NCBI GenBank assembly: GCA_016786925.1
Contig: JAEUTU010000129.1
Location: 17,792-81,791 of the forward strand
DNA length: 64,000 nucleotides
Direction: 5' to 3'
DNA from: Bacteroidia bacterium
GTDB lineage: Bacteria; Bacteroidota; Bacteroidia; 2-12-FULL-35-15
Shown: positions 1 to 64,000 of the stretch, piece after piece
Layout of the letters: each line of letters opens with the position of its first letter
Numbering within the stretch: the first letter of the stretch is position 1
Made by a program: the position numbers and the translations under genes
Notes under the pieces: model-generated
The model's database searches: none
What the model was told of the DNA's origin: nothing
The model's input: the letters and a program-made list of their open reading frames with translations, nothing else

Positions 1-1823
1 TTGTTCGCTTCTGTATTAAGCGACTGAATAATTTCTGTTCGTAATTTATTCAACACTTCAGCAGGAGAATTAATCGTCTTGTCGCGTACGATCTCATTCA
101 AATATGAAACACCCAGCAAACTCATAAATGCTCCAGGAACACCATGTCCGGTACAATCAGCGGCACAGATCAAAAAATTATCATTCACCATTTGCGCCCA
201 ATAAAAATCGCCACTCACAATATCTTTGGGTTTATAAAAGACAAAGTACTCCGGCAAATGCTTATTTAATAATTTATCGGAAGCAAGCAAGGCTGTCTGA
301 ATTCGTTTTGCATAATAGATACTATCCAGGATTTCTTTATTCTTTTCTTCCACCAAATGATTCTTTGTTTCAATCTCCACATAAGCTTGTTGTAATTCAT
401 TATTAGAGCGTTCTTTTTGCTTATAACCTCTGTAAATGAAAAAAGCTAAAGCTAATACCAAAATAAGAATGAGGACAGATACCGTAATAACAATTTTTTG
501 ACGGTTTATATCCTGCTCTCTCTTTTCCAATTCCAAACGATTGATCAATTTATGATTCTCTAACTCTTTGATCTGAGCTTCCTTTCGTTGAGTATCATAC
601 TTTTTTTCCACCTCCGTTATTTGAGCTGTTATCTCTTCATTGAAAAGCGAATCTTTTAATGCTTCATATTGAGTCCTGAAATCAAGAGCTTTCGCAAACT
701 CCTTTTTTTCTTTATAATAATCGGAAAATCCTAAGTAGATCTGCATCAGATCATCTTTATAATTCGATTTTAAAGCCAAGTCGTATGCTTCATTAAAATG
801 TCTGCCACCTTTTTCAAGCTGACCTAAAAGAACATACGTATCCCCTAAATTAATATTCGCACTAATAAATGCTTTGGTATTATTTGTTTCTTTAGCTACT
901 TTATATACTTTTTCAAAACAAGCGATAGCATCTTTGTAATTACCTTCATTCTTGAATATTAATCCCAAATTATCGTTGGTAGAAACAACACCTTTTGAGT
1001 GATTCAAACGTTCGAATATTTCCATCCCTTTCAAATAATTCTGACGTGCTTGCCTATAATCTTTTAATCGACCATACACCAAACCTAAATTATTGTAGAT
1101 ATAGGCACAATTAAGCTCATCGCCCATGGCACTTCTGATCTCCAGCGCTCTGTTAGCATACACAATTGCTTGCTTATAGTTTTTTTGTTCTTTAAAAATG
1201 ATCACTAAATTATTACAGGCATTGGCAATACCATTCTGATCACCTAGCTCTTCTTTTAATTTCAACGCATTCAACAATGCCTCCGTTGAGAGCTGATAAT
1301 CGCCTGAATTGGCATAAACACTTCCAATGTTCACATAAGCCGCACTTAATCCTTTTTTATCGTTGATACGCTTCGAAATTTCAATTGCTTTTTTGTGGAC
1401 TTCAATTGCCTTCGCAATTTCCCCCATATCTCCATAGGCATTCCCCATGTTTGAGTACATTTTAGATACCCGTGCCTGTTTGTTCTCTTTCAAGAAAACC
1501 TCCAAGGCTTTTTGATAAAAAACGATCGCCTGCGAGCCCATCCCCCATTCATATTTCATGTTACCCATGGAATTATAATACTCTGCTATTCCGTCTGAAT
1601 AATTTATCTTTTTAGCCAATAAGTAGGCATCTGAACCATATCTTTTTGCTTTTAGTGTATCCGAAGCAGCATACTCCCATACGATATCGATCAAGGTTTT
1701 GACTTTAGTTGTATCTTCTTTCATGCCACCTACCACATTTACTAAGGAGTCAACATAGGAAGTTTGTGCATAGCCTATTTGTGTAATAAACAAAACTGCA
1801 AGTACTTTCAGCGTATTTTTCAT
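1..1823 (-). CDS. TPR-repeat membrane sensor with a SpoIIE/PP2C-type serine phosphatase domain. This is the 5' part of the gene; its 3' end lies beyond the window start. An alternative start is at 1835.
   Basis: One uninterrupted minus-strand frame runs from the window start to the ATG at 1823 (an in-frame ATG is also at 1835). It is absent from the ORF track, presumably because it has no stop inside the window. The translation has a signal-like N-terminus (MKNTLKVLAVLFITQIGYAQ), at least 8 TPR-like repeats, a TM helix (ITVSVLILILVLALAFFIY) and then SGDFYWA...AADCTGHGVPGAFMS, which is typical of SpoIIE/PP2C phosphatases. No other ORF of 60 aa or more lies in 407-1918. Confidence 0.7.
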   Translation of the reverse strand, partial: MKNTLKVLAVLFITQIGYAQTSYVDSLVNVVGGMKEDTTKVKTLIDIVWEYAASDTLKAKRYGSDAYLLAKKINYSDGIAEYYNSMGNMKYEWGMGSQAIVFYQKALEVFLKENKQARVSKMYSNMGNAYGDMGEIAKAIEVHKKAIEISKRINDKKGLSAAYVNIGSVYANSGDYQLSTEALLNALKLKEELGDQNGIANACNNLVIIFKEQKNYKQAIVYANRALEIRSAMGDELNCAYIYNNLGLVYGRLKDYRQARQNYLKGMEIFERLNHSKGVVSTNDNLGLIFKNEGNYKDAIACFEKVYKVAKETNNTKAFISANINLGDTYVLLGQLEKGGRHFNEAYDLALKSNYKDDLMQIYLGFSDYYKEKKEFAKALDFRTQYEALKDSLFNEEITAQITEVEKKYDTQRKEAQIKELENHKLINRLELEKREQDINRQKIVITVSVLILILVLALAFFIYRGYKQKERSNNELQQAYVEIETKNHLVEEKNKEILDSIYYAKRIQTALLASDKLLNKHLPEYFVFYKPKDIVSGDFYWAQMVNDNFLICAADCTGHGVPGAFMSLLGVSYLNEIVRDKTINSPAEVLNKLRTEIIQSLNTEAN

Positions 1824-1918
1824 TTTATTTAACATAGCTAACGTGTGTATAATTTTATTCACTAATTTAGATGTAAATTTTCACTAAAACACATCAAAAA
1901 CAATAAAACCTTACTAAA

Positions 1919-2677
1919 ATGAAAAAATACATTTTATCACTTTTATTGATGACCGGGATCATTTCCGCTTCTTTTTCACAAGGCAATGATGGTCTTTATG
2001 AAAAAGCAATGAAATTAAAATCCGAATATAAATACAAAGAAGCCTATCCTTTGTTTCAGGCCTTACTTCAATCTGATTCTAACAATGTAAATTATTTACA
2101 ATATGCCAGCTATTGTTATTCTAAGTTTGGATTTTATCATGTAGCTGCTGAGGCACAAAAGATCAAGCATTATCAAATAGCAGAGTATTTAGCGAAGAAA
2201 GCGATCAAATTGAATGAAAAAAGTGCAGATGCTCATTATGTATATGCCATGGCACTTGGCCGTATCAATGAGAATGCAAGCTCTAAACAAAAAATAGCAA
2301 ATGCCAAACTGATCAAATCGCAAGTGGACAGAGCAATTGAATTGAATCCGAAGCATGCAGGAGCATACCACATTTTGGGCAGATGGCATAGAACAGTAGC
2401 GAATTTTAGCTCTATTGAAAAAGCTATGATCAATTCATTCTTTGGCGGTGTTCCTCCGGGAGGCTCATTTGAAGATGCTGTTAAATCATTTATGACTGCT
2501 ATTACTCTGGAACCTAAATTCATTCTTCATCAATTGGAATTAGCTCAAACCTATTATGATATGGGCAAAAAAGCAGAAGCAAAAGTTTGGGCGAAGAAAG
2601 TTTCTGAAGCAACTCCAACCAACGAAGATGATATTAAAGCGAAAAAAGATGCAGAAGCACTTTTGAAAAAGCTTTAG
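1919..2677 (+). CDS. Secreted TPR-like helical-repeat protein of unknown function
   Basis: ATG start. N-terminal signal peptide (MKKYILSLLLMTGIISASFSQ). Helical repeat motifs (AYHILGRW, ELNPKHAGAY). Lysine-rich C-terminus. Confidence 0.55.
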   Translation: MKKYILSLLLMTGIISASFSQGNDGLYEKAMKLKSEYKYKEAYPLFQALLQSDSNNVNYLQYASYCYSKFGFYHVAAEAQKIKHYQIAEYLAKKAIKLNEKSADAHYVYAMALGRINENASSKQKIANAKLIKSQVDRAIELNPKHAGAYHILGRWHRTVANFSSIEKAMINSFFGGVPPGGSFEDAVKSFMTAITLEPKFILHQLELAQTYYDMGKKAEAKVWAKKVSEATPTNEDDIKAKKDAEALLKKL

Positions 2678-2689
2678 TAAAATGAATGT

Positions 2690-3832
2690 ATGAGTAAAAA
2701 GATCACGATCGTAAACAGGCATTACCCTCCTAATATTAATATTACCGGTGAAAATGCTTGGGATCTCGCTAATTATTTAATAAATAAACATGGAATTGAT
2801 GTGTCCATTGTACACATTGACAGACATTATGAAGGCGGAGGAAACCGAAGAGCTCCAGTAGGAAATGTTTATCCTATCAAAACGATCTATCAAGGTAAAA
2901 ACAAGATCCTAAGTTATTTAAGCGGATTTTTGGATGGGTATTGGCTCATAAAAAAAGCCAGAAAGTTAGATCATGGACCTATCATTGTTATGACAAGTCC
3001 TCCCTTGCTTCCCATGTGGGCATCATTGCTATTAGGAAAGAAAAATAGAAACTGGATACTGTGGAGTATGGATCTTTTCCCGGAAGGCTATGCTGCAACA
3101 AATGTGATCGGGTATAATAACCCCATCTACAAATTCATTATCAAACAGACATACAGAAATGCTCCTAAAAAACTGATCGCATTAGGTCCAAAACAGCGCG
3201 ATGTTTTACATAAAAAGTATGCTAAAGAGATTGAGAGTGTTGTTTTACCCTGTGGCGTTTTTGTTGATCAGCATAAAACAAACGAAACACCGGGATGGAA
3301 AGCACATCCTGACAAGATCTATTTAGGATATGCAGGAAATTGCGGCACTCCTCATTCATCAGCATTCATAAAAGCTGTTATTGATGCGATTGATCCTGAG
3401 ACGCAACACATGGTGATTGCTGTATACGGGACAAAAGCAGAAGAAATAAAGGCCTATGCTCAAAACAAAAAAGGGATCACCCTACTGAACTCCATCCCTC
3501 GCAATGAATTGCACCATGTTGACATCCATTTAGTAACACTGTTAGAGACTTGGACACACATTGCTGTTCCATCAAAGGCTGTAAGCAGTGTTTGTTCGGG
3601 TGCTACCATCCTTTTCTGTGGAAGTAAGGAAAGCGACAACTGGCATTTGTTAAGCAGGGCGGGCTGGCTGATCGAAGAGAATGAGCAAATGCAAAACAAG
3701 GTGATCAATACACTTAAAAGCATTACCAAACAAGAAATCGAAACAAGAAAACAGAATGCTCATACCATTTCGGTAGAATTATCGGAACTCATCACAAAAA
3801 GCTATGACACCATTGCTTCCTGGGCGGAATAG
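2690..3832 (+). CDS. Glycosyltransferase, GT4-like (WcaI/WbuB-like N-terminal pattern)
   Basis: The N-terminus VNRHYPPNINITGENAWDLANYL resembles the N-terminal signature of WcaI/WbuB-type GT4 enzymes. Size is 380 aa. It sits in the glycan locus. Confidence 0.5.
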   Translation: MSKKITIVNRHYPPNINITGENAWDLANYLINKHGIDVSIVHIDRHYEGGGNRRAPVGNVYPIKTIYQGKNKILSYLSGFLDGYWLIKKARKLDHGPIIVMTSPPLLPMWASLLLGKKNRNWILWSMDLFPEGYAATNVIGYNNPIYKFIIKQTYRNAPKKLIALGPKQRDVLHKKYAKEIESVVLPCGVFVDQHKTNETPGWKAHPDKIYLGYAGNCGTPHSSAFIKAVIDAIDPETQHMVIAVYGTKAEEIKAYAQNKKGITLLNSIPRNELHHVDIHLVTLLETWTHIAVPSKAVSSVCSGATILFCGSKESDNWHLLSRAGWLIEENEQMQNKVINTLKSITKQEIETRKQNAHTISVELSELITKSYDTIASWAE

Positions 3833-3859
3833 ATATTTTACAAATTAAAACTTTAGTCC

Positions 3860-3867
3860 TATCTTTG
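3860..3867 (+). promoter_or_regulatory. Candidate Bacteroidetes sigma-A -7 box (TATCTTTG = TAnnTTTG), 27 bp upstream of the ATG at 3894
   Basis: Motif read directly in the sequence. No clear -33 TTTG was found. Confidence 0.3.
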
Positions 3868-3893
3868 CACTCTAAATTTCTTAGCCTCTCAAA

Positions 3894-4973
3894 ATGAATA
3901 TTGCTATTGTTACAGGTTCAGGTGGATTGATCGGAAGCGAATCAGTTACTTTTTTCTCTAAAAAATTTGATAAGATCATTGGAATTGACAATGATATGCG
4001 TGCTTACTTTTTTGGGAAAGAAGCGTCCACAAATTGGAATGTCAACCGTATTCAAGAGAGTGTTAGCAATTACGAGCATCATTCTATTGATATCCGTAAT
4101 TATTCCGAATTAGAAAAGATCTTTAACCAGTATGGAAACGACATTAAGTTGGTTGTCCACACAGCTGCACAACCTAGTCACGACTGGGCAGCCAAAGAAC
4201 CATTAACTGATTTCGGTGTAAATGCAACAGGAACACTTCACATGTTAGAGTTAACCCGTAAGTATTGTGAAAAAGCTGTTTTTATATTTACATCAACCAA
4301 TAAAGTGTACGGTGACAACCCTAATTTTCTTCCATTAGTAGAAACAGAAACACGTTGGGAGATAGCCGAAAATCATCCTTATTTTAAGAATGGCATTGAT
4401 GAACAAATGAGTTTAGACAATACCAAGCATTCTGTTTTTGGCGCATCTAAAGTTGCTGCCGATGTAATGGCACAAGAATACGGAAGATATTTTGATATGA
4501 ATGTGGGTATATTCAGAGGAGGCTGCCTAACTGGCCCTAATCATAGCGGTGCTCAGCTTCATGGATTTTTATCTTACTTAATGAAATGTACCTTATCCGG
4601 AAATTCTTATACCATATTCGGTTACAAAGGCAAACAAGTAAGAGATAACATTCATAGCTCCGACCTAGTAAACATGTTCTGGCATTTTTATCAGAATCCT
4701 AAACAAGGCGTTGCTTATAATGCCGGTGGTGGACGATTTGCGAATTGCTCTATGCTGGAAGCCATAATACTTTGCGAAAAGATAACCGGAAACAAATTAA
4801 ATTATTCATACAGTGATCAAGCACGTAGTGGCGATCATATCTGGTACATCAGCGATGTATCGAAATTTCAAAAGGATTATCCGGAATGGAAATATGAGTG
4901 GAATCTGGAAAATACATTGATCGACATGTACAACAATATGAGCAAAATGATCAATGTAAAAAATTGCGATTAA
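3894..4973 (+). CDS. NAD-dependent sugar epimerase/dehydratase (SDR family, CDP-paratose/tyvelose 2-epimerase-like)
   Basis: N-terminal Rossmann motif [11 protein letters not shown]. The YxxxK catalytic motif is in [19 protein letters not shown]. Length is 359 aa. Confidence 0.75.
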
Positions 4974-4996
4974 ACTCTTTCTAAGATCAAACAAAA

Positions 4997-5028
4997 AGCC
5001 CTTTAACAAAAGTTAAAGGGCTTTTTTT
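4997..5028. terminator. Bidirectional rho-independent terminator between the convergent epimerase (+) and FkbM methyltransferase (-) genes
   Basis: The stem is agccctttaac/gttaaagggct (11 bp, perfect) with loop aaaa. T7 follows on the + strand and an A-run precedes it. Confidence 0.7.
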
Positions 5029-5042
5029 GATTATGTATCTAT

Positions 5043-5768
5043 TTATCTGAAGAAAATACCATTGCATTGCAGCATCACTCCCGTTTTATTATCTGTAAAA
5101 GCAGGAGCTATACTTTTTAATTGAAAGCCATGCTGCTTCATAAAATCTAAAACATCCGGCAATAACCAATTCTGTCCTTCATACAATGGAATGATCGAAA
5201 TCTCCATTTCAATCCCTTTTGCCTTGGAAATGATCGACTGTGCACCTTTCAGCACTTCCTGCTCAAAACCTTGCACATCTATTTTTATAAAAATATTTTT
5301 GGCCTTATCAGCATGTTCTTTGGCAATTTGATCCAACGGATACACTTTCACTTTTTCTTTTCCAATGATCTTTGAATCCGGTGCACCTTCATAATGCGAG
5401 TCCAACATGTTTAGCAAAGTACTGCTGACAGAATTTGCTGAAATATTGATCTCAATATCCTGCTCTGAACTTCCGATCGCGCAACGCTCTGCAACCACCC
5501 AATTCGCATAGCTTTTGCTGGCAGCAACGATCTGTTGGTGAACCGCAGAAAGTGGTTCAAAAGAAACGACCTTGCCTGCATAGCCTGCATCCATTATTCC
5601 TCTGGCATATTGTCCGGCATTAGCACCGATATCAAAAACCAGATCAATATTATGATGCTGAAGTAATTTGATCCTTCTTAATTCCTCACTCGTAGCCGCA
5701 TTGTATTTACGGACAAGAATGCCAAATTTTTGGAAGAAATTCTTCGTGATGCGTTCTAAATTCGTCAT
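5043..5768 (-). CDS. FkbM-family SAM-dependent methyltransferase
   Basis: FkbM signature VFDIGANAGQYARG...VVSFEP. Length is 241 aa. Confidence 0.75.
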   Translation of the reverse strand: MTNLERITKNFFQKFGILVRKYNAATSEELRRIKLLQHHNIDLVFDIGANAGQYARGIMDAGYAGKVVSFEPLSAVHQQIVAASKSYANWVVAERCAIGSSEQDIEINISANSVSSTLLNMLDSHYEGAPDSKIIGKEKVKVYPLDQIAKEHADKAKNIFIKIDVQGFEQEVLKGAQSIISKAKGIEMEISIIPLYEGQNWLLPDVLDFMKQHGFQLKSIAPAFTDNKTGVMLQCNGIFFR

Positions 5769-5771
5769 TCT

Positions 5772-6473
5772 CTATGCTTTTTCATTTACAACACGAATGA
5801 TATCATCCGCAACAGTTACTGAATAATCCGGATTGATCTTTTTCACATAATTCGTCAATTCCGGTATGGTAGGATAATCATGCTTCCCCACAAATAAACG
5901 CGCATCATCTATGAGCATCGCATGATTTTTATTATGCTTAAATACTGCATCTATTTCGGCATAGATAGGGCACTCTATTTCACTTAAAGCGGTTGATCCG
6001 CCACAATAATGACCATCCAACCAGAATAAAGTTGTTTTATCTAGTGTAGGAGCTAGTTCTGGAAGCACTTTACCGCTATCTCCTTGCAGAAGATTAATAT
6101 GTGTATCATTCTTAAAACGCTTTTTGGCAGCTTCCCAGAACTCCACACTTAATTCTATAGAATAAAGCTTTTCAAAATTCTTCTTCTGTGCTTCCATCAT
6201 ATCGCCTCTGAATGTTCCTGTTTCAACCAAATAGCTACAGTTGTATTTCTTGCCAAATTCAGCAATGATCTGCTGTTTGATCTTGTGAGGACGAGGAACA
6301 GGCTGTTTATGAATATGCCAGTTCAATACAATAAAATCGATCTCTTTATCATCAATAAGTCCTTTCTTCACCCATTCGGCTACCATTGGATCTTTTTTCC
6401 ACTTATTTCTCAAATAAGGAATAACAAACTTCTTAGCCAGATTAACGATCGGACGTGGTAAATTACTTTTCAT
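5772..6473 (-). CDS. Class I SAM-dependent methyltransferase, TylF/MycF-like (sugar O-methyltransferase type)
   Basis: YLVETGTFRGDMM and LDGH resemble the macrocin-O-MT family motifs (LVECGVYKG / LDGD). The longest ORF in the track starts at a TTG (6506). The first ATG (MKSNLPRP) is at 6473, with a TAnnTTTG box 22 bp upstream. Confidence 0.5.
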   Translation of the reverse strand: MKSNLPRPIVNLAKKFVIPYLRNKWKKDPMVAEWVKKGLIDDKEIDFIVLNWHIHKQPVPRPHKIKQQIIAEFGKKYNCSYLVETGTFRGDMMEAQKKNFEKLYSIELSVEFWEAAKKRFKNDTHINLLQGDSGKVLPELAPTLDKTTLFWLDGHYCGGSTALSEIECPIYAEIDAVFKHNKNHAMLIDDARLFVGKHDYPTIPELTNYVKKINPDYSVTVADDIIRVVNEKA

Positions 6474-6494
6474 TCTATCAAATATTAGAAGGAC

Positions 6495-6502
6495 CAAAAA
6501 TA
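6495..6502 (-). promoter_or_regulatory. Candidate -7 box (TATTTTTG on the minus strand), 22 bp upstream of the ATG at 6473. It lies in the divergent region shared with the CstII-like gene.
   Basis: The plus strand reads caaaaata, which is TATTTTTG on the minus strand. Confidence 0.3.
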
Positions 6503-6600
6503 GCAAAAAAAAGCATATTTAGTCCTTTATTCAGCACAAAAGACCCACTCTGAATACAGAAATAAACTTAGTTTAATTACATTTGTAGCCGAACAGATAC

Positions 6601-7473
6601 ATGGCCTCAGAAACAACATACAAGAATTTTTCGAAAACGATCCTTCAAGGAATAAATACTTGTTTGTCGATCATGAAGATCGTTATCAAATCGAAGTTCA
6701 AGAATAAACTGCCTCATGCAGCTTCAAACACTTGTTATGTGCTGGCCAATGGACCTTCTTTGAAGCAATCACTGGAAAAGCATTATGAGAAAATAAGTAA
6801 GAGTGAACTTATTTGTGTGAACACCTTTTCGATCACCAATGAGTATAGACAACTCAAACCGAAATACTATGTAATGATCGATCCATTCTTCTGGAATGGG
6901 AAAACGGAAGTTGTAATAAACACGTTGAAGGCGATCACAGAAAAAACAGATTGGCCAATGTATTTACTTGTTCCACAAGCTGCAACAAAGTCTGTAGCAT
7001 TTCAAAACATAGTTGCCAAAAACAAGAATGTGATCCTGACTCCATTCAATTATACCGTTTTTAAAGGATATGAAAAGGCTGCATTCTGGTTTTACAGAAA
7101 GAATTTGGCCATGCCTCAAAGTCTGAATGTGGCTATAACGGCACTTTTTCTCTCTATTAATTTAGGATTCAAGGAAGTTTACTTATTAGGAGCTGATCAT
7201 ACCTGGCATGAAAATTTGCACATGAGTGATGACAATGTGCTACACACCAAGGTAACACACTTTTATGAGAATGATCAAGAGATCAAATACATTCCATTCC
7301 TGAAAGCCGGAAACCCGAATGTAACCCAAAAAGCGCATGAATTTTTTGATATCTGGAGCAGAACATTCAGCGCTTATATGATATTAGAACGCTATTCTAA
7401 ATTCCATCATTGCAAGATCTACAATGCAAGTGAAGTATCTTTCATTGATGCATTTACAAGAAAAAAGCTTTAA
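6601..7473 (+). CDS. CstII/Cst-I-like (GT42) sialyltransferase-family glycosyltransferase. It is a candidate nonulosonic-acid transferase. DUF115/Maf-like is the alternative family.
   Basis: CYVLANGPSLKQ and LNVAITALFLSINLGFKEVYLLGADHTW match, from memory, the Campylobacter CstII motifs IIAGNGPSLKE and ITSGVYMCAVAIALGYKEIYLSGIDFY. An alternative start is at 6673 (MKIVIK), which would give a CstII-like N-terminus directly before NGPSL. Confidence 0.55.
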   Translation: MASETTYKNFSKTILQGINTCLSIMKIVIKSKFKNKLPHAASNTCYVLANGPSLKQSLEKHYEKISKSELICVNTFSITNEYRQLKPKYYVMIDPFFWNGKTEVVINTLKAITEKTDWPMYLLVPQAATKSVAFQNIVAKNKNVILTPFNYTVFKGYEKAAFWFYRKNLAMPQSLNVAITALFLSINLGFKEVYLLGADHTWHENLHMSDDNVLHTKVTHFYENDQEIKYIPFLKAGNPNVTQKAHEFFDIWSRTFSAYMILERYSKFHHCKIYNASEVSFIDAFTRKKL

Positions 7474-8159
7474 TTCTTTTGATCCAATAACAACTCTGCT
7501 AGTTTAAAATCGATCAAATGATCGACATCAACAGATCTGTCGGTAGGCATGATGTAGGCATAGGTACCTGAATGAACAAACCCTTTGTTCTTCATGAACT
7601 CATCAACCGTGGAAACATAAATAGCGCCATTTAAGCGATAATAAACAGGTAATTGCTGCCTATTCTTCCCTTTAACCTCTTCACGGATAAATTCACTCAT
7701 CGAGCCATTTTCCGGCAAAGCATTCGACCATAATGGATGATGTTCATTTTCACAAACAGAGACGATCGCTGCAGCTTTCTTCTGGATCATCAGATCAATA
7801 GCAGCATCAATATCTTTTGAAGTTCTTAGAGGCGATGTAGGCTGCAATACAACGATCAGGTCAAAAACAACCTGTTGTTGTTTGTAATGATCTAATGCAT
7901 GAATGATCACATCTGTTGTAGAGGCTGTATCGGTTGCTAATTCAGCAGGGCGAAGTACAGGAACTTCCGCTCCATGTTGTTTAGCAACATCTGCAATAGC
8001 ATCATCATCAGTACTAACAAAAACAGTTCCCTGGTATTTTGACTTCAATGCAGCGTCAATAGAATAAGCAATCATGGGCTTTCCAGCCAATAGTTTTATA
8101 TTCTTTCCGGGCAAACCTTTGCTTCCACCTCTTGCTGGTATGATGTATAGAATATTCAT
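7470..8159 (-). CDS. neuA: CMP-nonulosonic acid synthetase (acylneuraminate cytidylyltransferase, NeuA/LegF family)
   Basis: N-terminal MNILYIIPARGGSKGLPGKNIKLLAGKPMIAYSIDAA is the classic CMP-NeuAc synthetase signature. 229 aa. Confidence 0.85.
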   Translation of the reverse strand: MNILYIIPARGGSKGLPGKNIKLLAGKPMIAYSIDAALKSKYQGTVFVSTDDDAIADVAKQHGAEVPVLRPAELATDTASTTDVIIHALDHYKQQQVVFDLIVVLQPTSPLRTSKDIDAAIDLMIQKKAAAIVSVCENEHHPLWSNALPENGSMSEFIREEVKGKNRQQLPVYYRLNGAIYVSTVDEFMKNKGFVHSGTYAYIMPTDRSVDVDHLIDFKLAELLLDQKN

Positions 8160-9211
8160 TAGAAATTAATGTGTTTTACATCCTCCTGGGCCTTATAAAA
8201 ATCTTCAATCCTACCAATATCTAACCAATAACTCAATATAGGGTAAGAGATCAATTTCTTATTGTTTTTTATCACTTCTTCCATAAAATGAGTAGCATCA
8301 AATGCAATTCCATCCGGAATAAGATCAATCAATTCCTTTTTAAATAAATAGATCCCTGCGTTTGAATAATATGTATAACGGGGCTTTTCAGAGAAAGACA
8401 ACACTCTGTCATCCTGATCGATCTCCATAACAGCATATGGAACATCCACATGGTAAGGAATCGTAGCTACCTGCATATCTGCTTTTGAGTCGATGAATTT
8501 TTTATAAAAATCATGAAAATCAATGTTCGTCAAAAGATCAGAATTCATCAACAGAACTACATCATTCTTTATGTCCTTTATCAATCGAACTGAACCAATT
8601 GTTCCTAATGGCATTTCTTCCTTTACAAAGTCGATGTTTAGTTCCTCCGTTTTGTGTGCATTTACACCTTCCACGATCTGATCGGCCATGTGGCGAACAG
8701 AGATCGAAAAATCATTTACTCCAAAACCGGCCAATCGTTCGATATTCCGAACAATGATCGGCTTCCCTCCTATTTCAAGCATTGGCTTAGGAGTTGTATC
8801 AGTAAGTGGTTTCAAACGCTCTCCTTTTCCTCCCGCCATCAAAACAGCATTCACAGGAATGATCGATCTCAATTTATCCAGATCTACGATCTTGATGATC
8901 TCTTTCTTTTTATTTAAAACAGGTATAAATCGTATTCCGGCATCTTTGTAGCGACTAATTTTTTCGAAATTATTTTCCCCTTCAACAAAGCACTTACTGT
9001 TTGTATTCATGAAAGAAGTGATGGAATCATCAATTGTTTTCCCATTCAACAAACCTCTACGAATATCACCATCAGTAAGAGATCCTACTAATTGCTGCTG
9101 ATCATTTACCACAAAAACAGCAATATTAGGAATCGCCAGATCATTGATCAACTTAAGTGATGTACGAGCTGTTTCCTTATCTGAAAGAATAAATTTATTT
9201 AGATCGATCAT
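8159..9211 (-). CDS. CBS-domain sugar-phosphate nucleotidyltransferase (PtmE-like, predicted GlcN/GlcNAc-1-P guanylyltransferase of legionaminic acid pathways)
   Basis: N-terminal tandem CBS-like region followed by an NTP-transferase G-loop LMAGGKGERLKPLTDTTPKPML. 1-bp overlaps with both neighbours. Confidence 0.7.
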   Translation of the reverse strand: MIDLNKFILSDKETARTSLKLINDLAIPNIAVFVVNDQQQLVGSLTDGDIRRGLLNGKTIDDSITSFMNTNSKCFVEGENNFEKISRYKDAGIRFIPVLNKKKEIIKIVDLDKLRSIIPVNAVLMAGGKGERLKPLTDTTPKPMLEIGGKPIIVRNIERLAGFGVNDFSISVRHMADQIVEGVNAHKTEELNIDFVKEEMPLGTIGSVRLIKDIKNDVVLLMNSDLLTNIDFHDFYKKFIDSKADMQVATIPYHVDVPYAVMEIDQDDRVLSFSEKPRYTYYSNAGIYLFKKELIDLIPDGIAFDATHFMEEVIKNNKKLISYPILSYWLDIGRIEDFYKAQEDVKHINF

Positions 9212-18458: not shown

Positions 18459-19429
18459 TAAGTTATAAGGCATTCATTAATGGATGGATCTCCTTTTTGT
18501 TTACGAACAAAGGTCAGAAGATTTTTTAAAAACAGTTTATGCAATTGTGCAGACTCACTATAAGTAGTCAGTTCGCAGTTTTCATTGGAAAGGATAGCAT
18601 CTACCACTTTATTGGTCAACTGACTTTGAAAAAGCATTTTGTGAGTTTGCTCTTCCCATGCCCACTTATTCTCCAACTTACTCACCCATATTTTTGTTTC
18701 AGCACCTTCTTGAATACTATAGCGTGCTGTGGGCGTTTGAATAAGAACAGAAACAGGTGAAATTTCCTTTGAATACGAAGTGATCGAAGCAAAATTATTT
18801 CCGGCAACAGCTCTGATTGTCCCTGTAAACTCAACATAACCGGCCCTTTTACTTTCCAAAATTTCATTATCTATCAATATATGATCCAGCTCAGGATCTG
18901 TTCTATCTGTCAGATAGCTGAACAAGTCCAGCATGTGAATTCCATTGCAACCCAAGCCCCATGAATTTCCAGTAACATTGAATTGAACGGGACCTGTTAA
19001 TTCACTTTTAATTGTTTTATAGAAGGGCATCATCCTACGTGGACAATTCACCCATGTTTTTATTTGATGCTGCTCTAGTAATTTTTCAACTACATTATAA
19101 TCTTCCAGATTAGGAAATAAAAATTTCTCTAATACAAAATGTTCAACTTTTGCATGCTTTACTAATTGTTCGATAACAACTCTTCGAACTTTTGAATTCG
19201 TAGCCACAATCGCAACATCGATTTTTTTGTGCAATTGATCTACTGACCCCAAAAAGGCTATACGTCCTTTGAATGCTGCTGCGACTTCGTTAAATCTGGC
19301 TTCCGCAACATTCAAAGAATCTTGAGAGGGATCCATCACTTGAATATCTAATTGATGTTCACATGTAGCTAAAGCCTGCAAATGCCTACTACCTAATTGC
19401 CCCGCACCAATCAATACAATATTTTTCAT
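18458..19429 (-). CDS. Gfo/Idh/MocA-family NAD(P)-dependent oxidoreductase
   Basis: MKNIVLIGAGQLGSRHLQALA N-terminal dinucleotide-binding motif. 323 aa. Confidence 0.75.
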   Translation of the reverse strand: MKNIVLIGAGQLGSRHLQALATCEHQLDIQVMDPSQDSLNVAEARFNEVAAAFKGRIAFLGSVDQLHKKIDVAIVATNSKVRRVVIEQLVKHAKVEHFVLEKFLFPNLEDYNVVEKLLEQHQIKTWVNCPRRMMPFYKTIKSELTGPVQFNVTGNSWGLGCNGIHMLDLFSYLTDRTDPELDHILIDNEILESKRAGYVEFTGTIRAVAGNNFASITSYSKEISPVSVLIQTPTARYSIQEGAETKIWVSKLENKWAWEEQTHKMLFQSQLTNKVVDAILSNENCELTTYSESAQLHKLFLKNLLTFVRKQKGDPSINECLIT

Positions 19430-20091
19430 CTTACGATCTGTTTTAATTTTTCTGCTATCCGTTCTGCATACAATTTATTACCTAATACATTCAGATGTGA
19501 ATCAATGGGATGTAAATATTTTTCATAATCGATCTGATTCAGTAAAAATGAATGAACATCCACAAGCAGATCATCTTTTATATACTCATTTAAAACACTA
19601 TTAAATCTGGTAATTGACTCATTGGCTCCCGGTGTATCTTTATTTTGAAACGCATTTACAGGAGCAATGTTTACCCATATCAATTTACCCGAGAACTCTT
19701 CTTTCACTGTGCTGATAGCTCTTTCAAATTCATTAATACTTGTCCATGTTTTAGAGCGAATATACTTAATAAAAAAAGCCCTATTCATACGAATGATCTT
19801 ACGTATCAGCTTATTAAAAAAGGAAGTTGAAATAGTCCTTTCATGGCTGATCACACGGGGATATGCATCTACAATCCCTGATTGAATAACAATAATATCT
19901 GCATCACGGTGTGTATTTATCAAACTTGGCATATCAGTCATTTTCCGGAATGACAAATAATCAACTATAAAAGTATGTTCCGGAAATAATTTTTGAATGA
20001 TCACAGGAAATGTTTCACTTTCATTCACCTCCACAACATTATTATGAATGCGAGGTCCGCCATAACTGTCTGCAAGGATCACTATCTTCAT
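19426..20091 (-). CDS. SGNH/GDSL-like hydrolase-fold protein (possible sugar O-acyl esterase/transferase). First gene of the operon.
   Basis: MKIVILADSYGG N-terminus with a conserved Ser in an SGNH-type block. 221 aa. 4-bp overlap with the downstream gene. Confidence 0.4.
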   Translation of the reverse strand: MKIVILADSYGGPRIHNNVVEVNESETFPVIIQKLFPEHTFIVDYLSFRKMTDMPSLINTHRDADIIVIQSGIVDAYPRVISHERTISTSFFNKLIRKIIRMNRAFFIKYIRSKTWTSINEFERAISTVKEEFSGKLIWVNIAPVNAFQNKDTPGANESITRFNSVLNEYIKDDLLVDVHSFLLNQIDYEKYLHPIDSHLNVLGNKLYAERIAEKLKQIVR

Positions 20092-20111
20092 ATTTTAAGA
20101 ATAAAAGCATT

Positions 20112-20119
20112 CAAATTTA
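20112..20119 (-). promoter_or_regulatory. Candidate -7 box (TAAATTTG on the minus strand), 21 bp upstream of the operon's first start codon (20091)
   Basis: The plus strand reads caaattta. It lies in the 147-bp divergent intergenic region. Confidence 0.3.
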
Positions 20120-20207
20120 CTTGATTTTTCGAGATAAAGATGAAGAATTTGAACTCCATAAATTTTGTTAATTTGAAGACAAACAATTGCAGAACAGAGT
20201 TTTAATT

Positions 20208-20215
20208 TATCTTTG
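20208..20215 (+). promoter_or_regulatory. Candidate -7 box TATCTTTG, 23 bp upstream of the flippase ATG (20239)
   Basis: TAnnTTTG match. TTTG motifs lie at 20164-20167 and 20172-20175, but the spacing is longer than canonical. Confidence 0.3.
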
Positions 20216-20238
20216 CTGTAGACAACGATCGTGCAAAC

Positions 20239-21720
20239 ATGGGAATCATTGAAAAACAAGCAACTAAAAATGTGATCTACTCCTATTTAGGAGCATTTTT
20301 GGGCTTTATTACGATCATTTTCTCATCGCATGCATTAAGTCCAGATGAAAATGGGCTAACTCGTATCCTTCTTTCATTATCGATCTTAATGGCGCAATTT
20401 GCCGGTTTAGGCTTTAACACGGTCACCATCCGTTTGTTTCCATATTTCAGAGATCACGACAAAGGACATCATGGTTATCTATTTTATGGTATTCTGGTTA
20501 CATTGGCCGGCTTTTCTTTGTGTGTCATTTTCTATTTTTTATCAAAAGATTATCTGATCGAAAGTAATCAGGAGAAGTCAAAATTATTTGTCGATTACAC
20601 TCATTATCTTTTACCTCTAACGCTTTTTACTTTATTCTTCAATCTCTTTGATTATTACTTAAGAGCCTGCTATAACTCTGTGATCGGCTCCTCTTCAAAA
20701 GAATTCTTTCAACGGATCATAATACTCATTGTACTTGCCGCATTCTTTTTTAAGTGGATCGACTTTTCTGCTTTTGTATTATTATATGTTGCAGCTGTAT
20801 GTTTTCCTACCTTTATTTTACTGTATTACATTATCAAGTTAAAAGAATGGCATATTAAGCCGGTTAGAGGATTTGTAAGCAAAGAACTTAGAAAAGAGAT
20901 CATTAAACTGAGTTTATATTCCATATTAGCTGGAGGAGCTGGTGTTTTGATCTCTAACATTGATATTATCATGGTGAATCAAAAATTAGGATTAGCTCAA
21001 GCTGGTATCTACGGAATCGCATTTTATTTTGGAACGATCATCATTATTCCTTCCCGTTCATTACTAAGAATTGCTATGAGTGTGGTGTCAGAAGCATTCA
21101 AAAAAGATGACATTAAAGAGATCCACAGCATTTATAACAAATCATGCAACACACAATTAACGATTGGATTATTATTATTCATAGGAATCTGGGGAAACAT
21201 TGATAACATTATGCAATTACTCCCTCCAGAGTACAGAGGCGGTGAAAATGTGATCCTTTTTATTAGTCTAGGCTATTTAGTAGATATGGCCACAGGCATC
21301 AATTATGTGATCGTATTAACATCAAAATATTATCGTTTCGACACTTATTTTATGCTGATCGTTTTAACATTGACGATTGCAACCAATTATATTTTAATTC
21401 CTTTGTATGGAATAACAGGTTCTGCAATAGCTACAGCAATCACCATCTCATTCTATAATATTTTAAGATGGCTGTTCTTATATTATAAATTCAAGATGCA
21501 GCCCTATGATCTAAACACGATCAAATTGCTTTTAATAGGTGTGATCTCTTTCCTTCCGGGGTATTTCATTCCTGCAACAGGCATATTGTTTCTTGATCTG
21601 GCAATAAAAAGCAGTATTATTGGTGGTCTTTTTATACTGCTGATTCTAAAAATGGAAGCCGCTCCCGATATCAATGCGAAGATCAGAAAGAACCTGTTAC
21701 GCTTTCACATAAAACTATAA
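20239..21720 (+). CDS. Oligosaccharide/polysaccharide flippase (Wzx-like, MOP superfamily)
   Basis: 493 aa with about 12-14 predicted TM helices throughout. Typical polysaccharide biosynthesis protein architecture. Confidence 0.7.
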   Translation: MGIIEKQATKNVIYSYLGAFLGFITIIFSSHALSPDENGLTRILLSLSILMAQFAGLGFNTVTIRLFPYFRDHDKGHHGYLFYGILVTLAGFSLCVIFYFLSKDYLIESNQEKSKLFVDYTHYLLPLTLFTLFFNLFDYYLRACYNSVIGSSSKEFFQRIIILIVLAAFFFKWIDFSAFVLLYVAAVCFPTFILLYYIIKLKEWHIKPVRGFVSKELRKEIIKLSLYSILAGGAGVLISNIDIIMVNQKLGLAQAGIYGIAFYFGTIIIIPSRSLLRIAMSVVSEAFKKDDIKEIHSIYNKSCNTQLTIGLLLFIGIWGNIDNIMQLLPPEYRGGENVILFISLGYLVDMATGINYVIVLTSKYYRFDTYFMLIVLTLTIATNYILIPLYGITGSAIATAITISFYNILRWLFLYYKFKMQPYDLNTIKLLLIGVISFLPGYFIPATGILFLDLAIKSSIIGGLFILLILKMEAAPDINAKIRKNLLRFHIKL

Positions 21721-21766
21721 AGCCTTCATTTTTTGATGAAGGCTTTATAAAAATTAAATAGTGATA

Positions 21767-24295
21767 TTAGTCTTTCTTTTGTCGCAATCCCAACACAACT
21801 GCTCCTCCTAACATTCCGAACAGCACCAAACAACTTACTAAAGAGATCTTTTCACCTGTGTAGTATTTCGTTGGCTCAAATTTAAACTCGATCTTATGCT
21901 CACCGGCAGGTACACGCATTGCGCGTAAGATCCAATCACCTGAGAAATATGTTTTTTTCTCCCCATCAACATACACATTCCAACCATCTTTATAAAACAC
22001 TTCTGAGAATACAGCTAACTGCTCAGAAGATGTTTTAGATTCATAGGTCAAATGATTAGGTTTATACTCTGCCAAGCGGATCTTTGCGTTTGCATCAGCG
22101 CTAGGTTTAAAACCATCTAATTCAGATTGATAACGTTTGTCAACTACAATCGTTTTTGCAGGGTCGATCTCACCTAATGTCGCCAATTCCTGATCTGCAT
22201 TATCCACCATTTTTATCTCATCAACAAACCAAGCATTACCCAATGCATATCTGTTTTGCAATGGCTGTGCTTCCGGATTGTAAATGATATATTTAGTATT
22301 TAACATATTTAAAACACCTTGCTTTGAAAAAGTATATCTCAAAGCCGAATCGGTAGGATTAGATCTCAAAGTGTTTCCAATATTTTGAATATTAGAAGTG
22401 ATATGCGTTTCAATCAATTCTTGATATCTTCTCAATTTGGCCGGGTGGTAACCACCAACAGATTTGTGAAAATAAGAAGTAGCTGCATCGTTAAACGGGC
22501 CTTCTTTCGGACCGGCAAGATTCAGCACTCTGTAATTCGGATCCTTATCCTCCAAAATAGCAAGATCTGCTGCACTAGGAGTAAATGGCGTTTCTGCCTT
22601 TTTCTTATCACTAAAGCTTTTATCGTTCAAATGACGCTTGTCCACTCCCCACAGATCGATAAGGATCACCAAACCTAAAAGTGGGATCATGATATTGGCA
22701 TTTATCTTATTCTTCAAATATAACCATAGTACTAATGCACCCAACACTACAAAAAAGAAACTTCTCAGGGCATCGGCTTTAAACAAAGCAATACGGGCTG
22801 TTTCCACATTATCCATAACTTGTTGCGCAACCTGAGCACCATTACTTTTTTGAATACTTTCAAACATTTGCGCATCTGCTACTGATGTAAAATCTGTAAG
22901 AGAAGGCATCAAATAAAATAACAATGACAATCCACCTGTTAGACCAAAGGAAACAAAAAAGGCATTTTGTACACTCAACTCCGTTTTGGTAAAAGGCAAA
23001 CGAACTTTATCCTTGATCAAACCCGGATTCTTGATCAATTTATCGACTACTAAAATGGCTAAAAGGGGAATACAAAACTCGGCAATCACAAGAATTTGCG
23101 AAACGGCTCTAAACTTGTTATACATTGGGAAATAATCTAAAAACAGCTCTGTGAGCCACATCATATTCTTTCCCCACGACAATGTGATGGATAAGATTGT
23201 ACCCGCCAATAAAACCCATTTCATTCTGCCTTCCACCACAAACAATCCAAATACAAAAAGGAAAATCACGATCGCTCCTGCATAAGGAGACATCGTAAAC
23301 AATTGATCTCCCCAATATTGCGGCATACTACCGATGTATTCTTTCATTTGAGGATCTACATCTTTTAAGGCATTTTTATTTTCGGAAACAGGAATATTAG
23401 AAGAAGTACCTTTAAATCCCGGAATCATTAAGGTCATCACCTCTGCCTTACCCATGCTCCATTGAGTTGCATAATCTTTATCTACCCCACTCGTCTGGTT
23501 AGCACCATCTTTCGTTAATTCAGAAGGTCCACGAATGGTGTATTTAGAGTATTCATAAGTGCTCCAAAGGTTTGCAAAATTACAGCCAACACCAATCACA
23601 CCTGCGACTAGAAACACAGCAATTCCTTTTCCTATTTCTGCATACATTTTCTCCTTTATCTTTATGGCCCACTCGATCAACATATAGATCAAAAGGAAAA
23701 TAAAGAAGTAATAGGTCATCTGAATATGGTTACACAATAGCTCCAACGCAAAGAACAAGGCTGTCAATGCTCCACCCAACAAATATTTGCCTCTGTTAAC
23801 AAGAATAACACCTCCAAAAAGTGGTGGCAAATAACCTAATGCTGCCGCTTTGGTAATATGTCCTGCATCCAAAATAATAAACGTATAAGCTGTAAATGCA
23901 TACGCAATGGCTCCAACTATTGAAAGCCAGGGATTAACCCTTAGTATGATCAGTAAAATAAAAAAGCCTAGCATGAGGTTGAATAACATCATAGCCGGAG
24001 AAGACATACCTAGGGTTAGTATCGTTCTTACTTCATATAAAAAGTTATTCGGGTAGCGAATAGAAATTTGATAAGCCGGCATCCCACCAAACATAGAATT
24101 GGTCCACAAAGCCTCTTCTTTTTGCTGCTCTCTGAAATCGGAGATCTCTTTTGACATGGCTTTATTCAGCACCATATCACTTTGCACGATCACTTTATCT
24201 TTCAGCATCGGACTGAAGTATCCGTATGTCAGACCAACAAATAAAAGAACAGCTGTTATAACCGGGATTAACGCTTTTAGATTTATGTTTTTCAT
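21767..24295 (-). CDS. YfhO-family polytopic membrane protein (lipid-linked glycan glycosyltransferase family)
   Basis: 842 aa. Multi-TM N-terminal two thirds plus a C-terminal soluble beta-rich domain and a terminal TM helix. This matches YfhO-family topology. Confidence 0.7.
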   Translation of the reverse strand: MKNINLKALIPVITAVLLFVGLTYGYFSPMLKDKVIVQSDMVLNKAMSKEISDFREQQKEEALWTNSMFGGMPAYQISIRYPNNFLYEVRTILTLGMSSPAMMLFNLMLGFFILLIILRVNPWLSIVGAIAYAFTAYTFIILDAGHITKAAALGYLPPLFGGVILVNRGKYLLGGALTALFFALELLCNHIQMTYYFFIFLLIYMLIEWAIKIKEKMYAEIGKGIAVFLVAGVIGVGCNFANLWSTYEYSKYTIRGPSELTKDGANQTSGVDKDYATQWSMGKAEVMTLMIPGFKGTSSNIPVSENKNALKDVDPQMKEYIGSMPQYWGDQLFTMSPYAGAIVIFLFVFGLFVVEGRMKWVLLAGTILSITLSWGKNMMWLTELFLDYFPMYNKFRAVSQILVIAEFCIPLLAILVVDKLIKNPGLIKDKVRLPFTKTELSVQNAFFVSFGLTGGLSLLFYLMPSLTDFTSVADAQMFESIQKSNGAQVAQQVMDNVETARIALFKADALRSFFFVVLGALVLWLYLKNKINANIMIPLLGLVILIDLWGVDKRHLNDKSFSDKKKAETPFTPSAADLAILEDKDPNYRVLNLAGPKEGPFNDAATSYFHKSVGGYHPAKLRRYQELIETHITSNIQNIGNTLRSNPTDSALRYTFSKQGVLNMLNTKYIIYNPEAQPLQNRYALGNAWFVDEIKMVDNADQELATLGEIDPAKTIVVDKRYQSELDGFKPSADANAKIRLAEYKPNHLTYESKTSSEQLAVFSEVFYKDGWNVYVDGEKKTYFSGDWILRAMRVPAGEHKIEFKFEPTKYYTGEKISLVSCLVLFGMLGGAVVLGLRQKKD

Positions 24296-24396
24296 ATAAA
24301 AAGTATGTTTATAGAGAACAAATATAATTATTTAATTGAGGCGAAAACAGGCAAGTTTTACCTCATTTTAGGTATTTCAAAGTCATATTAAATGCT

Positions 24397-24404
24397 TATT
24401 TTTG
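24397..24404 (+). promoter_or_regulatory. Candidate -7 box TATTTTTG, 19 bp upstream of the ATG at 24423
   Basis: Direct TAnnTTTG match in the YfhO/dioxygenase divergent region. Confidence 0.3.
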
Positions 24405-24422
24405 CCTATCAATTCTAAAAAA

Positions 24423-25235
24423 ATGAAAAATTTGTTGAATCCTTCATTATTAGATGAAGCAAAAATAAAAGAGATACGTTCTGCATTCGAAAATGCGCAA
24501 CCTTGCAAACATGTGGCTGTTCCTAATTTTTTGAATGAAGAATTAGCCAATACACTATATGAGAATTTTCCAAAGTTGGAAGCATTGAATGTAAAAAGAA
24601 AGAGTATCAATGAAAACAAATCGGAAGAATACCATTTAGAACGCTACCACCCTGCTTTCAATCAGTTACGCGATTTTATGAATTCACCTGAAATGTATGA
24701 GTGGATTAGCAAAGTAACTGGGATTGAAGACTTGCGCTCTACTTATGATTCTTTGGGATCGGGAGTTCATCAAGGCGGACCGGGGAGTTTTGTTGACGTG
24801 CATGTGGATATAAACATGAATCCTGTTGCCAACCTTCACCGAAGAATAAATGTATTGATCTATTTAAATAAACATTGGAAAGATGAGTATGGCGGAGCAT
24901 TGGAGTTCTGGGACAAGGATGTAAAAAATTGCATTTCCAAAGTAATGCCTTATTTCAACCAGGCTGCGATCATGGTGACGGATGAAACATCCTATCATGG
25001 ATATGCAAAGATCAATATCCCTGATCATGAGAGTCGCAAATCATTTTACTGTTACTACTACACTCCTGCCGGAAAAGATTTTGTTTTCCGTGATTCGAGA
25101 TTCAAAACCCGCCCGGATGAAAGTGTAACTAAGACTGCTATAACCGAAGTTAAAGAAACATTAAAGATCAATATCAAACGTTTCTTAAAAGCTATAGGTA
25201 TAAAATCACTCGACTTCCAAGACAAAAATAAATAA
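24423..25235 (+). CDS. 2OG-Fe(II) dioxygenase, prolyl-4-hydroxylase-like
   Basis: HVDVHVD (HxD) ... RRINVLIYLNKHWKDEYGGALEFW ... SYHGY pattern resembles the P4Hc domain. The track ORF begins at a TTG (24402); the first ATG is at 24423. Confidence 0.55.
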   Translation: MKNLLNPSLLDEAKIKEIRSAFENAQPCKHVAVPNFLNEELANTLYENFPKLEALNVKRKSINENKSEEYHLERYHPAFNQLRDFMNSPEMYEWISKVTGIEDLRSTYDSLGSGVHQGGPGSFVDVHVDINMNPVANLHRRINVLIYLNKHWKDEYGGALEFWDKDVKNCISKVMPYFNQAAIMVTDETSYHGYAKINIPDHESRKSFYCYYYTPAGKDFVFRDSRFKTRPDESVTKTAITEVKETLKINIKRFLKAIGIKSLDFQDKNK

Positions 25236-26029
25236 TGTCACTTCACAATAAGGTAGTTTGGATAACAGGAGCTTCATCAGGAATTGGTGAAGCTCTTGCT
25301 TATGTTTGTGCTAAACAAGGGGCTAAACTTGTGCTTTCTGCACGAAGAGAAAAAGAATTGGAACGTGTAGCAGAAAATTGCAAACTCGACAAAAAACATA
25401 TTCTCATACTACCACTTGACCTAGAACATACCAAACATGTTTCAGAAAAGGTTGAAACAGTAGTTAAAGAATTCGGAAGAATTGATGTATTGGTCAACAA
25501 TAGCGGTATGGGGCACCGTACCAAAGCTGTAAATACCTCTACCGAAATCGACAGAAAAGTAATGGAAGTGAATTTCTTTGGAACCATTAACCTTACCAAA
25601 GCAGTGGCCCAACAAATGCAAAAACAGCAATCAGGTAAGCTGGTGGTTATCAGTAGTATCATGGGGAAATACGGAATGCCACTTTACTCTACATACGCTG
25701 CTTCTAAACATGCATTGTATGGCTATTTTGAATCGTTGCGACAAGAACTTTTTAAAGACAACATCAAAGTATTGATCGTTAGTCCGGGTTTTATTAATAC
25801 CGATGTTAGCACAAAACTATTGCGGGAAGACGGATCGGAATACGGTATAAAAAGCGATGCTCAAGAGAAAGGAATGAGTGCCATGGATTGTGCAAAAGGG
25901 ATAGTAAATGCCATAAATTCAAATAGGGACCACAAATTCGTTGGAAAGTATGAGATCTTCTCCGTTTATGTAAAACAGTATTTCCCTAAGATTTTTTACA
26001 AACTGATGCGCAAAATGACCAAGGAGTAA
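25235..26029 (+). CDS. Short-chain dehydrogenase/reductase (SDR)
   Basis: VWITGASSGIGEALAY (TGxxxGIG). YAASKHAL (YxxxK). TAATG overlap with the upstream gene. Confidence 0.85.
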   Translation: MSLHNKVVWITGASSGIGEALAYVCAKQGAKLVLSARREKELERVAENCKLDKKHILILPLDLEHTKHVSEKVETVVKEFGRIDVLVNNSGMGHRTKAVNTSTEIDRKVMEVNFFGTINLTKAVAQQMQKQQSGKLVVISSIMGKYGMPLYSTYAASKHALYGYFESLRQELFKDNIKVLIVSPGFINTDVSTKLLREDGSEYGIKSDAQEKGMSAMDCAKGIVNAINSNRDHKFVGKYEIFSVYVKQYFPKIFYKLMRKMTKE

Positions 26030-26102
26030 ATCAGCTCCCCGACTGATATTAATCATCTTTTTATTTATAATTCCTCCCTAACCTTGTAACCAAGTTTAGG
26101 AT

Positions 26103-27143
26103 ATGTTAGGGATACAGATCAACTCATTTGAAGTAAAGAATTTTTTCGTACAAAGGATTGGCAAAAGTTCCTTTGTATGGCGCGGTATCGAATTCTTGCA
26201 AGGGCTTTCCTACAGCTTCAATTATTGGCTTTATTATGGCAGTGATCTTATCAAAAGAAAAACATCCATAACAGAGATCAACATCGAATTTGTAAGCTAC
26301 TGTAATTTACGCTGTAAGTTATGTTCCTTGGATCATGAAAAGACAAAAGTGAGAATGTCTCCCGAAACATTAAGTCATTTTTTTGATGAATTTCTGAATG
26401 ATGACCGTTTTAGAAGTGTTAAAACGATCCATCTATACAATGCTGGAGAAGTACTTCTACATCCTAAATTAGAAGAAATGCTTTCCATTATCAGAAAGTA
26501 TAAAGAGATAGCAGCAAAAGAGAAAAAGCACTTCCCCAAAATAGCATTACTTACAAATGCTACCATTTTGGATGAAGAAAATTCTGCCATCCTAATTCGT
26601 TCAGGCGTATTGGATCACATTCGCTTTAGTATGGATGGAGGAAATAAAGAAAAATTTGAAGAAATGCGTTTAAGAGCAAAGTGGGATGTATTCGTGAAAA
26701 ATATTAGCTCATTTTGTGAACTCAACCATAAAAGCGAAAAACCTATCCCTACGGGGATCATCACATTAGTTGAATATGAAAACAAACTTCACACCAAATG
26801 GATGAGTGATGAGTTTAAAAAATTATTGAACATGGTTGATGGCTACGAGCTACGTTATGCGCACAATTGGGGAGGAGAAGTTGAAATTGAGGAATTAAAA
26901 GACAAAAACAAGAAAGCATATAAAGTAGGATGTAGTTTATTAATGCATCAACTTGTTTTACTTCCTAATGGTGATATAACCGTTTGTTGTGCCGATCTGA
27001 ATTCAAAAGGAGTGATCGGAAATATATTAAAAGAAGATCTGTTTAGTATTTACAGAAAGCCTCAGCGGCTAGATATGTTACATAAATTCATGAAAGGGAA
27101 AAAGAAAGAGATCGATCTTTGTAAAGATTGTGAAACATTCTAA
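26103..27143 (+). CDS. Radical SAM protein with a C-terminal SPASM/twitch-like cysteine cluster
   Basis: CNLRCKLC (CxxxCxxC) at aa 68-75. C-terminal CCADLNSKG...CKDCETF cysteine cluster. 346 aa. Confidence 0.7.
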   Translation: MLGIQINSFEVKNFFVQRIGKSSFVWRGIEFLQGLSYSFNYWLYYGSDLIKRKTSITEINIEFVSYCNLRCKLCSLDHEKTKVRMSPETLSHFFDEFLNDDRFRSVKTIHLYNAGEVLLHPKLEEMLSIIRKYKEIAAKEKKHFPKIALLTNATILDEENSAILIRSGVLDHIRFSMDGGNKEKFEEMRLRAKWDVFVKNISSFCELNHKSEKPIPTGIITLVEYENKLHTKWMSDEFKKLLNMVDGYELRYAHNWGGEVEIEELKDKNKKAYKVGCSLLMHQLVLLPNGDITVCCADLNSKGVIGNILKEDLFSIYRKPQRLDMLHKFMKGKKKEIDLCKDCETF

Positions 27144-29116
27144 TTCTTTTCCTGAACAGGAAAGAAAAAAGAAAGGGGCTTTCTCAAAAACATTCTTAAC
27201 AAATACACCAATACTTTCCCTGTCTTTTTCAACTTTATCTGTCTTGCCTTTATTGCAACGAATAATGCCAGAGAAAAACTTACTAATATATTGACCACTC
27301 CGATCAAAACGATACCGGTTAATGGAATAATGATCTCATTCCAGGAAATCGAGTTTATAGTGGAACTCAAAGCAAAACCTAAATTCCCTGATGCAAAAGT
27401 AACATGCTGAATATCTATATTTAAACCTAAAATTGATCCGAAAAAGGCTACAAAAGCCAGAAAAAAACCTAAAGTAAAATTTCCTGTTAATCCTCCGATA
27501 TTGTTATTTACATAATCTCCAAGCTTTCCCGAAACCGATTCCCCTAAGAATCTTTTCAATAGAGGATGATTTTTAATTCTATCGCCATAACCATTAAACA
27601 CATTCGAATTTTCAGCAATTCCGGCAATTGTTCCTGACGCAAACAGCATTATACCGGCAATTGCACCATGCAAAACACATAATGTGGAAAATGGATCCAG
27701 TTCGTTTATCTTCGAAATAGCCTTTGAGTTCGATACAAGAGACTCGCCTGTAACAACCATCCAAATATAATTTATAGCAAATGAAACGGGCAATGCCAGA
27801 GCGATATTACCAACAACTGCAATAAATTGACTCCTGAATACTTTTATAATAAAGTTACCTATCTCTTTCACTTCATTCTCTTCTGTCTGACTCTCAATGG
27901 CTTTCGCAATAGTAGAAGCTGTCATAGAAGGCTGCTTGGTTGCAAGAGTGCCGTGAAACAATTGAATACCAATAAAACCAAATGAATAATTTAAGGCTTT
28001 TAAGATCGTATCTTGTAACAGTGGTAGGTGCAAACCATTGATCAAAAATTTAAATACAACTAAAAACCCAACAACCAAACCACCCTTAAGAGCATTTATA
28101 AACATCTCAAAATACTCTTTTACATTATTCGTTACATAATGCTCACCAATTCTACCTGTATGTTCAGTGATCTGAAACGCTAAAAGTGAGATCGTATCAT
28201 TAAAATACACACGAATACTATTTTTCTCATTCTCAATTTTCACCAATTTCTTAAACAATCGAAAGAGTGATGCATATTGCTCTGCCTCTGAATTACTGAC
28301 TATTAATCTCAACAATTCATCCAAACGTTTTAAGGACAAGTTTATTTTTTGCAAAACTATTGTCAGTGCTAAACTTGTACCGTACTTAGACTTACTCTCT
28401 TTTATTTCATTAACAAAACGAACGCATTCATCAATAGAATCAATCACATTTCTATACAATAACTCTTCCCTGCTTTTACTTATTTTATTGCTCTCTAAAG
28501 CTTCTATATAGGCATCAACAGACTCATGCAATTTCATAAACGGAGAGTCTTTATCAAGAACTTGATCGAAATTTTTAATAATATTTTGATCGATACTCAA
28601 TGAACAGATCACTTGAGATAATACATATATGTCATTCAGCAATTCATCAACTACTTTATCTTCTGTCCCTAATTGAGATGGATGTTTGACCCCTAAAACT
28701 TCAATAAATTCAGCATATAATTCATCCGGAATACCATTTAACCATACATAATCGTTCCGTTTATAAAAAACTTTGTTAACTATGCCTCTCAATGTGCTTA
28801 AGTCCGGCTCAATTGGAAGTAGCTTTCTGAATATTCTTTTTTTTATCTCTGAGAAAAAAGTCCCTCTGGATATTAAATTTACTTGAGTGTAAAGCTCTGA
28901 CTGCTTAGATGAAACAACAATATCAACAATATTAGATCTGAATTTATCACACAAAGAGTGATCTTCCTTAAGCACAAGAATGATGTCTTTTATACGCTGA
29001 GAGGCGTAAAAGCTATTGTCAGGATCATTGGGACGAATTCTTTCAACTAATGCAGAAAGGGTTTCCATCCGATCCGTAGGCTTGGATTCAGAAAATTGGA
29101 TAACAAACTCTCTCAT
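27140..29116 (-). CDS. Large polytopic membrane protein of unknown function. It has an N-terminal roughly 340-aa soluble helical region and a C-terminal multi-TM region. It possibly belongs to the poorly characterised family mis-named 'site-specific recombinase' (PF10136-like); this is unverified.
   Basis: 658 aa with clean ATG start. The hydrophobic segments are all in the C-terminal half (GLVVGFLVVFKFLINGL, IAVVGNIALALPVSFAINYIWMVV, LGFFLAFVAFFGSILGL, IIIPLTGIVLIGVVNILVSFSLALFVAI). Confidence 0.55.
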   Translation of the reverse strand: MREFVIQFSESKPTDRMETLSALVERIRPNDPDNSFYASQRIKDIILVLKEDHSLCDKFRSNIVDIVVSSKQSELYTQVNLISRGTFFSEIKKRIFRKLLPIEPDLSTLRGIVNKVFYKRNDYVWLNGIPDELYAEFIEVLGVKHPSQLGTEDKVVDELLNDIYVLSQVICSLSIDQNIIKNFDQVLDKDSPFMKLHESVDAYIEALESNKISKSREELLYRNVIDSIDECVRFVNEIKESKSKYGTSLALTIVLQKINLSLKRLDELLRLIVSNSEAEQYASLFRLFKKLVKIENEKNSIRVYFNDTISLLAFQITEHTGRIGEHYVTNNVKEYFEMFINALKGGLVVGFLVVFKFLINGLHLPLLQDTILKALNYSFGFIGIQLFHGTLATKQPSMTASTIAKAIESQTEENEVKEIGNFIIKVFRSQFIAVVGNIALALPVSFAINYIWMVVTGESLVSNSKAISKINELDPFSTLCVLHGAIAGIMLFASGTIAGIAENSNVFNGYGDRIKNHPLLKRFLGESVSGKLGDYVNNNIGGLTGNFTLGFFLAFVAFFGSILGLNIDIQHVTFASGNLGFALSSTINSISWNEIIIPLTGIVLIGVVNILVSFSLALFVAIKARQIKLKKTGKVLVYLLRMFLRKPLSFFFPVQEKN

Positions 29117-29119
29117 GGG

Positions 29120-29323
29120 CTATTTTACCTCTTCGTAATCAACATACTCTCCTTCAGAATCGGCCATTTTACGCTTTGCTTCTTTTGAAGAATAGGAATG
29201 CTTTACTTCACGCTGATCCTCAGAAACAGAGGACGATGTTTTATTAGATCGATAAAGATTTACGCTATGGATGATTCTCCATAGTATCCAGATCACAAGT
29301 ATTGTATAAAAAACATCTTTCAT
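29120..29323 (-). CDS. Small single-TM protein (67 aa) immediately upstream of the 658-aa membrane protein, with a 3-bp gap
   Basis: ATG start. The hydrophobic N-terminus FYTILVIWILWRIIHSV is followed by a charged, Ser/Glu-rich tail. It is in the same orientation and tightly linked to the downstream gene. Confidence 0.35.
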   Translation of the reverse strand: MKDVFYTILVIWILWRIIHSVNLYRSNKTSSSVSEDQREVKHSYSSKEAKRKMADSEGEYVDYEEVK

Positions 29324-29378
29324 TCTAAACGCAAAGGTACGAGTTTTAATATATTTGTACCATCAACTATTTCTTTTT

Positions 29379-30041
29379 ATGTATAAACGCTTATTTATAG
29401 CATTTTGTTGCCTTTCAATCTATTCTTGTGCCCCAAGCCATTTTGTTAAACCACTTGAAAAGAAACAACATGCAGCTAATGTTTCATTGGGTGGACCACT
29501 CATTAAATTTGGGACAGCCACCATCCCTATTCCATTCATCACTGCTACTTACGGATATGGAATAGATAGCACGCTTACGGGCTTTGCTTCCGTAAACGTC
29601 ACTTCTGCATTATATGGAAATGTTCAGTTGGAATTAGGCGCCACCAAACAATTGCTCAAACAAAAAAACTATTGGCCGGCAGTTTCTTTCAATCCTGTTG
29701 TCAATTTTATTTATCACGACAAGAACGCATATAAAATTTATCCCCAATTAGATCTTAATGCCTTTTGGGAATACGGAAAAAGAAAGAATTTTTTCTACAT
29801 AGGAGTTGACAATTGGTTTGAACTTTCTTCAAAAAAAGCATTTGACTTAAAGCAACAAAATAAATGGCTGGTTAGTTCAATGATTGGGCATACATTCAAC
29901 GGAAAAAAATGGAATTTCAATATCGAAGCTAAAGTGATCGCACCGCATCTCTCCAATAAGGATATTGTTGTTGACTATCAAACACCTTTAAGAGATAAAG
30001 GAGCATTCGGCATTTACTTCGGTTACACCAGAAAATTTTAG
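29379..30041 (+). CDS. Putative outer-membrane lipoprotein / small beta-barrel protein
   Basis: MYKRLFIAFCCLSIYSC lipoprotein-type signal. Alternating hydrophobic beta-strand-like pattern ending in an aromatic residue (GYTRKF). The track ORF starts at a TTG (29355). Confidence 0.45.
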   Translation: MYKRLFIAFCCLSIYSCAPSHFVKPLEKKQHAANVSLGGPLIKFGTATIPIPFITATYGYGIDSTLTGFASVNVTSALYGNVQLELGATKQLLKQKNYWPAVSFNPVVNFIYHDKNAYKIYPQLDLNAFWEYGKRKNFFYIGVDNWFELSSKKAFDLKQQNKWLVSSMIGHTFNGKKWNFNIEAKVIAPHLSNKDIVVDYQTPLRDKGAFGIYFGYTRKF

Positions 30042-30043
30042 AC

Positions 30044-30937
30044 ATGAAAAGAATAATACTATTTGTAACAATCATCTTACTTTCAAGTTGTCTGCGTTTA
30101 GACGACAATTTATTCAATGAAAGCAAACTCAGCGAATATAAACTGGAAAATTATACAGGTGAAGTAGACTTTCGACTAGATTACAACTATGCTATACCCG
30201 ATAGTATGGTTCATCTGTTCACGCTTCCTTCTCAAGCAAGCGATGAATCCAGCGCTACTACTATTTATGCTGTTTACATTGGTAACATTTCTGAAATAAC
30301 CACAGATACTGTAATCATGTATTGCCATGGGAACAAAGATCATATGGATTTTTACTGGCAACGGGCCAAATTACTAGCCAATACGAAAAATAAAAATCGT
30401 TTTGGAGTCATGATGATCGATTACAGAGGCTATGGCATGAGTGAAGGCAAGCCTAGTGAAAAAGCATTATATGCTGATGTAGATGCAGCCCTAAAATGGC
30501 TAAAAAACAAAGGACTGACAAACGATCGCTTGGTGATGTATGGATTTAGTATGGGTACAGCTCCTGCCACGAAGATCACTGCCAACAACAATTATTCACT
30601 CTTCCCTGCTAAATTATTATTGGAAGCACCATTTGCTTCTGCAGAGGTAATGGTTCAGGATGGCTCAGGACTTGCACTTCCGGGAAGCACGGTTACCGAT
30701 CTACAGATCAACAATGGAGAAGAGATCAAAAAAGTACAACAACCTTTCTTTTGGATACACGGTGAAAATGACGATTTCTTAAGCATCAACACTCATGGAA
30801 GTGTTGTTTATAACAACTATCAGGGAACATATAAAGAACAACACAGGATCCCCGGAGCAGAACATAGCACCATCCAAACAGTAATGGGATTTAGCAATTA
30901 CTTAAATGCTGTGGGTGATTTTATTTGTACGCATTAA
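30044..30937 (+). CDS. Alpha/beta-hydrolase-fold lipoprotein
   Basis: Lipoprotein signal MKRIILFVTIILLSSC. GFSMG nucleophile elbow (GxSxG). Downstream D/H residues. 2-bp gap from the upstream gene. Confidence 0.7.
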   Translation: MKRIILFVTIILLSSCLRLDDNLFNESKLSEYKLENYTGEVDFRLDYNYAIPDSMVHLFTLPSQASDESSATTIYAVYIGNISEITTDTVIMYCHGNKDHMDFYWQRAKLLANTKNKNRFGVMMIDYRGYGMSEGKPSEKALYADVDAALKWLKNKGLTNDRLVMYGFSMGTAPATKITANNNYSLFPAKLLLEAPFASAEVMVQDGSGLALPGSTVTDLQINNGEEIKKVQQPFFWIHGENDDFLSINTHGSVVYNNYQGTYKEQHRIPGAEHSTIQTVMGFSNYLNAVGDFICTH

Positions 30938-30940
30938 AGA

Positions 30941-33046
30941 TCATTGTTTAAGAATTGTAAATTCTACCCTTCTATTCGTTGCTTTTCCTTCTTCTGTATC
31001 ATTGTTAGCAATGGGTTTGGTTTCGCCATATCCCTTCGCTTGTAATCGATTCTTTTGAATACCTTTTGACGTAATATAAAGCATAACACTCTCTACACGC
31101 TGCTGTGATAATCGCTGATTATATTCATCATTCCCTACATTATCAGTGTGACCACCGATTTCAATCTCTATCCCGGAATTACTTTTTAAAAAGTCAACTA
31201 ATCGATCCAATTCCTGGTAAGAATCCGGCTTTAATTCTGATTTGTTAAAGTCAAAAAAAACATTGTTCAATCGAACTGTCTGCCCTATCTCTACCGGTAC
31301 TAAATAAAGATCTTTCTCAATTTCCTTATAACTGTCTAATGAACTCACATCTAAAAAATCGTTCACAGCATAAAATCCGTCTTTATCAGCCCTGAAGCTA
31401 TATTTCTTACCATATTGGAGGATAATGTTATATTCTCCACTCGATGGATTAGAAATGGCCTCTCCTACCTTTTCCTGAGATAAAACATCATAATAACTGA
31501 TCGCAGCCTTCAACGGTAAATTTGTTTTTTTATTAAGCACTTTCCCTTTTATTAACACCACTGGCAAAGGCTTTGCCGCCTCGGGTAATTTCACCTTTAC
31601 AATATCTCCTTCACCCAATGAATTTTCAGAGGAAACCATATAGGCAACATCTCCTGATGCAGGGATGGTAAAATAGGCATCCCAATTAACCGAATTGATC
31701 TCTGGCCCTAAATTTAAAGGAGTCGACCACTTCTTCCAAGTATCATCCAAACGTGTAGTCACAAAAATATCATTGCTACCATATCCCGGATGTGTATCCG
31801 ATGAAAAATAAAGCGTTTTATTATCTGCTGCCAAAAATGGTGTCGTTTCATAACCGGAAGTATTTATATCTGCTCCTAAATTTAAAGGCTCTGAATAGCT
31901 TCCATCCTTATTCAAAAAGCTAACATAAATATCTGCTCCTCCTTTTGAATCTTTCCGTTCGATAGCATGAAGCAAATAGGCATTGTCTTGTGATAAACAA
32001 TTATTTACATATATATGTGTATTGTAATAATTGTTTATCTGAATTTCTTTCGGCACAGCCCAACTATCAGCAGAACGTACAGCTACAGACAATCCTGCAC
32101 CTTTTTGGGTTCCATCCGGATTGTATGTATTGGAAAGATATAATGTATTATTGTCGGCTGACACCGATACCAACATATTGTGTCCACTATTATTAAAAGG
32201 CGAACCCATGTTTTGGGCTTCCGACCAAGTTGTTTCATTCAACTTCTTTGCATACCAGATGTCATCATTTACTGTTTTGCTGTGATTTTGAGGGTGATTT
32301 TTTCTACTAAAAAATAGTGTTTTACCATCAGGAGAAACGACAGGGCAAATTTCAGAATAAGCAGAATTAACATTTTTCCCTAAATTTTCTTTTATCAATC
32401 CTTTTACAGGATCCTTAATATGATTGATCCTTGGCATTGATCCTGTCAGTACTATTTTGGGAACACTCACTTTCTTTTGATTATATACGATCATTCCAAA
32501 ATAATTTCCCCACAGCTGCATCTTTTTACTTTCTATAGTCATCAAGACTTCACCATTCAGCAAAAATTGAATCTCAGCTCCTCTTTTATTTACCTTTAAG
32601 ATATTTACTCCCTGTTTAACTAAAGAAGTTGTTTTCCATTCTTGGATCTCGGAATACTTTCCTGATTCCGTTTTATTGATCTTGAAATAGCCCGAAGGAG
32701 ATATAATAAAGCTATTGTAATTTTCCCAGTCTTTTACCCCCCAAATGATACCATGGCCATTATTCTGATCACCGGTAATCTGCTCCATTTCAACTTCAAA
32801 AGAATAATCTTTGTTTTTATCTAGCTCTATTGATTTCCAGAACGCCCAACTACCTGAAGTACGTTTATGTTCAATCACATAAGAACCATTGTTAATACTC
32901 GCTTTTGAATCTTTATCATCCCACTCCGTCCATAATTTTAATTTATCAAAACTGTCTTCATAAGTTGTATCTACAAACTTTTTTTGTTGAGAGAATGCAA
33001 CCGTTGTGCAAAGACAAATACTTAAGGTTAAAAAAAATGATCTCAT
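30941..33046 (-). CDS. OmpA-family outer-membrane protein with TolB-like (PD40/WD40) beta-propeller repeats
   Basis: The C-terminal OmpA domain has GHTDNVGNDEYNQRLSQQRVESV...NRRVEF. Repeated PD40-like segments (SP.G..L.FSS). The signal peptide begins at the ATG at 33046 (MRSFFLTLSICLCTTVAFSQ). Confidence 0.8.
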   Translation of the reverse strand: MRSFFLTLSICLCTTVAFSQQKKFVDTTYEDSFDKLKLWTEWDDKDSKASINNGSYVIEHKRTSGSWAFWKSIELDKNKDYSFEVEMEQITGDQNNGHGIIWGVKDWENYNSFIISPSGYFKINKTESGKYSEIQEWKTTSLVKQGVNILKVNKRGAEIQFLLNGEVLMTIESKKMQLWGNYFGMIVYNQKKVSVPKIVLTGSMPRINHIKDPVKGLIKENLGKNVNSAYSEICPVVSPDGKTLFFSRKNHPQNHSKTVNDDIWYAKKLNETTWSEAQNMGSPFNNSGHNMLVSVSADNNTLYLSNTYNPDGTQKGAGLSVAVRSADSWAVPKEIQINNYYNTHIYVNNCLSQDNAYLLHAIERKDSKGGADIYVSFLNKDGSYSEPLNLGADINTSGYETTPFLAADNKTLYFSSDTHPGYGSNDIFVTTRLDDTWKKWSTPLNLGPEINSVNWDAYFTIPASGDVAYMVSSENSLGEGDIVKVKLPEAAKPLPVVLIKGKVLNKKTNLPLKAAISYYDVLSQEKVGEAISNPSSGEYNIILQYGKKYSFRADKDGFYAVNDFLDVSSLDSYKEIEKDLYLVPVEIGQTVRLNNVFFDFNKSELKPDSYQELDRLVDFLKSNSGIEIEIGGHTDNVGNDEYNQRLSQQRVESVMLYITSKGIQKNRLQAKGYGETKPIANNDTEEGKATNRRVEFTILKQ

Positions 33047-33140
33047 TTTTATGTTTTTATTTGTGATTAAAAATATAAAAACAAAAAATCCTTTGAAATA
33101 ATATTTCAAAGGATTTTTAAAATTTCTTACTAATTTCAGA

Positions 33141-33380
33141 TTAAGCTTCTGCCAATACTATGATCTTGTTGTTCAATACTTCAACAACACCACCTTTGAT
33201 CTCAAAAGTCTCCACCTTATTTGAAGTTTCGGTAACCTTAACCGTTCCTTTTTTAAGCGTTGCAATAATGGGTGCATGGTTATTCATGATTCCGAATGAT
33301 CCGTCTGCACCGGGAAGTTTCACTGCTGAAACATCACCACTATACACTTTTTTATCAGGAGTAATAATTTCTAATTTCAT
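33141..33380 (-). CDS. atpC: F0F1 ATP synthase subunit epsilon
   Basis: MKLEIITPDKKVYSGDVSAVKLPGADGSFGIMNNHAPII. 79 aa. It lies directly downstream of atpD. Confidence 0.8.
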   Translation of the reverse strand: MKLEIITPDKKVYSGDVSAVKLPGADGSFGIMNNHAPIIATLKKGTVKVTETSNKVETFEIKGGVVEVLNNKIIVLAEA

Positions 33381-33451
33381 TTTTATTAGTCTAATGTTTT
33401 CGGTAAAAAGCCTATAGAGCACTCTAAAGGCTTTTTACTTCTAACGAATTA

Positions 33452-34984
<1,533 letters not shown>

Positions 34985-34998
34985 TTAAAAATCGAGTG

Positions 34999-35006
34999 CA
35001 AAAGTA
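34999..35006 (-). promoter_or_regulatory. Candidate -7 box (TACTTTTG on the minus strand), 42 bp upstream of the atpD start
   Basis: The plus strand reads caaaagta. Confidence 0.25.
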
Positions 35007-35187
35007 ACAATTTATACTATAAAGAGAAAAAAATTGATTAACAATTTACAGTTAATTTGAACAGGCTTGATTTGCTCGACAAACACTCAAAAACAGGCGT
35101 CAAAACTGATAAAAATCATACATTTGAGGACTTATTGAAACAACAACTATTAAAAAGCCGGAAAAGACTGTTTAAAATGCGTTAATT

Positions 35188-35637
35188 ATGCTCATTCGTC
35201 CTTACAAAACTACTGATACTGATGCCCTTACTCAGGTATTTCTTCTGAATACCCCTAAGTATTTTGCTCAACATGAATTGGACGAATTCTTGGATTACCT
35301 AAAAACCACTCATGCTAATACCTATTTTGTTGTCGAACAAAATAACAAGGTCATCGGTGGAGTCGGTTACGAGATCAGAAAAAGTGATGCATCAGGAAGG
35401 ATCAATTGGATATTCTTACACCCTGAATTCCAAAACTCCGGAATTGGCAAGAAAGTGACAGAACAGATCATTCAGCTTCTTAAAACCGACAAAACGATCA
35501 ATAAGTTAATTGTCAGAACATCCCAATTTGCATATGCCTTTTTTGAAAAACTGGGCTACAAAACAATATCAATAGAGAAAGATCATTGGACTCCGGGCTT
35601 GGATCTTTATTTAATGGAACAGCTAATTTCGGCTTAA
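35188..35637 (+). CDS. GNAT-family N-acetyltransferase
   Basis: 149 aa. The acetyl-CoA binding motif is in QNSGIGKKV. Confidence 0.65.
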   Translation: MLIRPYKTTDTDALTQVFLLNTPKYFAQHELDEFLDYLKTTHANTYFVVEQNNKVIGGVGYEIRKSDASGRINWIFLHPEFQNSGIGKKVTEQIIQLLKTDKTINKLIVRTSQFAYAFFEKLGYKTISIEKDHWTPGLDLYLMEQLISA

Positions 35638-35727
35638 TATATCCCATTATGATTATTATCAGTATTTTGCATGACCAATACCATGATTTATTGATAAAAA
35701 GGATACGATTTTAGCATCGTAAAAAAC

Positions 35728-36480
35728 ATGAAAAAGCTATTCATAGAAATCGGATTGATCGCCCGCTTTACGGGAAGGTTCTTCACAGAACTATTCAAAC
35801 CCCGCTTTGAGTTCAATGAATTTCTTCGTCAGTGTTTTTACATCGGAAACAAATCCCTACCACTTGTTGCAATCACCGCCTTCATCATGGGCTTGGTGAT
35901 CACGATCCAATCGCGCCCAACTTTAGTTGAATTTGGTGCAGAAGCATGGTTACCTAAAATGGTATCGGTTTCACTTGTCCGCGAAATTGCTCCTGTTATT
36001 ACCGCTCTTATCTGCGCAGGCAAAATAGGTTCCGGCATTGGTGCCGAATTAGGCTCCATGAAAGTCACCGAACAGATCGATGCCATGGATGTTTCTGGCA
36101 CCAATCCCTATAAATTCCTTGTAGTAACACGTGTAATGGGCACTACGCTTATGATACCGCTTCTTGCAGTATTGGCGGATACCGTTTCTCTTTATGGTGG
36201 CTACTTAGGTGCCAACATCAGAGGTGTAGTAAGCTGGGATTTATACTGGAATCAAGTATTTGACACACTTGTTTATGGCGATGTGATGCCATCCATCATC
36301 AAAACATTCTTCTTTGGTTTTGCGATAGGAATTATTGGTTGCTATAAAGGATTTAATTCAAACAAGGGCACCGAAGGGGTTGGACAATCGGCTAATTCAG
36401 CTGTTGTTATTTCATCCTTACTCGTATTTATTATCGACCTTATTGCAGTTCAAATAACCGATATTTTTAATCTGAATTAA
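35728..36480 (+). CDS. mlaE: MlaE-family ABC transporter permease (phospholipid/organic-solvent resistance transporter)
   Basis: 250 aa multi-TM protein with a conserved MlaE-like core. Followed by an ATP-binding protein and an MCE protein. Confidence 0.85.
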   Translation: MKKLFIEIGLIARFTGRFFTELFKPRFEFNEFLRQCFYIGNKSLPLVAITAFIMGLVITIQSRPTLVEFGAEAWLPKMVSVSLVREIAPVITALICAGKIGSGIGAELGSMKVTEQIDAMDVSGTNPYKFLVVTRVMGTTLMIPLLAVLADTVSLYGGYLGANIRGVVSWDLYWNQVFDTLVYGDVMPSIIKTFFFGFAIGIIGCYKGFNSNKGTEGVGQSANSAVVISSLLVFIIDLIAVQITDIFNLN

Positions 36481-37244
36481 TGAAAGATCAGAAAGAACAT
36501 ATCGCTACTACAGATCCCGAAACGGTTATCTCCATTCGTAATCTCTACAAATCATTTGGAGATAATAAGGTTTTGAATGGTTTTGATTTCGATCTAAAAA
36601 AAGGAGAAAATGTAGTTGTATTAGGCAAATCAGGATCAGGAAAATCAGTGCTAATTAAATGTATTATCGGCCTGATACAACCGGATCAAGGATCTATCAA
36701 CGTATTAGGAGATAATGTACCCGACCTGAACACCACTCAACTGGATGAAATGCGTGTAAAAGTTGGTTTCTTATTCCAAAGCAATGCATTATATGATTCG
36801 ATGACAGTCAGAGAAAATCTGGAGTTTCCACTCAGACGGCATTGGATACATACTAGCAAGGAAGAAGTAAATGAGTTGGTGATGGAAGTACTACGCAATG
36901 TGGGACTTCCTCATACGGTTGACATGATGCCATCCGAATTATCAGGTGGTATGCGAAAACGGATTGCACTCGCCCGCACACTCATTCTTAAGCCGGAGAT
37001 CATCCTATACGATGAACCGACTACAGGACTTGATCCGATCACAGGAAAAGAGATAAGTAATTTAATGGTAGACATGCAAAAAAAATACAACATCTCCTCT
37101 ATTATCATTTCGCATGATCTTAACTGTGTGAAAATAACTGCAAATAGAGTTGTTATGCTTATTGATGGCACCTGCTACGCAACAGGAACATACGAAGAAC
37201 TGGAACGATCAACAGATAGTAAAGTGAAACAATTTTTTGAATAA
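36480..37244 (+). CDS. mlaF: MlaF-type ABC transporter ATP-binding protein
   Basis: Walker A GKSGSGKS. ABC signature LSGGMRKRIALAR. Walker B ILYDEPTTGLD. TAATG overlap with mlaE. Confidence 0.85.
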   Translation: MKDQKEHIATTDPETVISIRNLYKSFGDNKVLNGFDFDLKKGENVVVLGKSGSGKSVLIKCIIGLIQPDQGSINVLGDNVPDLNTTQLDEMRVKVGFLFQSNALYDSMTVRENLEFPLRRHWIHTSKEEVNELVMEVLRNVGLPHTVDMMPSELSGGMRKRIALARTLILKPEIILYDEPTTGLDPITGKEISNLMVDMQKKYNISSIIISHDLNCVKITANRVVMLIDGTCYATGTYEELERSTDSKVKQFFE

Positions 37245-37249
37245 TAAAA

Positions 37250-38230
37250 ATGGCAATAGAAACATCTAAAAATATTCGTGTAGGCTTATTTGTACTTATA
37301 GGAACAGCCTTATTAATAGTGGCACTCTACCTGATAGGCTCCAAACAGAATTTATTTGGCTCCACATTTACTCTGAAAGCACAATTTTACAATGTAAATG
37401 GTTTAATGGCTGGAAACAATGTTCGCTTCACAGGGATTGATATTGGAACGGTTGAAAGTGTAGAGATCATCAATGACACAACAGTGAGTGTTACCATGAT
37501 CATAGAAGATAAAGTACAGGAATTCATCAAGAAAAATGCAGTAGCGATTGTGGGAACAGATGGACTAATGGGAAACAAACTTGTCAATATTATTCCAACT
37601 GATGGTCCGGCAGAGGGTGTAGAAGATGGAGACATGCTACTTTCACGTAACCCGATCGGGACCGATGATATGATGCGTACACTTAACATCACCAATGAAA
37701 ATGTAAAAGAAATTACTGAAGAAATTAAACTGATCGTTCAAAAACTAAATAGCCCGAATAGTCTTTGGAGCATCTTAATGGATACAATTGTTGCCGAAAA
37801 TGTAAAGCAAGCAATCGTAAATATTAAAGTAACAGGAGAGCGAACAGCATTGATCACCGGTGATCTCAACCGCATTGTAAAGCATGTTCGAGAAGGAAAA
37901 GGAACTATTGGTGCATTGGTAACAGACACTGCTTTTTCATCCAAACTGCATCAAAGCATTGTTAACATTGAACTGATATCGGATTCATTAGCCTTAGTTA
38001 CCGGTGATCTGCATTATGTAACTTCCAAGATCAAAAAAGGCGAAGGAGCCATTGGCACAGTGTTGATGGATACGATGTTCGTCAACAACTTAAACAAGAG
38101 CATGCAAAATATTGAAAGCGGAACAAAAGGCTTTGATGATAACATGGAAGCTCTAAAGCACAACATTCTGCTTCGTAATTATTTTAAGAAAAAAGAAAAA
38201 GAGGCGAAAAAGAGTGCTGGTAAAAAATAA
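37250..38230 (+). CDS. mlaD: MlaD/MCE-family periplasmic substrate-binding protein
   Basis: N-terminal TM anchor. MCE domain (NVNGLMAGNNVRFTGIDIGTVESVEI). Extended coiled C-terminus. Confidence 0.8.
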   Translation: MAIETSKNIRVGLFVLIGTALLIVALYLIGSKQNLFGSTFTLKAQFYNVNGLMAGNNVRFTGIDIGTVESVEIINDTTVSVTMIIEDKVQEFIKKNAVAIVGTDGLMGNKLVNIIPTDGPAEGVEDGDMLLSRNPIGTDDMMRTLNITNENVKEITEEIKLIVQKLNSPNSLWSILMDTIVAENVKQAIVNIKVTGERTALITGDLNRIVKHVREGKGTIGALVTDTAFSSKLHQSIVNIELISDSLALVTGDLHYVTSKIKKGEGAIGTVLMDTMFVNNLNKSMQNIESGTKGFDDNMEALKHNILLRNYFKKKEKEAKKSAGKK

Positions 38231-38242
38231 TCTCGGATCGAA

Positions 38243-40120
38243 CTATTTTAATCTATAGTCTTCATAAATCGATTGCTGATAAGCTTTCCCTAGCTGCTTT
38301 AAACTATCTGCTAATCTGGAATTTGAAGCTCTATTCACGACAAGTTCATCTAAACCATGCTGATAGCCAACTGATCCGCTATCTACCACCATACCTCCTC
38401 CGGCAAAACTGCAGAAGTACGCAAAATGTTTTGAATTAGGATTGAACATATCCTTACTCCATTTATACTGTGACGCCTCCTGTTTAAATCCCATTTGATT
38501 CAAAAGTGTAGCAGGAATATCCATTTGAGAAAACACGGCCTCAACCGTTTTTCCTCTCCATTCTTTTTTAATTACATCACCAAAAAACAAAAGAGGTATG
38601 CGATGATACTCTGCATCATAAACACTAAAATCTTTGTGAGTGGCATGACTGTGATCGGCTACAATAACAAACAAGGTGTTTTTATACCATGCTTGCTGGC
38701 TTGCTTCTTTAAAAAAGTTCCGGAAGGAATTGTCTGCATAAACGACACTATTGATATAGTCGTTCTCTTTATGCGGAACAAGCGCCTTTTTCTCTCCCTT
38801 AAAATCATATGGCATGTGAGAGCTTAACGTAAACCAGGAATATAAAAATGGCTGTTTCGCCTGATTCAAATAATTCAAATACACCTTTTGCATATCCTCA
38901 TCCTGAATACCCAACTTACCTCTTGTTAAAGATCCATCAATATCTTTTTCTTCCTTTACTACATCAAACTCTTTATTAAAAATATAACTCTTAATGTTTC
39001 CGTAGTTAAGATCGCCTCCAAAGATAAATCCACTCTCATAACCATGTTTTTTTAGATCCTGATTGATACAATTCAGTTTCATGGATTTAGAACTTTGATT
39101 AATGATACTAATTCTGGATACAGCAGGATAACCGCTTAATACAGCCGGAATTCCCTGATCGGAAACATAAGCTGGCGGATAGATCTTCGTAAATGCAATA
39201 CCTTCATTGGCAATACTATCAATAAATGGAGCAAAATCATCGCCACCAAATTTTTTAGAAACATAGGCACTCCAGCTTTCCATGATAATGAATACGATGT
39301 TCGGCCGTGTATTATCTAAAAACTGGATAGTAGAATCTTTTTCTACTTTATAAAGATCACTCACAATCTTATCTGCATCCGCTTGCGAAAAATCTTTAAA
39401 CGGATTTTCTTTAAAATGATTCTCATAATCAACAATACTAAATGCAATGTTCCATAGTGGATTTACGGCTGCGTCATTGGCAATTGGCGAAGTACAAAAA
39501 AAGGCATCGCTACTTTGAATAGGGATCTGCTGCACACCGCCACGAATGCTAAGTCCGGCAAAAACAATAATCACCACAAAATACAAAAGCCCTTTTCCTA
39601 GCTTCGCAATGAAAGTGTCTGTTTCACTCAAAACACCCTTAACAACAGCAACTTTACGGTTGTACAACTTTATAAAAACATAAGCCAACAAGATCGACAA
39701 TCCGAAAAATAATACCGTTAATCCCCAGGAAGTTGTTTTAAACACTTCGGAAGGATGCATGAAATGTTGTAATGCCTGCATGCTCAATTTTGATTTCCAT
39801 TCACGGTACAAACAAGCTTCGCCAACAGCTGCTAATACATAAATAAGAATGAATAAATAATTGATCAGATTGGCTAACCGTATAAACAGCTGCTTTTTAG
39901 TAAAATAAAAAGCTGTAAACAATAGAAGAGGTAATGAGATAAGATAACCTATCATTGAAAGATCCAATCGCAATCCTTTATATAAAGATTGGATAATCAG
40001 TCCGAATGAAACATCATCCAGCAGAGGAATGACGCATAAATAAAAGCTAAGCCGGCATGTCAAAAAGACAATAAACCAGAAAAGCACTAGGAATAAAGAC
40101 TGGCGAATGAGGATTTTCAA
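38243..40120 (-). CDS. Sulfatase-family membrane protein (LTA synthase / phosphoglycerol- or phosphoethanolamine-transferase-like)
   Basis: N-terminal roughly 5-TM domain plus extracytoplasmic alkaline-phosphatase/sulfatase-like domain. 625 aa. The track start is a TTG. Confidence 0.7.
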   Translation of the reverse strand: MKILIRQSLFLVLFWFIVFLTCRLSFYLCVIPLLDDVSFGLIIQSLYKGLRLDLSMIGYLISLPLLLFTAFYFTKKQLFIRLANLINYLFILIYVLAAVGEACLYREWKSKLSMQALQHFMHPSEVFKTTSWGLTVLFFGLSILLAYVFIKLYNRKVAVVKGVLSETDTFIAKLGKGLLYFVVIIVFAGLSIRGGVQQIPIQSSDAFFCTSPIANDAAVNPLWNIAFSIVDYENHFKENPFKDFSQADADKIVSDLYKVEKDSTIQFLDNTRPNIVFIIMESWSAYVSKKFGGDDFAPFIDSIANEGIAFTKIYPPAYVSDQGIPAVLSGYPAVSRISIINQSSKSMKLNCINQDLKKHGYESGFIFGGDLNYGNIKSYIFNKEFDVVKEEKDIDGSLTRGKLGIQDEDMQKVYLNYLNQAKQPFLYSWFTLSSHMPYDFKGEKKALVPHKENDYINSVVYADNSFRNFFKEASQQAWYKNTLFVIVADHSHATHKDFSVYDAEYHRIPLLFFGDVIKKEWRGKTVEAVFSQMDIPATLLNQMGFKQEASQYKWSKDMFNPNSKHFAYFCSFAGGGMVVDSGSVGYQHGLDELVVNRASNSRLADSLKQLGKAYQQSIYEDYRLK

Positions 40121-40201
40121 CTGTTTTTGCTCAAATAATTAAATGCGAAGTTATAAAACATTGATAAAATGATAGTAAATTAGCACAATTATTTGCTAAG
40201 C

Positions 40202-41131
40202 GTGAAAGTATACACGAACATTGAAGATTTTAAAAGTATTCCAAATCCTGTAGTTACTACCGGAACATTTGATGGCGTTCATCTGGGACACCAAAAGATC
40301 ATTTCCAGACTAAAAGAAATAGCGAAAGCAGAAAGCGGGGAAACGGTGCTCCTTACCTTCTACCCTCATCCACGAATGGTACTTTTTCCTGATGATAATG
40401 AGCTTAAAATGCTTAATACACAGCAGGAAAAGATCGATCTTTTAGAACAATACGGGATCGACCATCTGATCATTTATCCATTTACGAAAGAATTTTCCCG
40501 TTTAACATCTGTTGAGTTTGTTAGAAATATTTTGGTCAACACGATCCAAACCAAACGTCTCGTGATCGGCTACAACCACCATTTCGGACGTAACCGTGAA
40601 GGATCATTTGAACATTTAAAAGAGTATGGACCACTCTATGGATTCGATGTAGAAGAGATCCCTGCAAAAGATATTGACTCCATCGAGATCAGCTCTACGA
40701 AGATCAGAAATGCACTCTTATCAGGTGATGTTAAAACAGCAAATAATTATCTAGGGCATAATTTTAGCATTACCGGCAAAGTGGTCGGTGGTAAAAAGTT
40801 GGGACGCACCATTGGTTATCCTACTGCCAATATTGACATCAATGACAAATACAAGATCATCCCTGCGGATGGCGTCTATGCTGTAAATGTTATTCACGAT
40901 GGAAAAGTATTTGGAGGAATGCTAAACATTGGAAACAATCCAACTGTTGAAGGAAAAGGTAGAAGCATTGAGGTAAATATTTTCAACTTCGACAAAGAAA
41001 TTTATGGTGTTGACGCAACTATTATTTTTATTGAGCGTCTGAGAGATGAAGTGAAGTTCAATGGACTGGAACAATTAAAGGAACAGTTATCAAAAGACAA
41101 AGAAAACGCGATTCAAGCATTGTCTAAATGA
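40202..41131 (+). CDS. ribF: Bifunctional riboflavin kinase / FAD synthetase
   Basis: TTGTFDGVHLGHQ (FAD synthetase HxGH). Riboflavin-kinase C-terminus GRTIGYPTANI. The likely start is a GTG at 40202 (MKVYTNIEDF); the longest ORF starts at a TTG (40193). Confidence 0.9.
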   Translation: MKVYTNIEDFKSIPNPVVTTGTFDGVHLGHQKIISRLKEIAKAESGETVLLTFYPHPRMVLFPDDNELKMLNTQQEKIDLLEQYGIDHLIIYPFTKEFSRLTSVEFVRNILVNTIQTKRLVIGYNHHFGRNREGSFEHLKEYGPLYGFDVEEIPAKDIDSIEISSTKIRNALLSGDVKTANNYLGHNFSITGKVVGGKKLGRTIGYPTANIDINDKYKIIPADGVYAVNVIHDGKVFGGMLNIGNNPTVEGKGRSIEVNIFNFDKEIYGVDATIIFIERLRDEVKFNGLEQLKEQLSKDKENAIQALSK

Positions 41132-41739
41132 AAACAGCATTTAAAATAGCATTTTTATTACTGATACTTTCAGTCAACAAATCGTTAATGGCTCAAACGC
41201 CACTTTACGATTCATTGACCCTTGACACCATGCAAGCCTTTACCAGTTTGGAAGAAGCCTTGAAGAATCCGGAAAAGGTTATCAAATTGGAACTAAGAAA
41301 AAAGAAACTAAAAGTATTCCCTGCCGAGATCCTAAAATTTAAAAACCTTCAATATCTGGATCTAAGCAAAAATGATATTAAAGAAATACCTGCTGAAATT
41401 GTTGAACTTAAAAACCTACAATACTTCTCTATCTCCAAAAACAGTCTGGAAGCATTGCCTATCCAAATAGGAGAATTAGAAAACCTCTATTATTTGAATG
41501 CCAACCAAAACGAACTAGCTGTTATTCCTTACCAGATCGGCAAGTTGTCAAAACTAAAGTATCTCGATCTATGGAGTAATAATATTGAGAACTTTCCGAA
41601 TGAGCTAAAAGACCTGAAAAACTTAAAAGTGCTCGACCTGAGAGTGATCCTCATTCCTGACGCTGAACAAAACAGGATCCAAGCACTGTTACCAAAAACG
41701 AAAGTGCACTTTTCACCTTACTGCAAATGTCAGCAATAA
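41128..41739 (+). CDS. Leucine-rich-repeat protein (secreted)
   Basis: Signal peptide. Six to seven LxxLxLxxNxL repeats (LQYLDLSKNDIKEIP, LQYFSISKNSLEALP, ...). ATGA overlap with the ribF stop. Confidence 0.75.
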   Translation: MKTAFKIAFLLLILSVNKSLMAQTPLYDSLTLDTMQAFTSLEEALKNPEKVIKLELRKKKLKVFPAEILKFKNLQYLDLSKNDIKEIPAEIVELKNLQYFSISKNSLEALPIQIGELENLYYLNANQNELAVIPYQIGKLSKLKYLDLWSNNIENFPNELKDLKNLKVLDLRVILIPDAEQNRIQALLPKTKVHFSPYCKCQQ

Positions 41740-42339
41740 ATGAGAAAAAAGATCCTGCTTTCATTTAGCATCATCATTCTAATTGCAACAATCATCTACT
41801 TTTTCTTTCTCAGAGAACGCTATCCTCTGCATGCTATTACACATTCATTCACTGTAGGTGATTCCATCGACTCCTACAATGGAATAGTGGTATATAACAA
41901 TGGAACGCTTTATGGAAAAAGTCATGGAAAACATTACAACAAAGACTCCAGCTTTTATTACGGCAAAAAATGGCAATGTGTTGAATACATCAAACGATAT
42001 TATCATGATCACTTACAACACACAATGCCCAATGGATTTGGTCACGCAAAAGATTTTTTCAAAAAAGATCTGAAACAAGGCCAATTGAATAAAGAACGTG
42101 ATCTGCTGCAATTCTCGAATGGAGGAAACGTCCCTCCTCAAACAAATGACATTCTTGTATTTGATGGCGAATATGGCCATGTAGCGATTGTTACGAGAGT
42201 TAACAACGAAGAAATAGAGATCATTCAGCAAAACATCTATATGACTCCGCGTGAACATTATAAGATCGTAAAAAAAGGGAACAATTATTTTGTGGGAGAA
42301 AGAAGAAAACCGCTAGGTTGGTTACGATTGTCCCGCTGA
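41740..42339 (+). CDS. Membrane-anchored CHAP-domain protein (putative peptidoglycan amidase/peptidase)
   Basis: N-terminal TM helix. Candidate catalytic Cys in WQCVEYIKRYY and His in GHVAIVT, as in the CHAP domain. The start directly abuts the LRR gene's stop. Confidence 0.6.
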   Translation: MRKKILLSFSIIILIATIIYFFFLRERYPLHAITHSFTVGDSIDSYNGIVVYNNGTLYGKSHGKHYNKDSSFYYGKKWQCVEYIKRYYHDHLQHTMPNGFGHAKDFFKKDLKQGQLNKERDLLQFSNGGNVPPQTNDILVFDGEYGHVAIVTRVNNEEIEIIQQNIYMTPREHYKIVKKGNNYFVGERRKPLGWLRLSR

Positions 42340-43242
42340 CACTTCCCATACCATGATCGAGCGATCATCTCCTGTTGATATCAAAAATTCAGGATTTTTG
42401 GTCCATAAGAGTTTATTCACGGAGTTCACATGTCCATCTTGCTTCTCCTTATTCACCCGCAACAACAGCCCAAACGTTTGTGAATCCCATATTTTCAATG
42501 TTTTATCTCTACTGGCAGTTGCAAATAATTTTCCATCTGGAGCATACACGATATCATAAATTGCAAAATTATGAGCGGGGATAGATTGCAATAAACTGTA
42601 ATTGCCCTTCACATCCCAAACATTCAAATGAGCATCCCGCCCACCCGACAATAAAAAACGCCCATCAGGAGAAAACCGAACACAATTAGCAGCCATTTTG
42701 TGTGCTTCAAATTCTACCTTTTGTTCCATTGACACCAGATCAAATATTCGTATAAAACCATCGCTGTTAGCAATAGCGATACTATTATCAACGTTATTAA
42801 TAGTTATTCCCCGAACCTTTGCTGCTGCGATCTTTTTGATCTTTAACAAAGAAAAACTTTCTAAAGAACAAACTGCAAAATTACCATCACCGGCAACGGA
42901 ATAAAATAAACCGCTTTCAAAATGGTAATGAATATTATAGACCGCTTCGGTATGATGTTGTAATATTTTTATTTCTTCTTTTTTAGAAAGATCGATCACA
43001 TGAATACTTCCTGCAGCAGTTCCTATCAGTAAAATATTTTTTTCTTTTACAAAACAAATGGTGTAGATGATAGAAGGTAATTGAGCAGCAAATTTTTCTG
43101 CCTGCATCGTTTCTAAATTCCATTGTGCAATGAATTTGTCTCCACTACCCGAATAAAAAAGATGCGGCTCCACACTTTGCTCAAGAGCATATACAGCAGC
43201 ACTATGCCCGGCAAACGTATGTCTCTTTTCAACCTTGATCAT
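42322..43242 (-). CDS. WD40-repeat beta-propeller protein
   Basis: Seven WD-like repeats (GHSAAVYAL, ...WD, LKIWD, IMVWE). 306 aa. TAATG overlap with the upstream lolE-like gene. Confidence 0.75.
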   Translation of the reverse strand: MIKVEKRHTFAGHSAAVYALEQSVEPHLFYSGSGDKFIAQWNLETMQAEKFAAQLPSIIYTICFVKEKNILLIGTAAGSIHVIDLSKKEEIKILQHHTEAVYNIHYHFESGLFYSVAGDGNFAVCSLESFSLLKIKKIAAAKVRGITINNVDNSIAIANSDGFIRIFDLVSMEQKVEFEAHKMAANCVRFSPDGRFLLSGGRDAHLNVWDVKGNYSLLQSIPAHNFAIYDIVYAPDGKLFATASRDKTLKIWDSQTFGLLLRVNKEKQDGHVNSVNKLLWTKNPEFLISTGDDRSIMVWEVSAGQS

Positions 43243-44492
43243 TAACTGTAACGAATTGCTTTTACCGGAGTAATTTTAGAAACAATAAAGCTAGGAACGA
43301 TCAACATGAATATACAACATATCAATGTTCCTATATTTAAAAGGAAAATGGATAAAATGTCTAGGTTAATTGGGATCTGAGAAATATAATAGGTTTTGGC
43401 ATCCAATGTAAAAACACCTGTATAATACTGAAAAAGGGCAATTCCAACTCCCAACACATTTCCCCACAACAAACCTTTACCGATCAAATAGGCAGCATTG
43501 TACAAAAATATTTTTTGAATAGCTCCATTTCCTGCTCCCATTGCTTTTAATATTCCGATCATATTTGTTCTTTCCAAAATAAGGATCAACAAGGCCGAAA
43601 CCATATTGATACCGGCAACAATTACCATCAGCACTAATATGATCCAGGCATTGATATCCATCAGATCCAGCCATGAAAAGATCGTTGGATTGGTCTCTTT
43701 CACTGTTTGAGCAACCAAACCTTGGCCGATCATTACATTTACTTCTTCTCCCAAAGCTTCTAACTGTGAATAATCATGGATGGTGATCTCAAATCCTGCG
43801 ATCTGATCTTTTTCCCAATAATTTAACTTCTGCACCTGACCAATATCAACTAGCACCAGCTTCTGATCAATTTCCTCAAATCCGGTCTCATATATTCCTG
43901 ACACATAAAAAACTTTCGCCCTTTGTTCACAATGTGTGTATGTACTATCTGTCTTTTTTGTCAAAAAGTACATCACCATTTTTTCGTTCAACTTCAAGCC
44001 CAATCGATCAGCCAATGAGCGGGAAACAACCACGCTTCTCGAAAGTCCGGTATCACTAACACTAAAAATAGTTCCTTCTTTGATATTCGATTGAATGAAC
44101 GACCAATCATAATCCTTCCCGATCCCTTTTATCAAAACACCTTCATTATCATCTTTGGTTTTCACTACTCCACTTTTCAAAGCATATTCCTGAATATGCT
44201 CAATACCGGGATTCTCTTTTAAAGCATCTAAAAAACTTTGCTGATTACTGATGGGCAATGGTTCATCACTTACATTATTGTCATAATTCGTTATGCGAAT
44301 ATGTGCATCAAAGCCTATTAACTTATTCCTTACCTCTTTTTGAAAACCTGTAACCACTGCCACAGAAAGTATCATAACAGCCATTCCCAATGCAATTCCC
44401 AACACCGAAATTTTAACAATTGGGCGCGATAATTGATTGGCACCTTCCGTACCTCGAATGATTCGTTTAGCAATAAAGCGTTCTATATTCAA
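43242..44492 (-). CDS. FtsX/MacB-family ABC permease, LolC/LolE-like (lipoprotein-releasing system)
   Basis: N-terminal TM, large periplasmic loop and three C-terminal TM helices with the FtsX motif. 416 aa. The track start is a TTG. Confidence 0.75.
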   Translation of the reverse strand: MNIERFIAKRIIRGTEGANQLSRPIVKISVLGIALGMAVMILSVAVVTGFQKEVRNKLIGFDAHIRITNYDNNVSDEPLPISNQQSFLDALKENPGIEHIQEYALKSGVVKTKDDNEGVLIKGIGKDYDWSFIQSNIKEGTIFSVSDTGLSRSVVVSRSLADRLGLKLNEKMVMYFLTKKTDSTYTHCEQRAKVFYVSGIYETGFEEIDQKLVLVDIGQVQKLNYWEKDQIAGFEITIHDYSQLEALGEEVNVMIGQGLVAQTVKETNPTIFSWLDLMDINAWIILVLMVIVAGINMVSALLILILERTNMIGILKAMGAGNGAIQKIFLYNAAYLIGKGLLWGNVLGVGIALFQYYTGVFTLDAKTYYISQIPINLDILSIFLLNIGTLICCIFMLIVPSFIVSKITPVKAIRYS

Positions 44493-44552
44493 AATTTAGT
44501 AGCTTTGGTGTTGAATTGAATTATTCACAAAAATACTATTTTAGAACGTAAG

Positions 44553-45764
44553 ATGGCTATTAATAAACTATCATATCTCCTGATCATACTTTTTATCAAT
44601 ACACAGCTATTTGGACAAGGTATCATTCAAATTGACAATACCGTAAAAACAAGTAATGATATAAAAGTAGGTGCCGATAGAACCAGCGAGTATTTGCCTC
44701 TGTTAAAAGGCAAATCAGTTGCAATTGTAGCCAATCAATCCTCTACAATTAAAAAGACACACCTTGTCGATAGCTTACTAGCTTTGGGTGTTAACATCAA
44801 AAAAGTATTCTGTCCGGAACATGGTTTCAGAGGATTGGTGGATGCAGGAGAAAAAGTGAATTCTGAAAAAGACAAAAAAACAGGACTGAATATTATTTCC
44901 TTGTATGGTAAAAATAAAAAACCTTCCGCTGATCAATTAAAAGATGTGGATGTGGTCATTTTCGATATTCAGGATGTTGGCGTTCGTTTCTATACGTACA
45001 TCTCTACTTTACATTATGTAATGGAAGCCTGCGCTGAAAATAAAAAAACAGTGATCGTGCTGGATCGTCCAAATCCAAATGGATATTACATTGATGGGCC
45101 TGTTCTGGAGGATCAGTATCGTTCCTTCTTGGGAATGCACAATGTACCTTTGGTCTACGGAATGACCATTGGAGAATATGCTCAAATGATCAACGGAGAA
45201 AACTGGTTAAAGAATGCCGTTAAATGTGATCTTAAAGTGATCAAATTGGAAAACTATGAACATTCCGACCTATATGAACTCCCAATTAAGCCATCACCCA
45301 ATCTTCCAAATATGGCATCAGTTTATCTTTATCCAAGTTTAGGTTTATTTGAAGGCACTGTTGTTTCTGTTGGCAGAGGAACCGACTTTCCCTTTCAAGT
45401 GATCGGACATCCCACTTTGGAAAAAAGCAATTATACATTTACTCCTCAACCCAAACCCGGAGCGATGGAACCCAAATACAAAGGACAAATATGCAAAGGA
45501 TTTAACTTATCCGATTTTGGTGCCGAGTATATTAAAAATTCTAAAAAGATCTACTTGTATTGGCTAATGGGCACTTATCAAAATACACCAGATAAAGCCA
45601 CTTTTTTTGATCAAAACTTTAATTACCATGCAGGAAATGCAAGTCTGCAACATCAGATCAAAGAAGGAAAAACTGAAGAACAAATAAGGGCAACATGGAC
45701 AGAAGGCATCAAAAAATTTAAGATGATGCGTAAAAAATATCTCTTGTACAAAGATTTTGAATAA
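44553..45764 (+). CDS. DUF1343-family protein (NamZ-like exo-beta-N-acetylmuramidase family)
   Basis: Signal peptide. FDIQDVGVRFYTYISTLHYVMEACAENKKTVIVLDRPNPNG is characteristic of DUF1343. Confidence 0.7.
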   Translation: MAINKLSYLLIILFINTQLFGQGIIQIDNTVKTSNDIKVGADRTSEYLPLLKGKSVAIVANQSSTIKKTHLVDSLLALGVNIKKVFCPEHGFRGLVDAGEKVNSEKDKKTGLNIISLYGKNKKPSADQLKDVDVVIFDIQDVGVRFYTYISTLHYVMEACAENKKTVIVLDRPNPNGYYIDGPVLEDQYRSFLGMHNVPLVYGMTIGEYAQMINGENWLKNAVKCDLKVIKLENYEHSDLYELPIKPSPNLPNMASVYLYPSLGLFEGTVVSVGRGTDFPFQVIGHPTLEKSNYTFTPQPKPGAMEPKYKGQICKGFNLSDFGAEYIKNSKKIYLYWLMGTYQNTPDKATFFDQNFNYHAGNASLQHQIKEGKTEEQIRATWTEGIKKFKMMRKKYLLYKDFE

Positions 45765-45799
45765 TTTATCTGTAAATTAGATGCATAAATACATTTGAA

Positions 45800-46630
45800 A
45801 TGTGTAAAAGGAATATTTTAAGCATCTTATTTTTTTTTCAATTCTACCCTTTTGCAATAGCACAAAATTCATGCTTAACTGTAAATACAACAGTTTCATC
45901 CTTGTATTTTGACATTATCCCTGATACAACGATTTCCTCATGCTGTTATAATCCTCCTGCGAAATTTCATTTAGATCTTAATAATGATGGACAAAACGAC
46001 TTTATTTTAACCTGCTACTACAGATATTACACCATGGGATCGTATGGTTATTCTTACATAGAGGGTGAAAATCAAAATATGATTTCTGTAAATCCATCAA
46101 ACAATTTAATAGCCGACACATTGAATTCCATTGATTCTATTTGTACAAATAGTATTTGGAAACAAAAAGGATTTTTCACTAATTACAGTTCCTTTTTTGG
46201 CGATTCGATTAATTCTTTTTCAAATATGGAATGGAACAACCTGCATGATAAATATGTAGGTCTAAAATTAAGAAAATACAATCAAGAATTTTTAGGTTGG
46301 GTTAAAATTACTGCTAATGATACATGCGCTAATACCCTTAAAATCGAAAGCTATGGGATTAGTCATTTTTTCACTCAAATTCCTCCTGAAAACCCGCAAG
46401 TAATTGTATTTCCTAATCCAACCGAAAATTTTATAAGTATTAATCTTCCAAATGAAACAATTCAAGAACTTGAACTTTTCAACTCTTTAGGCGAAAAAAC
46501 AATTAATAAAATTGAAAATTTAAGTTATCTCGACTTAAGAAATTATCCAAATGGCTTTTATACACTTGTTATTAAAACAAATGAAAGAACATTAACAGAG
46601 AAAATCATAAAAATACAATATCCTAACTAA
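45800..46630 (+). CDS. T9SS type-A C-terminal sorting-domain protein (secreted, unknown function)
   Basis: Signal peptide. C-terminal roughly 80 aa VFPNPTENFISINLP...GFYTLVIKTNERTLTEKIIKIQ resembles the Por_Secre_tail. Confidence 0.65.
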   Translation: MCKRNILSILFFFQFYPFAIAQNSCLTVNTTVSSLYFDIIPDTTISSCCYNPPAKFHLDLNNDGQNDFILTCYYRYYTMGSYGYSYIEGENQNMISVNPSNNLIADTLNSIDSICTNSIWKQKGFFTNYSSFFGDSINSFSNMEWNNLHDKYVGLKLRKYNQEFLGWVKITANDTCANTLKIESYGISHFFTQIPPENPQVIVFPNPTENFISINLPNETIQELELFNSLGEKTINKIENLSYLDLRNYPNGFYTLVIKTNERTLTEKIIKIQYPN

Positions 46631-47847
46631 TGTTTCTTACAAACAAATTATTACTGTTTCTATTTCTATTACAATTTCCTTTTTTTTCTCAATCACAGGA
46701 ACTTAAACGAGTGAAACGTTTTGGAAAAAACAAAGGCCATCTCAAAATGTTTTACTACGAGCCGGCCAACATTGACAAAACTAAAGCACAACCTATGGTA
46801 GTTGTTTTACATGGCTGTCTGCAATGCGCTTCCTCTGTTGCAGCACAAACAGGTTGGAATAAACTTGCTGACGAACAAGGCTTTTATGTTTTATACCCCC
46901 AACAACGTTTCTTTAATAATCCTGAAAAATGTTTTAAGTGGTATAAACGAAAACATACCAATAAGAACAGAGGAGAAAATTATTCCATTAAAAAAATGGT
47001 AGATTATATGCAAAGCCATAACAGGATCGATTCATCAAAAGTATTTATTACAGGTCTTTCTGCCGGTGCAGCCATGAGTGTGATCATGATGGCCGACTAC
47101 CCGGAGACCTTTAATGCAGGTGCTATTTTTGCCGGTGGAGCCTACAAATCGGGGAATGGGTATGTAAGTGCAATGATGGCATTACTGGGATGGAGAGTAA
47201 AATCAGCAGAAAAATGGGGTAACATTGTTCGCAAACAAAACCCCGGATTTAATGGCAACTATCCACGTATGATCATTTATCAGGGCAACAGCGACTGGGT
47301 AGTAAACAAGCGAAATGGAACCGAGCTATTAAAACAATGGAGCAATTTGCATCACATCGGCACTCAGCCAACAGAAACGATCAACCAATATGTGAATGTA
47401 AAAGACATACAACGAAATTCATATGCAACGAACAATCATAAAGAAGCGATCGTTTTTTATAGGGTCAATAAACTTTCTCATGCCTTGCTGGTTGATCCGG
47501 GAAAATGTAAATATCAGGGAGGCAAAAGAGGTTTCTTTTCTAAAGATAAGAACTACAACTCCACACTATTTACGGCTTATGATTTTGGATTGATCAAACG
47601 TCCTTCCATTAATGGTCCGCAAACATTAAAAAGAGAAGAAAAAAATGTTCAGTTTACTGTTGCACCAGAAAATACTACATCCACCCTTCTCTGGTCGTTT
47701 CCGAGCGATTGTAAAGTGATCAAAAATGACAATAGCAACACCTTGATATTGGATTGGGGAAATAATCCAGGCAACATTAATGTTTCGGAGCTTGACTCGC
47801 AAAATTGTATCAAGCAATACCACACACTTTCAGTCCGGGTAGAGTAA
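46630..47847 (+). CDS. PHB-depolymerase-family esterase (secreted)
   Basis: LHGCLQCASS...YPQQ and GLSAGAAMS (GxSxG) match the esterase/PHB depolymerase family. Signal peptide. TAATG overlap with the upstream gene. Confidence 0.7.
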   Translation: MFLTNKLLLFLFLLQFPFFSQSQELKRVKRFGKNKGHLKMFYYEPANIDKTKAQPMVVVLHGCLQCASSVAAQTGWNKLADEQGFYVLYPQQRFFNNPEKCFKWYKRKHTNKNRGENYSIKKMVDYMQSHNRIDSSKVFITGLSAGAAMSVIMMADYPETFNAGAIFAGGAYKSGNGYVSAMMALLGWRVKSAEKWGNIVRKQNPGFNGNYPRMIIYQGNSDWVVNKRNGTELLKQWSNLHHIGTQPTETINQYVNVKDIQRNSYATNNHKEAIVFYRVNKLSHALLVDPGKCKYQGGKRGFFSKDKNYNSTLFTAYDFGLIKRPSINGPQTLKREEKNVQFTVAPENTTSTLLWSFPSDCKVIKNDNSNTLILDWGNNPGNINVSELDSQNCIKQYHTLSVRVE

Positions 47848-47950
47848 ACAACGCTATTAACAATCCTTCGTTCGTAAAATCTGAATCCACTACTCTTTTT
47901 TTAGCTTTTTTAGGACTTACTTCGTAATTACTAAACTTAAACTAAAAGCA

Positions 47951-49255
47951 ATGAGTGTATTCGAGATCATTGGTGGTAAAAAGCTAAAAGGCGAAATCAT
48001 ACCACAAGGTGCAAAAAATGAAGCCCTACAAATTTTATGTGCCGTATTATTAACTCCCGAAAAAGTTGTCATTCAAAATATACCCGACATTGTTGATGTC
48101 AACAAACTGATCGACCTTTTAAGAGATCTGGGGGTAAAGATCGAAAAGACAGGGCATGAAGAATATACTTTTCAAGCGGATGATGTAAATGTGGATTATC
48201 TGAACTCTGCTGAGTTCAAGAAAAAAGGTGGCAGCTTACGTGGATCCATCATGATCGTAGGTCCACTTCTTTCACGTTTTGGCAAAGGATATATTCCACG
48301 TCCGGGGGGCGACAAAATTGGTCGTAGACGCTTGGACACTCACTTCATAGGATTTCAAAACTTAGGTGCAAAATTCATCTATGATGATGAAAATGATTTT
48401 TATAAAGTAGAAGCCAGCAATCTAAAAGGATGTTACATGCTTTTAGATGAAGCATCAGTTACGGGAACTGCGAATATTATCATGGCTGCTGTATTGGCCG
48501 AAGGCAAAACAACCATTTTCAATGCCGCTTGTGAGCCCTACATTCAACAGCTTTGCAAAATGCTGAACAGCATGGGTGCAAAGATCACCGGAATTGGATC
48601 CAACCTACTAACAATCGAAGGAGTTGAGAAAATGCATGGATGCACGCATCGCATGCTTCCGGACATGATCGAAATAGGAAGTTTTATCGGCTTGGCAGCC
48701 ATGACACAATCGGAGATCACGATCAAGAATGTTGCTTATGATGAACTAGGTATTATTCCAAGTACCTTCCAACGATTAGGGATAAAAATGGAGCGCAGAG
48801 GCGATGACCTTTTTATTCCTGAACAGGAAAAATATGAAATTGACACGTTTATTGATGGTTCCATCCTAACTATTGCCGATGCTATTTGGCCGGGCTTCAC
48901 ACCCGATCTATTAAGTATTGTCCTGGTAGTTGCTACACAAGCTAAAGGAACGGTTTTGATCCACCAGAAAATGTTTGAAAGCCGCTTATTCTTCGTTGAT
49001 AAGTTGATCGATATGGGTGCTCAGATCATTTTGTGTGACCCTCACAGAGCAACAGTTATCGGCTTGAACCGTGAACATCAGTTAAAAGGAATATCCATGA
49101 CATCTCCGGATATCCGTGCGGGTGTTTCACTATTGATCGCAGCTTTATCGGCTAACGGGAAAAGCACAATACACAATATTGAACAAATAGACAGAGGTTA
49201 TCAGCATATTGACGTGCGCTTACAAAAACTTGGCGCACAAATTGTAAGGAAGTAG
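47951..49255 (+). CDS. murA: UDP-N-acetylglucosamine 1-carboxyvinyltransferase
   Basis: 434 aa. EPT family fold. Conserved KNEAL and CDPHR motif region. Confidence 0.9.
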   Translation: MSVFEIIGGKKLKGEIIPQGAKNEALQILCAVLLTPEKVVIQNIPDIVDVNKLIDLLRDLGVKIEKTGHEEYTFQADDVNVDYLNSAEFKKKGGSLRGSIMIVGPLLSRFGKGYIPRPGGDKIGRRRLDTHFIGFQNLGAKFIYDDENDFYKVEASNLKGCYMLLDEASVTGTANIIMAAVLAEGKTTIFNAACEPYIQQLCKMLNSMGAKITGIGSNLLTIEGVEKMHGCTHRMLPDMIEIGSFIGLAAMTQSEITIKNVAYDELGIIPSTFQRLGIKMERRGDDLFIPEQEKYEIDTFIDGSILTIADAIWPGFTPDLLSIVLVVATQAKGTVLIHQKMFESRLFFVDKLIDMGAQIILCDPHRATVIGLNREHQLKGISMTSPDIRAGVSLLIAALSANGKSTIHNIEQIDRGYQHIDVRLQKLGAQIVRK

Positions 49256-49276
49256 AAAAAATTGTAACTTCGGACT

Positions 49277-49825
49277 ATGAAAAAAATTAACATCCTACTT
49301 ACTGTAGCTGCCGTTTCTGTATTAGCATTCGGCTTTATTAAATCTGATAACAAAACGCAATCAGGTGCTGTGGAAGGCACTCAAATAGGCAATAAAGCAC
49401 CTGACCTGAAATACAACACTCCTCAGGGAACACCTTTAGCTTTATCTTCATTGAAAGGGAAAGTGGTATTGATCGACTTTTGGGCTTCCTGGTGTGGTCC
49501 TTGCCGTAGAGAAAATCCAAATGTTGTTGCAACTTATAACAAATACAAGGATTCTAAATTTAAAGGAGCAAAAGGCTTTACCGTTTTCAGTGTTTCCTTA
49601 GATCAAAATAAAGATGCTTGGGTGAATGCTATCGCAAAAGACGGATTGGTTTGGGAAAATCATGTAAGTGACTTAGGTGGATGGGGATCAAAAGGTGCTG
49701 CTCAATACGGAGTAAATTCAATTCCGGCAGGTTTCCTTCTCAATGGTGACGGGATCATTGTTGCAAAAGGAGAACAATTGAGAGGACCGGGATTGGAGAA
49801 CGAGTTAAAAAAACTATTGAAATAA
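49277..49825 (+). CDS. TlpA-like periplasmic thiol:disulfide oxidoreductase (thioredoxin fold)
   Basis: WCGPC active site. Signal peptide. Confidence 0.8.
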   Translation: MKKINILLTVAAVSVLAFGFIKSDNKTQSGAVEGTQIGNKAPDLKYNTPQGTPLALSSLKGKVVLIDFWASWCGPCRRENPNVVATYNKYKDSKFKGAKGFTVFSVSLDQNKDAWVNAIAKDGLVWENHVSDLGGWGSKGAAQYGVNSIPAGFLLNGDGIIVAKGEQLRGPGLENELKKLLK

Positions 49826-49847
49826 TACATTTCATCATTATTTAAAA

Positions 49848-49877
49848 AACAGGATCCTTACGGTCCTGTTTTTTTTT
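49848..49877 (+). terminator. Rho-independent terminator downstream of the TlpA-like gene
   Basis: aacaggatcc-tta-cggtcctgtt hairpin followed by T9. Confidence 0.6.
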
Positions 49878-49923
49878 AACAGCATCTTAATTTTTACTAG
49901 CTTTGATCAAACAATTAGATATC

Positions 49924-51492
49924 ATGAAAAAATATTCTTTATTCATTATTGCATTTTTATTGACAATAGTAGCGAATGCTCAAAACAATGAGCTAAAAAC
50001 ACAATTTGGCTGCTATGGAAATAACGACTCCCTTACGATCAAGGCTATCGAAAAAACAAAAGCCATACAGATTCTTGGGAATGGAAATGCGAACATTAAT
50101 GTGAAAAGCTGGGAACTTGCCATTCAAGTAAAGAAAGGTAAAACGTATACATTTAAAGCTAATTCATCGCTTATTACCGATAGAATACGTGAAGAGTTAT
50201 TAAGAAACTTTAAACGTGCAGAAAAAGTAATGATCCAAAATGTGAATGTTTCTGTTTTTAACAAGAAAACACAGCAATATGAGGATCAAGTGGCTCCAAC
50301 CACAACTTTGTACATGAATGACAAAGCAAAGAAGAAATGTGATGAAAAAACATCTCAAGCGAAAGACGATCTAGTATTAAAATTTTCATGCTATAAAAGT
50401 GGAGAATCGGCTTCTGTGAAAGAAATTCTTCGCTACCCGACTTTCACCATTATCAATTCTAATCCACAAGTTGATATAAAGATCTTATCATACAATTTCG
50501 TTTTACCGAAAATGGATGGTAGAAGAAATCCTACCAACATAGAGAAAATTGCAAATACAACTTTAGGCTTAAATGACTCCAGCTTTAATTATGCAACCAA
50601 ACTACAACCAGGAGAAAATTTCATGTTGGATGATATTAAAGTGGAATTTTATAATAGAAAGACCAAAGCAAGAGAAGTGCTAACAGCTAATCCAATTATC
50701 ATATCCATTCAACGCAATAGCTCTGGGAACTGCGGAGTGGCAGCAGGAATTGATTCTGTACTGGTAATGGAGTATAGTGGTAAATTATTAACCGGAAAAG
50801 AGAAAAACATTCCCTTAAAAAACAAAAAGGTCGTTCTTAAGAACGGAAATGATAGTATCATACAAATTACGGTGACCAATAGTTATGGTGACTTTACATT
50901 TAAAAACTTAAGTGCTGAAGAGAACTATTTGATCAGCATTCCTGCAGAAGACGATGCGCAATTAAAAGATCAATTGATCCATTTGGCAAAAGTAGATGGA
51001 ACAATTGTAAAAACATTGGAACGTTCCGGGAATGCATTTGTATATAAGATCCTTCCTGCAGAATTATATGTATTAGCAAAAGAAGAAGTAGAAGACACGG
51101 AACTTAAGATCCGTAATTTCGGCAAATCATCCGACAAACAACTTACTGTGATCGGAGATATCTATTACGCTCCTAATTCAGCTGAGATAGACGAGAAATC
51201 AATGATCATCCTCGACCAGATTGTTAATGCAATGAATCAAAACATGGGATTGAAATTGGCAATAGAAAGTCATACCGATGCTACCGGGGATGATAATTAC
51301 AATCTGACCTTGTCAGGCAAACGCTCTCAAACAGTTTTAAATTACCTTACATCTAAGGGAATCGCTGCTTCACGATTAGGAGCAAAAGGATTTGGAGAAA
51401 CACAAATAAAAAATCGTTGTAAAAATGGAGTTGATTGTTCGGAATTGGAACATGAATTGAACAGAAGAACCGAATTTAAGTTCACAAAATAA
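49924..51492 (+). CDS. OmpA-family protein with an N-terminal roughly 400-aa domain of unknown function
   Basis: Signal peptide MKKYSLFIIAFLLTIVANAQ. C-terminal OmpA domain (ESHTDATGDDNYNLTLSGKRSQTV...NRRTEF). Confidence 0.8.
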   Translation: MKKYSLFIIAFLLTIVANAQNNELKTQFGCYGNNDSLTIKAIEKTKAIQILGNGNANINVKSWELAIQVKKGKTYTFKANSSLITDRIREELLRNFKRAEKVMIQNVNVSVFNKKTQQYEDQVAPTTTLYMNDKAKKKCDEKTSQAKDDLVLKFSCYKSGESASVKEILRYPTFTIINSNPQVDIKILSYNFVLPKMDGRRNPTNIEKIANTTLGLNDSSFNYATKLQPGENFMLDDIKVEFYNRKTKAREVLTANPIIISIQRNSSGNCGVAAGIDSVLVMEYSGKLLTGKEKNIPLKNKKVVLKNGNDSIIQITVTNSYGDFTFKNLSAEENYLISIPAEDDAQLKDQLIHLAKVDGTIVKTLERSGNAFVYKILPAELYVLAKEEVEDTELKIRNFGKSSDKQLTVIGDIYYAPNSAEIDEKSMIILDQIVNAMNQNMGLKLAIESHTDATGDDNYNLTLSGKRSQTVLNYLTSKGIAASRLGAKGFGETQIKNRCKNGVDCSELEHELNRRTEFKFTK

Positions 51493-51510
51493 TTCTAGAA
51501 ATAGACAATA

Positions 51511-51546
51511 AAAAAGCGGGGCGATTTGATCGCCCCGCTTTTTTTG
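51511..51546. terminator. Bidirectional rho-independent terminator between convergent genes
   Basis: Perfect 9-bp stem gcggggcga/tcgccccgc with loop tttga. An A5 run precedes it and T7 follows. Confidence 0.8.
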
Positions 51547-51559
51547 TTCTAAATAAATT

Positions 51560-53977
51560 CTATTTGATCTTAATGATCTTTATCGGTTTCGTTTGCTCTG
51601 TCCCATTTTGTATTCTCACAAAATAAGCACCTTCACTCAATTCATTCATCAGTTTAATTGAACCGGCAACTTGTGTTAGAGCTTGCTGCTGAACCACTCT
51701 TCCTGAAAGATCTACTACAAATAAAATCGCATTACCTGATAATTCTGAATGCAGATCATAAGCAATAGTTATATCATCTGTAAATGGATTCGGGAAGGCT
51801 CTTACAGTCCCAACACTAGAAGTTAAATCATTGATACCAGTTGGCCCTTCTGAAATCATAAACTTATCAAACCCTGCTTCTACTAAATGCCCTGGAGCAT
51901 TATCAGCAGTCCTAACGATCACTCGCATTGAATCAGTAGGTTGGATATATGAGCTAATATTAAAAGTGCGGTGTATCCAATTTGAATTGTTTGCTGTCCC
52001 AACATTTGCAAACTCAATTCTTACTGTCGTGTCTGCATTACTCAAATAGATATTTAATGAATCGTTTGGGCTACCGCTTCCTCCACCTGTATAGAACCAA
52101 CGGGTATAATCCAAATAAGGAGTAGTGTATGATGTTAAGTCAAAATAGGGAGAGACCAAACGTGTATAGCCTCCGTCCACATCATTATCACTTGCTGTGC
52201 CACCACCATTTCCGGTAACAAAAGCAAGATCAAAGCAATCTGTTGAATCATCCACATCTGGATTCGATTGAACCGTATTATTCATTGTACCAACAGGCTC
52301 ACCTCTTTCCCATGCACCAACTGTTGCTGTTCCATTCACCGTCCAACCGAAATCGAACGTAAAATCATCATAATATCCTTTTTCCAATTCAATGGTAATT
52401 GCTCCGGAAGAAGAACTAATGGATTGTGTTTGCGAACAATTGGTCACATATCCCCATTTACCGGCAGTTAGCTGATAGTTATCGGCATACACAGCAGGGA
52501 AAGTAAAATTCCCAGAAGCATCAGCAGTTGTTTGAAAATCAAAAACCGAACTCATTATACGTACATTCGCATTCGCTACGCCTGTAGATGTTCCTTGTTC
52601 CACAACTTGTCCTGTAAGTGCAAAAGAAGCAATTGGAGATAACTGAACATTTTGAATATTTACGACACCACCACTTAATGCGATACCGGTAAGTACTTTT
52701 GTTACATAACCCGCTTTTGAATAACGAACGGAATAGGTGCCACCCGGAGAAGGAATACCCGTAGCATATTCTCCTGATAATTTAGACCGTTCTGTAGCAG
52801 TAGTAGTTAAGATCTCTACCAATGCATCAAAAATAGGTAAGCCTGTTATAGAGTCAGTTACAACACCTTCTAAGTAACATGCACGCACATAATTCGGACT
52901 AAAAACAAATAAACCTTCATCTATATTGGAGACCACAATTGTTCCTGAAGGTAAATATGGATAAACTCCCCAGTCACCTTCAAAACCGGCACCACTACCG
53001 GCAGGATAAGTATCATAATCACCTACTTGAATTAAATTGTGCGGGCGATCAGCATCCACTATAGTAAATCCATCTTTATACCAGGAAGTAACGGCATAAT
53101 CATTCCCACCTACCTGAATGATATGTGTATTGTGAACAATTACTTGAGAGCCTGGATTTGATTGAATACGATCTAATTCATTGATATTCCCTAAATCACT
53201 CACGTCATAAGCTGTTAAAAATGATCCATCGTTTTCATCAGTTGTAAATAAGGTTTTACTATCGGTTGACAACCAAGTATTGTGTGTAAACTGAGTAGGT
53301 GTAAATTGCTGACTAACCAATTCAATAGGGTTAGATTTATTTGTAAAATCTACTACTGAATAAAAACCGTCATAGATATGCCCAGCATACAAGGTATCAT
53401 TTCTTACATATCCATCATGAACGTATGAAGATGTGGAGTTCTCGTATTTACCCACATAAGTCGGGTTCCATGGATCTGTAATATCAGCCACAACAGCACC
53501 ACCATTGAACAAATTACTACCATACAGATACACAAAGTTATTATCAATATGCAACGCATGGATGGTATTCAACTGCCCGGCTATTGCTCCGTCTCCGGTC
53601 CAATAATGTGATACAACTCCAGCTGTATTTGGCAAGCTGCTCAAATTCACAATTTGCAAACCATTACCACCTTCGCTGGTAACGTAGGCATATTTTCCAC
53701 GCACTTTGATCTCTTTCCAAAGATTGTCCGGTCCGGGAATTTGCAATACTTCCACCGGAGTATTCGGATTGGTAACATCCACAATAGACATTCCTAATGA
53801 TGCACCAACCAGGGCATATTCATTTCCTAATGAATCGACATAACCGCAAATATTAGCACAGGTCTGACCCGGATATTGTAACTGGGCACGAAACGTCACA
53901 TTCAAATTTTGGGCGAATGCAACCGATGTAAGCATAACAGCACTTACAACTGTAAAAAATAAATTCTTAAAATTCAT
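51560..53977 (-). CDS. LVIVD-repeat / beta-propeller-like surface protein with a T9SS type-A C-terminal sorting domain
   Basis: Signal peptide. Repeated LVIVD-like units. C-terminal AFPNPFTDDITIAYDL...AYFVRIQNGTEQTKPIKIIKIK. Confidence 0.75.
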   Translation of the reverse strand: MNFKNLFFTVVSAVMLTSVAFAQNLNVTFRAQLQYPGQTCANICGYVDSLGNEYALVGASLGMSIVDVTNPNTPVEVLQIPGPDNLWKEIKVRGKYAYVTSEGGNGLQIVNLSSLPNTAGVVSHYWTGDGAIAGQLNTIHALHIDNNFVYLYGSNLFNGGAVVADITDPWNPTYVGKYENSTSSYVHDGYVRNDTLYAGHIYDGFYSVVDFTNKSNPIELVSQQFTPTQFTHNTWLSTDSKTLFTTDENDGSFLTAYDVSDLGNINELDRIQSNPGSQVIVHNTHIIQVGGNDYAVTSWYKDGFTIVDADRPHNLIQVGDYDTYPAGSGAGFEGDWGVYPYLPSGTIVVSNIDEGLFVFSPNYVRACYLEGVVTDSITGLPIFDALVEILTTTATERSKLSGEYATGIPSPGGTYSVRYSKAGYVTKVLTGIALSGGVVNIQNVQLSPIASFALTGQVVEQGTSTGVANANVRIMSSVFDFQTTADASGNFTFPAVYADNYQLTAGKWGYVTNCSQTQSISSSSGAITIELEKGYYDDFTFDFGWTVNGTATVGAWERGEPVGTMNNTVQSNPDVDDSTDCFDLAFVTGNGGGTASDNDVDGGYTRLVSPYFDLTSYTTPYLDYTRWFYTGGGSGSPNDSLNIYLSNADTTVRIEFANVGTANNSNWIHRTFNISSYIQPTDSMRVIVRTADNAPGHLVEAGFDKFMISEGPTGINDLTSSVGTVRAFPNPFTDDITIAYDLHSELSGNAILFVVDLSGRVVQQQALTQVAGSIKLMNELSEGAYFVRIQNGTEQTKPIKIIKIK

Positions 53978-54050
53978 GATGGGTATTTATTATTTGGGGG
54001 ATGATTTAATATACCTTAAAGTAAATCATTTTATTTCTAATTAGCAAGAA

Positions 54051-54090
54051 CAAAAAAGTCCTGAACAATGTTCAGGACTTTTTATTTTTT
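54051..54090 (-). terminator. Rho-independent terminator downstream of parC (also reads as a terminator on the + strand)
   Basis: Near-perfect palindrome agtcctgaacaatgttcaggact flanked by A6 and T-rich runs. Confidence 0.65.
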
Positions 54091-54093
54091 TAT

Positions 54094-56805
54094 CTAGAAA
54101 TCGAAATTAATAGTCAGATCGCCTCCATCATCTTTCCCTTTTTTCTTTTTCTTCTTCTCTTCCGAAGGGAGCTTCAACTCAGCATTCAACTGCTGGTCGA
54201 TAGAAATGATCGGCTTTTCTTTCTTCGGCTCCTGCGCTCTTTTGATTGCCTCTAAAGGTGACATCCCACTCTCTTCAAACTCATCCAGCACATCTTCCTC
54301 GATTGGCACTTCCACTGGAGGTAAAAGATTGATCTCTTTCACTTTTGCGTAGGATAATTTATTCCCTTTTGCTTTTAATCCTTTGATCTCAATAAATTGA
54401 GTCAGATCAATACGCTCATCGGGTACTTCTTTATCTTTTACTTTACAGAACTTCACATCAACCACAGGTGTTGCTTCCGTTGTAACGATCTCAATACGCG
54501 AACCAGGCGTTTCAGTAATAAATAACACTTTTTTATCGGTTGGCTCGATCATAAAACGCTTCACAAAATACGTTTTACTCTCTCCATCCAAATAAATAGC
54601 AGATACCGCTTTATTCTGATTGAATTTCTCGATCAGGATCATGTCCTCATCAAAATGAGTCGAAAGATCGAATCCTGTTAATTTATAATGACCACTTTGT
54701 GTGATAGTAAGGATCCTGTCGGTAGGACCAAAACTGCCAAGGAATGTTCCTCGTTTATCGGAATTTAAACGCTGAACAGTATCATCAAAATAAATATCGA
54801 TTGCACCAAGTGTAGAAACACCTTTTTCTTTCAATAAGATCTTACGAACTGCATATTTGGTCACCACGTTACCCATGGAATTTCTTCCTTTCACTGCTAA
54901 TTCAGCAAAATTCAGATCCCATTGCACTTTCCGTAAACCAGGCATAGGTTTTAACTGTACTTCCACAATCTCCGCTTCTCCATTTGGATTAGCAGTAAAA
55001 TATAGCACTTCCGAACCTTTTGTTCCTTTTGTAAGATCATACACTTTATCGCGTGTAACACCCGTTACCGGGAATCGCTTCATGAATACAGCTCCTGATT
55101 TACCATCACGATAGATCATGTTGTAAACAGTACGTTCATCATTTTTCTTGAATACTGCAATATGGATCATGTCTTTTCCAACAAATGCTTTGTCTGCTAC
55201 CTTAGAAACTTTCATTGTTCCGTCTTTCAGGAATACGATGATATCATCGATATCCGAACATTCCGCCACAAACTCATCCTTCTTCAAGCCATATCCGGCA
55301 AAGCCTTCTTCACGGTTAACGTATAATTTTTCGTTGGCAACCACCACGCTGGTAGCAACAATATTTTCAAACGATTTGATCTCCGTTTTACGCTCACGAC
55401 CTACACCGTACTTCTTCTTTAGATTTTTGAAATACTCCACAGCATAATCGATCAAGTTAGCCAAATGGTGATCGATCTCATTGATACGTGCTTCCAATGC
55501 TTTCATCTTCTCATCCGCTTTCTTAGAATCGAAGCGGGTGATACGGATCATCGGAATTTGAGTTAATTTCTCATAATCATCATTTGTGATCGCACGGATA
55601 AATTGTTTTTTGTACTTCGCAAATCGTCCATCTAAATAACCGAATAAGGTTTCTTTATCGGAATAATTTTTAAAGTCGATATACATCTCATCCTTGATAA
55701 AGATCTTTTCAAGGGAAGCAAACAAATACGATTCCTGCAATTCTCCTTTTTCGATCTCCAACTCTCTTCGAAGCAATTCCAAGGTTTGATGAGTAGAGAT
55801 CTTCAGGATCTCATTCACACCGATGAATTTTGGCTTGTCATCTTCAATGATACAAGCATTTGGAGATATTGAAACTTCACAGTCAGTGAAGGCATATAAA
55901 GCATCAATTGTTTTATCAGGCGAGATACCCGGAACAAGGTGGATCACGATCTCTACATTCTCAGCTGTATTATCTTCCACCTTCTTGATCTTGATCTTTC
56001 CTTTGTCATTAGCAGAAATAATGGTATCGATCAAAGAACCTGTTGTCGTACCAAAAGGGATCTCTGTAATAACTAATGTTTTCTTATCTAACTGAGCAAT
56101 CTTCGCACGAACACGAACCTTCCCTCCTCTTAATCCATTATTGTAATTACTAAAGTCGGCCATACCGGCTGTAGGAAAATCGGGAAGAATATCCGTACGT
56201 TTACCTCTCAAAATTGCGATAGAAGCATCGATCAATTCATTAAAATTATGAGGCAACATCTTACAGGCCAAACCAACTGCAATACCCTCTACACCTTGTG
56301 CCAGTAACAATGGAAATTTTACAGGAAGTGTTTCCGGCTCTTTATTCCTTCCATCATAACTTGCCAACCATGTTGTTGTTTTCGGATTAAAAACAACATC
56401 CAACGCAAATTTGGATAATCGTGCTTCAATATAACGCGGTGCAGCTGCTCTATCTCCCGTTAGAATATTCCCCCAGTTACCTTGCGTATCGATCAAGAGA
56501 TCTTTTTGTCCCAATTGTACCAAGGCATCACCAATACTGGCATCACCGTGTGGATGGTATTTCATGGTATGTCCGATGATGTTCGCTACCTTATTGTAAC
56601 GCCCGTCATCTAACTCTTCCATGGCATGCAGAATTCTTCGCTGAACAGGCTTCAAGCCATCTTCCACATAAGGAACAGCGCGCTCTAAGATAACATAGGA
56701 TGCATAATCCAAAAACCAGTTTTGGTACATACCCGAAACATGGGTAATGTTATGCAATTCCTCGCCACCATTTAATTCATCATTGATATTTTCTTCGTTG
56801 CTCAT
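54094..56805 (-). CDS. parC: DNA topoisomerase IV subunit A (type IIA topoisomerase A subunit)
   Basis: Catalytic-Tyr region AAPRYIEARL. GyrA/ParC N-terminal signature LKPVQRRILHAM. 903 aa. It sits adjacent to the parE-type gene. Confidence 0.85.
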   Translation of the reverse strand: MSNEENINDELNGGEELHNITHVSGMYQNWFLDYASYVILERAVPYVEDGLKPVQRRILHAMEELDDGRYNKVANIIGHTMKYHPHGDASIGDALVQLGQKDLLIDTQGNWGNILTGDRAAAPRYIEARLSKFALDVVFNPKTTTWLASYDGRNKEPETLPVKFPLLLAQGVEGIAVGLACKMLPHNFNELIDASIAILRGKRTDILPDFPTAGMADFSNYNNGLRGGKVRVRAKIAQLDKKTLVITEIPFGTTTGSLIDTIISANDKGKIKIKKVEDNTAENVEIVIHLVPGISPDKTIDALYAFTDCEVSISPNACIIEDDKPKFIGVNEILKISTHQTLELLRRELEIEKGELQESYLFASLEKIFIKDEMYIDFKNYSDKETLFGYLDGRFAKYKKQFIRAITNDDYEKLTQIPMIRITRFDSKKADEKMKALEARINEIDHHLANLIDYAVEYFKNLKKKYGVGRERKTEIKSFENIVATSVVVANEKLYVNREEGFAGYGLKKDEFVAECSDIDDIIVFLKDGTMKVSKVADKAFVGKDMIHIAVFKKNDERTVYNMIYRDGKSGAVFMKRFPVTGVTRDKVYDLTKGTKGSEVLYFTANPNGEAEIVEVQLKPMPGLRKVQWDLNFAELAVKGRNSMGNVVTKYAVRKILLKEKGVSTLGAIDIYFDDTVQRLNSDKRGTFLGSFGPTDRILTITQSGHYKLTGFDLSTHFDEDMILIEKFNQNKAVSAIYLDGESKTYFVKRFMIEPTDKKVLFITETPGSRIEIVTTEATPVVDVKFCKVKDKEVPDERIDLTQFIEIKGLKAKGNKLSYAKVKEINLLPPVEVPIEEDVLDEFEESGMSPLEAIKRAQEPKKEKPIISIDQQLNAELKLPSEEKKKKKKGKDDGGDLTINFDF

Positions 56806-56846
56806 ATCGCTTCGCTAATTCTTAAATCAATTAATCATTTCAATTA

Positions 56847-58694
56847 CTATTCCTCTACCAGATCTTTCTCTACCACCAGATTCTCGATAATAAAATCCTG
56901 GCGTTCTTGTGTGTTCTTACCCATGTAATAACTCAACAACTCCACAATATTCTTATCCTTACCTATGATCACAGGATCTTTACGCATATCCTTACCGATG
57001 AATAATTTGAATTCATCAGGTGAGATCTCCCCCAATCCCTTGAATCGGGTAATCTCCGGTTTAACACCTAATTTTGCTATTGCTGCTCTTCGTTCTTCTT
57101 CGCTATAACAATAGATCGTTTCTTTTTTATTACGAACACGGAACAATGGCGTTTGAAGAATATACACGTGACCATTCTTCACCAGATCAGGGAAAAATTG
57201 TAAGAAGAACGTCATTAATAACAAACGGATATGCATACCATCCACATCGGCATCGGTTGCGATCACAATATTGTTATAACGTAAATTTTCAATTCCATCT
57301 TCAATATTCAATGCCGATTGCAAAAGATTGAACTCTTCATTTTCATAAACGATCTTTTTGGTCAATCCAAATGCATTCAACGGTTTACCTTTTAAACTAA
57401 ACACAGCTTGTGTATTCACATCACGGGTTTTGGTGATAGAACCACTCGCTGAATCACCCTCACAGATAAACAAAGTTGTTTCTAATTTTCGTTCATCATT
57501 GGAAGTTAAATGCGTTCTGCAATCACGTAATTTTTTATTATGCAAACTAGCTTTTTTAGCACGATCGCGTGCTAACTTCTGGATCCCTTGCAGATCTTTA
57601 CGTTCACGTTCACTCTGCTGGATCTTTTGAAGGATCGCTTGTGCTGTTTCCGGATTTTTATGCAGGAAATTATCTAACTCTGTCTTTAAAAAATCACCAA
57701 TGAATGCTTTCACAGATGGCCCTTTCGGTCCAACTTCCTGAGAACCTAATTTTGTTTTGGTTTGCGATTCAAAAACCGGCTCCTGCACTTTTATACTCAC
57801 AGCAGCAATGATCGATGTACGAACATCTACGGCTTCAAAATCTTTTTTAAAGAAATCACGGATCGTTTTTACAACTGCTTCACGAAATGCACCTTGATGC
57901 GTTCCACCTTGTGTTGTATGCTGACCATTCACAAAAGAATAATACTCTTCACCATATTGCTGGTTACTATGTGTCATGGCCACTTCAATATCATATCCTT
58001 TCAAATGAATGGTTGGATATAAGATGGGACCGCTGATATTCTGTGTTAACAAGTCGAGTAATCCATTTTCCGACTGGAATTTTTGTCCGTTGTAAACAAT
58101 GCTTAATCCGGTATTCAGATAAGCATAGTTCCATAACATCTTTTCTACATACTCATTAATAAAATGGTAGTTGCCAAAAACTTTCTCATCCGGAATAAAT
58201 GACACTAATGTTCCTTGGCGCGCATCGGAATCAACGATCTTCGATTCCTTCGTTAAATTACCGATATTAAACTCAGCCGATTTAGTTTTTCCTTCACGGA
58301 ATGCCTGTACACTAAAATAGCTGGATAAAGCATTCACTGCCTTAGTACCCACACCATTTAAACCAACTGATTTCTTAAATGCTTCTGAATCGTACTTAGC
58401 ACCGGTGTTGATCTTTGAAACAACATCCACCACTTTCCCTAATGGAATACCACGACCATAATCGCGCACACGCACTGTTTTATCTTTGATCGTCACTTCA
58501 ATGGTCTTCCCATTTCCCATCACAAATTCATCGATACAGTTATCCAACACTTCTTTTAATAGAATGTAGATACCATCATCGGGTGATGAACCATCACCTA
58601 ATTTACCGATGTACATTCCCGGACGTAAACGGATATGCTCATTCCATTCCAGCGTCCGGATACTGTCTTCTGTATATTTTACTTCTTTTGCCAT
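56847..58694 (-). CDS. parE: DNA topoisomerase IV subunit B (type IIA topoisomerase B subunit)
   Basis: GHKL ATPase N-terminus ([16 protein letters not shown]). TOPRIM EGDSA. PLxGK motif. 615 aa. Confidence 0.85.
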
Positions 58695-59033
58695 ATTTTT
58701 TTTAGAATCTAGATATAAGACATTAGATTTTAGAAATATCCTAATCCAAAATTTTATTAATTATACTAACTATGAGATCAATAGCCAAATTGCAATTGAT
58801 AATGCTATCAAAAAAACAAGCCCAATCGACCCATTCCAACTTAACTTTAGTACTTTACTAAAGCTTTTTTCTTTCATGAATGGTAAACGGACCAAAACAC
58901 CAACCCTTCTAATTCCCTCCCAGATAACATCCGGTAAGGTTTCAAATAAAATTCCAATAACTGTTTCTAAAATATCACCAATCATTTATTGTAAGATTCT
59001 ATCTAATGTCTAAAATCTCAATACTCAGATCTA

Positions 59034-60134
59034 TTAAACGTTAAATCTAAAATGCATTAGATCACCATCATTCACCACATATTCTTTTCCTTCAACGCCC
59101 ATTTTACCTGCTTCTTTACATGCAGCTTCAGAACCTAATGAAATAAAATCATTGTACTTGATCACTTCTGCACGGATAAATCCTTTTTCAAAATCGGTAT
59201 GAATTACTCCGGCTGCTTGTGGAGCTGTCATTCCTTTGGTAATGGTCCATGCACGTACTTCTTTCACACCTGCAGTAAAATAAGTTTGAAGGTTAAGTAA
59301 TTTATAAGCGGCTTTGATCAATTTATTTACGCCCGGTTCTTGCAAGCCGATCTCACTTAAAAACATTTGACGTTCTTCGAATGTATCCAAACTAGCGATC
59401 TCAGCTTCCATAGCAGCTGTAATGATCAGCACTTCTGCATTTTCATTTTTCACTGCTTCTCTTACAGCATCCACATACTTATTTCCTGTATTTACAGAAG
59501 CTTCATCTACATTACACACATACAACACAGGTTTGATCGTCAACAAATGAATATCAGCCACGTAGGGCATTTCTTCCGGAGCCAAATTAGCGGCACGTGC
59601 CGATTGTCCTTGCTCCAATAATTCTTTTATTCTCAAAAGAATGTCATATGCTTTCTTTGCATCTTTATCATTTCCTGTTTTAGCTTGCTTTTCAACACGT
59701 TTCAGTTTGGCATCAACCGATTCCAGATCTTTCAATTGCAATTCAGTATCAATGATCTCTTTATCGCGCACAGGATTCACAGAACCATCCACGTGTACCA
59801 CATTCGCATCATCAAAGCAACGCAATACGTGAATGATCGCATTTGTTTCTCTGATATTTGCCAAAAATTTATTTCCCAAACCTTCTCCTTTGCTGGCTCC
59901 TTTTACCAAACCGGCAATATCAACGATCTCAACCGTTGTAGGAACTACACGCTCCGGATTAACTAATTTCTCCAACGTTGCTAAGCGCTCATCCGGCACT
60001 GTGATCACACCTACATTGGGCTCGATCGTACAAAAAGGAAAATTCGCTGCTTGCGCTTTTGCATTTGATAAACAATTAAATAAAGTTGATTTTCCAACAT
60101 TGGGTAATCCCACAATTCCGCACTGTAATGCCAT
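59034..60134 (-). CDS. ychF: Ribosome-binding ATPase YchF (Obg-like GTPase family)
   Basis: GIVGLPNVGKSTLFN. TGS C-terminal domain. 366 aa. Confidence 0.95.
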   Translation of the reverse strand: MALQCGIVGLPNVGKSTLFNCLSNAKAQAANFPFCTIEPNVGVITVPDERLATLEKLVNPERVVPTTVEIVDIAGLVKGASKGEGLGNKFLANIRETNAIIHVLRCFDDANVVHVDGSVNPVRDKEIIDTELQLKDLESVDAKLKRVEKQAKTGNDKDAKKAYDILLRIKELLEQGQSARAANLAPEEMPYVADIHLLTIKPVLYVCNVDEASVNTGNKYVDAVREAVKNENAEVLIITAAMEAEIASLDTFEERQMFLSEIGLQEPGVNKLIKAAYKLLNLQTYFTAGVKEVRAWTITKGMTAPQAAGVIHTDFEKGFIRAEVIKYNDFISLGSEAACKEAGKMGVEGKEYVVNDGDLMHFRFNV

Positions 60135-60397
60135 TTTCTAATTTTTATTTGTTAATTTTTGATTTGTTGATTGAAACATGAACAACGGAATTCTAAAAAT
60201 CTACCATTTTAAAATTCCGGAACTAATTTAAGCCTGCAAATATAACCAACCAGCGGCTTATATAAAATCGATAAGCCCCTTAAATCTATTGAGTTTTCAA
60301 CAATAAAAACATATTTTCAACAATACATCAAAGGCTTGTAAAAAGTGGTACTTTTGATCGCTATTAAACAAAAAATCAAAAAATAATCAACATAATT

Positions 60398-61246
60398 ATG
60401 GCTTCAACGGCAGAATTGGAAAAAATCGTTACACAAGTTCGCAGAGATATCGTTAGAATGGTTCATGCAGTAAATTCAGGACATCCGGGTGGATCTTTGG
60501 GCTGTACCGAATATCTGGTAGCACTTTACTTCGACATCATGAAACACAATCCTTCAAAATTCTCGATGGACGGTATTGGCGAAGACCTATTTTTCCTTTC
60601 GAATGGACATATTTCTCCTGTTTTTTACAGCGTTCTTTCCCGTTCAGGTTATTTCCCTGTAAAAGAATTAGCCACATTCAGAAAGCTAAACTCACGCTTA
60701 CAGGGGCATCCAACCACCCACGAACATTTAGAAGGCGTTCGTATGGCTTCAGGATCATTGGGACAAGGATTATCCAATGCCATTGGTGCTGCTTTGGCAA
60801 AAAAGCTAAACAAGGACAACAGCATCGTTTATTCTTTGCATGGTGATGGTGAATTGCAGGAAGGACAAATTTGGGAAGCGGCCATGTATGCTTCTGCAAA
60901 AAATGTAGATAATTTAATTGCTACAGTGGATATGAATGGTCAGCAAATTGACGGTTCAACCGATAAAGTATTGAACATGGGAAGCTTACGTGCTAAATTT
61001 GAAGCATTCGGCTGGCATGTGCTTGACCTTGAAAAAGGAAATGATATCGCATCGGTTGTAAATGCATTAAATACAGCAAAAGCACATACAGGCAAAGGCA
61101 AACCGGTGATGATCCTTATGAAAACAGAAATGGGTAATGGTGTTGATTTTATGATGGGAAGCCATAAATGGCATGGTGTTGCACCAAACGATGAACAATT
61201 GGCACAGGCTTTGAATCAAAATGCTGAAACACTTGGAGATTACTAA
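60398..61246 (+). CDS. Transketolase, N-terminal subunit (TPP-binding)
   Basis: GHPGGSLG. GDGELQEG (the GDG TPP motif). 282 aa. Confidence 0.9.
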   Translation: MASTAELEKIVTQVRRDIVRMVHAVNSGHPGGSLGCTEYLVALYFDIMKHNPSKFSMDGIGEDLFFLSNGHISPVFYSVLSRSGYFPVKELATFRKLNSRLQGHPTTHEHLEGVRMASGSLGQGLSNAIGAALAKKLNKDNSIVYSLHGDGELQEGQIWEAAMYASAKNVDNLIATVDMNGQQIDGSTDKVLNMGSLRAKFEAFGWHVLDLEKGNDIASVVNALNTAKAHTGKGKPVMILMKTEMGNGVDFMMGSHKWHGVAPNDEQLAQALNQNAETLGDY

Positions 61247-61284
61247 ACTCAAAACATTAGATCCAAGACTCAAGACCTGTACAC

Positions 61285-62694
61285 ATGAGAAACAATAATT
61301 TTTTTCTGATACTAAAACATCAATTTTCAAGACTACTTCTGTCTTGTTTCTTGATTCTTGCATCTAACCTATCTACAAATGCTCAATCAGCAAAACCATT
61401 AACACGTATCGAATTTGTTTTTGATGCTTCTTTTAGCATGTTTGGTCAATGGCAAAGCGGGATGAAAATGGACATTGCGAAAAAAATGCTATCAGAATTT
61501 TTGGATAGCATCCAAAAAGTGGATAACACAAACTTAGAGATCGCCTTCCGTTGCTACGGACATCAGGTACCATTACGTCCCGAGCGCAGTTGCACCGATA
61601 CCAAATTGGAAGTACCATTTGGAAAAAATAACGCTACTGCCATCAAAAATAAACTAAAGCAGATCGTACCAAAAGGGACAACCCCTATTGCATATACCTT
61701 AGAACAATGTGGAAACGACTTCCCTACAGCTTCATCACCCAATGTTAGAAACATCATTATTTTGATCACTGATGGTATTGAGGAATGTGATGGCGACCCT
61801 TGTGCTGTATCCTTAGCGCTTCAGAAAAAAGGGATCATACTAAAGCCATTCGTCATTGGAGTTGGCTTGGATCAAAGCTACATGAACACATTTGGTTGTG
61901 TTGGAAAATTTTATGATGCTTCCAGCGAAGCTAGTTTCAAAAACATTTTGAACATTGTTGTTTCTCAAGCTTTAAACAACACGACTGTTCAAGTAAACTT
62001 GAACGACCAGATCGGAAAGCCTTCTGAAACTGATGTGAACATGACCTTTTATGATGAACAAACAGGCATGATCCGCTATAATTATATTCACACGATCAAT
62101 AACAAAGGTGTTCCTGATACAGTGGTGATCGACCCGATCGGCACCTACAAAATGGTAGTACATACCATACCTCCTGTAGAAAAAACAAAGATCGAACTCA
62201 TTCCGGGTAAGCATAACATCATTGCAGTAGATGCGCCTCAAGGCAACTTAAGTATTAAAACTAGCGGAAGCTCAAGTGTAGATTGTATCGTTAGAAAACA
62301 CAATGATATGCAAACGCTTCATGTACAACAGATCAACACAAGCGAAAAATACATAGTTGGAAAATATGATATTGAAATTCTAACCTTACCTCGTATCAAA
62401 ATGAATAAGGTAGATGTATCACAAAGTAAGACAACCTCTGTTGAGATTCCGCAAGCGGGTAGTGTTTCTATCCAAAAACCAAGTGAAGGCTATGGAAGTT
62501 TATATGTGGAAGAAAACAACAAAATGGTTTGGGTATGCAACCTGAATACCAATCTAACCCAAGAGACAATCGTATTACAACCGGGAAGATACAGAGTGGA
62601 ATTCCGTCCAAAAAATGCAAGAGAATCAATATACACCATAGAAAAAGGATTTAAAATTGAATCGGGTATTTCTACCCCATTGAAATTATACTAA
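61285..62694 (+). CDS. Secreted von Willebrand factor A (vWA) domain protein with a C-terminal beta-rich domain
   Basis: Signal peptide. MIDAS-like DASFSM (DxSxS) at the start of an alpha/beta vWA fold. It lies between the two transketolase subunit genes. Confidence 0.65.
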   Translation: MRNNNFFLILKHQFSRLLLSCFLILASNLSTNAQSAKPLTRIEFVFDASFSMFGQWQSGMKMDIAKKMLSEFLDSIQKVDNTNLEIAFRCYGHQVPLRPERSCTDTKLEVPFGKNNATAIKNKLKQIVPKGTTPIAYTLEQCGNDFPTASSPNVRNIIILITDGIEECDGDPCAVSLALQKKGIILKPFVIGVGLDQSYMNTFGCVGKFYDASSEASFKNILNIVVSQALNNTTVQVNLNDQIGKPSETDVNMTFYDEQTGMIRYNYIHTINNKGVPDTVVIDPIGTYKMVVHTIPPVEKTKIELIPGKHNIIAVDAPQGNLSIKTSGSSSVDCIVRKHNDMQTLHVQQINTSEKYIVGKYDIEILTLPRIKMNKVDVSQSKTTSVEIPQAGSVSIQKPSEGYGSLYVEENNKMVWVCNLNTNLTQETIVLQPGRYRVEFRPKNARESIYTIEKGFKIESGISTPLKLY

Positions 62695-62701
62695 AAGAAA
62701 T

Positions 62702-63658
62702 ATGAAAAAGTACACTTACACTGAGAAAAAAGACACCCGTTCAGGCTTTGGAGCCGGATTATCTGAATTAGGAAAAACAAATCCGAATGTGGTTGCATTG
62801 TGTGCCGATCTTACCGGCTCATTAAAAATGGATGCATTTGCAAAAGATCATCCGGAGCGCTTTTTTCAAGTTGGTATTGCCGAAGCAAACATGATCGGTA
62901 TTGCAGCAGGATTAACCATTGGCGGTAAAATTCCTTTTACAGGAACATTTGCCAATTTCTCTACAGGCAGAGTGTACGACCAAATTCGTCAATCAGTAGC
63001 CTACTCCGATAAAAACGTAAAAATATGCGCATCCCATGCCGGCTTAACACTTGGTGAAGATGGAGCTACACACCAAATATTAGAAGATCTTGGATTAATG
63101 AAAATGCTACCCGGAATGGTGGTGATCAATCCATGCGATTACAATCAGACAAAAGCAGCAACAATTGCTATTGCTGATTATCATGGTCCGGTTTACCTTC
63201 GTTTCGGACGTCCAACTGTACCTAATTTTACTCCTGCAGATCAAAAATTCGAGATCGGAAAAGCTGTAATGCTAAATGAAGGAACCGATGTTTCGATCTT
63301 TGCAACTGGGCATCTAGTGTGGAAAGCAATTGAAGCTGGAGAGCAATTAGCAGCTCAAGGAATCAGTGCTGAAATAATAAATATTCATACCATTAAACCT
63401 TTAGATAATTCGGCAGTCATAAACTCGGCTAAAAAAACAAAATGTGTTGTTACAGCTGAAGAGCACCAAATGAATGGCGGTTTAGGTGATAGCATCGCGC
63501 AATTATTAGCGCGTGAGCTACCAACACCTTTAGAAATGGTTGCAGTGAACGATAGCTTTGGCGAAAGTGGAACACCGGATCAGCTGATGACTAAATATGG
63601 CTTGGATGCCATCAACATTATTGAAGCAGCAAAAAAAGTGATCGCACGTAAAGCATAA
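62702..63658 (+). CDS. Transketolase, C-terminal subunit (pyrimidine-binding plus C-terminal domains)
   Basis: FQVGIAEANMIGIAAGL. 318 aa. Confidence 0.9.
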   Translation: MKKYTYTEKKDTRSGFGAGLSELGKTNPNVVALCADLTGSLKMDAFAKDHPERFFQVGIAEANMIGIAAGLTIGGKIPFTGTFANFSTGRVYDQIRQSVAYSDKNVKICASHAGLTLGEDGATHQILEDLGLMKMLPGMVVINPCDYNQTKAATIAIADYHGPVYLRFGRPTVPNFTPADQKFEIGKAVMLNEGTDVSIFATGHLVWKAIEAGEQLAAQGISAEIINIHTIKPLDNSAVINSAKKTKCVVTAEEHQMNGGLGDSIAQLLARELPTPLEMVAVNDSFGESGTPDQLMTKYGLDAINIIEAAKKVIARKA

Positions 63659-63715
63659 GGTATACTACCGGATGCTATTGACGATCAAAGATTTCAAACA
63701 ATAGCAAAAGGTTAG

Positions 63716-64000
63716 ATGAGCGAATACGACAAAGAACTCCTTCAAAAATTCAGAGATCCTGAAACGCGAAATTATGCGTTCAATCTGTTGGTGCGTGAGT
63801 ACCAAAAAAGACTGTATTGGCATATCCGCAAGATCTTGATCGATCACGATGATACTGATGATGTTCTGCAAAATGTCTTCATAAAAGTATGGAAAGGCTT
63901 AGACGGTTTTAAGGAAGAATCCCAATTATATACCTGGCTTTATCGCATTGCCACCAATGAATCCATTACTTTTTTAAATCAAAAGAAAAAACGTGCCGGT
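63716..64000 (+). CDS. ECF-subfamily RNA polymerase sigma-70 factor (5' part; continues beyond the window end)
   Basis: Sigma-70 region 2 motifs: DDTDDVLQNVFIKVW...YTWLYRIATNESI. Confidence 0.8.
   Translation, partial: MSEYDKELLQKFRDPETRNYAFNLLVREYQKRLYWHIRKILIDHDDTDDVLQNVFIKVWKGLDGFKEESQLYTWLYRIATNESITFLNQKKKRAG

Follow-up and report, generated by a model that had tools for sequence, protein, structure and literature searches.

A conserved secreted beta-propeller protein encoded within a legionaminic-acid operon of an uncultured Bacteroidia bacterium, a possible carrier of the glycan

[quoted passage not shown] The Leg sugar genes are ordinary; the distinctive feature of the region is a conserved secreted beta-propeller protein, a cargo of type IX secretion (T9SS), that is encoded within the sugar operon. 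A functional tie of some kind between this protein and the nonulosonic-acid (NulO) glycan is likely. The whole scheme that we propose, in which the product of the Leg island is flipped by Wzx, transferred by a YfhO-like enzyme and borne by the propeller protein as its co-expressed carrier, is tentative.

Results

Eleven genes on the minus strand, running from 20091 to 7470, form a tightly packed operon that comprises the Leg pathway, two Gfo/Idh/MocA-type oxidoreductases, an SGNH-like protein and the T9SS cargo (Table 1). Eight of the ten junctions overlap, intergenic gaps in the ORF map do not exceed 68 nt, and no strong terminator was found inside the operon; strong bidirectional terminators lie at 4993-5026 and 21715-21750. 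The 11 genes are thus predicted to be co-transcribed. All the genes listed in the original prediction were recovered in the ORF map and with Pfam and NCBIfam, but that list had left out the largest gene of the region, which codes for the T9SS cargo. The window also encodes two more T9SS type-A cargos and a PorE-like protein.

Table 1. Features of the island and of the embedded T9SS cargo (window coordinates).
Feature	Position	Strand	Basis
GT4-like glycosyltransferase candidate, 380 aa, left edge of island	2690..3832	+	WcaI model E 0.003; no Pfam match
SDR-type NAD-dependent sugar epimerase/dehydratase	3894..4973	+	PF01370 121 bits
FkbM-family methyltransferase	5043..5768	-	PF05050 74 bits; TIGR01444 94.5 bits (cutoff 37.7)
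Conserved 244-aa protein, possible class I methyltransferase	5772..6506	-	subthreshold Methyltransf_11/25, E 0.07
Maf-type (Maf_flag10/DUF115) candidate legionaminyl transferase, central catalytic domain only	6601..7473	+	PF01973
CMP-nonulosonate synthetase (LegF role)	7470..8159	-	PF02348 (CTP_transf_3) 103 bits; PseF model 179 (cutoff 206)
CBS + sugar-1-phosphate nucleotidyltransferase (PtmE-like)	8159..9211	-	PF00483 128 bits + PF00571
NeuD/PglD-type N-acetyltransferase (LegH role)	9208..9825	-	TIGR03570 194 bits (cutoff 161); PglD_N + hexapeptide repeats
T9SS cargo, 1,123 aa (GenBank MBL7890823.1)	9829..13200	-	PKD_4, Ig_7, CHU_C domains
Type-B T9SS C-terminal sorting domain, aa 1038-1123	9832..10089	-	PF13585 49.8 bits; TIGR04131 51 bits (cutoff 35)
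Ig_7/PKD stalk, aa 426-1037	10090..11925	-	Pfam Ig_7 + PKD_4; length differs between orthologues
Seven-bladed beta-propeller, aa 24-425	11926..13131	-	predicted fold
D115-T116-V117, Bacteroidota-type O-glycosylation sequon	12850..12858	-	D-T-[VIT] in 8/9 homologues covering the column
Sec signal peptide, aa 1-23	13132..13200	-	translation; one hydrophobic segment, aa 3-21
Hydrolysing 2-epimerase, LegG/NeuC type	13190..14314	-	TIGR03568 407 bits (cutoff 236)
Swapped cassette, T9SS gene + legG	9834..14349		blastn against L124 (GCA_017303895.1)
Nonulosonate synthase LegI/NeuB	14296..15321	-	TIGR03569 488 bits (cutoff 400); PseI model 283 (cutoff 340)
LegC aminotransferase	15318..16460	-	TIGR04181 563 bits (cutoff 420); PseC model 242 (cutoff 424)
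LegB NAD-dependent 4,6-dehydratase	16453..17445	-	TIGR04180 516 bits (cutoff 475); PseB model 90 bits
Two Gfo/Idh/MocA-type oxidoreductases	17514..18473, 18458..19429	-	PF01408 26 and 39 bits
SGNH/GDSL-like protein, first gene of operon	19426..20091	-	PF13472 22.4 bits (cutoff 32.9)
Wzx-type flippase	20239..21720	+	PF01943 31.8 bits (cutoff 28.2); about 12 hydrophobic segments
YfhO-like GT-C membrane glycosyltransferase	21767..24295	-	PF09586 36.5 bits (cutoff 28.5), C-terminal profile part only
2OG-Fe(II) oxygenase, SDR, radical-SAM/SPASM	24402..27143	+	Pfam

The T9SS cargo gene lies between legG and legH, overlapping the former by 11 nt and standing 3 nt from the latter. The predicted mature N-terminus of the protein is Gln24, a nearly invariant residue, and the conserved N-terminal propeller is the part that defines the family. 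The orthologues range from short forms of 518-534 aa with no stalk to proteins with long stalks, and their sorting domains are of either type B or type A (PF18962). The whole cargo contains 14 D[ST][AILVMT] sequons for 5.1 +/- 2.0 expected, 12 of them in the stalk. Together with the conserved D-T-[VIT] site of the propeller, this excess hints that the protein is a glycan acceptor. In Tannerella forsythia, T9SS S-layer proteins bear an O-glycan ending in Leg or Pse (PMC5420450).

Several properties of the protein nevertheless speak against a carrier. The sequon-rich stalk is not conserved, the short orthologues lacking it, and a single sequon is kept. Alignment of the propellers gave 51 invariant columns, with many charged residues among them, a pattern expected of an enzyme or ligand-binding site more than of a passive carrier. 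The folds that match best are those of lactonase-like enzymes, ligand-binding surface lipoproteins and lectins. The propeller protein could instead be an enzyme or a lectin outside the cell, with the Leg glycan as its substrate or ligand; it might then trim, de-esterify or delactonise this glycan, or keep it attached to the cell surface. Many exopolysaccharide operons encode a secreted enzyme whose substrate is the operon's own polymer, as with AlgL, BcsZ and PslG. We consider such a role possible, if somewhat unlikely.

The propeller family is rare: one search gave 11 matches among 5.8 billion proteins, and another, of 1.84 billion proteins, gave 30 representatives at E<=1e-30. Linkage was counted over 15 lineages with at least 38% identity. 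In 13 of these 15 the gene belongs to a Leg operon, where it immediately follows legG and/or precedes legH; the same legG-legH slot is occupied in nine lineages with both flanks visible and in four more with one flank visible, and start and stop codons at these junctions often overlap by 4 nt. In L094 the gene is co-oriented with a YfhO-like gene, with an overlap of 8 nt, at a locus that also contains Wzx and a different NeuB/GNAT/CMP-transferase (nonulosonic-acid) cluster, and L083 is the only lineage in which it is unlinked. Compared with L089, the propeller is 81% identical, LegG 61% and LegH 85%; by this measure it is as conserved as the neighbouring enzymes. Propeller-bearing loci take basal positions in one family-level clade of the LegG tree, where they are interleaved with loci without the gene, and they are also found in a second, distant clade.

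Comparison with L124 by blastn gave 92.0% identity over window positions 1-9833 and 91.5% over 14350-15485, and the stretch in between was unmatched; at that place L124 has PIG-L, an epimerase of 30% identity and a GNAT. Judged from this alignment, legG and the propeller gene were replaced together, as a single cassette, in this 92%-identical relative. Because the propeller gene is absent from several close relatives (L003, L004, L006 and L124), Leg synthesis does not depend on it. These absences would suit an ordinary Leg island that feeds LPS, capsule or general Bacteroidota O-glycosylation, in line with the original prediction, the T9SS gene being a passenger kept by linkage in a variable slot. 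The legG-legH junction does vary, since it holds a TylF-like methyltransferase in L001 and the PIG-L deacetylase in L124 and is empty in L003, L004 and L006, and Leg loci without the propeller gene are common in Bacteroidota, making up most of the best 80 of 312 matches. A mere passenger is, however, unlikely: the same slot is kept across lineages with 41-81% identity despite changes in sorting-domain type and stalk length, the gene is present in two distant LegG clades, it reappears beside YfhO/Wzx with a different NulO cluster, and its conservation equals that of the surrounding enzymes.

In Porphyromonas, anionic LPS and a linking sugar are used for T9SS cargo attachment, and the linking-sugar pathway includes Gfo/Idh/MocA and DegT-type enzyme classes. 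Both classes are encoded in the operon, and with the additional type-A cargos and the PorE-like protein of the window they would fit a Leg-containing glycan that serves as anchor polymer for T9SS cargo attachment, with the propeller protein as its principal cargo. We find this improbable, since the other cargos show no connection with the island, neither a ligase nor a sortase gene is nearby, and the orthologues interchange type-A and type-B sorting domains, which are handled differently at the surface.

The complete NulO pathway of the original prediction was found, with genes for LegB, LegC, LegG, LegI, the LegH-type and PtmE-like enzymes and the LegF role. The profile-model test proposed there supports Leg over Pse: LegB and LegC are above their equivalog cutoffs, whereas the PseB and PseC models are far below theirs, and no PseB, PseC or PseG type was found by the profile models among the ORFs of the window. 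The Leg call thus holds on the LegB and LegC scores, the NeuC-type 2-epimerase, the CBS-nucleotidyltransferase and the lack of PseG. The Leg pathway of T. forsythia, whose LegB is specific for GDP-GlcNAc, was assigned by the same criteria, and the CBS-nucleotidyltransferase would have the role argued for its counterpart there (PMC5378307). Pseudaminic acid or an ordinary sialic acid is a highly improbable product, for although the synthase also exceeds the cutoff of the generic N-acetylneuraminate synthase model and PseF is the best model for the CMP-synthetase, the PseB, PseC, PseI and PseF models all fail (Table 1), LegB and LegC exceed Leg-specific cutoffs, and the 2-epimerase and PtmE-like enzyme are present without PseG. 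The Gfo/Idh/MocA pair recurs next to Leg genes in 16 or more other loci, and it occurs with Leg core genes in no fewer than 12 unrelated loci of Bacteroidota; this recurrence suggests that the pair may be an accessory of the pathway rather than a sugar-decoration step. The SGNH assignment is weaker than had been claimed, its score being below the Pfam cutoff; the L081 homologue is recorded as PF13472.

The left edge of the island agrees with that of its relatives. The GT4 candidate located there has no Pfam match itself, but among its 359 homologues some carry PF13579/PF13439 or are named GT4/WbuB, and the gene adjoins Leg loci in five Cytophagales. The SDR epimerase is found at 87-99% identity in L085, L089 and L124, and the 244-aa protein stands beside the Maf-like gene at 65-98% identity in these three loci and in three others. 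Of the two methyltransferases proposed, the FkbM protein stands, while the 244-aa protein has only subthreshold matches. The gene read as CstII-like proved to encode a PF01973/Maf_flag10 protein and not a GT42 enzyme; its Maf-type fold, GT42-like, was confirmed by structure prediction, and neither a signal peptide nor a TM segment was found in its sequence. Known Maf enzymes act in flagellin glycosylation, in the cytoplasm. They attach nonulosonic acids by an O-link to Ser/Thr (10.1101/2020.06.03.131540; PMC9298399).

The SDR epimerase, the Gfo/Idh/MocA pair, Wzx and YfhO were likewise confirmed. The YfhO-like protein has 10 TM segments within aa 1-551, a soluble domain of ~265 aa and a terminal TM segment, and its gene adjoins Wzx and NulO genes in L006, L082, L087 and L094 as well as in four Cytophagales loci. 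In streptococci, GT-C enzymes of the YfhO type attach glycans to surface proteins on the outer side of the membrane, and cnm, an adhesin gene, shares a transcript with pgfS-pgfM1-pgfE (PMC5856776, PMC12041528). The 2OG oxygenase, SDR and radical-SAM genes were correctly named, but they are probably a conserved flank and not part of the glycan system, because the first two are more conserved (78-85% identity in L006, L082, L087 and L094) than the glycan genes of the same loci (~45-85%), and the radical-SAM gene was detected next to this pair in L006 alone (80%), the SDR of L082 being followed by an isocitrate/isopropylmalate dehydrogenase. As had been predicted, the scanned ORFs of the window yielded neither an initiating phosphoglycosyltransferase nor Wzy or Wzz.

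Discussion

In the proposed scheme, CMP-Leg would be made in the cytoplasm via a GDP-linked pathway, and Leg would be attached by the Maf-type transferase and/or the GT4-like enzyme to a lipid-linked glycan, with methylation of this glycan as a possible next step. Wzx would carry the glycan across the inner membrane, and the YfhO-like GT-C enzyme would transfer it outside the cytoplasm. The extracytoplasmic partner would be the propeller protein, co-expressed from the Leg transcript; most likely it would be the dedicated carrier of the Leg glycan, and T9SS would then display the glycan-bearing protein at the cell surface. We infer in which order the transfers occur, that a lipid carrier takes part and, most of all, that the propeller protein acts as acceptor. 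Against the scheme, the Maf-like protein, having neither a signal peptide nor a TM segment, could not directly reach a Sec-exported protein, a YfhO-like gene is not visibly adjacent in the propeller-bearing loci L081 and L084, several close relatives do without the propeller gene, and the window yielded no initiating transferase. The strongest pointer to a protein- or surface-linked role of the glycan is the presence of a T9SS cargo in the Leg operon.

The legionaminic acid operon encloses the gene of a secreted protein

Eleven genes run on the minus strand, no two of them more than 68 nt apart, and in the ORF map neighbouring genes overlap at eight of the ten junctions. The run encodes a legionaminic acid (Leg) pathway and, within it, a 1,123-aa type IX secretion (T9SS) cargo, the largest gene of the region, which the original prediction of a Leg-centred glycan island had left out. 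Nearly all the genes named in that prediction were recovered when the ORF map was combined with Pfam and NCBIfam profile searches. Most of the identities stood; the SGNH gene scored below the Pfam cutoff, and the GT4 glycosyltransferase was recognisable solely through its homologues. The initiating transferase, Wzy and Wzz had been described as missing, and none of the ORFs scanned in the 64-kb window matched any of them.

The original prediction had also stated that PseB- and PseC-type matches together with a PseG-like hydrolase would point to pseudaminic acid (Pse) instead of Leg. LegB and LegC passed their cutoffs, the PseB, PseC and PseI models failed, and no scanned ORF of the window matched a PseG-type UDP-sugar hydrolase in Pfam or NCBIfam. 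With 90 and 242 bits against the PseB and PseC models and PseG absent, the pathway is therefore Leg-type and not Pse-type. Identical criteria were used and biochemically verified in Tannerella forsythia, also a member of the Bacteroidota (PMC5378307). The acetyltransferase, the CMP-synthetase and the PtmE-like enzyme are assigned to Leg at the family level only, because Leg-specific models do not exist for them. The same set (LegB, LegC, PglD-like N-acetyltransferase, LegG, LegI, CMP-synthetase and PtmE-like nucleotidyltransferase) makes up the GDP-linked CMP-Leg pathway of Campylobacter jejuni and of T. forsythia FDC 92A2/UB4 (PMC5378307). Unlike that pathway, the operon is headed by two Gfo/Idh/MocA genes and an SGNH-like gene and is interrupted by the T9SS cargo gene. 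A look for PtmA and PtmF in the paper on B. subtilis Leg, meant to give the Gfo/Idh/MocA pair a role, found neither. The predicted product of a Leg pathway is a 5,7-diamino-3,5,7,9-tetradeoxy-D-glycero-D-galacto-nonulosonate, whose stereochemistry the extra epimerase and oxidoreductase genes could alter.

Strong bidirectional terminator-like hairpins with 15-bp stems separate two convergent gene pairs, SDR epimerase/FkbM and Wzx/YfhO, and no such strong hairpin was detected inside the operon. A sigma-70 promoter scan, whose model does not cover Bacteroidota-type promoters, returned 68 sites against 76 expected.

Features of the glycan island and of the remaining window
Feature	Position	Strand	Basis or remark
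11-gene operon	20091 to 7470	minus	ORF map
SGNH-like protein	19426-20091	minus	heads the operon
Two Gfo/Idh/MocA proteins		minus	second and third in operon; Pfam and NCBIfam profile searches
LegB, non-inverting NAD-dependent 4,6-dehydratase		minus	TIGR04180 516.3 bits (cutoff 475); PseB model 89.9 bits
LegC-type aminotransferase		minus	TIGR04181 562.7 bits (cutoff 420); PseC model 241.5 bits (cutoff 423.5)
NeuB-type synthase		minus	TIGR03569 487.6 bits (cutoff 399.7); PseI model 283 against 340
NeuC-type hydrolysing 2-epimerase (LegG)		minus	TIGR03568 407.4 bits (cutoff 235.9)
1,123-aa cargo	9829-13200	minus	between legG and legH
NeuD/PglD-type N-acetyltransferase		minus	TIGR03570 194 bits (cutoff 160.8)
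CBS-nucleotidyltransferase, PtmE-like		minus	PF00483 128 bits plus CBS
CMP-synthetase		minus	last gene of operon; PF02348 103 bits
Maf_flag10/PF01973 protein, 290 aa	6601-7473		passes PF01973
Terminator-like hairpin, SDR epimerase/FkbM	4993-5026		
Terminator-like hairpin, Wzx/YfhO	21715-21750		
2OG-Fe(II) oxygenase and SDR	24402-26029	plus	
'Site-specific recombinase', 658 aa	27140-29116	minus	PF10136 627 bits; no NCBIfam match
OmpA-family protein, 722 aa	30941-33109	minus	PD40 repeats
Leucine-rich-repeat (203 aa), CHAP-domain (199 aa) and eukaryote-like WD40-repeat (306 aa) proteins	41128-43242		adjoining
T9SS cargo	45800-46630	plus	type-A sorting domain (PF18962)
T9SS cargo	51560-53977	minus	type-A sorting domain (PF18962)

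The cargo carries a predicted seven-bladed propeller

The cargo gene and the stop of legG overlap by 11 nt, and 3 nt separate its end from legH. Its product comprises a Sec signal peptide read from the sequence, a domain of about 400 aa without Pfam family, Ig_7 and PKD repeats, and a type-B T9SS sorting domain (TIGR04131 51.3 bits, cutoff 35; PF13585 49.8 bits). The GenBank entry MBL7890823.1 bears the sole annotation 'gliding motility-associated C-terminal domain-containing protein'.

In the AlphaFold model (pLDDT 79.7, pTM 0.82) the N-terminal domain forms a seven-bladed beta-propeller. The close-ranking fold matches were generic WD40 propellers, BtuG-type surface lipoproteins, an archaeal S-layer propeller-PKD protein and propeller lectins. 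Their identity to the model in structural alignments was 7-14%, too low for a catalytic assignment from the fold. The domain had no Pfam match even at E<=5, the lactonase family PF10282 included, and a phmmer search against the PDB returned only 3hfq (E 0.09); the likeness to PF10282 propellers thus appears in the predicted fold only, and sequence membership fails. Likewise, at 7-13% identity in structural alignments, no sequence relationship was detectable to the lactonase-like propellers YbhE/Pgl, PpgL and BACUNI_04672 or to the BtuG-type lipoproteins, from which the cargo differs by its stalk and its T9SS sorting domain. A sialidase role was dropped because sialidases have six blades, against seven in the model, and are missing from the fold matches listed.

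The cargo holds 14 sequons of the Bacteroidota O-glycosylation type (D[ST][AILVMT]) against 5.1 +/- 2.0 in shuffled sequences, these being predicted sites irrespective of occupancy. One of them, D-T-[VIT], is kept in eight of nine propellers. An exported protein with such motifs would qualify as a substrate of the general O-glycosylation of Bacteroidota. Variation of the Ig-repeat region by slippage was rejected, as there are no DNA-level repeats in it.

The propeller gene is rare and linked to nonulosonic acid operons

In themselves, Leg loci are frequent in Bacteroidota, with 312 relatives of the Leg epimerase among species-representative genomes. The N-terminal domain of the cargo matched 11 of 5.8 billion clustered proteins; when 1.84 billion representatives were searched with a profile, 30 matched at E<=1e-30, about two dozen of them over the full length. 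Genomic context was recovered for 15 lineages, each at least 38% identical to the window's domain, which are the reachable contexts and not a complete census. The order legG-cargo-legH, frequently with 4-nt start/stop codon overlaps, was found with both flanks visible in nine of them (the window and the homologous loci L002, L081/L091, L082, L084, L086, L087, L089 and L090). Four further lineages have the gene directly after legG, or have legH or the PtmE-like gene downstream; the other flank is a contig end in L085, L088 and L093 and lacks a detectable legH in L092.

In L094 (38% identity) the homologue lies away from the Leg slot. This protein of 1,049 aa with a type-B sorting domain (locus 5180-16566) begins 8 nt inside the end of a YfhO-like gene, so that its start overlaps the stop of the latter. 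Wzx is encoded beside it, as is a different nonulosonic acid (NulO) cluster, possibly Pse-like, with a NeuB that shares 34% identity with LegI, a GNAT fusion of 497 aa and a CMP-transferase; a PhyH dioxygenase gene lies there too. L083 alone of the 15 lineages is without NulO-type neighbours.

Across the lineages the sorting domain is of type A or B, and the stalk ranges from none (proteins of 518-534 aa) to many Ig/PKD domains, while the propeller stays conserved. Between the window and L089, identity is 81% for the propeller, 61% for LegG and 85% for LegH, and nine propeller homologues of 39-51% identity share 51 invariant columns. A simple distance tree (neighbour-joining) of LegG places propeller-bearing loci on basal branches of one family-level clade, mixed with relatives lacking the gene, and also in a second, distant clade, a pattern compatible with ancestral presence and several losses. 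In L086, which has the propeller and no detected Maf-like gene, the gene after legF (13377-14462) belongs to PF07388, the alpha-2,8-polysialyltransferase family, a hint that this lineage may make oligo- or poly-Leg.

The legG-legH junction is a variable slot

A close relative, L124 (GCA_017303895.1), was found through its 94%-identical GT4-like protein. By blastn it matches the window at 92.0% identity over 1-9833 and at 91.5% over 14350-15485, with no match between. Where the window has legG and the cargo gene (9834-14349), L124 has a trio (17142-20008) of a PIG-L deacetylase, a NeuC-type epimerase 30% identical to LegG and an Acetyltransf_9 GNAT. Because legG and the cargo gene are replaced jointly, both move as one cassette, and the genes of the trio suggest that the L124 strain makes a differently N-acylated nonulosonate. 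Furthermore, in locus L001 the slot is filled not by the cargo gene but by that of a 262-aa TylF-like O-methyltransferase (11208-11996; E 0.001), and in three other loci (L003, L004, L006) it is empty. The legG-legH junction is a variable slot taking different inserts.

Transferase and membrane protein genes around the operon

A Maf-type gene, a conserved 244-aa protein, an FkbM methyltransferase, an SDR epimerase, a GT4-like protein, a Wzx flippase and a YfhO-like membrane protein are encoded around the operon. The Maf-type gene had been called 'CstII-like'; membership in GT42 fails at the sequence level, and the gene encodes a Maf-type transferase. Maf_flag10 domains have a GT42-like variant of the GT-A fold, and Maf enzymes O-link NulO to Ser/Thr of flagellin (10.1101/2020.06.03.131540); Maf4 of C. 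jejuni is a putative legionaminyl transferase (PMC9298399). The window protein has the Maf_flag10/PF01973 central domain with this fold, and 208 of its 290 residues align with the central domain of the 632-aa Maf chain 5mu5; the flanking domains are missing. The protein probably works like a Maf catalytic domain. With the central domain alone, and with no flagellar gene in any ORF scanned in the window, it is not to be classed as a flagellin Maf. PDB sequence searches with the Maf-like, 244-aa and GT4-like proteins gave no matches. A strict pairing of Maf and propeller was discarded, as the presence of the Maf-like gene does not follow that of the propeller gene.

The YfhO-like protein has 10 hydrophobic (TM) segments within aa 1-551, a soluble region of about 265 aa and a terminal TM segment. 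It passes PF09586 with 36.5 bits (cutoff 28.5), covering only profile positions 754-835 at the C-terminal end, and thus combines Pfam membership with a multi-TM N-terminal part and a large C-terminal domain predicted to be extracytoplasmic. The YfhO-Wzx pair flanks Leg genes in L006, L082 and L087 and in four Cytophagales loci (L012, L013, L016, L056). This recurrence in its own family and in Cytophagales argues that the pair is part of the system.

The flank and the remaining window

A dioxygenase/SDR/radical-SAM trio had been counted as part of the island. The genes are present, and their membership is unlikely: the 2OG-Fe(II) oxygenase and the SDR are 78-85% identical in L006, L082, L087 and L094, where the glycan genes are more diverged (59-64% for the YfhO-like protein). 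In all these loci and in the window the pair is divergent from the YfhO-like gene, and the radical-SAM gene accompanies it among these relatives in L006 only. Because the pair is better conserved than the glycan genes of the same loci, we read the three genes as a conserved flank. The oxygenase has a weak match to YhhC, a cyclophane-peptide oxygenase, and the adjoining radical-SAM protein matches SPASM maturases; a RiPP-like peptide-maturation reading was considered and set aside, these matches being weak. The PF10136 recombinase gene is convergent with the radical-SAM gene, with a 4-nt overlap.

The rest of the window holds housekeeping genes and two further T9SS cargos, one of 276 aa and the other of 805 aa with CarboxypepD_reg and LVIVD repeats. 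Besides these two, the T9SS components in the window amount to the PorE-like OmpA-family protein, which stays below the cutoffs of both the CHU_0125 family (268 bits against 620) and PorE (237 against 600). The leucine-rich-repeat, CHAP-domain and WD40-repeat proteins are unrelated to the island.

A proposed role for the propeller protein

From gene identities, operon packing, conserved linkage, cassette behaviour and predicted folds, that is from sequence, structure prediction and gene context in metagenome-assembled genomes, we infer the following course of events. CMP-Leg would be made in the cytoplasm, and the Maf-type and/or the GT4-like enzyme would put Leg on a lipid-linked glycan, a possible substrate of the methyltransferase(s). 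Wzx would flip the lipid-linked glycan, and the YfhO-like GT-C enzyme would transfer the glycan outside the cytoplasm. The co-expressed propeller protein would be an extracytoplasmic partner, for which the role of carrier (acceptor) is favoured, tentatively and at slightly below an even chance.

The carrier is favoured because acceptor genes are typically embedded with dedicated glycosylation genes, as in flagellin/Maf/NulO islands and for Cnm with pgfS-pgfM1-pgfE, and because the T9SS S-layer proteins TfsA and TfsB of T. forsythia bear a Leg- or Pse-terminated O-glycan (PMC5420450). The excess of sequons in the cargo and the conserved D-T-[VIT] site argue in the same direction. Against it, short orthologues do without the sequon-rich stalk, and the Maf-like enzyme has neither signal peptide nor TM segment; it is thus presumably cytoplasmic, with no direct reach to a Sec-exported protein. 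Moreover, the conservation of the propeller, with many invariant charged residues, resembles that of an enzyme or a binding module, which also speaks against a carrier. In the main rival reading, less likely than the carrier but not far behind it, the protein would be an enzyme or lectin that acts on the Leg glycan outside the cell. That the cargo gene is a pure passenger is unlikely, because its linkage recurs across lineages.

Wzx, the YfhO-like enzyme, the Maf-type protein and the T9SS propeller might together form an undescribed, dedicated NulO protein-glycosylation route of Bacteroidota, in which the YfhO-like enzyme would move the flipped lipid-linked Leg unit onto the co-encoded cargo in the periplasm; we consider this improbable. 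The known systems resemble it in part. TfsA and TfsB are likewise T9SS-exported Bacteroidota surface proteins with a NulO-ended glycan, which is built on a lipid carrier and then flipped (PMC5420450, PMC12871550). They are, however, S-layer proteins and not a beta-propeller protein, and published descriptions of the T. forsythia NulO loci place no cargo genes inside them (PMC5420450, PMC5378307). NulO is transferred there by an enzyme with a TagB domain (about 445 aa), whereas the candidate transferase of the window is a Maf-type protein, and the analogy to Maf-like T. forsythia Leg/Pse transferases was abandoned for this reason (PMC5420450).

The flagellin islands of Campylobacter, Aeromonas, Clostridium and Geobacillus also combine a NulO pathway, a Maf_flag10 transferase and a secreted structural protein. 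Flagellin leaves through the flagellar export apparatus, whereas the propeller protein would exit by Sec and T9SS, and the Maf-like protein of the window lacks the flanking domains of the 632-aa Maf. Flagella are not known from Bacteroidota. In the cnm-pgfS-pgfM1-pgfE-pgfM2 operon of Streptococcus mutans, an adhesin gene shares a transcript with the genes that glycosylate its product, including those of YfhO-family GT-C enzymes (PgfM1) that act outside the membrane (PMC5856776, PMC12041528). This Gram-positive system uses HexNAc from a polyprenyl-phosphate donor, without NulO or T9SS, and the window's YfhO-like protein resembles PgfM1 over its C-terminal 65 residues only (25 bits, cutoff 1400). 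Full-text literature searches on type IX secretion and legionaminic acid led mainly to T. forsythia, with no cargo gene described within a NulO operon, and those on YfhO and Bacteroidota found nothing related.

New here is a rare, well-conserved family of secreted beta-propellers whose gene, in at least 14 of the 15 lineages, lies inside NulO operons, and the cassette swap between strains points to the locus as a place where the cell surface varies. The O-glycan transferase and ligase of Bacteroidota are listed as undiscovered in a 2025 review (PMC12871550); if the dedicated route were true, the YfhO-like protein would be a concrete candidate for this periplasmic function. If the propeller protein is the carrier, the locus would combine sugar, acceptor and transferase in one self-contained module for surface display, useful for tracing O-glycan attachment in Bacteroidota because the transferase is still to be discovered there. 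If it instead acts on Leg glycans as an enzyme or binds them as a lectin, it would be the phylum's first extracellular factor with specificity for that sugar class.

Follow-up and report, generated by a model that had tools for sequence, protein, structure and literature searches.

The window, by which we mean the whole 64-kb stretch of DNA that was analysed, is centred for our purposes on a 290-aa open reading frame, which is listed with its neighbours in Table 1. An earlier note on this DNA had given the boundaries of the gene, and these agreed exactly with the ORF list; the opposite strand is rich in stop codons. The note had also pointed out an NGPSL motif and a block of the pattern (I/V)ALGFKE(I/V)YLxGxD in the translation. 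The motif is present at residues 50-54, within VLANGPSLKQ, and INLGFKEVYLLGADH fits the pattern except at its second residue, which is N and not A. NGPSL is preceded by a 42-residue N-terminal helix, whereas CstII lacks this helix and has its motif at residues 9-13. The highest mean Kyte-Doolittle value over 19 residues was 1.46, with no strongly hydrophobic segment, and the helix at the N-terminus is charged and non-hydrophobic, unlike a signal peptide (judged without a dedicated predictor), all of which agrees with a cytoplasmic location for an enzyme with a CMP-sugar donor.

Table 1. Features of the window around the putative legionaminic acid (Leg) transferase gene (aa, amino acids)
Feature	Position	Strand	Basis or remark
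GT4-like (WbuB/WcaI-like, GT-B fold) glycosyltransferase, second glycosyltransferase of the locus	2690..3832	+	Weak WcaI match, E=0.0027
NAD-dependent sugar epimerase/dehydratase	3894..4973	+	PF01370; conserved together with the GT4-like gene
FkbM-family methyltransferase	5043..5768	-	PF05050 and TIGR01444
Divergent 233-244-aa protein, probably a class I methyltransferase	5772..6506	-	Sub-threshold Methyltransf_11/25 matches only
Compact DUF115/Maf-like (GT42-related) putative Leg transferase gene	6601..7473	+	290 aa, ATG start
NGPSL motif, predicted nucleotide-binding loop	6748..6762	+	Residues 50-54; translation, alignment to CstII N9-G-P-S-L13
INLGFKEVYLLGADH block, beta-strand and G-x-D-H loop	7156..7200	+	Residues 186-200; aligned to CstII ALGYKEIYLSGIDF (G152/D154)
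CMP-nonulosonate synthetase (LegF-like, CTP_transf_3)	7470..8159	-	PF02348, E=2e-29; PseF-family match below equivalog cutoff
CBS + nucleotidyltransferase (PtmE-like sugar-1-phosphate nucleotidyltransferase)	8159..9211	-	PF00483 and PF00571; conserved in Leg-type loci
NeuD/PglD-family N-acetyltransferase (LegH-like)	9208..9825	-	TIGR03570, 194 bits (cutoff 160.8)
1123-aa secreted PKD/Ig-repeat protein with CHU_C type-IX secretion (T9SS) sorting domain, inside Leg operon	9829..13200	-	PF18911, PF13585, PF19081
Hydrolysing UDP/GDP-HexNAc 2-epimerase (NeuC/LegG)	13190..14314	-	TIGR03568, 407 bits (cutoff 236)
Nonulosonate synthase (NeuB/LegI)	14296..15321	-	TIGR03569, 488 bits (cutoff 400)
LegC aminotransferase	15318..16460	-	TIGR04181, 563 bits (cutoff 420)
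LegB NAD-dependent 4,6-dehydratase	16453..17445	-	TIGR04180, 516 bits (cutoff 475)
Two GFO/IDH-like oxidoreductases and a GDSL-like hydrolase, operon head	17514..20091	-	Weak Pfam matches
Wzx-like polysaccharide/oligosaccharide flippase, 493 aa	20239..21720	+	PF01943
YfhO/PgfM1-like large membrane protein (putative GT-C glycosyltransferase)	21767..24295	-	PF09586, E=2.5e-9; weak PgfM1 match

Judged by its HMM matches, a complete Leg pathway is encoded beside the transferase gene. The CMP-nonulosonate synthetase gene runs towards the transferase gene and overlaps its 3' end tail-to-tail, and the genes from the PtmE-like protein to LegB come after it, which bears out the placing of the gene next to a nonulosonate (NulO) operon in the earlier note; the transferase gene converges on the Leg operon and is not a member of it. 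The three accessory genes at the operon head are possibly Leg-modifying. The PKD/CHU_C protein encoded within the operon has a signal peptide, a Ser/Thr content of 23%, and 14 D-S/T-[AILVMT] motifs against 4.9 ± 2.1 in shuffled sequences. This insertion recurs in a 62%-identical related locus (L001) and is missing from two others (L005 and L007), and the window has many T9SS cargo genes; the protein was therefore rejected as a dedicated acceptor and is kept as a side note, its role as a possible glycan acceptor and its membership of the system being speculative.

The Wzx-like flippase has orthologues, 60-67% identical, that end the NulO clusters of loci L003 and L007, where orthologues of the YfhO/PgfM1-like protein adjoin the flippase as well. 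The putative class I methyltransferase contains a Rossmann-type LVETGTFRGD stretch and is conserved in the window's clade. The GT4-like protein had no Pfam match of its own; PF13579/PF13439 are found in its homologues, whose database names are 'glycosyltransferase family 4' or 'WbuB', and the 380-aa protein was accordingly discarded as a candidate sialyltransferase-like GT-B enzyme. Pfam scans of the window's ORFs (at least 120 aa, or at least 80 aa up to 16 kb) found no other sialyltransferase-like proteins (GT38, GT52, GT80 or TagB-like) across the 64 kb, and no further glycan genes among the housekeeping genes between 29 and 64 kb.

The earlier note had placed the protein with the CstII-like (GT42) sialyltransferases and had named a DUF115/Maf-type enzyme as its fallback; the profile searches did not support the first assignment and supported the second. 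PF01973 (DUF115/MptE-like) matched residues 30-203 with 45.8 bits (cutoff 34.6) and was also matched by 38 of 38 relatives, whereas PF06002 (GT42) gave no match to the 290-aa protein even at E≤10 and weak matches to 2 of the 38 relatives (best E=0.013). All true GT42 proteins that were checked carried PF06002, and some of them matched PF01973 as well, so the two Pfam families overlap. An NCBIfam search of the 290-aa protein and a single-sequence phmmer search of it against the PDB each returned no match. When profiles of the family were searched against the PDB, CstII and Cst-I were the only significant matches: a 38-sequence profile reached CstII chains at E=6.6e-4, with both motifs aligned, a 140-sequence profile reached Cst-I at E=8.2e-5, and neither of them reached Maf 5MU5 or MptE. 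With hhalign, the probabilities against GT42 were 94.5% (CstII, E=8e-8, 149 columns) and 96.4%, and the profile-profile alignment of the family to GT42 spanned just 59 N-terminal columns. Structural comparison indicated a sialyltransferase-like modified GT-A fold with the Maf core as the best structural match, 208 residues being aligned with Maf vs 155 with MptE (PDB 8SD5). The resemblance to CstII that the earlier note had recognised is, to judge from these profile and fold comparisons, genuine remote homology above chance. The 290-aa protein is nonetheless not a true CstII-type (GT42) sialyltransferase, and has its place on a separate branch of short proteins within the DUF115/Maf family, to which GT42 is related. 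With a DUF115 match and a sialyltransferase-like fold, neither of the outcomes that the earlier note would have taken as a refutation occurred.

The GNGPS loop of CstII (residues 8-13) and its (Y/F)KE(I/V)YLxGxD strand-loop (144-154) are matched in the alignment by residues 49-54 and 189-199 of the 290-aa protein. Across 149 divergent representatives of the family, N50, G51, P52 and S53 are 96-100% conserved, G197 100%, D199 94%, and H200 91%; the donor-site positions common to the family and CstII (N9-G-P-S12, N31, and G152-x-D154) are 94-100% conserved, and an Asp at position 94, aligned to CstII N51, is 91% conserved. Tyr156, Tyr162, Arg129, and His188, whose roles in CstII are described in PMC4202792 (His202 being the Cst-I residue paired with His188), are invariant or nearly so in 26 GT42 sequences, and these are the residues that the family has not kept. 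Ser/Thr201 occupies the position aligned to Tyr156, the position aligned to Arg129 is variable (Ser174 in the 290-aa protein), Tyr162 stands opposite unaligned sequence, and His188 has no conserved counterpart, the hhalign alignment with CstII stopping before both. His246, a secondary-structure analogue of His188, was dropped as its counterpart because it is just 42% conserved. Asp94 and Asp199 are conserved acidic candidates; the acidic catalytic residues of the M. magneticum Maf are E324 and D415 (bioRxiv 10.1101/2020.06.03.131540), and no sequence alignment to 5MU5 was obtained.

A profile search gave 3,921 hits. The family comprises 914 clusters at 50% identity (E≤1e-30), and its members, of about 290 aa (238-341 aa among representatives), bear the database names 'hypothetical', 'DUF115' or 'MptE-like' throughout; in the literature we found no published characterisation of short DUF115/PF01973 members outside flagellar Maf. 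All 77 related genome loci recovered were from Bacteroidota, which together with the T9SS sorting domains in the window agrees with the host phylum proposed in the earlier note. A CMP-nonulosonate synthetase homologue adjoins the DUF115 gene in most related loci, and in L001 the DUF115 gene overlaps a cytidylyltransferase gene that runs in the same direction. Neighbourhoods were counted within 8-kb flanks in the 49 loci whose sequence reached 6 kb or more on each side of the gene. In 38 of these, a CMP-NulO synthetase, a NeuB-type synthase or both lay no more than 8 kb away, often overlapping the DUF115 gene or within 60 bp of it, and 10 had no NulO gene within 8 kb. The type of NulO pathway follows sequence clade, the window's clade being all Leg-type and one large clade mostly pseudaminic acid (Pse)-type, and donor specificity thus appears to track the local pathway. 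Other recurrent neighbours were a Wzx-like gene within 8 kb (28/49), an FkbM-family methyltransferase within about 1 kb (25/49), and a YfhO-like gene within the 8-kb flanks (7/49), the last lying within 1 kb of the DUF115 gene in the Pedobacter loci L044, L046, and L047. Culturable carriers of the DUF115 gene include Arcicella aurantiaca DSM 22214 (L056) and Emticicia sp. CRIBPO (L084), both Leg-type, and the Pse-type Pedobacter puniceum HX-22-1 (L044). Enzymes of GT2 and GT4 occur in related loci, and T9SS cargo genes lie inside or next to the Pse clusters of L003 and L006. Among the six related loci for which gene tables were made, one had pterin genes, 8 kb distant, and neither these six nor the Pfam scans of the window contained flagellar genes.

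Since its members stand almost always beside Leg/Pse synthesis genes, the family is a good candidate for the enzyme that attaches Leg or Pse to a surface glycan, and the idea in the earlier note that the gene links the Leg pathway to its acceptor is, as a candidate function, strongly backed by this conserved neighbourhood. We consider it probable that the 290-aa protein is a single-domain glycosyltransferase for nonulosonic acids, soluble and cytoplasmic, from a compact Bacteroidota branch of the Maf/GT42 superfamily, and that it depends on CMP-Leg and caps a lipid-linked glycan. The sialyltransferase-like (modified GT-A) superfamily would hold Maf, GT42, and a separate Bacteroidota branch of about 290 aa. 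CMP-legionaminic acid would be made by the neighbouring operon, as the equivalog HMMs suggest, and would be bound by the GNGPS loop, Asn74, Asp94, and the Gly197-x-Asp199 loop, if the CstII alignment is a guide; Leg would then be moved to an acceptor hydroxyl, the base probably being the family-invariant His200, His220 or Asp283. Gene context points to a lipid-linked oligosaccharide as the most likely acceptor. Assembly of this glycan would fall to the GT4-like enzyme, its methylation to the neighbouring methyltransferases, and its export to the Wzx-like flippase, and the Leg-capped glycan may end on surface proteins or lipopolysaccharide. Weighing against this reading are the 10 loci with no NulO gene within 8 kb, the convergent position of the gene in the window, and the lack of a conserved counterpart to the GT42 His188. 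In the sister clades, the same enzyme family lies beside pseudaminic acid clusters.

Membership of PF01973 and the closeness of the Maf core would also fit the mode of Maf proper, that is, direct cytoplasmic O-glycosylation of protein Ser/Thr with Leg, here on a non-flagellar target such as the T9SS PKD/CHU_C protein. The secreted, Ser/Thr-rich repeat protein inside the Leg operon of the window and L001, and the T9SS cargo genes at the Pse clusters of L003 and L006, are in keeping with such a target. We nevertheless think this unlikely: the domains that Maf has at its N- and C-terminal ends are missing (290 aa vs 632 aa in 5MU5), flagellar genes are absent from the loci named above, cytoplasmic glycosylation is awkward for T9SS cargo, which crosses the inner membrane, the embedded cargo gene is absent from L005 and L007 and such cargo is common in the window anyway, and a Wzx-like flippase accompanies the family more consistently. 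To our knowledge, moreover, Bacteroidota are a phylum without flagella.

A bona fide GT42 sialyltransferase of the CstII/Cst-I/Lic3A type, in which a His acts as general base and Tyr and Arg contact the phosphate, would account for the shared NGPSL and GFKE(I/V)YLxGxD motifs, for the PDB sequence matches being confined to CstII and Cst-I, for the hhalign probabilities, and for a size and single-domain layout similar to GT42, and a PF01973 match is found in some true GT42 proteins. This reading becomes quite improbable, however, given the PF06002 result, the replacement of Tyr156 and Arg129 and the unaligned sequence opposite Tyr162 and His188, the restriction of the profile-profile alignment to N-terminal columns, and the greater structural closeness of Maf.

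By analogy with CsbB/GtcA/YfhO, Leg might instead pass from CMP-Leg to undecaprenyl phosphate, be flipped by the Wzx-like protein, and be added to an extracytoplasmic acceptor by the YfhO/PgfM1-like GT-C. The DUF115 gene does occur with Wzx-like and YfhO-like genes in the window, in L003 and L007, and in the three Pedobacter loci, and the YfhO-like protein weakly matches PgfM1, a streptococcal protein O-glycosyltransferase. We give this route a slim chance, as we know of no enzyme of Maf/GT42-like fold that uses a polyprenyl phosphate acceptor, the 290-aa protein has no membrane segment, a YfhO-like gene lies within the flanks of so few loci, and the presence of GT2 and GT4 enzymes at the loci suggests that the carrier bears an oligosaccharide and not a monosaccharide.

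The prospects are poorer still for the GT4-like GT-B neighbour as the true Leg transferase with the DUF115 protein as an accessory or sugar-modifying enzyme, a reading drawn by analogy with the GT-B (TagB-like) enzymes of Tannerella forsythia. The genetically supported NulO transferases of Bacteroidota are all GT-B (PMC5420450), and the window's clade has kept a GT-B glycosyltransferase; the GT4-like gene is confined to that clade, however, whereas the linkage of DUF115 to NulO genes is family-wide and includes both Leg and Pse clusters, the homologues of the GT4-like protein are WbuB/GT4-like and not TagB-like, and the adjoining NDP-sugar epimerase/dehydratase suggests a different donor. An MptE-like pyrophosphokinase or other nucleotide-dependent enzyme that is not a glycosyltransferase is the least probable reading of all, given that the family profiles reach only GT42 by sequence, that the context is nonulosonate and seldom pterin, and that the structural alignment with MptE is shorter than that with Maf.

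The prediction of a Leg-capping transferase is conventional guilt-by-association on an already annotated domain. More broadly, and as a tentative extension that we hold to be rather doubtful, the compact DUF115 family may serve environmental Bacteroidota in general as their cytoplasmic Leg/Pse-capping transferase, replacing the Tannerella GT-B enzymes non-homologously. It would then form a conserved module together with a Wzx-like flippase dedicated to it and a GT-C membrane enzyme of the YfhO/PgfM1-like kind, which would be a candidate periplasmic transferase or ligase for adding outer glycans to exported proteins, T9SS proteins among them, at D-S/T-hydrophobic motifs. Native Leg/Pse transferases are scarce, the known candidates being large flagellin-specific Maf or Tannerella GT-B enzymes, and a 2024 paper describes information on legionaminyltransferases as very limited (PMC11356810), in line with the remark in the earlier note that few are characterised. 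A small, soluble, single-domain family could provide tractable enzymes for the chemoenzymatic synthesis of Leg/Pse glycoconjugates, and its hundreds of divergent members, in clades that track Leg or Pse, offer a possible model for donor switching between stereoisomeric nonulosonates. The family would also mark sites of surface decoration with sialic-acid-like sugars in environmental Bacteroidota, and its recurrent flippase and YfhO-like partners provide specific candidate proteins for those steps in the export of Bacteroidota glycans that are given as unknown in a 2025 review (PMC12871550).

Among known systems, the Maf flagellin transferases (M. magneticum 5MU5, C. jejuni Maf4, and those of C. 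botulinum and G. kaustophilus) have a central catalytic domain structurally similar to the 290-aa protein, and share with the compact family PF01973 and a neighbourhood of Pse/Leg biosynthesis; for Maf proteins with a DUF115 domain, the transferred sugar is Pse, Leg, Neu5Ac or Kdo (bioRxiv 10.1101/2020.06.03.131540; PMC9298399). They differ in exceeding 600 aa, with flanking domains that the compact family lacks, in being flagellar, whereas the compact family has Wzx-like flippases, methyltransferases, and other glycosyltransferases as partners, and in using flagellin Ser/Thr as acceptor where the compact family probably uses a glycan. The GT42 enzymes CstII and Cst-I of C. jejuni and Lic3A of H. 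influenzae have the fold, the GNGPS loop, and the KE(I/V)YLxGxD strand-loop in common with the compact family, which lacks their PF06002 domain and, at aligned positions, their Tyr156, Tyr162, Arg129, and His188; the 290-aa protein has the extra N-terminal helix, and a beta-meander where CstII has its lid, and the GT42 donor is CMP-Neu5Ac, with Gal or Sia of lipooligosaccharide as acceptor, whereas Leg/Pse is predicted from gene context as donor sugar for the compact family. MptE, the archaeal 6-hydroxymethyl-7,8-dihydropterin pyrophosphokinase, aligns in structure with no sequence-profile match, and it belongs to pterin metabolism, whereas the compact family is bacterial (Bacteroidota) and stands in a nonulosonate context. 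A parallel in gene arrangement is TFUB4_00887 / Tanf_01245 of Tannerella forsythia (PMC5420450), from the same phylum, where the transferase gene likewise lies beside a CMP-NulO locus with a methyltransferase gene between or adjacent, and the two kinds of transferase probably have the same role, the capping of a surface glycan with Leg or Pse. The Tannerella transferases, of 442-445 aa, are GT-B/TagB-like and carry DXD, D/E-D/E-G, and HP motifs (PMC5420450), whereas the 290-aa protein has a Maf/GT42-like fold and not a GT-B one, so that the compact family would be a non-homologous replacement.

The target gene, opposite which no frame is open, has a sound start codon, since homologues cover its 290-aa protein from residue 1, and the protein carries no strongly hydrophobic segment (19-residue hydropathy maximum 1.46). 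The ORF listing and translation confirmed the ORF and the NGPSL motif (residues 50-54, within VLANGPSLKQ) described in an earlier note, whose second motif block is also present, as INLGFKEVYLLGADH (residues 186-200), with Asn in place of the Ala described at its second position. That note had favored a CstII-like sialyltransferase of family GT42 and held a DUF115/Maf-type enzyme in reserve, and it was the latter that the HMM comparison upheld: the protein matched PF01973 (MptE-like, formerly DUF115/Maf_flag10) over residues 30-203 (E=7.4e-12; 45.8 bits, cutoff 34.6) and did not match PF06002 (CST-I), which represents GT42 in Pfam, even at E<=10. PF01973 was matched by all 38 aligned relatives and PF06002 by two, weakly (E of at least 0.013); no NCBIfam model matched the target.

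An AlphaFold2 model built with the family alignment was confident (pLDDT 89.6, pTM 0.86) and predicts a Rossmann-like alpha/beta core with a 30-residue helix at the N-terminus, a beta-meander at residues 206-242, and, at the C-terminus, a long helix and a strand. Its leading structural match (score, aligned residues, E) was the Maf glycosyltransferase of M. magneticum (5mu5; 14.6, 208, 4e-6), the core of which is a modified GT-A fold with a donor site closely like that of CstII (bioRxiv 10.1101/2020.06.03.131540). This match would suit a Maf-like enzyme that glycosylates protein directly, an unlikely alternative; the branch to which the target belongs, in a newly recognized trait, is without the Maf flanking domains, and no sequence alignment of the family to 5mu5, whose catalytic residues E324/D415 were shown by mutagenesis (bioRxiv 10.1101/2020.06.03.131540), could be obtained to map those residues. 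Further matches were archaeal pyrophosphokinase MptE (8sd5; 12.7, 155, 3.5e-4), Cst-I (2p56; 11.6, 170, outside the top 50 matches listed), SteA (9hmy; 10.8, 165, 7.9e-3), mammalian GT29 sialyltransferases (8.3-8.6, 150-163, 5.5e-4 for ST8SiaIII), and thiamine pyrophosphokinases (7-8.6, 109-138, outside the top 50 matches listed).

The 3' end of the target gene overlaps, tail to tail, a minus-strand operon encoding the full legionaminic acid pathway by Pfam and TIGR models, which bears out the adjacency to a nonulosonic acid (NulO) operon that had been noted earlier. Its PtmE-like enzyme is consistent with the established GDP-GlcNAc route of C. jejuni (summarized in PMC11356810). Upstream of the operon, Pfam placed two GFO/IDH-like oxidoreductases and a GDSL-like protein.

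Features of the window and of related loci
Sequence	Feature	Position	Strand	Remarks
Window	TPR protein, 252 aa	1919-2677	+	eukaryote-named RMD1-3 domain
Window	GT4/WbuB-like protein, 380 aa	2690-3832	+	further out from target; homologues GT4/WbuB-like
Window	NDP-sugar epimerase/dehydratase	3894-4973	+	further out from target
Window	FkbM methyltransferase	5043-5768	-	divergent from target
Window	Probable methyltransferase	5772-6506	-	divergent from target
Window	Target ORF	6601-7473	+	ATG start, 290 aa
Window	CMP-nonulosonate synthetase	7470-8159	-	PF02348
Window	CBS + nucleotidyltransferase protein, PtmE type	8159-9211	-	
Window	NeuD/PglD-family acetyltransferase	9208-9825	-	TIGR03570, above cutoff
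Window	Secreted PKD/Ig-repeat protein, 1123 aa	9829-13200	-	CHU_C type-IX sorting domain (Pfam)
Window	NeuC-type hydrolyzing 2-epimerase	13190-14314	-	
Window	NeuB-type synthase	14296-15321	-	
Window	LegC	15318-16460	-	TIGR04181, 563 bits vs cutoff 420
Window	LegB	16453-17445	-	TIGR04180, 516 bits vs cutoff 475
Window	Wzx-like flippase	20239-21720	+	beyond oxidoreductase/GDSL genes
Window	YfhO-like membrane protein, 842 aa	21767-24295	-	beyond oxidoreductase/GDSL genes
Window	2OG-Fe(II) oxygenase, short-chain dehydrogenase, radical-SAM/SPASM protein	24402-27143	+	directly after glycan locus
Window	SpecificRecomb site-specific recombinase, 658 aa	27140-29116	-	PF10136, E=4.5e-188
Window	WD40 beta-propeller protein, 306 aa, with leucine-rich-repeat and CHAP-domain neighbors	42322-43242; 41128-41739	-; +	WD40 protein has strong eukaryote-type WD40 matches
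L001	PKD/CHU_C insertion	16048-18774		
L003	Wzx-like/YfhO-like pair	19019-20873		
L007	Wzx-like/YfhO-like pair	18288-20873		
L006	RMD1-3 TPR protein	13154-13921		Peptidase_M1 gene adjoins
L007	RMD1-3 TPR protein	6015-6770		Peptidase_M1 gene adjoins

The PKD/CHU_C gene splits the operon between its LegH-like and LegG-like genes. The same insertion occurs in L001, a related locus with transferase identity of only 62%. In the PKD/CHU_C protein of the window the Bacteroidota O-glycosylation motif D-S/T-[AILVMT] occurs 14 times, compared with 4.9+-2.1 times after shuffling; the pseudaminic acid (Pse) clusters of loci L003 and L006 also have T9SS cargo genes (BNR + Por_Secre_tail) within or next to them. 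A recombinase in this position, beside surface-glycan genes, might point to control that is invertible or mobile. The TPR protein recurs near DUF115/NulO loci of several relatives (67-78% identity), which may reflect synteny alone and not function. Housekeeping genes fill the window from 29 kb onward. The WD40 protein and the proteins it adjoins, one small with leucine-rich repeats and one with a CHAP domain, are unrelated to the target finding.

When 1.84 billion cluster representatives were searched with a profile, 3,921 matched at E<=1e-3, 914 of them at E<=1e-30, and the best 150 were nearly all full-length proteins of 280-310 aa; homologues were named only "hypothetical", "DUF115", or "MptE-like". 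All 77 loci found (one genome per GTDB species) were in Bacteroidota, cultured hosts among them including Pedobacter puniceum, P. glucosidilyticus, Arcicella aurantiaca, Arcicella sp., and Emticicia sp.; confinement to this phylum is not proven, because the search patterns of the scan were narrow. NulO genes adjoin the DUF115 gene in 5/5 independent metagenomic loci with gene tables: L001 repeats the window layout, except that its DUF115 gene overlaps the cytidylyltransferase gene and is read in the same direction as it; L005 and L007 are of legionaminic acid (Leg) type; and L003 and L006 are of Pse type with PseB/C/F/H/I-like genes. When window proteins and L003 Pse proteins were compared by tblastn with 82 loci, 49 of which had at least 6 kb on each side and were counted, a CMP-NulO synthetase and/or NeuB-type synthase lay <=8 kb away in 38, and no NulO gene was in range in 10. 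Clustering of DUF115 sequences placed the window in a clade of 13 loci that is Leg-type wherever the type could be called, as are Cytophagales-type clades; one large clade consists mostly of Pse-type loci, and two sub-clades within it are Leg-type. The family thus tracks whichever nonulosonate pathway is present, and nothing argues more strongly for its acting on the CMP-sugar.

In the same 49 loci we found a Wzx-like flippase in 28, an FkbM methyltransferase in 25, and a YfhO-like protein in 7, detection of the last being curtailed by the 8-kb flanks. A three-component route via Und-P-Leg and the YfhO-like enzyme would draw on this recurrent partner but is unlikely: the low count and the lack of a strongly hydrophobic segment in the target speak against it. 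The flippase and 842-aa YfhO-like protein make up a conserved terminal pair of Leg-type and Pse-type clusters, seen also in loci L044, L046, and L047; in Pedobacter the pair lies <1 kb from the DUF115 gene, and P. glucosidilyticus has it although no NulO genes lie close by. The YfhO-like protein has a weak match to PgfM1, a streptococcal protein O-glycosyltransferase. As the Bacteroidota O-OTase and outer-glycan ligase are undiscovered according to a 2025 review (PMC12871550), this GT-C-like protein may be worth a look.

The Leg transferase could instead, though this is unlikely, be the 380-aa GT4-like neighbor, which has no Pfam match of its own and is a divergent GT-B glycosyltransferase escaping current models; it belongs to a well-populated Bacteroidota family, and more distant relatives bear Glyco_trans_4 domains and GT4/WbuB names. 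A Pfam scan of the 64-kb window (ORFs of at least 120 aa; at least 80 aa up to 16 kb) yielded no sialyltransferase-like ORF of any other family, and it is the DUF115 family that follows the NulO type.

An MptE-like pyrophosphokinase is another unlikely alternative. PF01973 and PF06002 matches coexist in several genuine GT42 proteins, so both families belong to one superfamily. Precomputed dual matches occur in the Campylobacter-type GT42 proteins P0285, P0305, P0316, P0351, P0375, P0380, and P0384; the families therefore overlap, and "MptE-like" is misleading for bacterial members. The resemblance of the target family to CstII is real by sequence comparison: CstII chains were the sole PDB matches of a 38-sequence profile (E=6.6e-4; residues 42-204 with CstII 4-162), Cst-I was the sole match of a 140-sequence profile built from representatives of 50%-identity clusters (E=8.2e-5), and hhalign gave 94.5% probability with CstII (E=8e-8, 149 columns) and 96.4% with a 26-sequence GT42 alignment (E=1.2e-9), the latter over 59 N-terminal columns only. 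Mapped from the CstII alignment, with conservation over 149 divergent family representatives, CstII N9-G-P-S12 corresponds to N50-G-P-S53 (96-100%), N31 to N74 (97%), N51 to D94 (91%), and G152-x-D154 to G197-x-D199 (100%/94%). Tyr156, Tyr162, and His188, the catalytic base of GT42 (PMC4202792), are invariant in the 26-sequence alignment and Arg129 nearly so, whereas none is kept in the target family: Tyr156 is replaced by Ser/Thr201, the Arg129 position is variable, and the CstII alignment ends short of Tyr162 and His188. His246, at the N-terminus of a helix, would be the His188 counterpart on secondary-structure grounds, but its conservation reaches only 42%. With these hallmarks lost and His200, Trp202, Asn212, His220, Asn275, and Asp283 invariant in its own family, a true GT42 sialyltransferase is disfavored, and the target is best read, on these residues, as a superfamily member and not a GT42 member.

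To infer a candidate NulO transferase from a DUF115 gene beside a NulO cluster is conventional, the domain being already annotated. What is new is a large, compact branch, in Bacteroidota at every genome locus recovered, with an active-site signature different from GT42, clades that track Leg or Pse clusters, and recurrent flippase and YfhO-like partners. No characterized short, non-flagellar DUF115 transferase was found in the literature searched, and Leg transferases in general are poorly known (PMC11356810), in agreement with the earlier note.

Domain family, fold, donor-site motif conservation, and Leg/Pse pathway linkage are observed; beyond them, we propose that the target would bind CMP-Leg in the cytoplasm and pass Leg to an acceptor hydroxyl, most likely on a lipid-linked oligosaccharide that the GT4-like enzyme would assemble, the adjacent methyltransferases methylate, and the Wzx-like flippase export. 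This mechanism parallels Tannerella forsythia, in which the general protein O-glycan is capped by a Leg or Pse derivative and a methyltransferase gene separates the transferase gene from the CMP-NulO locus beside it (PMC5420450). The Tannerella transferases are GT-B/TagB-like proteins of 442-445 aa (PMC5420450), for which the target would be a non-homologous substitute.

Follow-up and report, generated by a model that had tools for sequence, protein, structure and literature searches.

Three adjacent genes for redox enzymes, a 2OG/Fe(II) oxygenase, an SDR and a radical SAM enzyme (rSAM), were noticed in a 64,000-nucleotide stretch of a Bacteroidia genome (the window) beside a locus for glycan synthesis. 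In the original prediction such a neighborhood of a prolyl-hydroxylase-like oxygenase and an rSAM protein with SPASM/twitch-like cysteines was the signature of a system modifying RiPPs or protein side chains, with a sugar as the alternative substrate. We asked whether the three enzymes have a common target, and whether it is a peptide or a carbohydrate.

Organization of the three genes

The three ORFs are situated head-to-tail on the forward strand, as had been proposed, and the Pfam domains of their products agree with this. The features of the region are:

21767-24295, - strand: YfhO-family GT-C-like membrane protein (PF09586), context of the trio (Pfam)
24397-24404, + strand: promoter-like Bacteroidota -7 motif TATTTTTG, consensus TAnnTTTG (motif list)
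24423-25235, + strand: 2OG/Fe(II) oxygenase, 270 aa (ORF call, Pfam)
25235-26029, + strand: SDR, classical by its motifs, 264 aa (ORF call, Pfam)
26103-27143, + strand: rSAM, 346 aa (ORF call, Pfam)

The gaps preceding the three genes are 127, 0 and 73 nt, respectively. The predicted TAATG overlap is present, with the oxygenase stop codon TAA at 25233-25235 and the SDR start codon ATG at 25235-25237; the SDR-rSAM gap (26030-26102), given earlier as 74 bp, is 73 nt. The trio does diverge from the YfhO gene, which starts at 24295 on the reverse strand; with ATG 24423 as the oxygenase start codon, 127 nt separate the two. The oxygenase ORF is open from TTG 24402, which is probably not the start codon because it is inside the -7 motif, 19 nt 5' of ATG 24423.

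The TAnnTTTG consensus comes from published work on Bacteroides promoters. The motif list has no other forward-strand match between the YfhO start and the SDR start, and the match inside the trio (25301-25308) is within the SDR coding sequence. Matches also stand 10-35 nt ahead of many other gene starts of the window (e.g. 20208, 29350, 6578 and 3860). Since the motif is not enriched across the window (76 observed vs 81 expected), the single site at 24397-24404 is weak evidence. A terminator scan found none between the three genes; sigma-70 promoter-like sites in the window are uninformative, being fewer than in shuffles, and an Rfam scan of the window found no riboswitch or other RNA family. 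The best reading of the tight spacing, the one promoter-like motif upstream and the absence of an internal terminator is that the trio forms one short putative operon.

Predicted properties of the enzymes

The oxygenase matches PF13640 (2OG-FeII_Oxy_3; E 1e-14, 55.5 bits vs the 27 cut-off), the facial triad H127-x-D129...H192 and R205/K206 do not vary among 67 sequences, and the model (pLDDT 87.6) has the prolyl-hydroxylase-like double-stranded beta-helix. By its iron triad, basic 2OG C5-carboxylate residue and fold it belongs to the prolyl-4-hydroxylase-like PF13640 oxygenases. Foldseek placed Tpa1/OGFOD1 first (E 6e-13, TM 0.65 on query), then PolD, PasI, PHD2 and PPHD; the structural neighbors thus include P4H-fold oxygenases acting on sugar nucleosides (PolD, PasI, HygX), which match almost as well as Tpa1/OGFOD1. 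The window protein shares the fold, the HxD...H triad and the basic 2OG-binding residue with the Tpa1/OGFOD1/PHD-type prolyl hydroxylases, but its identity to them is 17-19%, it is a single-domain protein of 270 aa whereas Tpa1/OGFOD1 have a second domain, an invariant loop (V57, R59-S61, N63, E64, K66, E68) is particular to it, and its C-terminus is made of a long basic helix plus an invariant tail with LDFQDKNK as the last residues.

The SDR matches PF00106 (adh_short; E 4e-56, 190 bits) and NCBIfam PRK06181 (244.5 bits vs the 215 cut-off), a family without an assigned substrate. Its translation contains TGASSGIG, NNSG, the S in VISSIMG and YAASK, that is, both the TGxxxGxG motif and the N-S-Y-K tetrad, which identify it as a predicted classical SDR. 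In SDR classification the residues following beta-2 point to the cofactor, and SARR at this site suggests NADP(H), that is, the ketoreductase direction.

The third protein matches PF04055 (Radical_SAM; E 1e-12, 48.6 bits vs 29.5) and the shorter Pfam SPASM model PF13186 (E 9e-10, 39.1 vs 21.5). Its CxxxCxxC motif (C67/C71/C74) is directly followed by an invariant LDH, and the model (pLDDT 87.5), in which beta and alpha elements alternate, matches rSAM structures. The motif, the Pfam match and the barrel-like model together assign it to the radical SAM superfamily. The C-terminal cysteines form the pattern C277-x12-G-x4-C295-C296...C340-x2-C343, the protein ends three residues past the last of them, and all of these as well as C67/C71/C74 are invariant in 63 homologs. 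The N-terminus is a Bacteroidota-specific two-helix extension of about 50 aa.

The best solved relative by sequence is BtrN (E 5e-13), which is also the top Foldseek match (E 5e-13, TM 0.74 on target; DesII, BlsE, viperin and SpeY are also listed), and in the alignment with BtrN chains 4m7t and 4m7s their C..C..CxxC is matched by C277, C295, C340 and C343. These matches identify the protein as a putative BtrN-like twitch enzyme with one predicted set of auxiliary-cluster cysteines. The full seven-cysteine SPASM motif (Cx9-15Gx4C...Cx2Cx5Cx3C...C) is absent, only Cx12Gx4C(C)...Cx2C being present, and the SPASM HMM TIGR04085 scores 18.9 bits, below its cut-off of 27; of the SPASM/twitch-like cluster proposed originally, the twitch part stands and the two-cluster SPASM part does not. 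The SPASM maturases anSME, CteB, SuiB, ChlB and SkfB have the full seven-cysteine motif and (except SkfB) two auxiliary clusters, mostly have an RRE or a peptide-binding groove, and their genes adjoin those of their substrates, whereas the window rSAM has five C-terminal cysteines, no RRE and no precursor. It also differs from BtrN, the 2-deoxy-scyllo-inosamine dehydrogenase of the butirosin pathway and the archetypal twitch radical SAM dehydrogenase: the two share only 16-20% identity, the window protein exceeds BtrN by about 100 aa and has the two-helix extension and, next to a ligand, an extra invariant cysteine (C296). BtrN belongs to an aminoglycoside cluster; the gene of the window rSAM is not in such a cluster, and its relatives are found in, or fused to products of, polysaccharide assembly genes.

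Both the SDR and the oxygenase have basic, amphipathic C-terminal helices, and an aromatic-rich helix is found at the N-terminus of the rSAM; the amphipathic-helix values of the three proteins are not distinctive and are at most a weak hint of membrane association.

Search for a peptide substrate

A RiPP or protein side-chain system found no support. No RRE (PqqD-like wHTH, PF05402 or related) matched at E<0.01 in Pfam, the N-terminus of the rSAM being modelled as two helices. Among the NCBIfam peptide-maturase families the best score of the rSAM was 54 bits against cut-offs of 170-855, and the cyclophane (triceptide) models YhhC and YhhB gave 34.3 bits vs 150 and 26.5 vs 445, respectively. 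Neither a protease nor a peptide exporter was found among the neighbors of rSAM genes.

The claim that no precursor ORF is present held in a small-ORF search of the gaps, which yielded one ORF of 28 aa (24305-24391), conserved only at the nucleotide level and only in a 95%-identical genome (L006). A census in 86 loci of ORFs of 15-90 aa situated up to 700 nt from the rSAM gene revealed no recurrent small peptide; the recurrent ORFs were frame shadows of neighboring genes, rpmH and the carB-linked DUF4834. The latter (29120-29323 in the window) was rejected as a substrate, as its occurrence follows carB and not the trio. Nothing was found in favor of the adhesin, which had been named as a possible target.

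Glycan context of the rSAM family

The glycan locus of the window contains a nonulosonic-acid pathway:

3894-21720: glycan locus, context of the trio
3894-4973: epimerase, glycan locus
5043-5768: FkbM/RfbT-like methyltransferase, glycan locus
7470-8159: CMP-transferase, nonulosonic-acid pathway
8159-9211: NTP-transferase, nonulosonic-acid pathway
9208-9825: PglD-like acetyltransferase, nonulosonic-acid pathway
13190-14314: hydrolysing 2-epimerase, nonulosonic-acid pathway
14296-15321: NeuB, nonulosonic-acid pathway
15318-16460: DegT aminotransferase, nonulosonic-acid pathway
16453-17445: 4,6-dehydratase, nonulosonic-acid pathway
20239-21720: Wzx-type flippase, glycan locus

It also holds two GFO oxidoreductases and a GDSL protein. 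The window rSAM adjoins this locus and most of its Bacteroidota orthologs adjoin none, whereas the sister branch is consistently found in such surroundings. Outside Bacteroidota, homologs with 42-48% identity were situated in polysaccharide loci in all six contexts checked: DegT, RmlA-like, GT2, Wzx, rSAM and methyltransferase (MT) in L060; Wzt with Wzt_C, then rSAM, MT and glycosyltransferases (GTs) in L170 and L171; Wzm/Wzt divergent from rSAM, with an MT-GT fusion convergent downstream, in L172; MT, rSAM, MT and seven GT2 genes in L173; and Wza, Wzz, Wzy, Wzx, rSAM, acetyltransferase and TylF MT in L174.

More distant homologs are fusions: MT-rSAM-MT, MT-rSAM-TPR, rSAM-MT and a 1764-aa rSAM-MT-GT2-GT4-GT2-TPR protein. 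Two fusions (P0355 and P0366) are 33-36% identical to the window rSAM over residues 51-346, with the motifs visibly kept. A comparison of 29 sequences from both branches at 41 family-invariant positions showed full identity at 34, among them the eight cysteines, LDH, SxDGG, R189, R251, D298, N300 and G306-N307; the remaining seven vary in a few glycan-branch members, W233-M234 and H254 differing in one sequence (P0244). The 34 shared positions argue for the same chemistry in both branches. Action on a sugar, the alternative in the original prediction, is thus supported for the rSAM at the level of the family, by the six contexts, the MT and GT fusions and the proximity to BtrN.

WbdD-type methyltransferase/kinase modules, together with Wzt carbohydrate-binding domains, make up the modular chain modifiers or terminators of ABC-transporter-dependent O-polysaccharide pathways. 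The sister-branch rSAMs, adjoining Wzt with Wzt_C and fused to methyltransferase, TPR, GT2 and GT4 domains, resemble these modifiers or terminators in architecture, while the window rSAM is a separate protein whose gene adjoins neither a methyltransferase gene nor Wzt. To our knowledge, WbdD/Wzt-type chain-modifier systems with a radical SAM domain have not been described; full-text literature searches retrieved no description of these rSAM, 2OG and SDR families and no rSAM in Wzt/Wzx systems.

Linkage of the three genes across genomes

A survey within 10 kb on either side of each gene showed that the trio is not a fixed unit: its conserved core is the 2OG-SDR pair, and the rSAM gene is a loosely attached third member. 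The oxygenase and SDR genes are adjacent, in both orders, in 27 of 40 independently sampled loci, and in 28 of 38 loci neither of them is found within 10 kb of the rSAM gene. It joins the pair or one of its members in a minority of loci and in several orders: 2OG-SDR-rSAM (12 loci), SDR-rSAM (L008, L012, L013), rSAM-SDR (L049, L053), 2OG-rSAM (L080) and rSAM-SDR-2OG-ABC (L087); in L044 all three genes are within 10 kb. The SDR is the commonest immediate neighbor of the rSAM gene (12 of 109 immediate neighbors from 58 loci). The YfhO-oxygenase pairing recurs in about 13 close-clade loci. Cultured species with orthologs are Chitinophaga pinensis, Owenweeksia hongkongensis, Phaeocystidibacter luteus and Sunxiuqinia elliptica.

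Two apparent associations were discarded. The SDR next to a Verrucomicrobial homolog (L084) is not the orthologous partner (24% identity, adh_short_C2 type, followed by a thiolase-like gene), and a YkuD lipoprotein, which in Vicingus is coupled to the SDR, is unrelated to the 228-aa lipoprotein of the window.

As for a well-known housekeeping family conserved independently of glycan loci, which the original prediction had set against its own reading, half of this was observed, in that most Bacteroidota rSAM orthologs are away from glycan loci; the other half was not, because the protein matches no known housekeeping family.

Alternative explanations

The loose linkage could mean that the three genes have no shared function, the 2OG-SDR pair being an independent and widely conserved Bacteroidota module (possibly for an envelope lipid or LPS precursor) and the rSAM gene a remnant of synteny with carB and DUF4834; they would then be an ordinary set of unassigned redox genes. 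In addition to the frequent adjacency of the pair in both orders, this agrees with the rSAM gene being within 3.5 kb in only 2 of 28 loci and missing at this site in 7 of 9 close-clade loci, with a distance of about 470 kb between the two genes in one 3.03-Mb chromosome, with an MsbA-like ABC exporter gene directly after the oxygenase gene in about 21 loci (overlapping it in L169), and with carB and DUF4834 flanking the rSAM gene or the pair in many lineages, as expected of a decaying ancestral block; neither the MsbA-like gene nor carB is present in the window. However, adjacency outlives true reordering and not inversion alone (2OG-SDR-rSAM vs rSAM-SDR-2OG, plus 2OG-rSAM), the top immediate neighbor of the rSAM gene is the orthologous, single-copy SDR, and the gene spacing in the window is compatible with co-transcription, so that we consider a lack of common function rather unlikely.

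If the target were a protein or a ribosomal peptide encoded elsewhere, the oxygenase would hydroxylate prolyl or other side chains and the rSAM would perform Cys/Ser oxidation, cross-linking or epimerization. Scores far under the YhhC and YhhB cut-offs, the lack of an RRE, a precursor and a neighboring protease or peptide exporter, the single auxiliary cluster and the embedding of the rSAM family in, and its fusion to, glycan machinery make this improbable. Still less credible is a housekeeping maturase of a cofactor or metallo-enzyme (tungsten/molybdenum cofactor or MoaA-like): the best NCBIfam match is indeed the tungsten-cofactor oxidoreductase maturase TIGR04317, MoaA models match too, MoaA is a structural neighbor and many rSAM copies stand alone, but the scores are 54.5 bits vs a cut-off of 380 and 36 vs 284, no target oxidoreductase recurs among the neighbors, and the family is small and patchy, with 194 clusters at E<=1e-30 among 1.8 billion representatives and about 105 species among 185,579, a count limited by the search patterns.

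Proposed function

The glycan-embedded and glycan-fused rSAM family, the absence of a precursor and the neighboring nonulosonic-acid/Wzx/YfhO locus suggest that the most likely target of the trio is a sugar of a cell-surface glycan and not a peptide. With a probability of roughly 0.55, we propose an operon of cytoplasmic redox enzymes acting on a carbohydrate, likely a lipid-linked or nucleotide-activated sugar of an envelope glycan. We infer the substrate, the order of steps and the participation of all three enzymes in one pathway, in which oxidation would precede reduction. By analogy with BtrN, the rSAM would remove a hydrogen atom from one of the carbons of the sugar, its auxiliary cluster serving as the electron sink, and so produce an intermediate that is a ketone or radical-derived; reduction of the carbonyl by the NADP(H)-type SDR could follow, with net epimerization or, after dehydration, deoxygenation as the outcome, and the 2OG oxygenase may add a hydroxyl in an O2-dependent step.

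More tentatively, and with less than even odds, the rSAM family as a whole may be an unrecognized class of polysaccharide-modifying radical enzymes, whose derived Bacteroidota branch intermittently joins the 2OG-SDR pair to tailor a conserved envelope glycoconjugate. Together with, or fused to, methyltransferases and glycosyltransferases of ABC-transporter and Wzx/Wzy pathways, these enzymes would introduce an unusual modification such as a chain-terminating cap recognized by the carbohydrate-binding domain of Wzt or, alternatively, catalyze radical epimerization or oxidation of an unactivated carbon; Cys296, the extra invariant cysteine, could be a hydrogen donor. The Bacteroidota branch, with its new N-terminal extension, would have moved out of the glycan loci.

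The carbohydrate-active radical SAM enzymes known to us (BtrN, DesII, BlsE, SpeY, AprD4 and others) belong to antibiotic pathways, and we are aware of none established in O-antigen, capsule or glycoprotein assembly. If confirmed, action on surface sugars would bring radical chemistry into the surface-glycan repertoire and make the rSAM gene a genomic marker of unusual sugars for glycan chemists. For annotation, an rSAM/SPASM protein beside a P4H-like oxygenase is an unreliable RiPP signature. The analysis also brings to notice a very widespread 2OG-SDR gene pair of Bacteroidota, while the rSAM family itself is spread over CPR bacteria, DPANN-type archaea, Planctomycetes and Bacteroidota.

Organization of the gene trio

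The three co-directional genes are present as described, and they diverge from a YfhO-family gene:

24423-25235, +, PF13640 2OG/Fe(II) oxygenase (Pfam); the reading frame is open as far up as TTG 24402, with ATG 24423 the probable start
25235-26029, +, classical SDR
26103-27143, +, radical SAM protein (rSAM)
start at 24295, -, YfhO-family gene

The predicted TAATG stop/start overlap of the oxygenase and SDR genes was found, while the SDR-rSAM gap is 73 nt rather than 74. ATG 24423 was taken as the likely oxygenase start because a Bacteroidota-type TAnnTTTG motif, found in a motif scan, spans 24397-24404. As scans identified neither a terminator-like hairpin between the trio genes nor a second promoter-like motif ahead of the rSAM gene, the trio is likely one transcription unit. 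GC content shows no shift along the region. All three proteins retain their cofactor residues.

Absence of RiPP hallmarks

Modification of a RiPP or of a protein side chain, the first function raised in the original prediction, found no support. No RiPP recognition element was detected by Pfam, and the rSAM model (pLDDT 87.5) has only two helices ahead of the barrel. None of the NCBIfam peptide-maturase models came near its cut-off; the best NCBIfam score of the rSAM protein was 54.5 bits (tungsten-cofactor maturase, cut-off 380), and the scores were 26.5 against a cut-off of 445 for rSAM with YhhB and 34.3 against 150 for the oxygenase with YhhC. The SPASM model TIGR04085 scored below threshold (18.9 with a cut-off of 27), and the C-terminal domain has five Cys versus seven in SPASM.

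As anticipated, the gaps hold no conserved precursor: conservation of their sole small ORF (28 aa, 24305-24391) extends no further than a 95%-identical genome. A census of all ORFs of 15-90 aa at most 700 nt from the rSAM gene in 86 loci returned nothing beyond frame shadows, rpmH, pieces of carB and DUF4834, and there was no peptidase or peptide exporter among 109 immediate rSAM neighbors in 58 dereplicated loci.

The rSAM family and glycan assembly

Residues C67/C71/C74, C277, C295, C296, C340 and C343 of the rSAM protein are invariant in 63 homologs. The best solved relative of the family by profile is BtrN (E 5e-13), whose twitch domain aligns column by column, with C277, C295, C340 and C343 on its C..C..CxxC. 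Foldseek also ranked BtrN first, followed by CteB, SuiB, DesII, BlsE, anSME, viperin and SpeY; since these matches are mixed, a peptide and a sugar substrate are not separable by structure alone.

An exhaustive HMM search at E<=1e-30 retrieved only 194 clusters. In a neighbor-joining tree the Bacteroidota proteins, all with an N-terminal extension, form one clade, and the glycan-locus proteins are its sister. Across the 29 sequences from the two clades, 34 of 41 family-invariant positions show no variation; seven differ in a few members of the glycan branch. When the collection was queried with a homolog from a MAG binned as Nanoarchaeota, all six contexts examined outside the Bacteroidota branch were polysaccharide loci.

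Polysaccharide loci containing rSAM homologs (GT, glycosyltransferase; MT, methyltransferase)
L060: GT2, sugar C-methyltransferase, three NDP-sugar epimerase/dehydratases, DegT, RmlA-like, GT2, Wzx, rSAM, MT
L170 (Wolfebacteria): Wzt with Wzt_C domain, rSAM, MT, GT4/GT2 fusion, epimerase
L171 (Deltaproteobacteria): DegT, GT2, epimerase, sulfotransferase, Wzt, rSAM, MT, GT2 genes
L172 (Planctomycetes): Wzm/Wzt divergent from rSAM; MT-GT fusion convergent downstream
L173: GT4, epimerase, Wzy_C, GT9, MT, rSAM, MT, then seven GT2 genes
L174: Wza, Wzz, Wzy, Wzx, rSAM, acetyltransferase, TylF MT, GTs

Their rSAM proteins are 42-48% identical to that of the window, as close as the orthologs of Owenweeksia (43%) and Chitinophaga (47-48%). 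Several of the 194 clusters are fusions (MT-rSAM-TPR-MT, MT-rSAM-MT, MT-rSAM-TPR, MT-rSAM, rSAM-MT), the longest being a 1764-aa rSAM-MT-GT2-GT4-GT2-TPR protein, and the architecture of these multi-domain proteins resembles that of O-polysaccharide polymerase/terminator proteins. In the fusions P0355, P0356, P0359, P0366, P0375 and P0478, rSAM is joined with class I MT, TPR and GT2/GT4 domains; P0355 and P0366 align to residues 51-346 of the window protein at 33-36% identity, with the family motifs visibly kept.

Taken together, the conserved catalytic residues, the embedding in polysaccharide loci and the fusions speak best for carbohydrate or glycan modification as the function of the family, so that the sugar alternative of the original prediction is supported at family level; by extension from the family, it is also the best-supported reading for the window rSAM. 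What would be new is the placement of a carbohydrate-type twitch rSAM in glycan assembly. In the literature that could be searched we found no description of this family or of the oxygenase-SDR (2OG-SDR) pair.

By analogy with BtrN, the rSAM enzyme would remove a hydrogen at a sugar carbon, with an electron going to the auxiliary cluster, to yield either a ketone or the product of a radical rearrangement. Reduction of this product by an NADPH-type SDR could result in net epimerization or, after dehydration, deoxygenation, and hydroxylation would fall to the oxygenase. The invariant C296, beside a cluster ligand, could donate hydrogen, as in radical epimerases. This whole mechanism is speculative.

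Conservation of the trio

Neighborhoods were sampled twice with independent anchors, rSAM (80 genome loci and five from exact look-ups) and the oxygenase (80 metagenome loci). The trio is not a fixed unit: it is intact in 12 of 86 rSAM-anchored loci, all from close relatives (rSAM identity 74-95%). Among 38 dereplicated rSAM loci that extend 3 kb or more to each side, the orthologous SDR directly adjoins rSAM in eight, the oxygenase lies within 3 kb in six, and 28 have neither within 10 kb; in these 28, rSAM is surrounded by unrelated genes (carB/rpmH/patatin, aroC, an E1 dehydrogenase, response-regulator-Crp hybrids, or FNR-like regulators with RIC). With the oxygenase as anchor, 40 loci had sufficient flanks, and the SDR adjoins the oxygenase in 27 of them (14 upstream, 13 downstream); only 2 of 28 loci have rSAM within 3.5 kb (2 of 9 in the closest clade). 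Both sets of counts thus identify the 2OG-SDR pair as the conserved core and rSAM as a third gene that is only loosely linked to it.

This linkage is nevertheless non-random and recurs in different orders, the SDR being the commonest immediate neighbor family of rSAM:

2OG-SDR-rSAM: window clade
SDR-rSAM: L008, L012, L013
rSAM-SDR: L049, L053
2OG-rSAM: L080
rSAM-SDR-2OG-ABC: L087 (gaps 47, 22 and 2 nt)
all three within 10 kb, with carB, DUF4834 and an ABC gene: L044

On one chromosome (OZ253956.1) rSAM and the oxygenase are far apart, at 1.79 Mb and 2.25 Mb. The pattern fits an old operon in decay. Selection that keeps the genes close and a gradual erosion of synteny account for it about equally well, so we retain both a functional link and mere synteny; a loose functional link is plausible.

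Oxygenase and SDR

In the oxygenase, H127-x-D129...H192 and R205/K206 do not vary among 67 homologs, and the family is widespread in Flavobacteriales. The closest Foldseek match of its model (pLDDT 87.6) is the Tpa1/OGFOD1 catalytic domain (E 6e-13), followed by the sugar-nucleoside oxygenases PolD and PasI and by PHD2, PPHD and HygX; the fold therefore leaves the substrate class unfixed. An MsbA-related ABC exporter (MsbA_rel 550-585 bits, below the cut-off) lies directly 3' of the oxygenase in about 21 oxygenase-anchored loci (L108-L163), as well as in L087 (5861-7651) and L169 (6819-8588, overlapping the oxygenase gene by 1 nt), which hints at a lipid or lipid-linked substrate. The exporter replaces or joins the SDR as the partner of the oxygenase. 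Two further elements are invariant in the oxygenase family: a basic loop (V57, R59-S61, N63, E64, K66, E68) and a disordered C-terminal tail (G259...D264-F265-x-D267-K268, 'SLDFQDKNK') that follows a long basic helix.

The translated SDR carries TGASSGIG, NNSG and S...YAASK, and SARR after beta-2, presumably indicating NADP(H); it reaches only PRK06181 (NCBIfam), a family with no assigned substrate. In Vicingus, the orthologous SDR is translationally coupled to a YkuD-type L,D-transpeptidase lipoprotein (L049 9610-10299; L044 4545-5240), which is absent from the window.

Genomic context

A glycan locus lies upstream of the trio. It contains a complete-looking nonulosonic acid pathway of legionaminic/pseudaminic type and further genes (7470-19429, with 3894-6506 and 20239-24295):

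nonulosonic acid pathway: 4,6-dehydratase, DegT aminotransferase, NeuB, hydrolyzing 2-epimerase, PglD-like acetyltransferase, NTP-transferase, CMP-transferase
other genes: two GFO oxidoreductases, GDSL protein, FkbM/RfbT-like MT (5043-5768), Wzx flippase, YfhO
6601-7473: MptE-like/DUF115 protein
9829-13200, -: 1123-aa adhesin-like protein with PKD/Ig/CHU_C (type IX secretion signal), amid sugar-biosynthesis genes, between the PglD-like acetyltransferase and the 2-epimerase

This gene content suggests surface or protein glycosylation, a setting that fits glycan modification by the trio. The divergent YfhO-oxygenase pair recurs in about 13 close-clade loci; the link is positional and limited to this clade.

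Downstream are the following genes:

27140-29116, -: 658 aa, full-length PF10136 'SpecificRecomb' (627 bits), no NCBIfam match; convergent with rSAM, its 3' end overlapping the rSAM stop by 4 nt
29120-29323, -: small DUF4834 protein (67-91 aa across the loci), whose N-terminal helix is hydrophobic and whose acidic C-terminus (GEYVDYEEVK) is conserved
30941-33109: OmpA/PD40 protein
33141-34957 and 35728-38230: ATP synthase epsilon and beta subunits; MlaE/MlaF/MlaD lipid-transport set

With housekeeping genes just downstream, the trio stands at the edge of the glycan locus and not inside an island. The PF10136 gene looks like an insertion between rSAM and DUF4834, as only a few relatives have it at this site (L006-L008, L089, L090, L097). 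DUF4834 follows carB, not the trio, and in many lineages is next to carB near rSAM or SDR (L010-L013, L020, L024, L002, L044).

Vicingaceae-type genomes carry a response-regulator-Crp/cNMP hybrid (353 aa) that is convergent with rSAM and abuts it, followed by a PAS sensor kinase (hybrid downstream of rSAM in L056, L059, L062-L064, L068, L074, L076, L079-L081, L083). In another clade (L022, L023, L025, L026) a Cys-rich FNR-like regulator is upstream of rSAM and a RIC/ScdA di-iron protein downstream. These neighbors may hint at redox or O2-dependent regulation.
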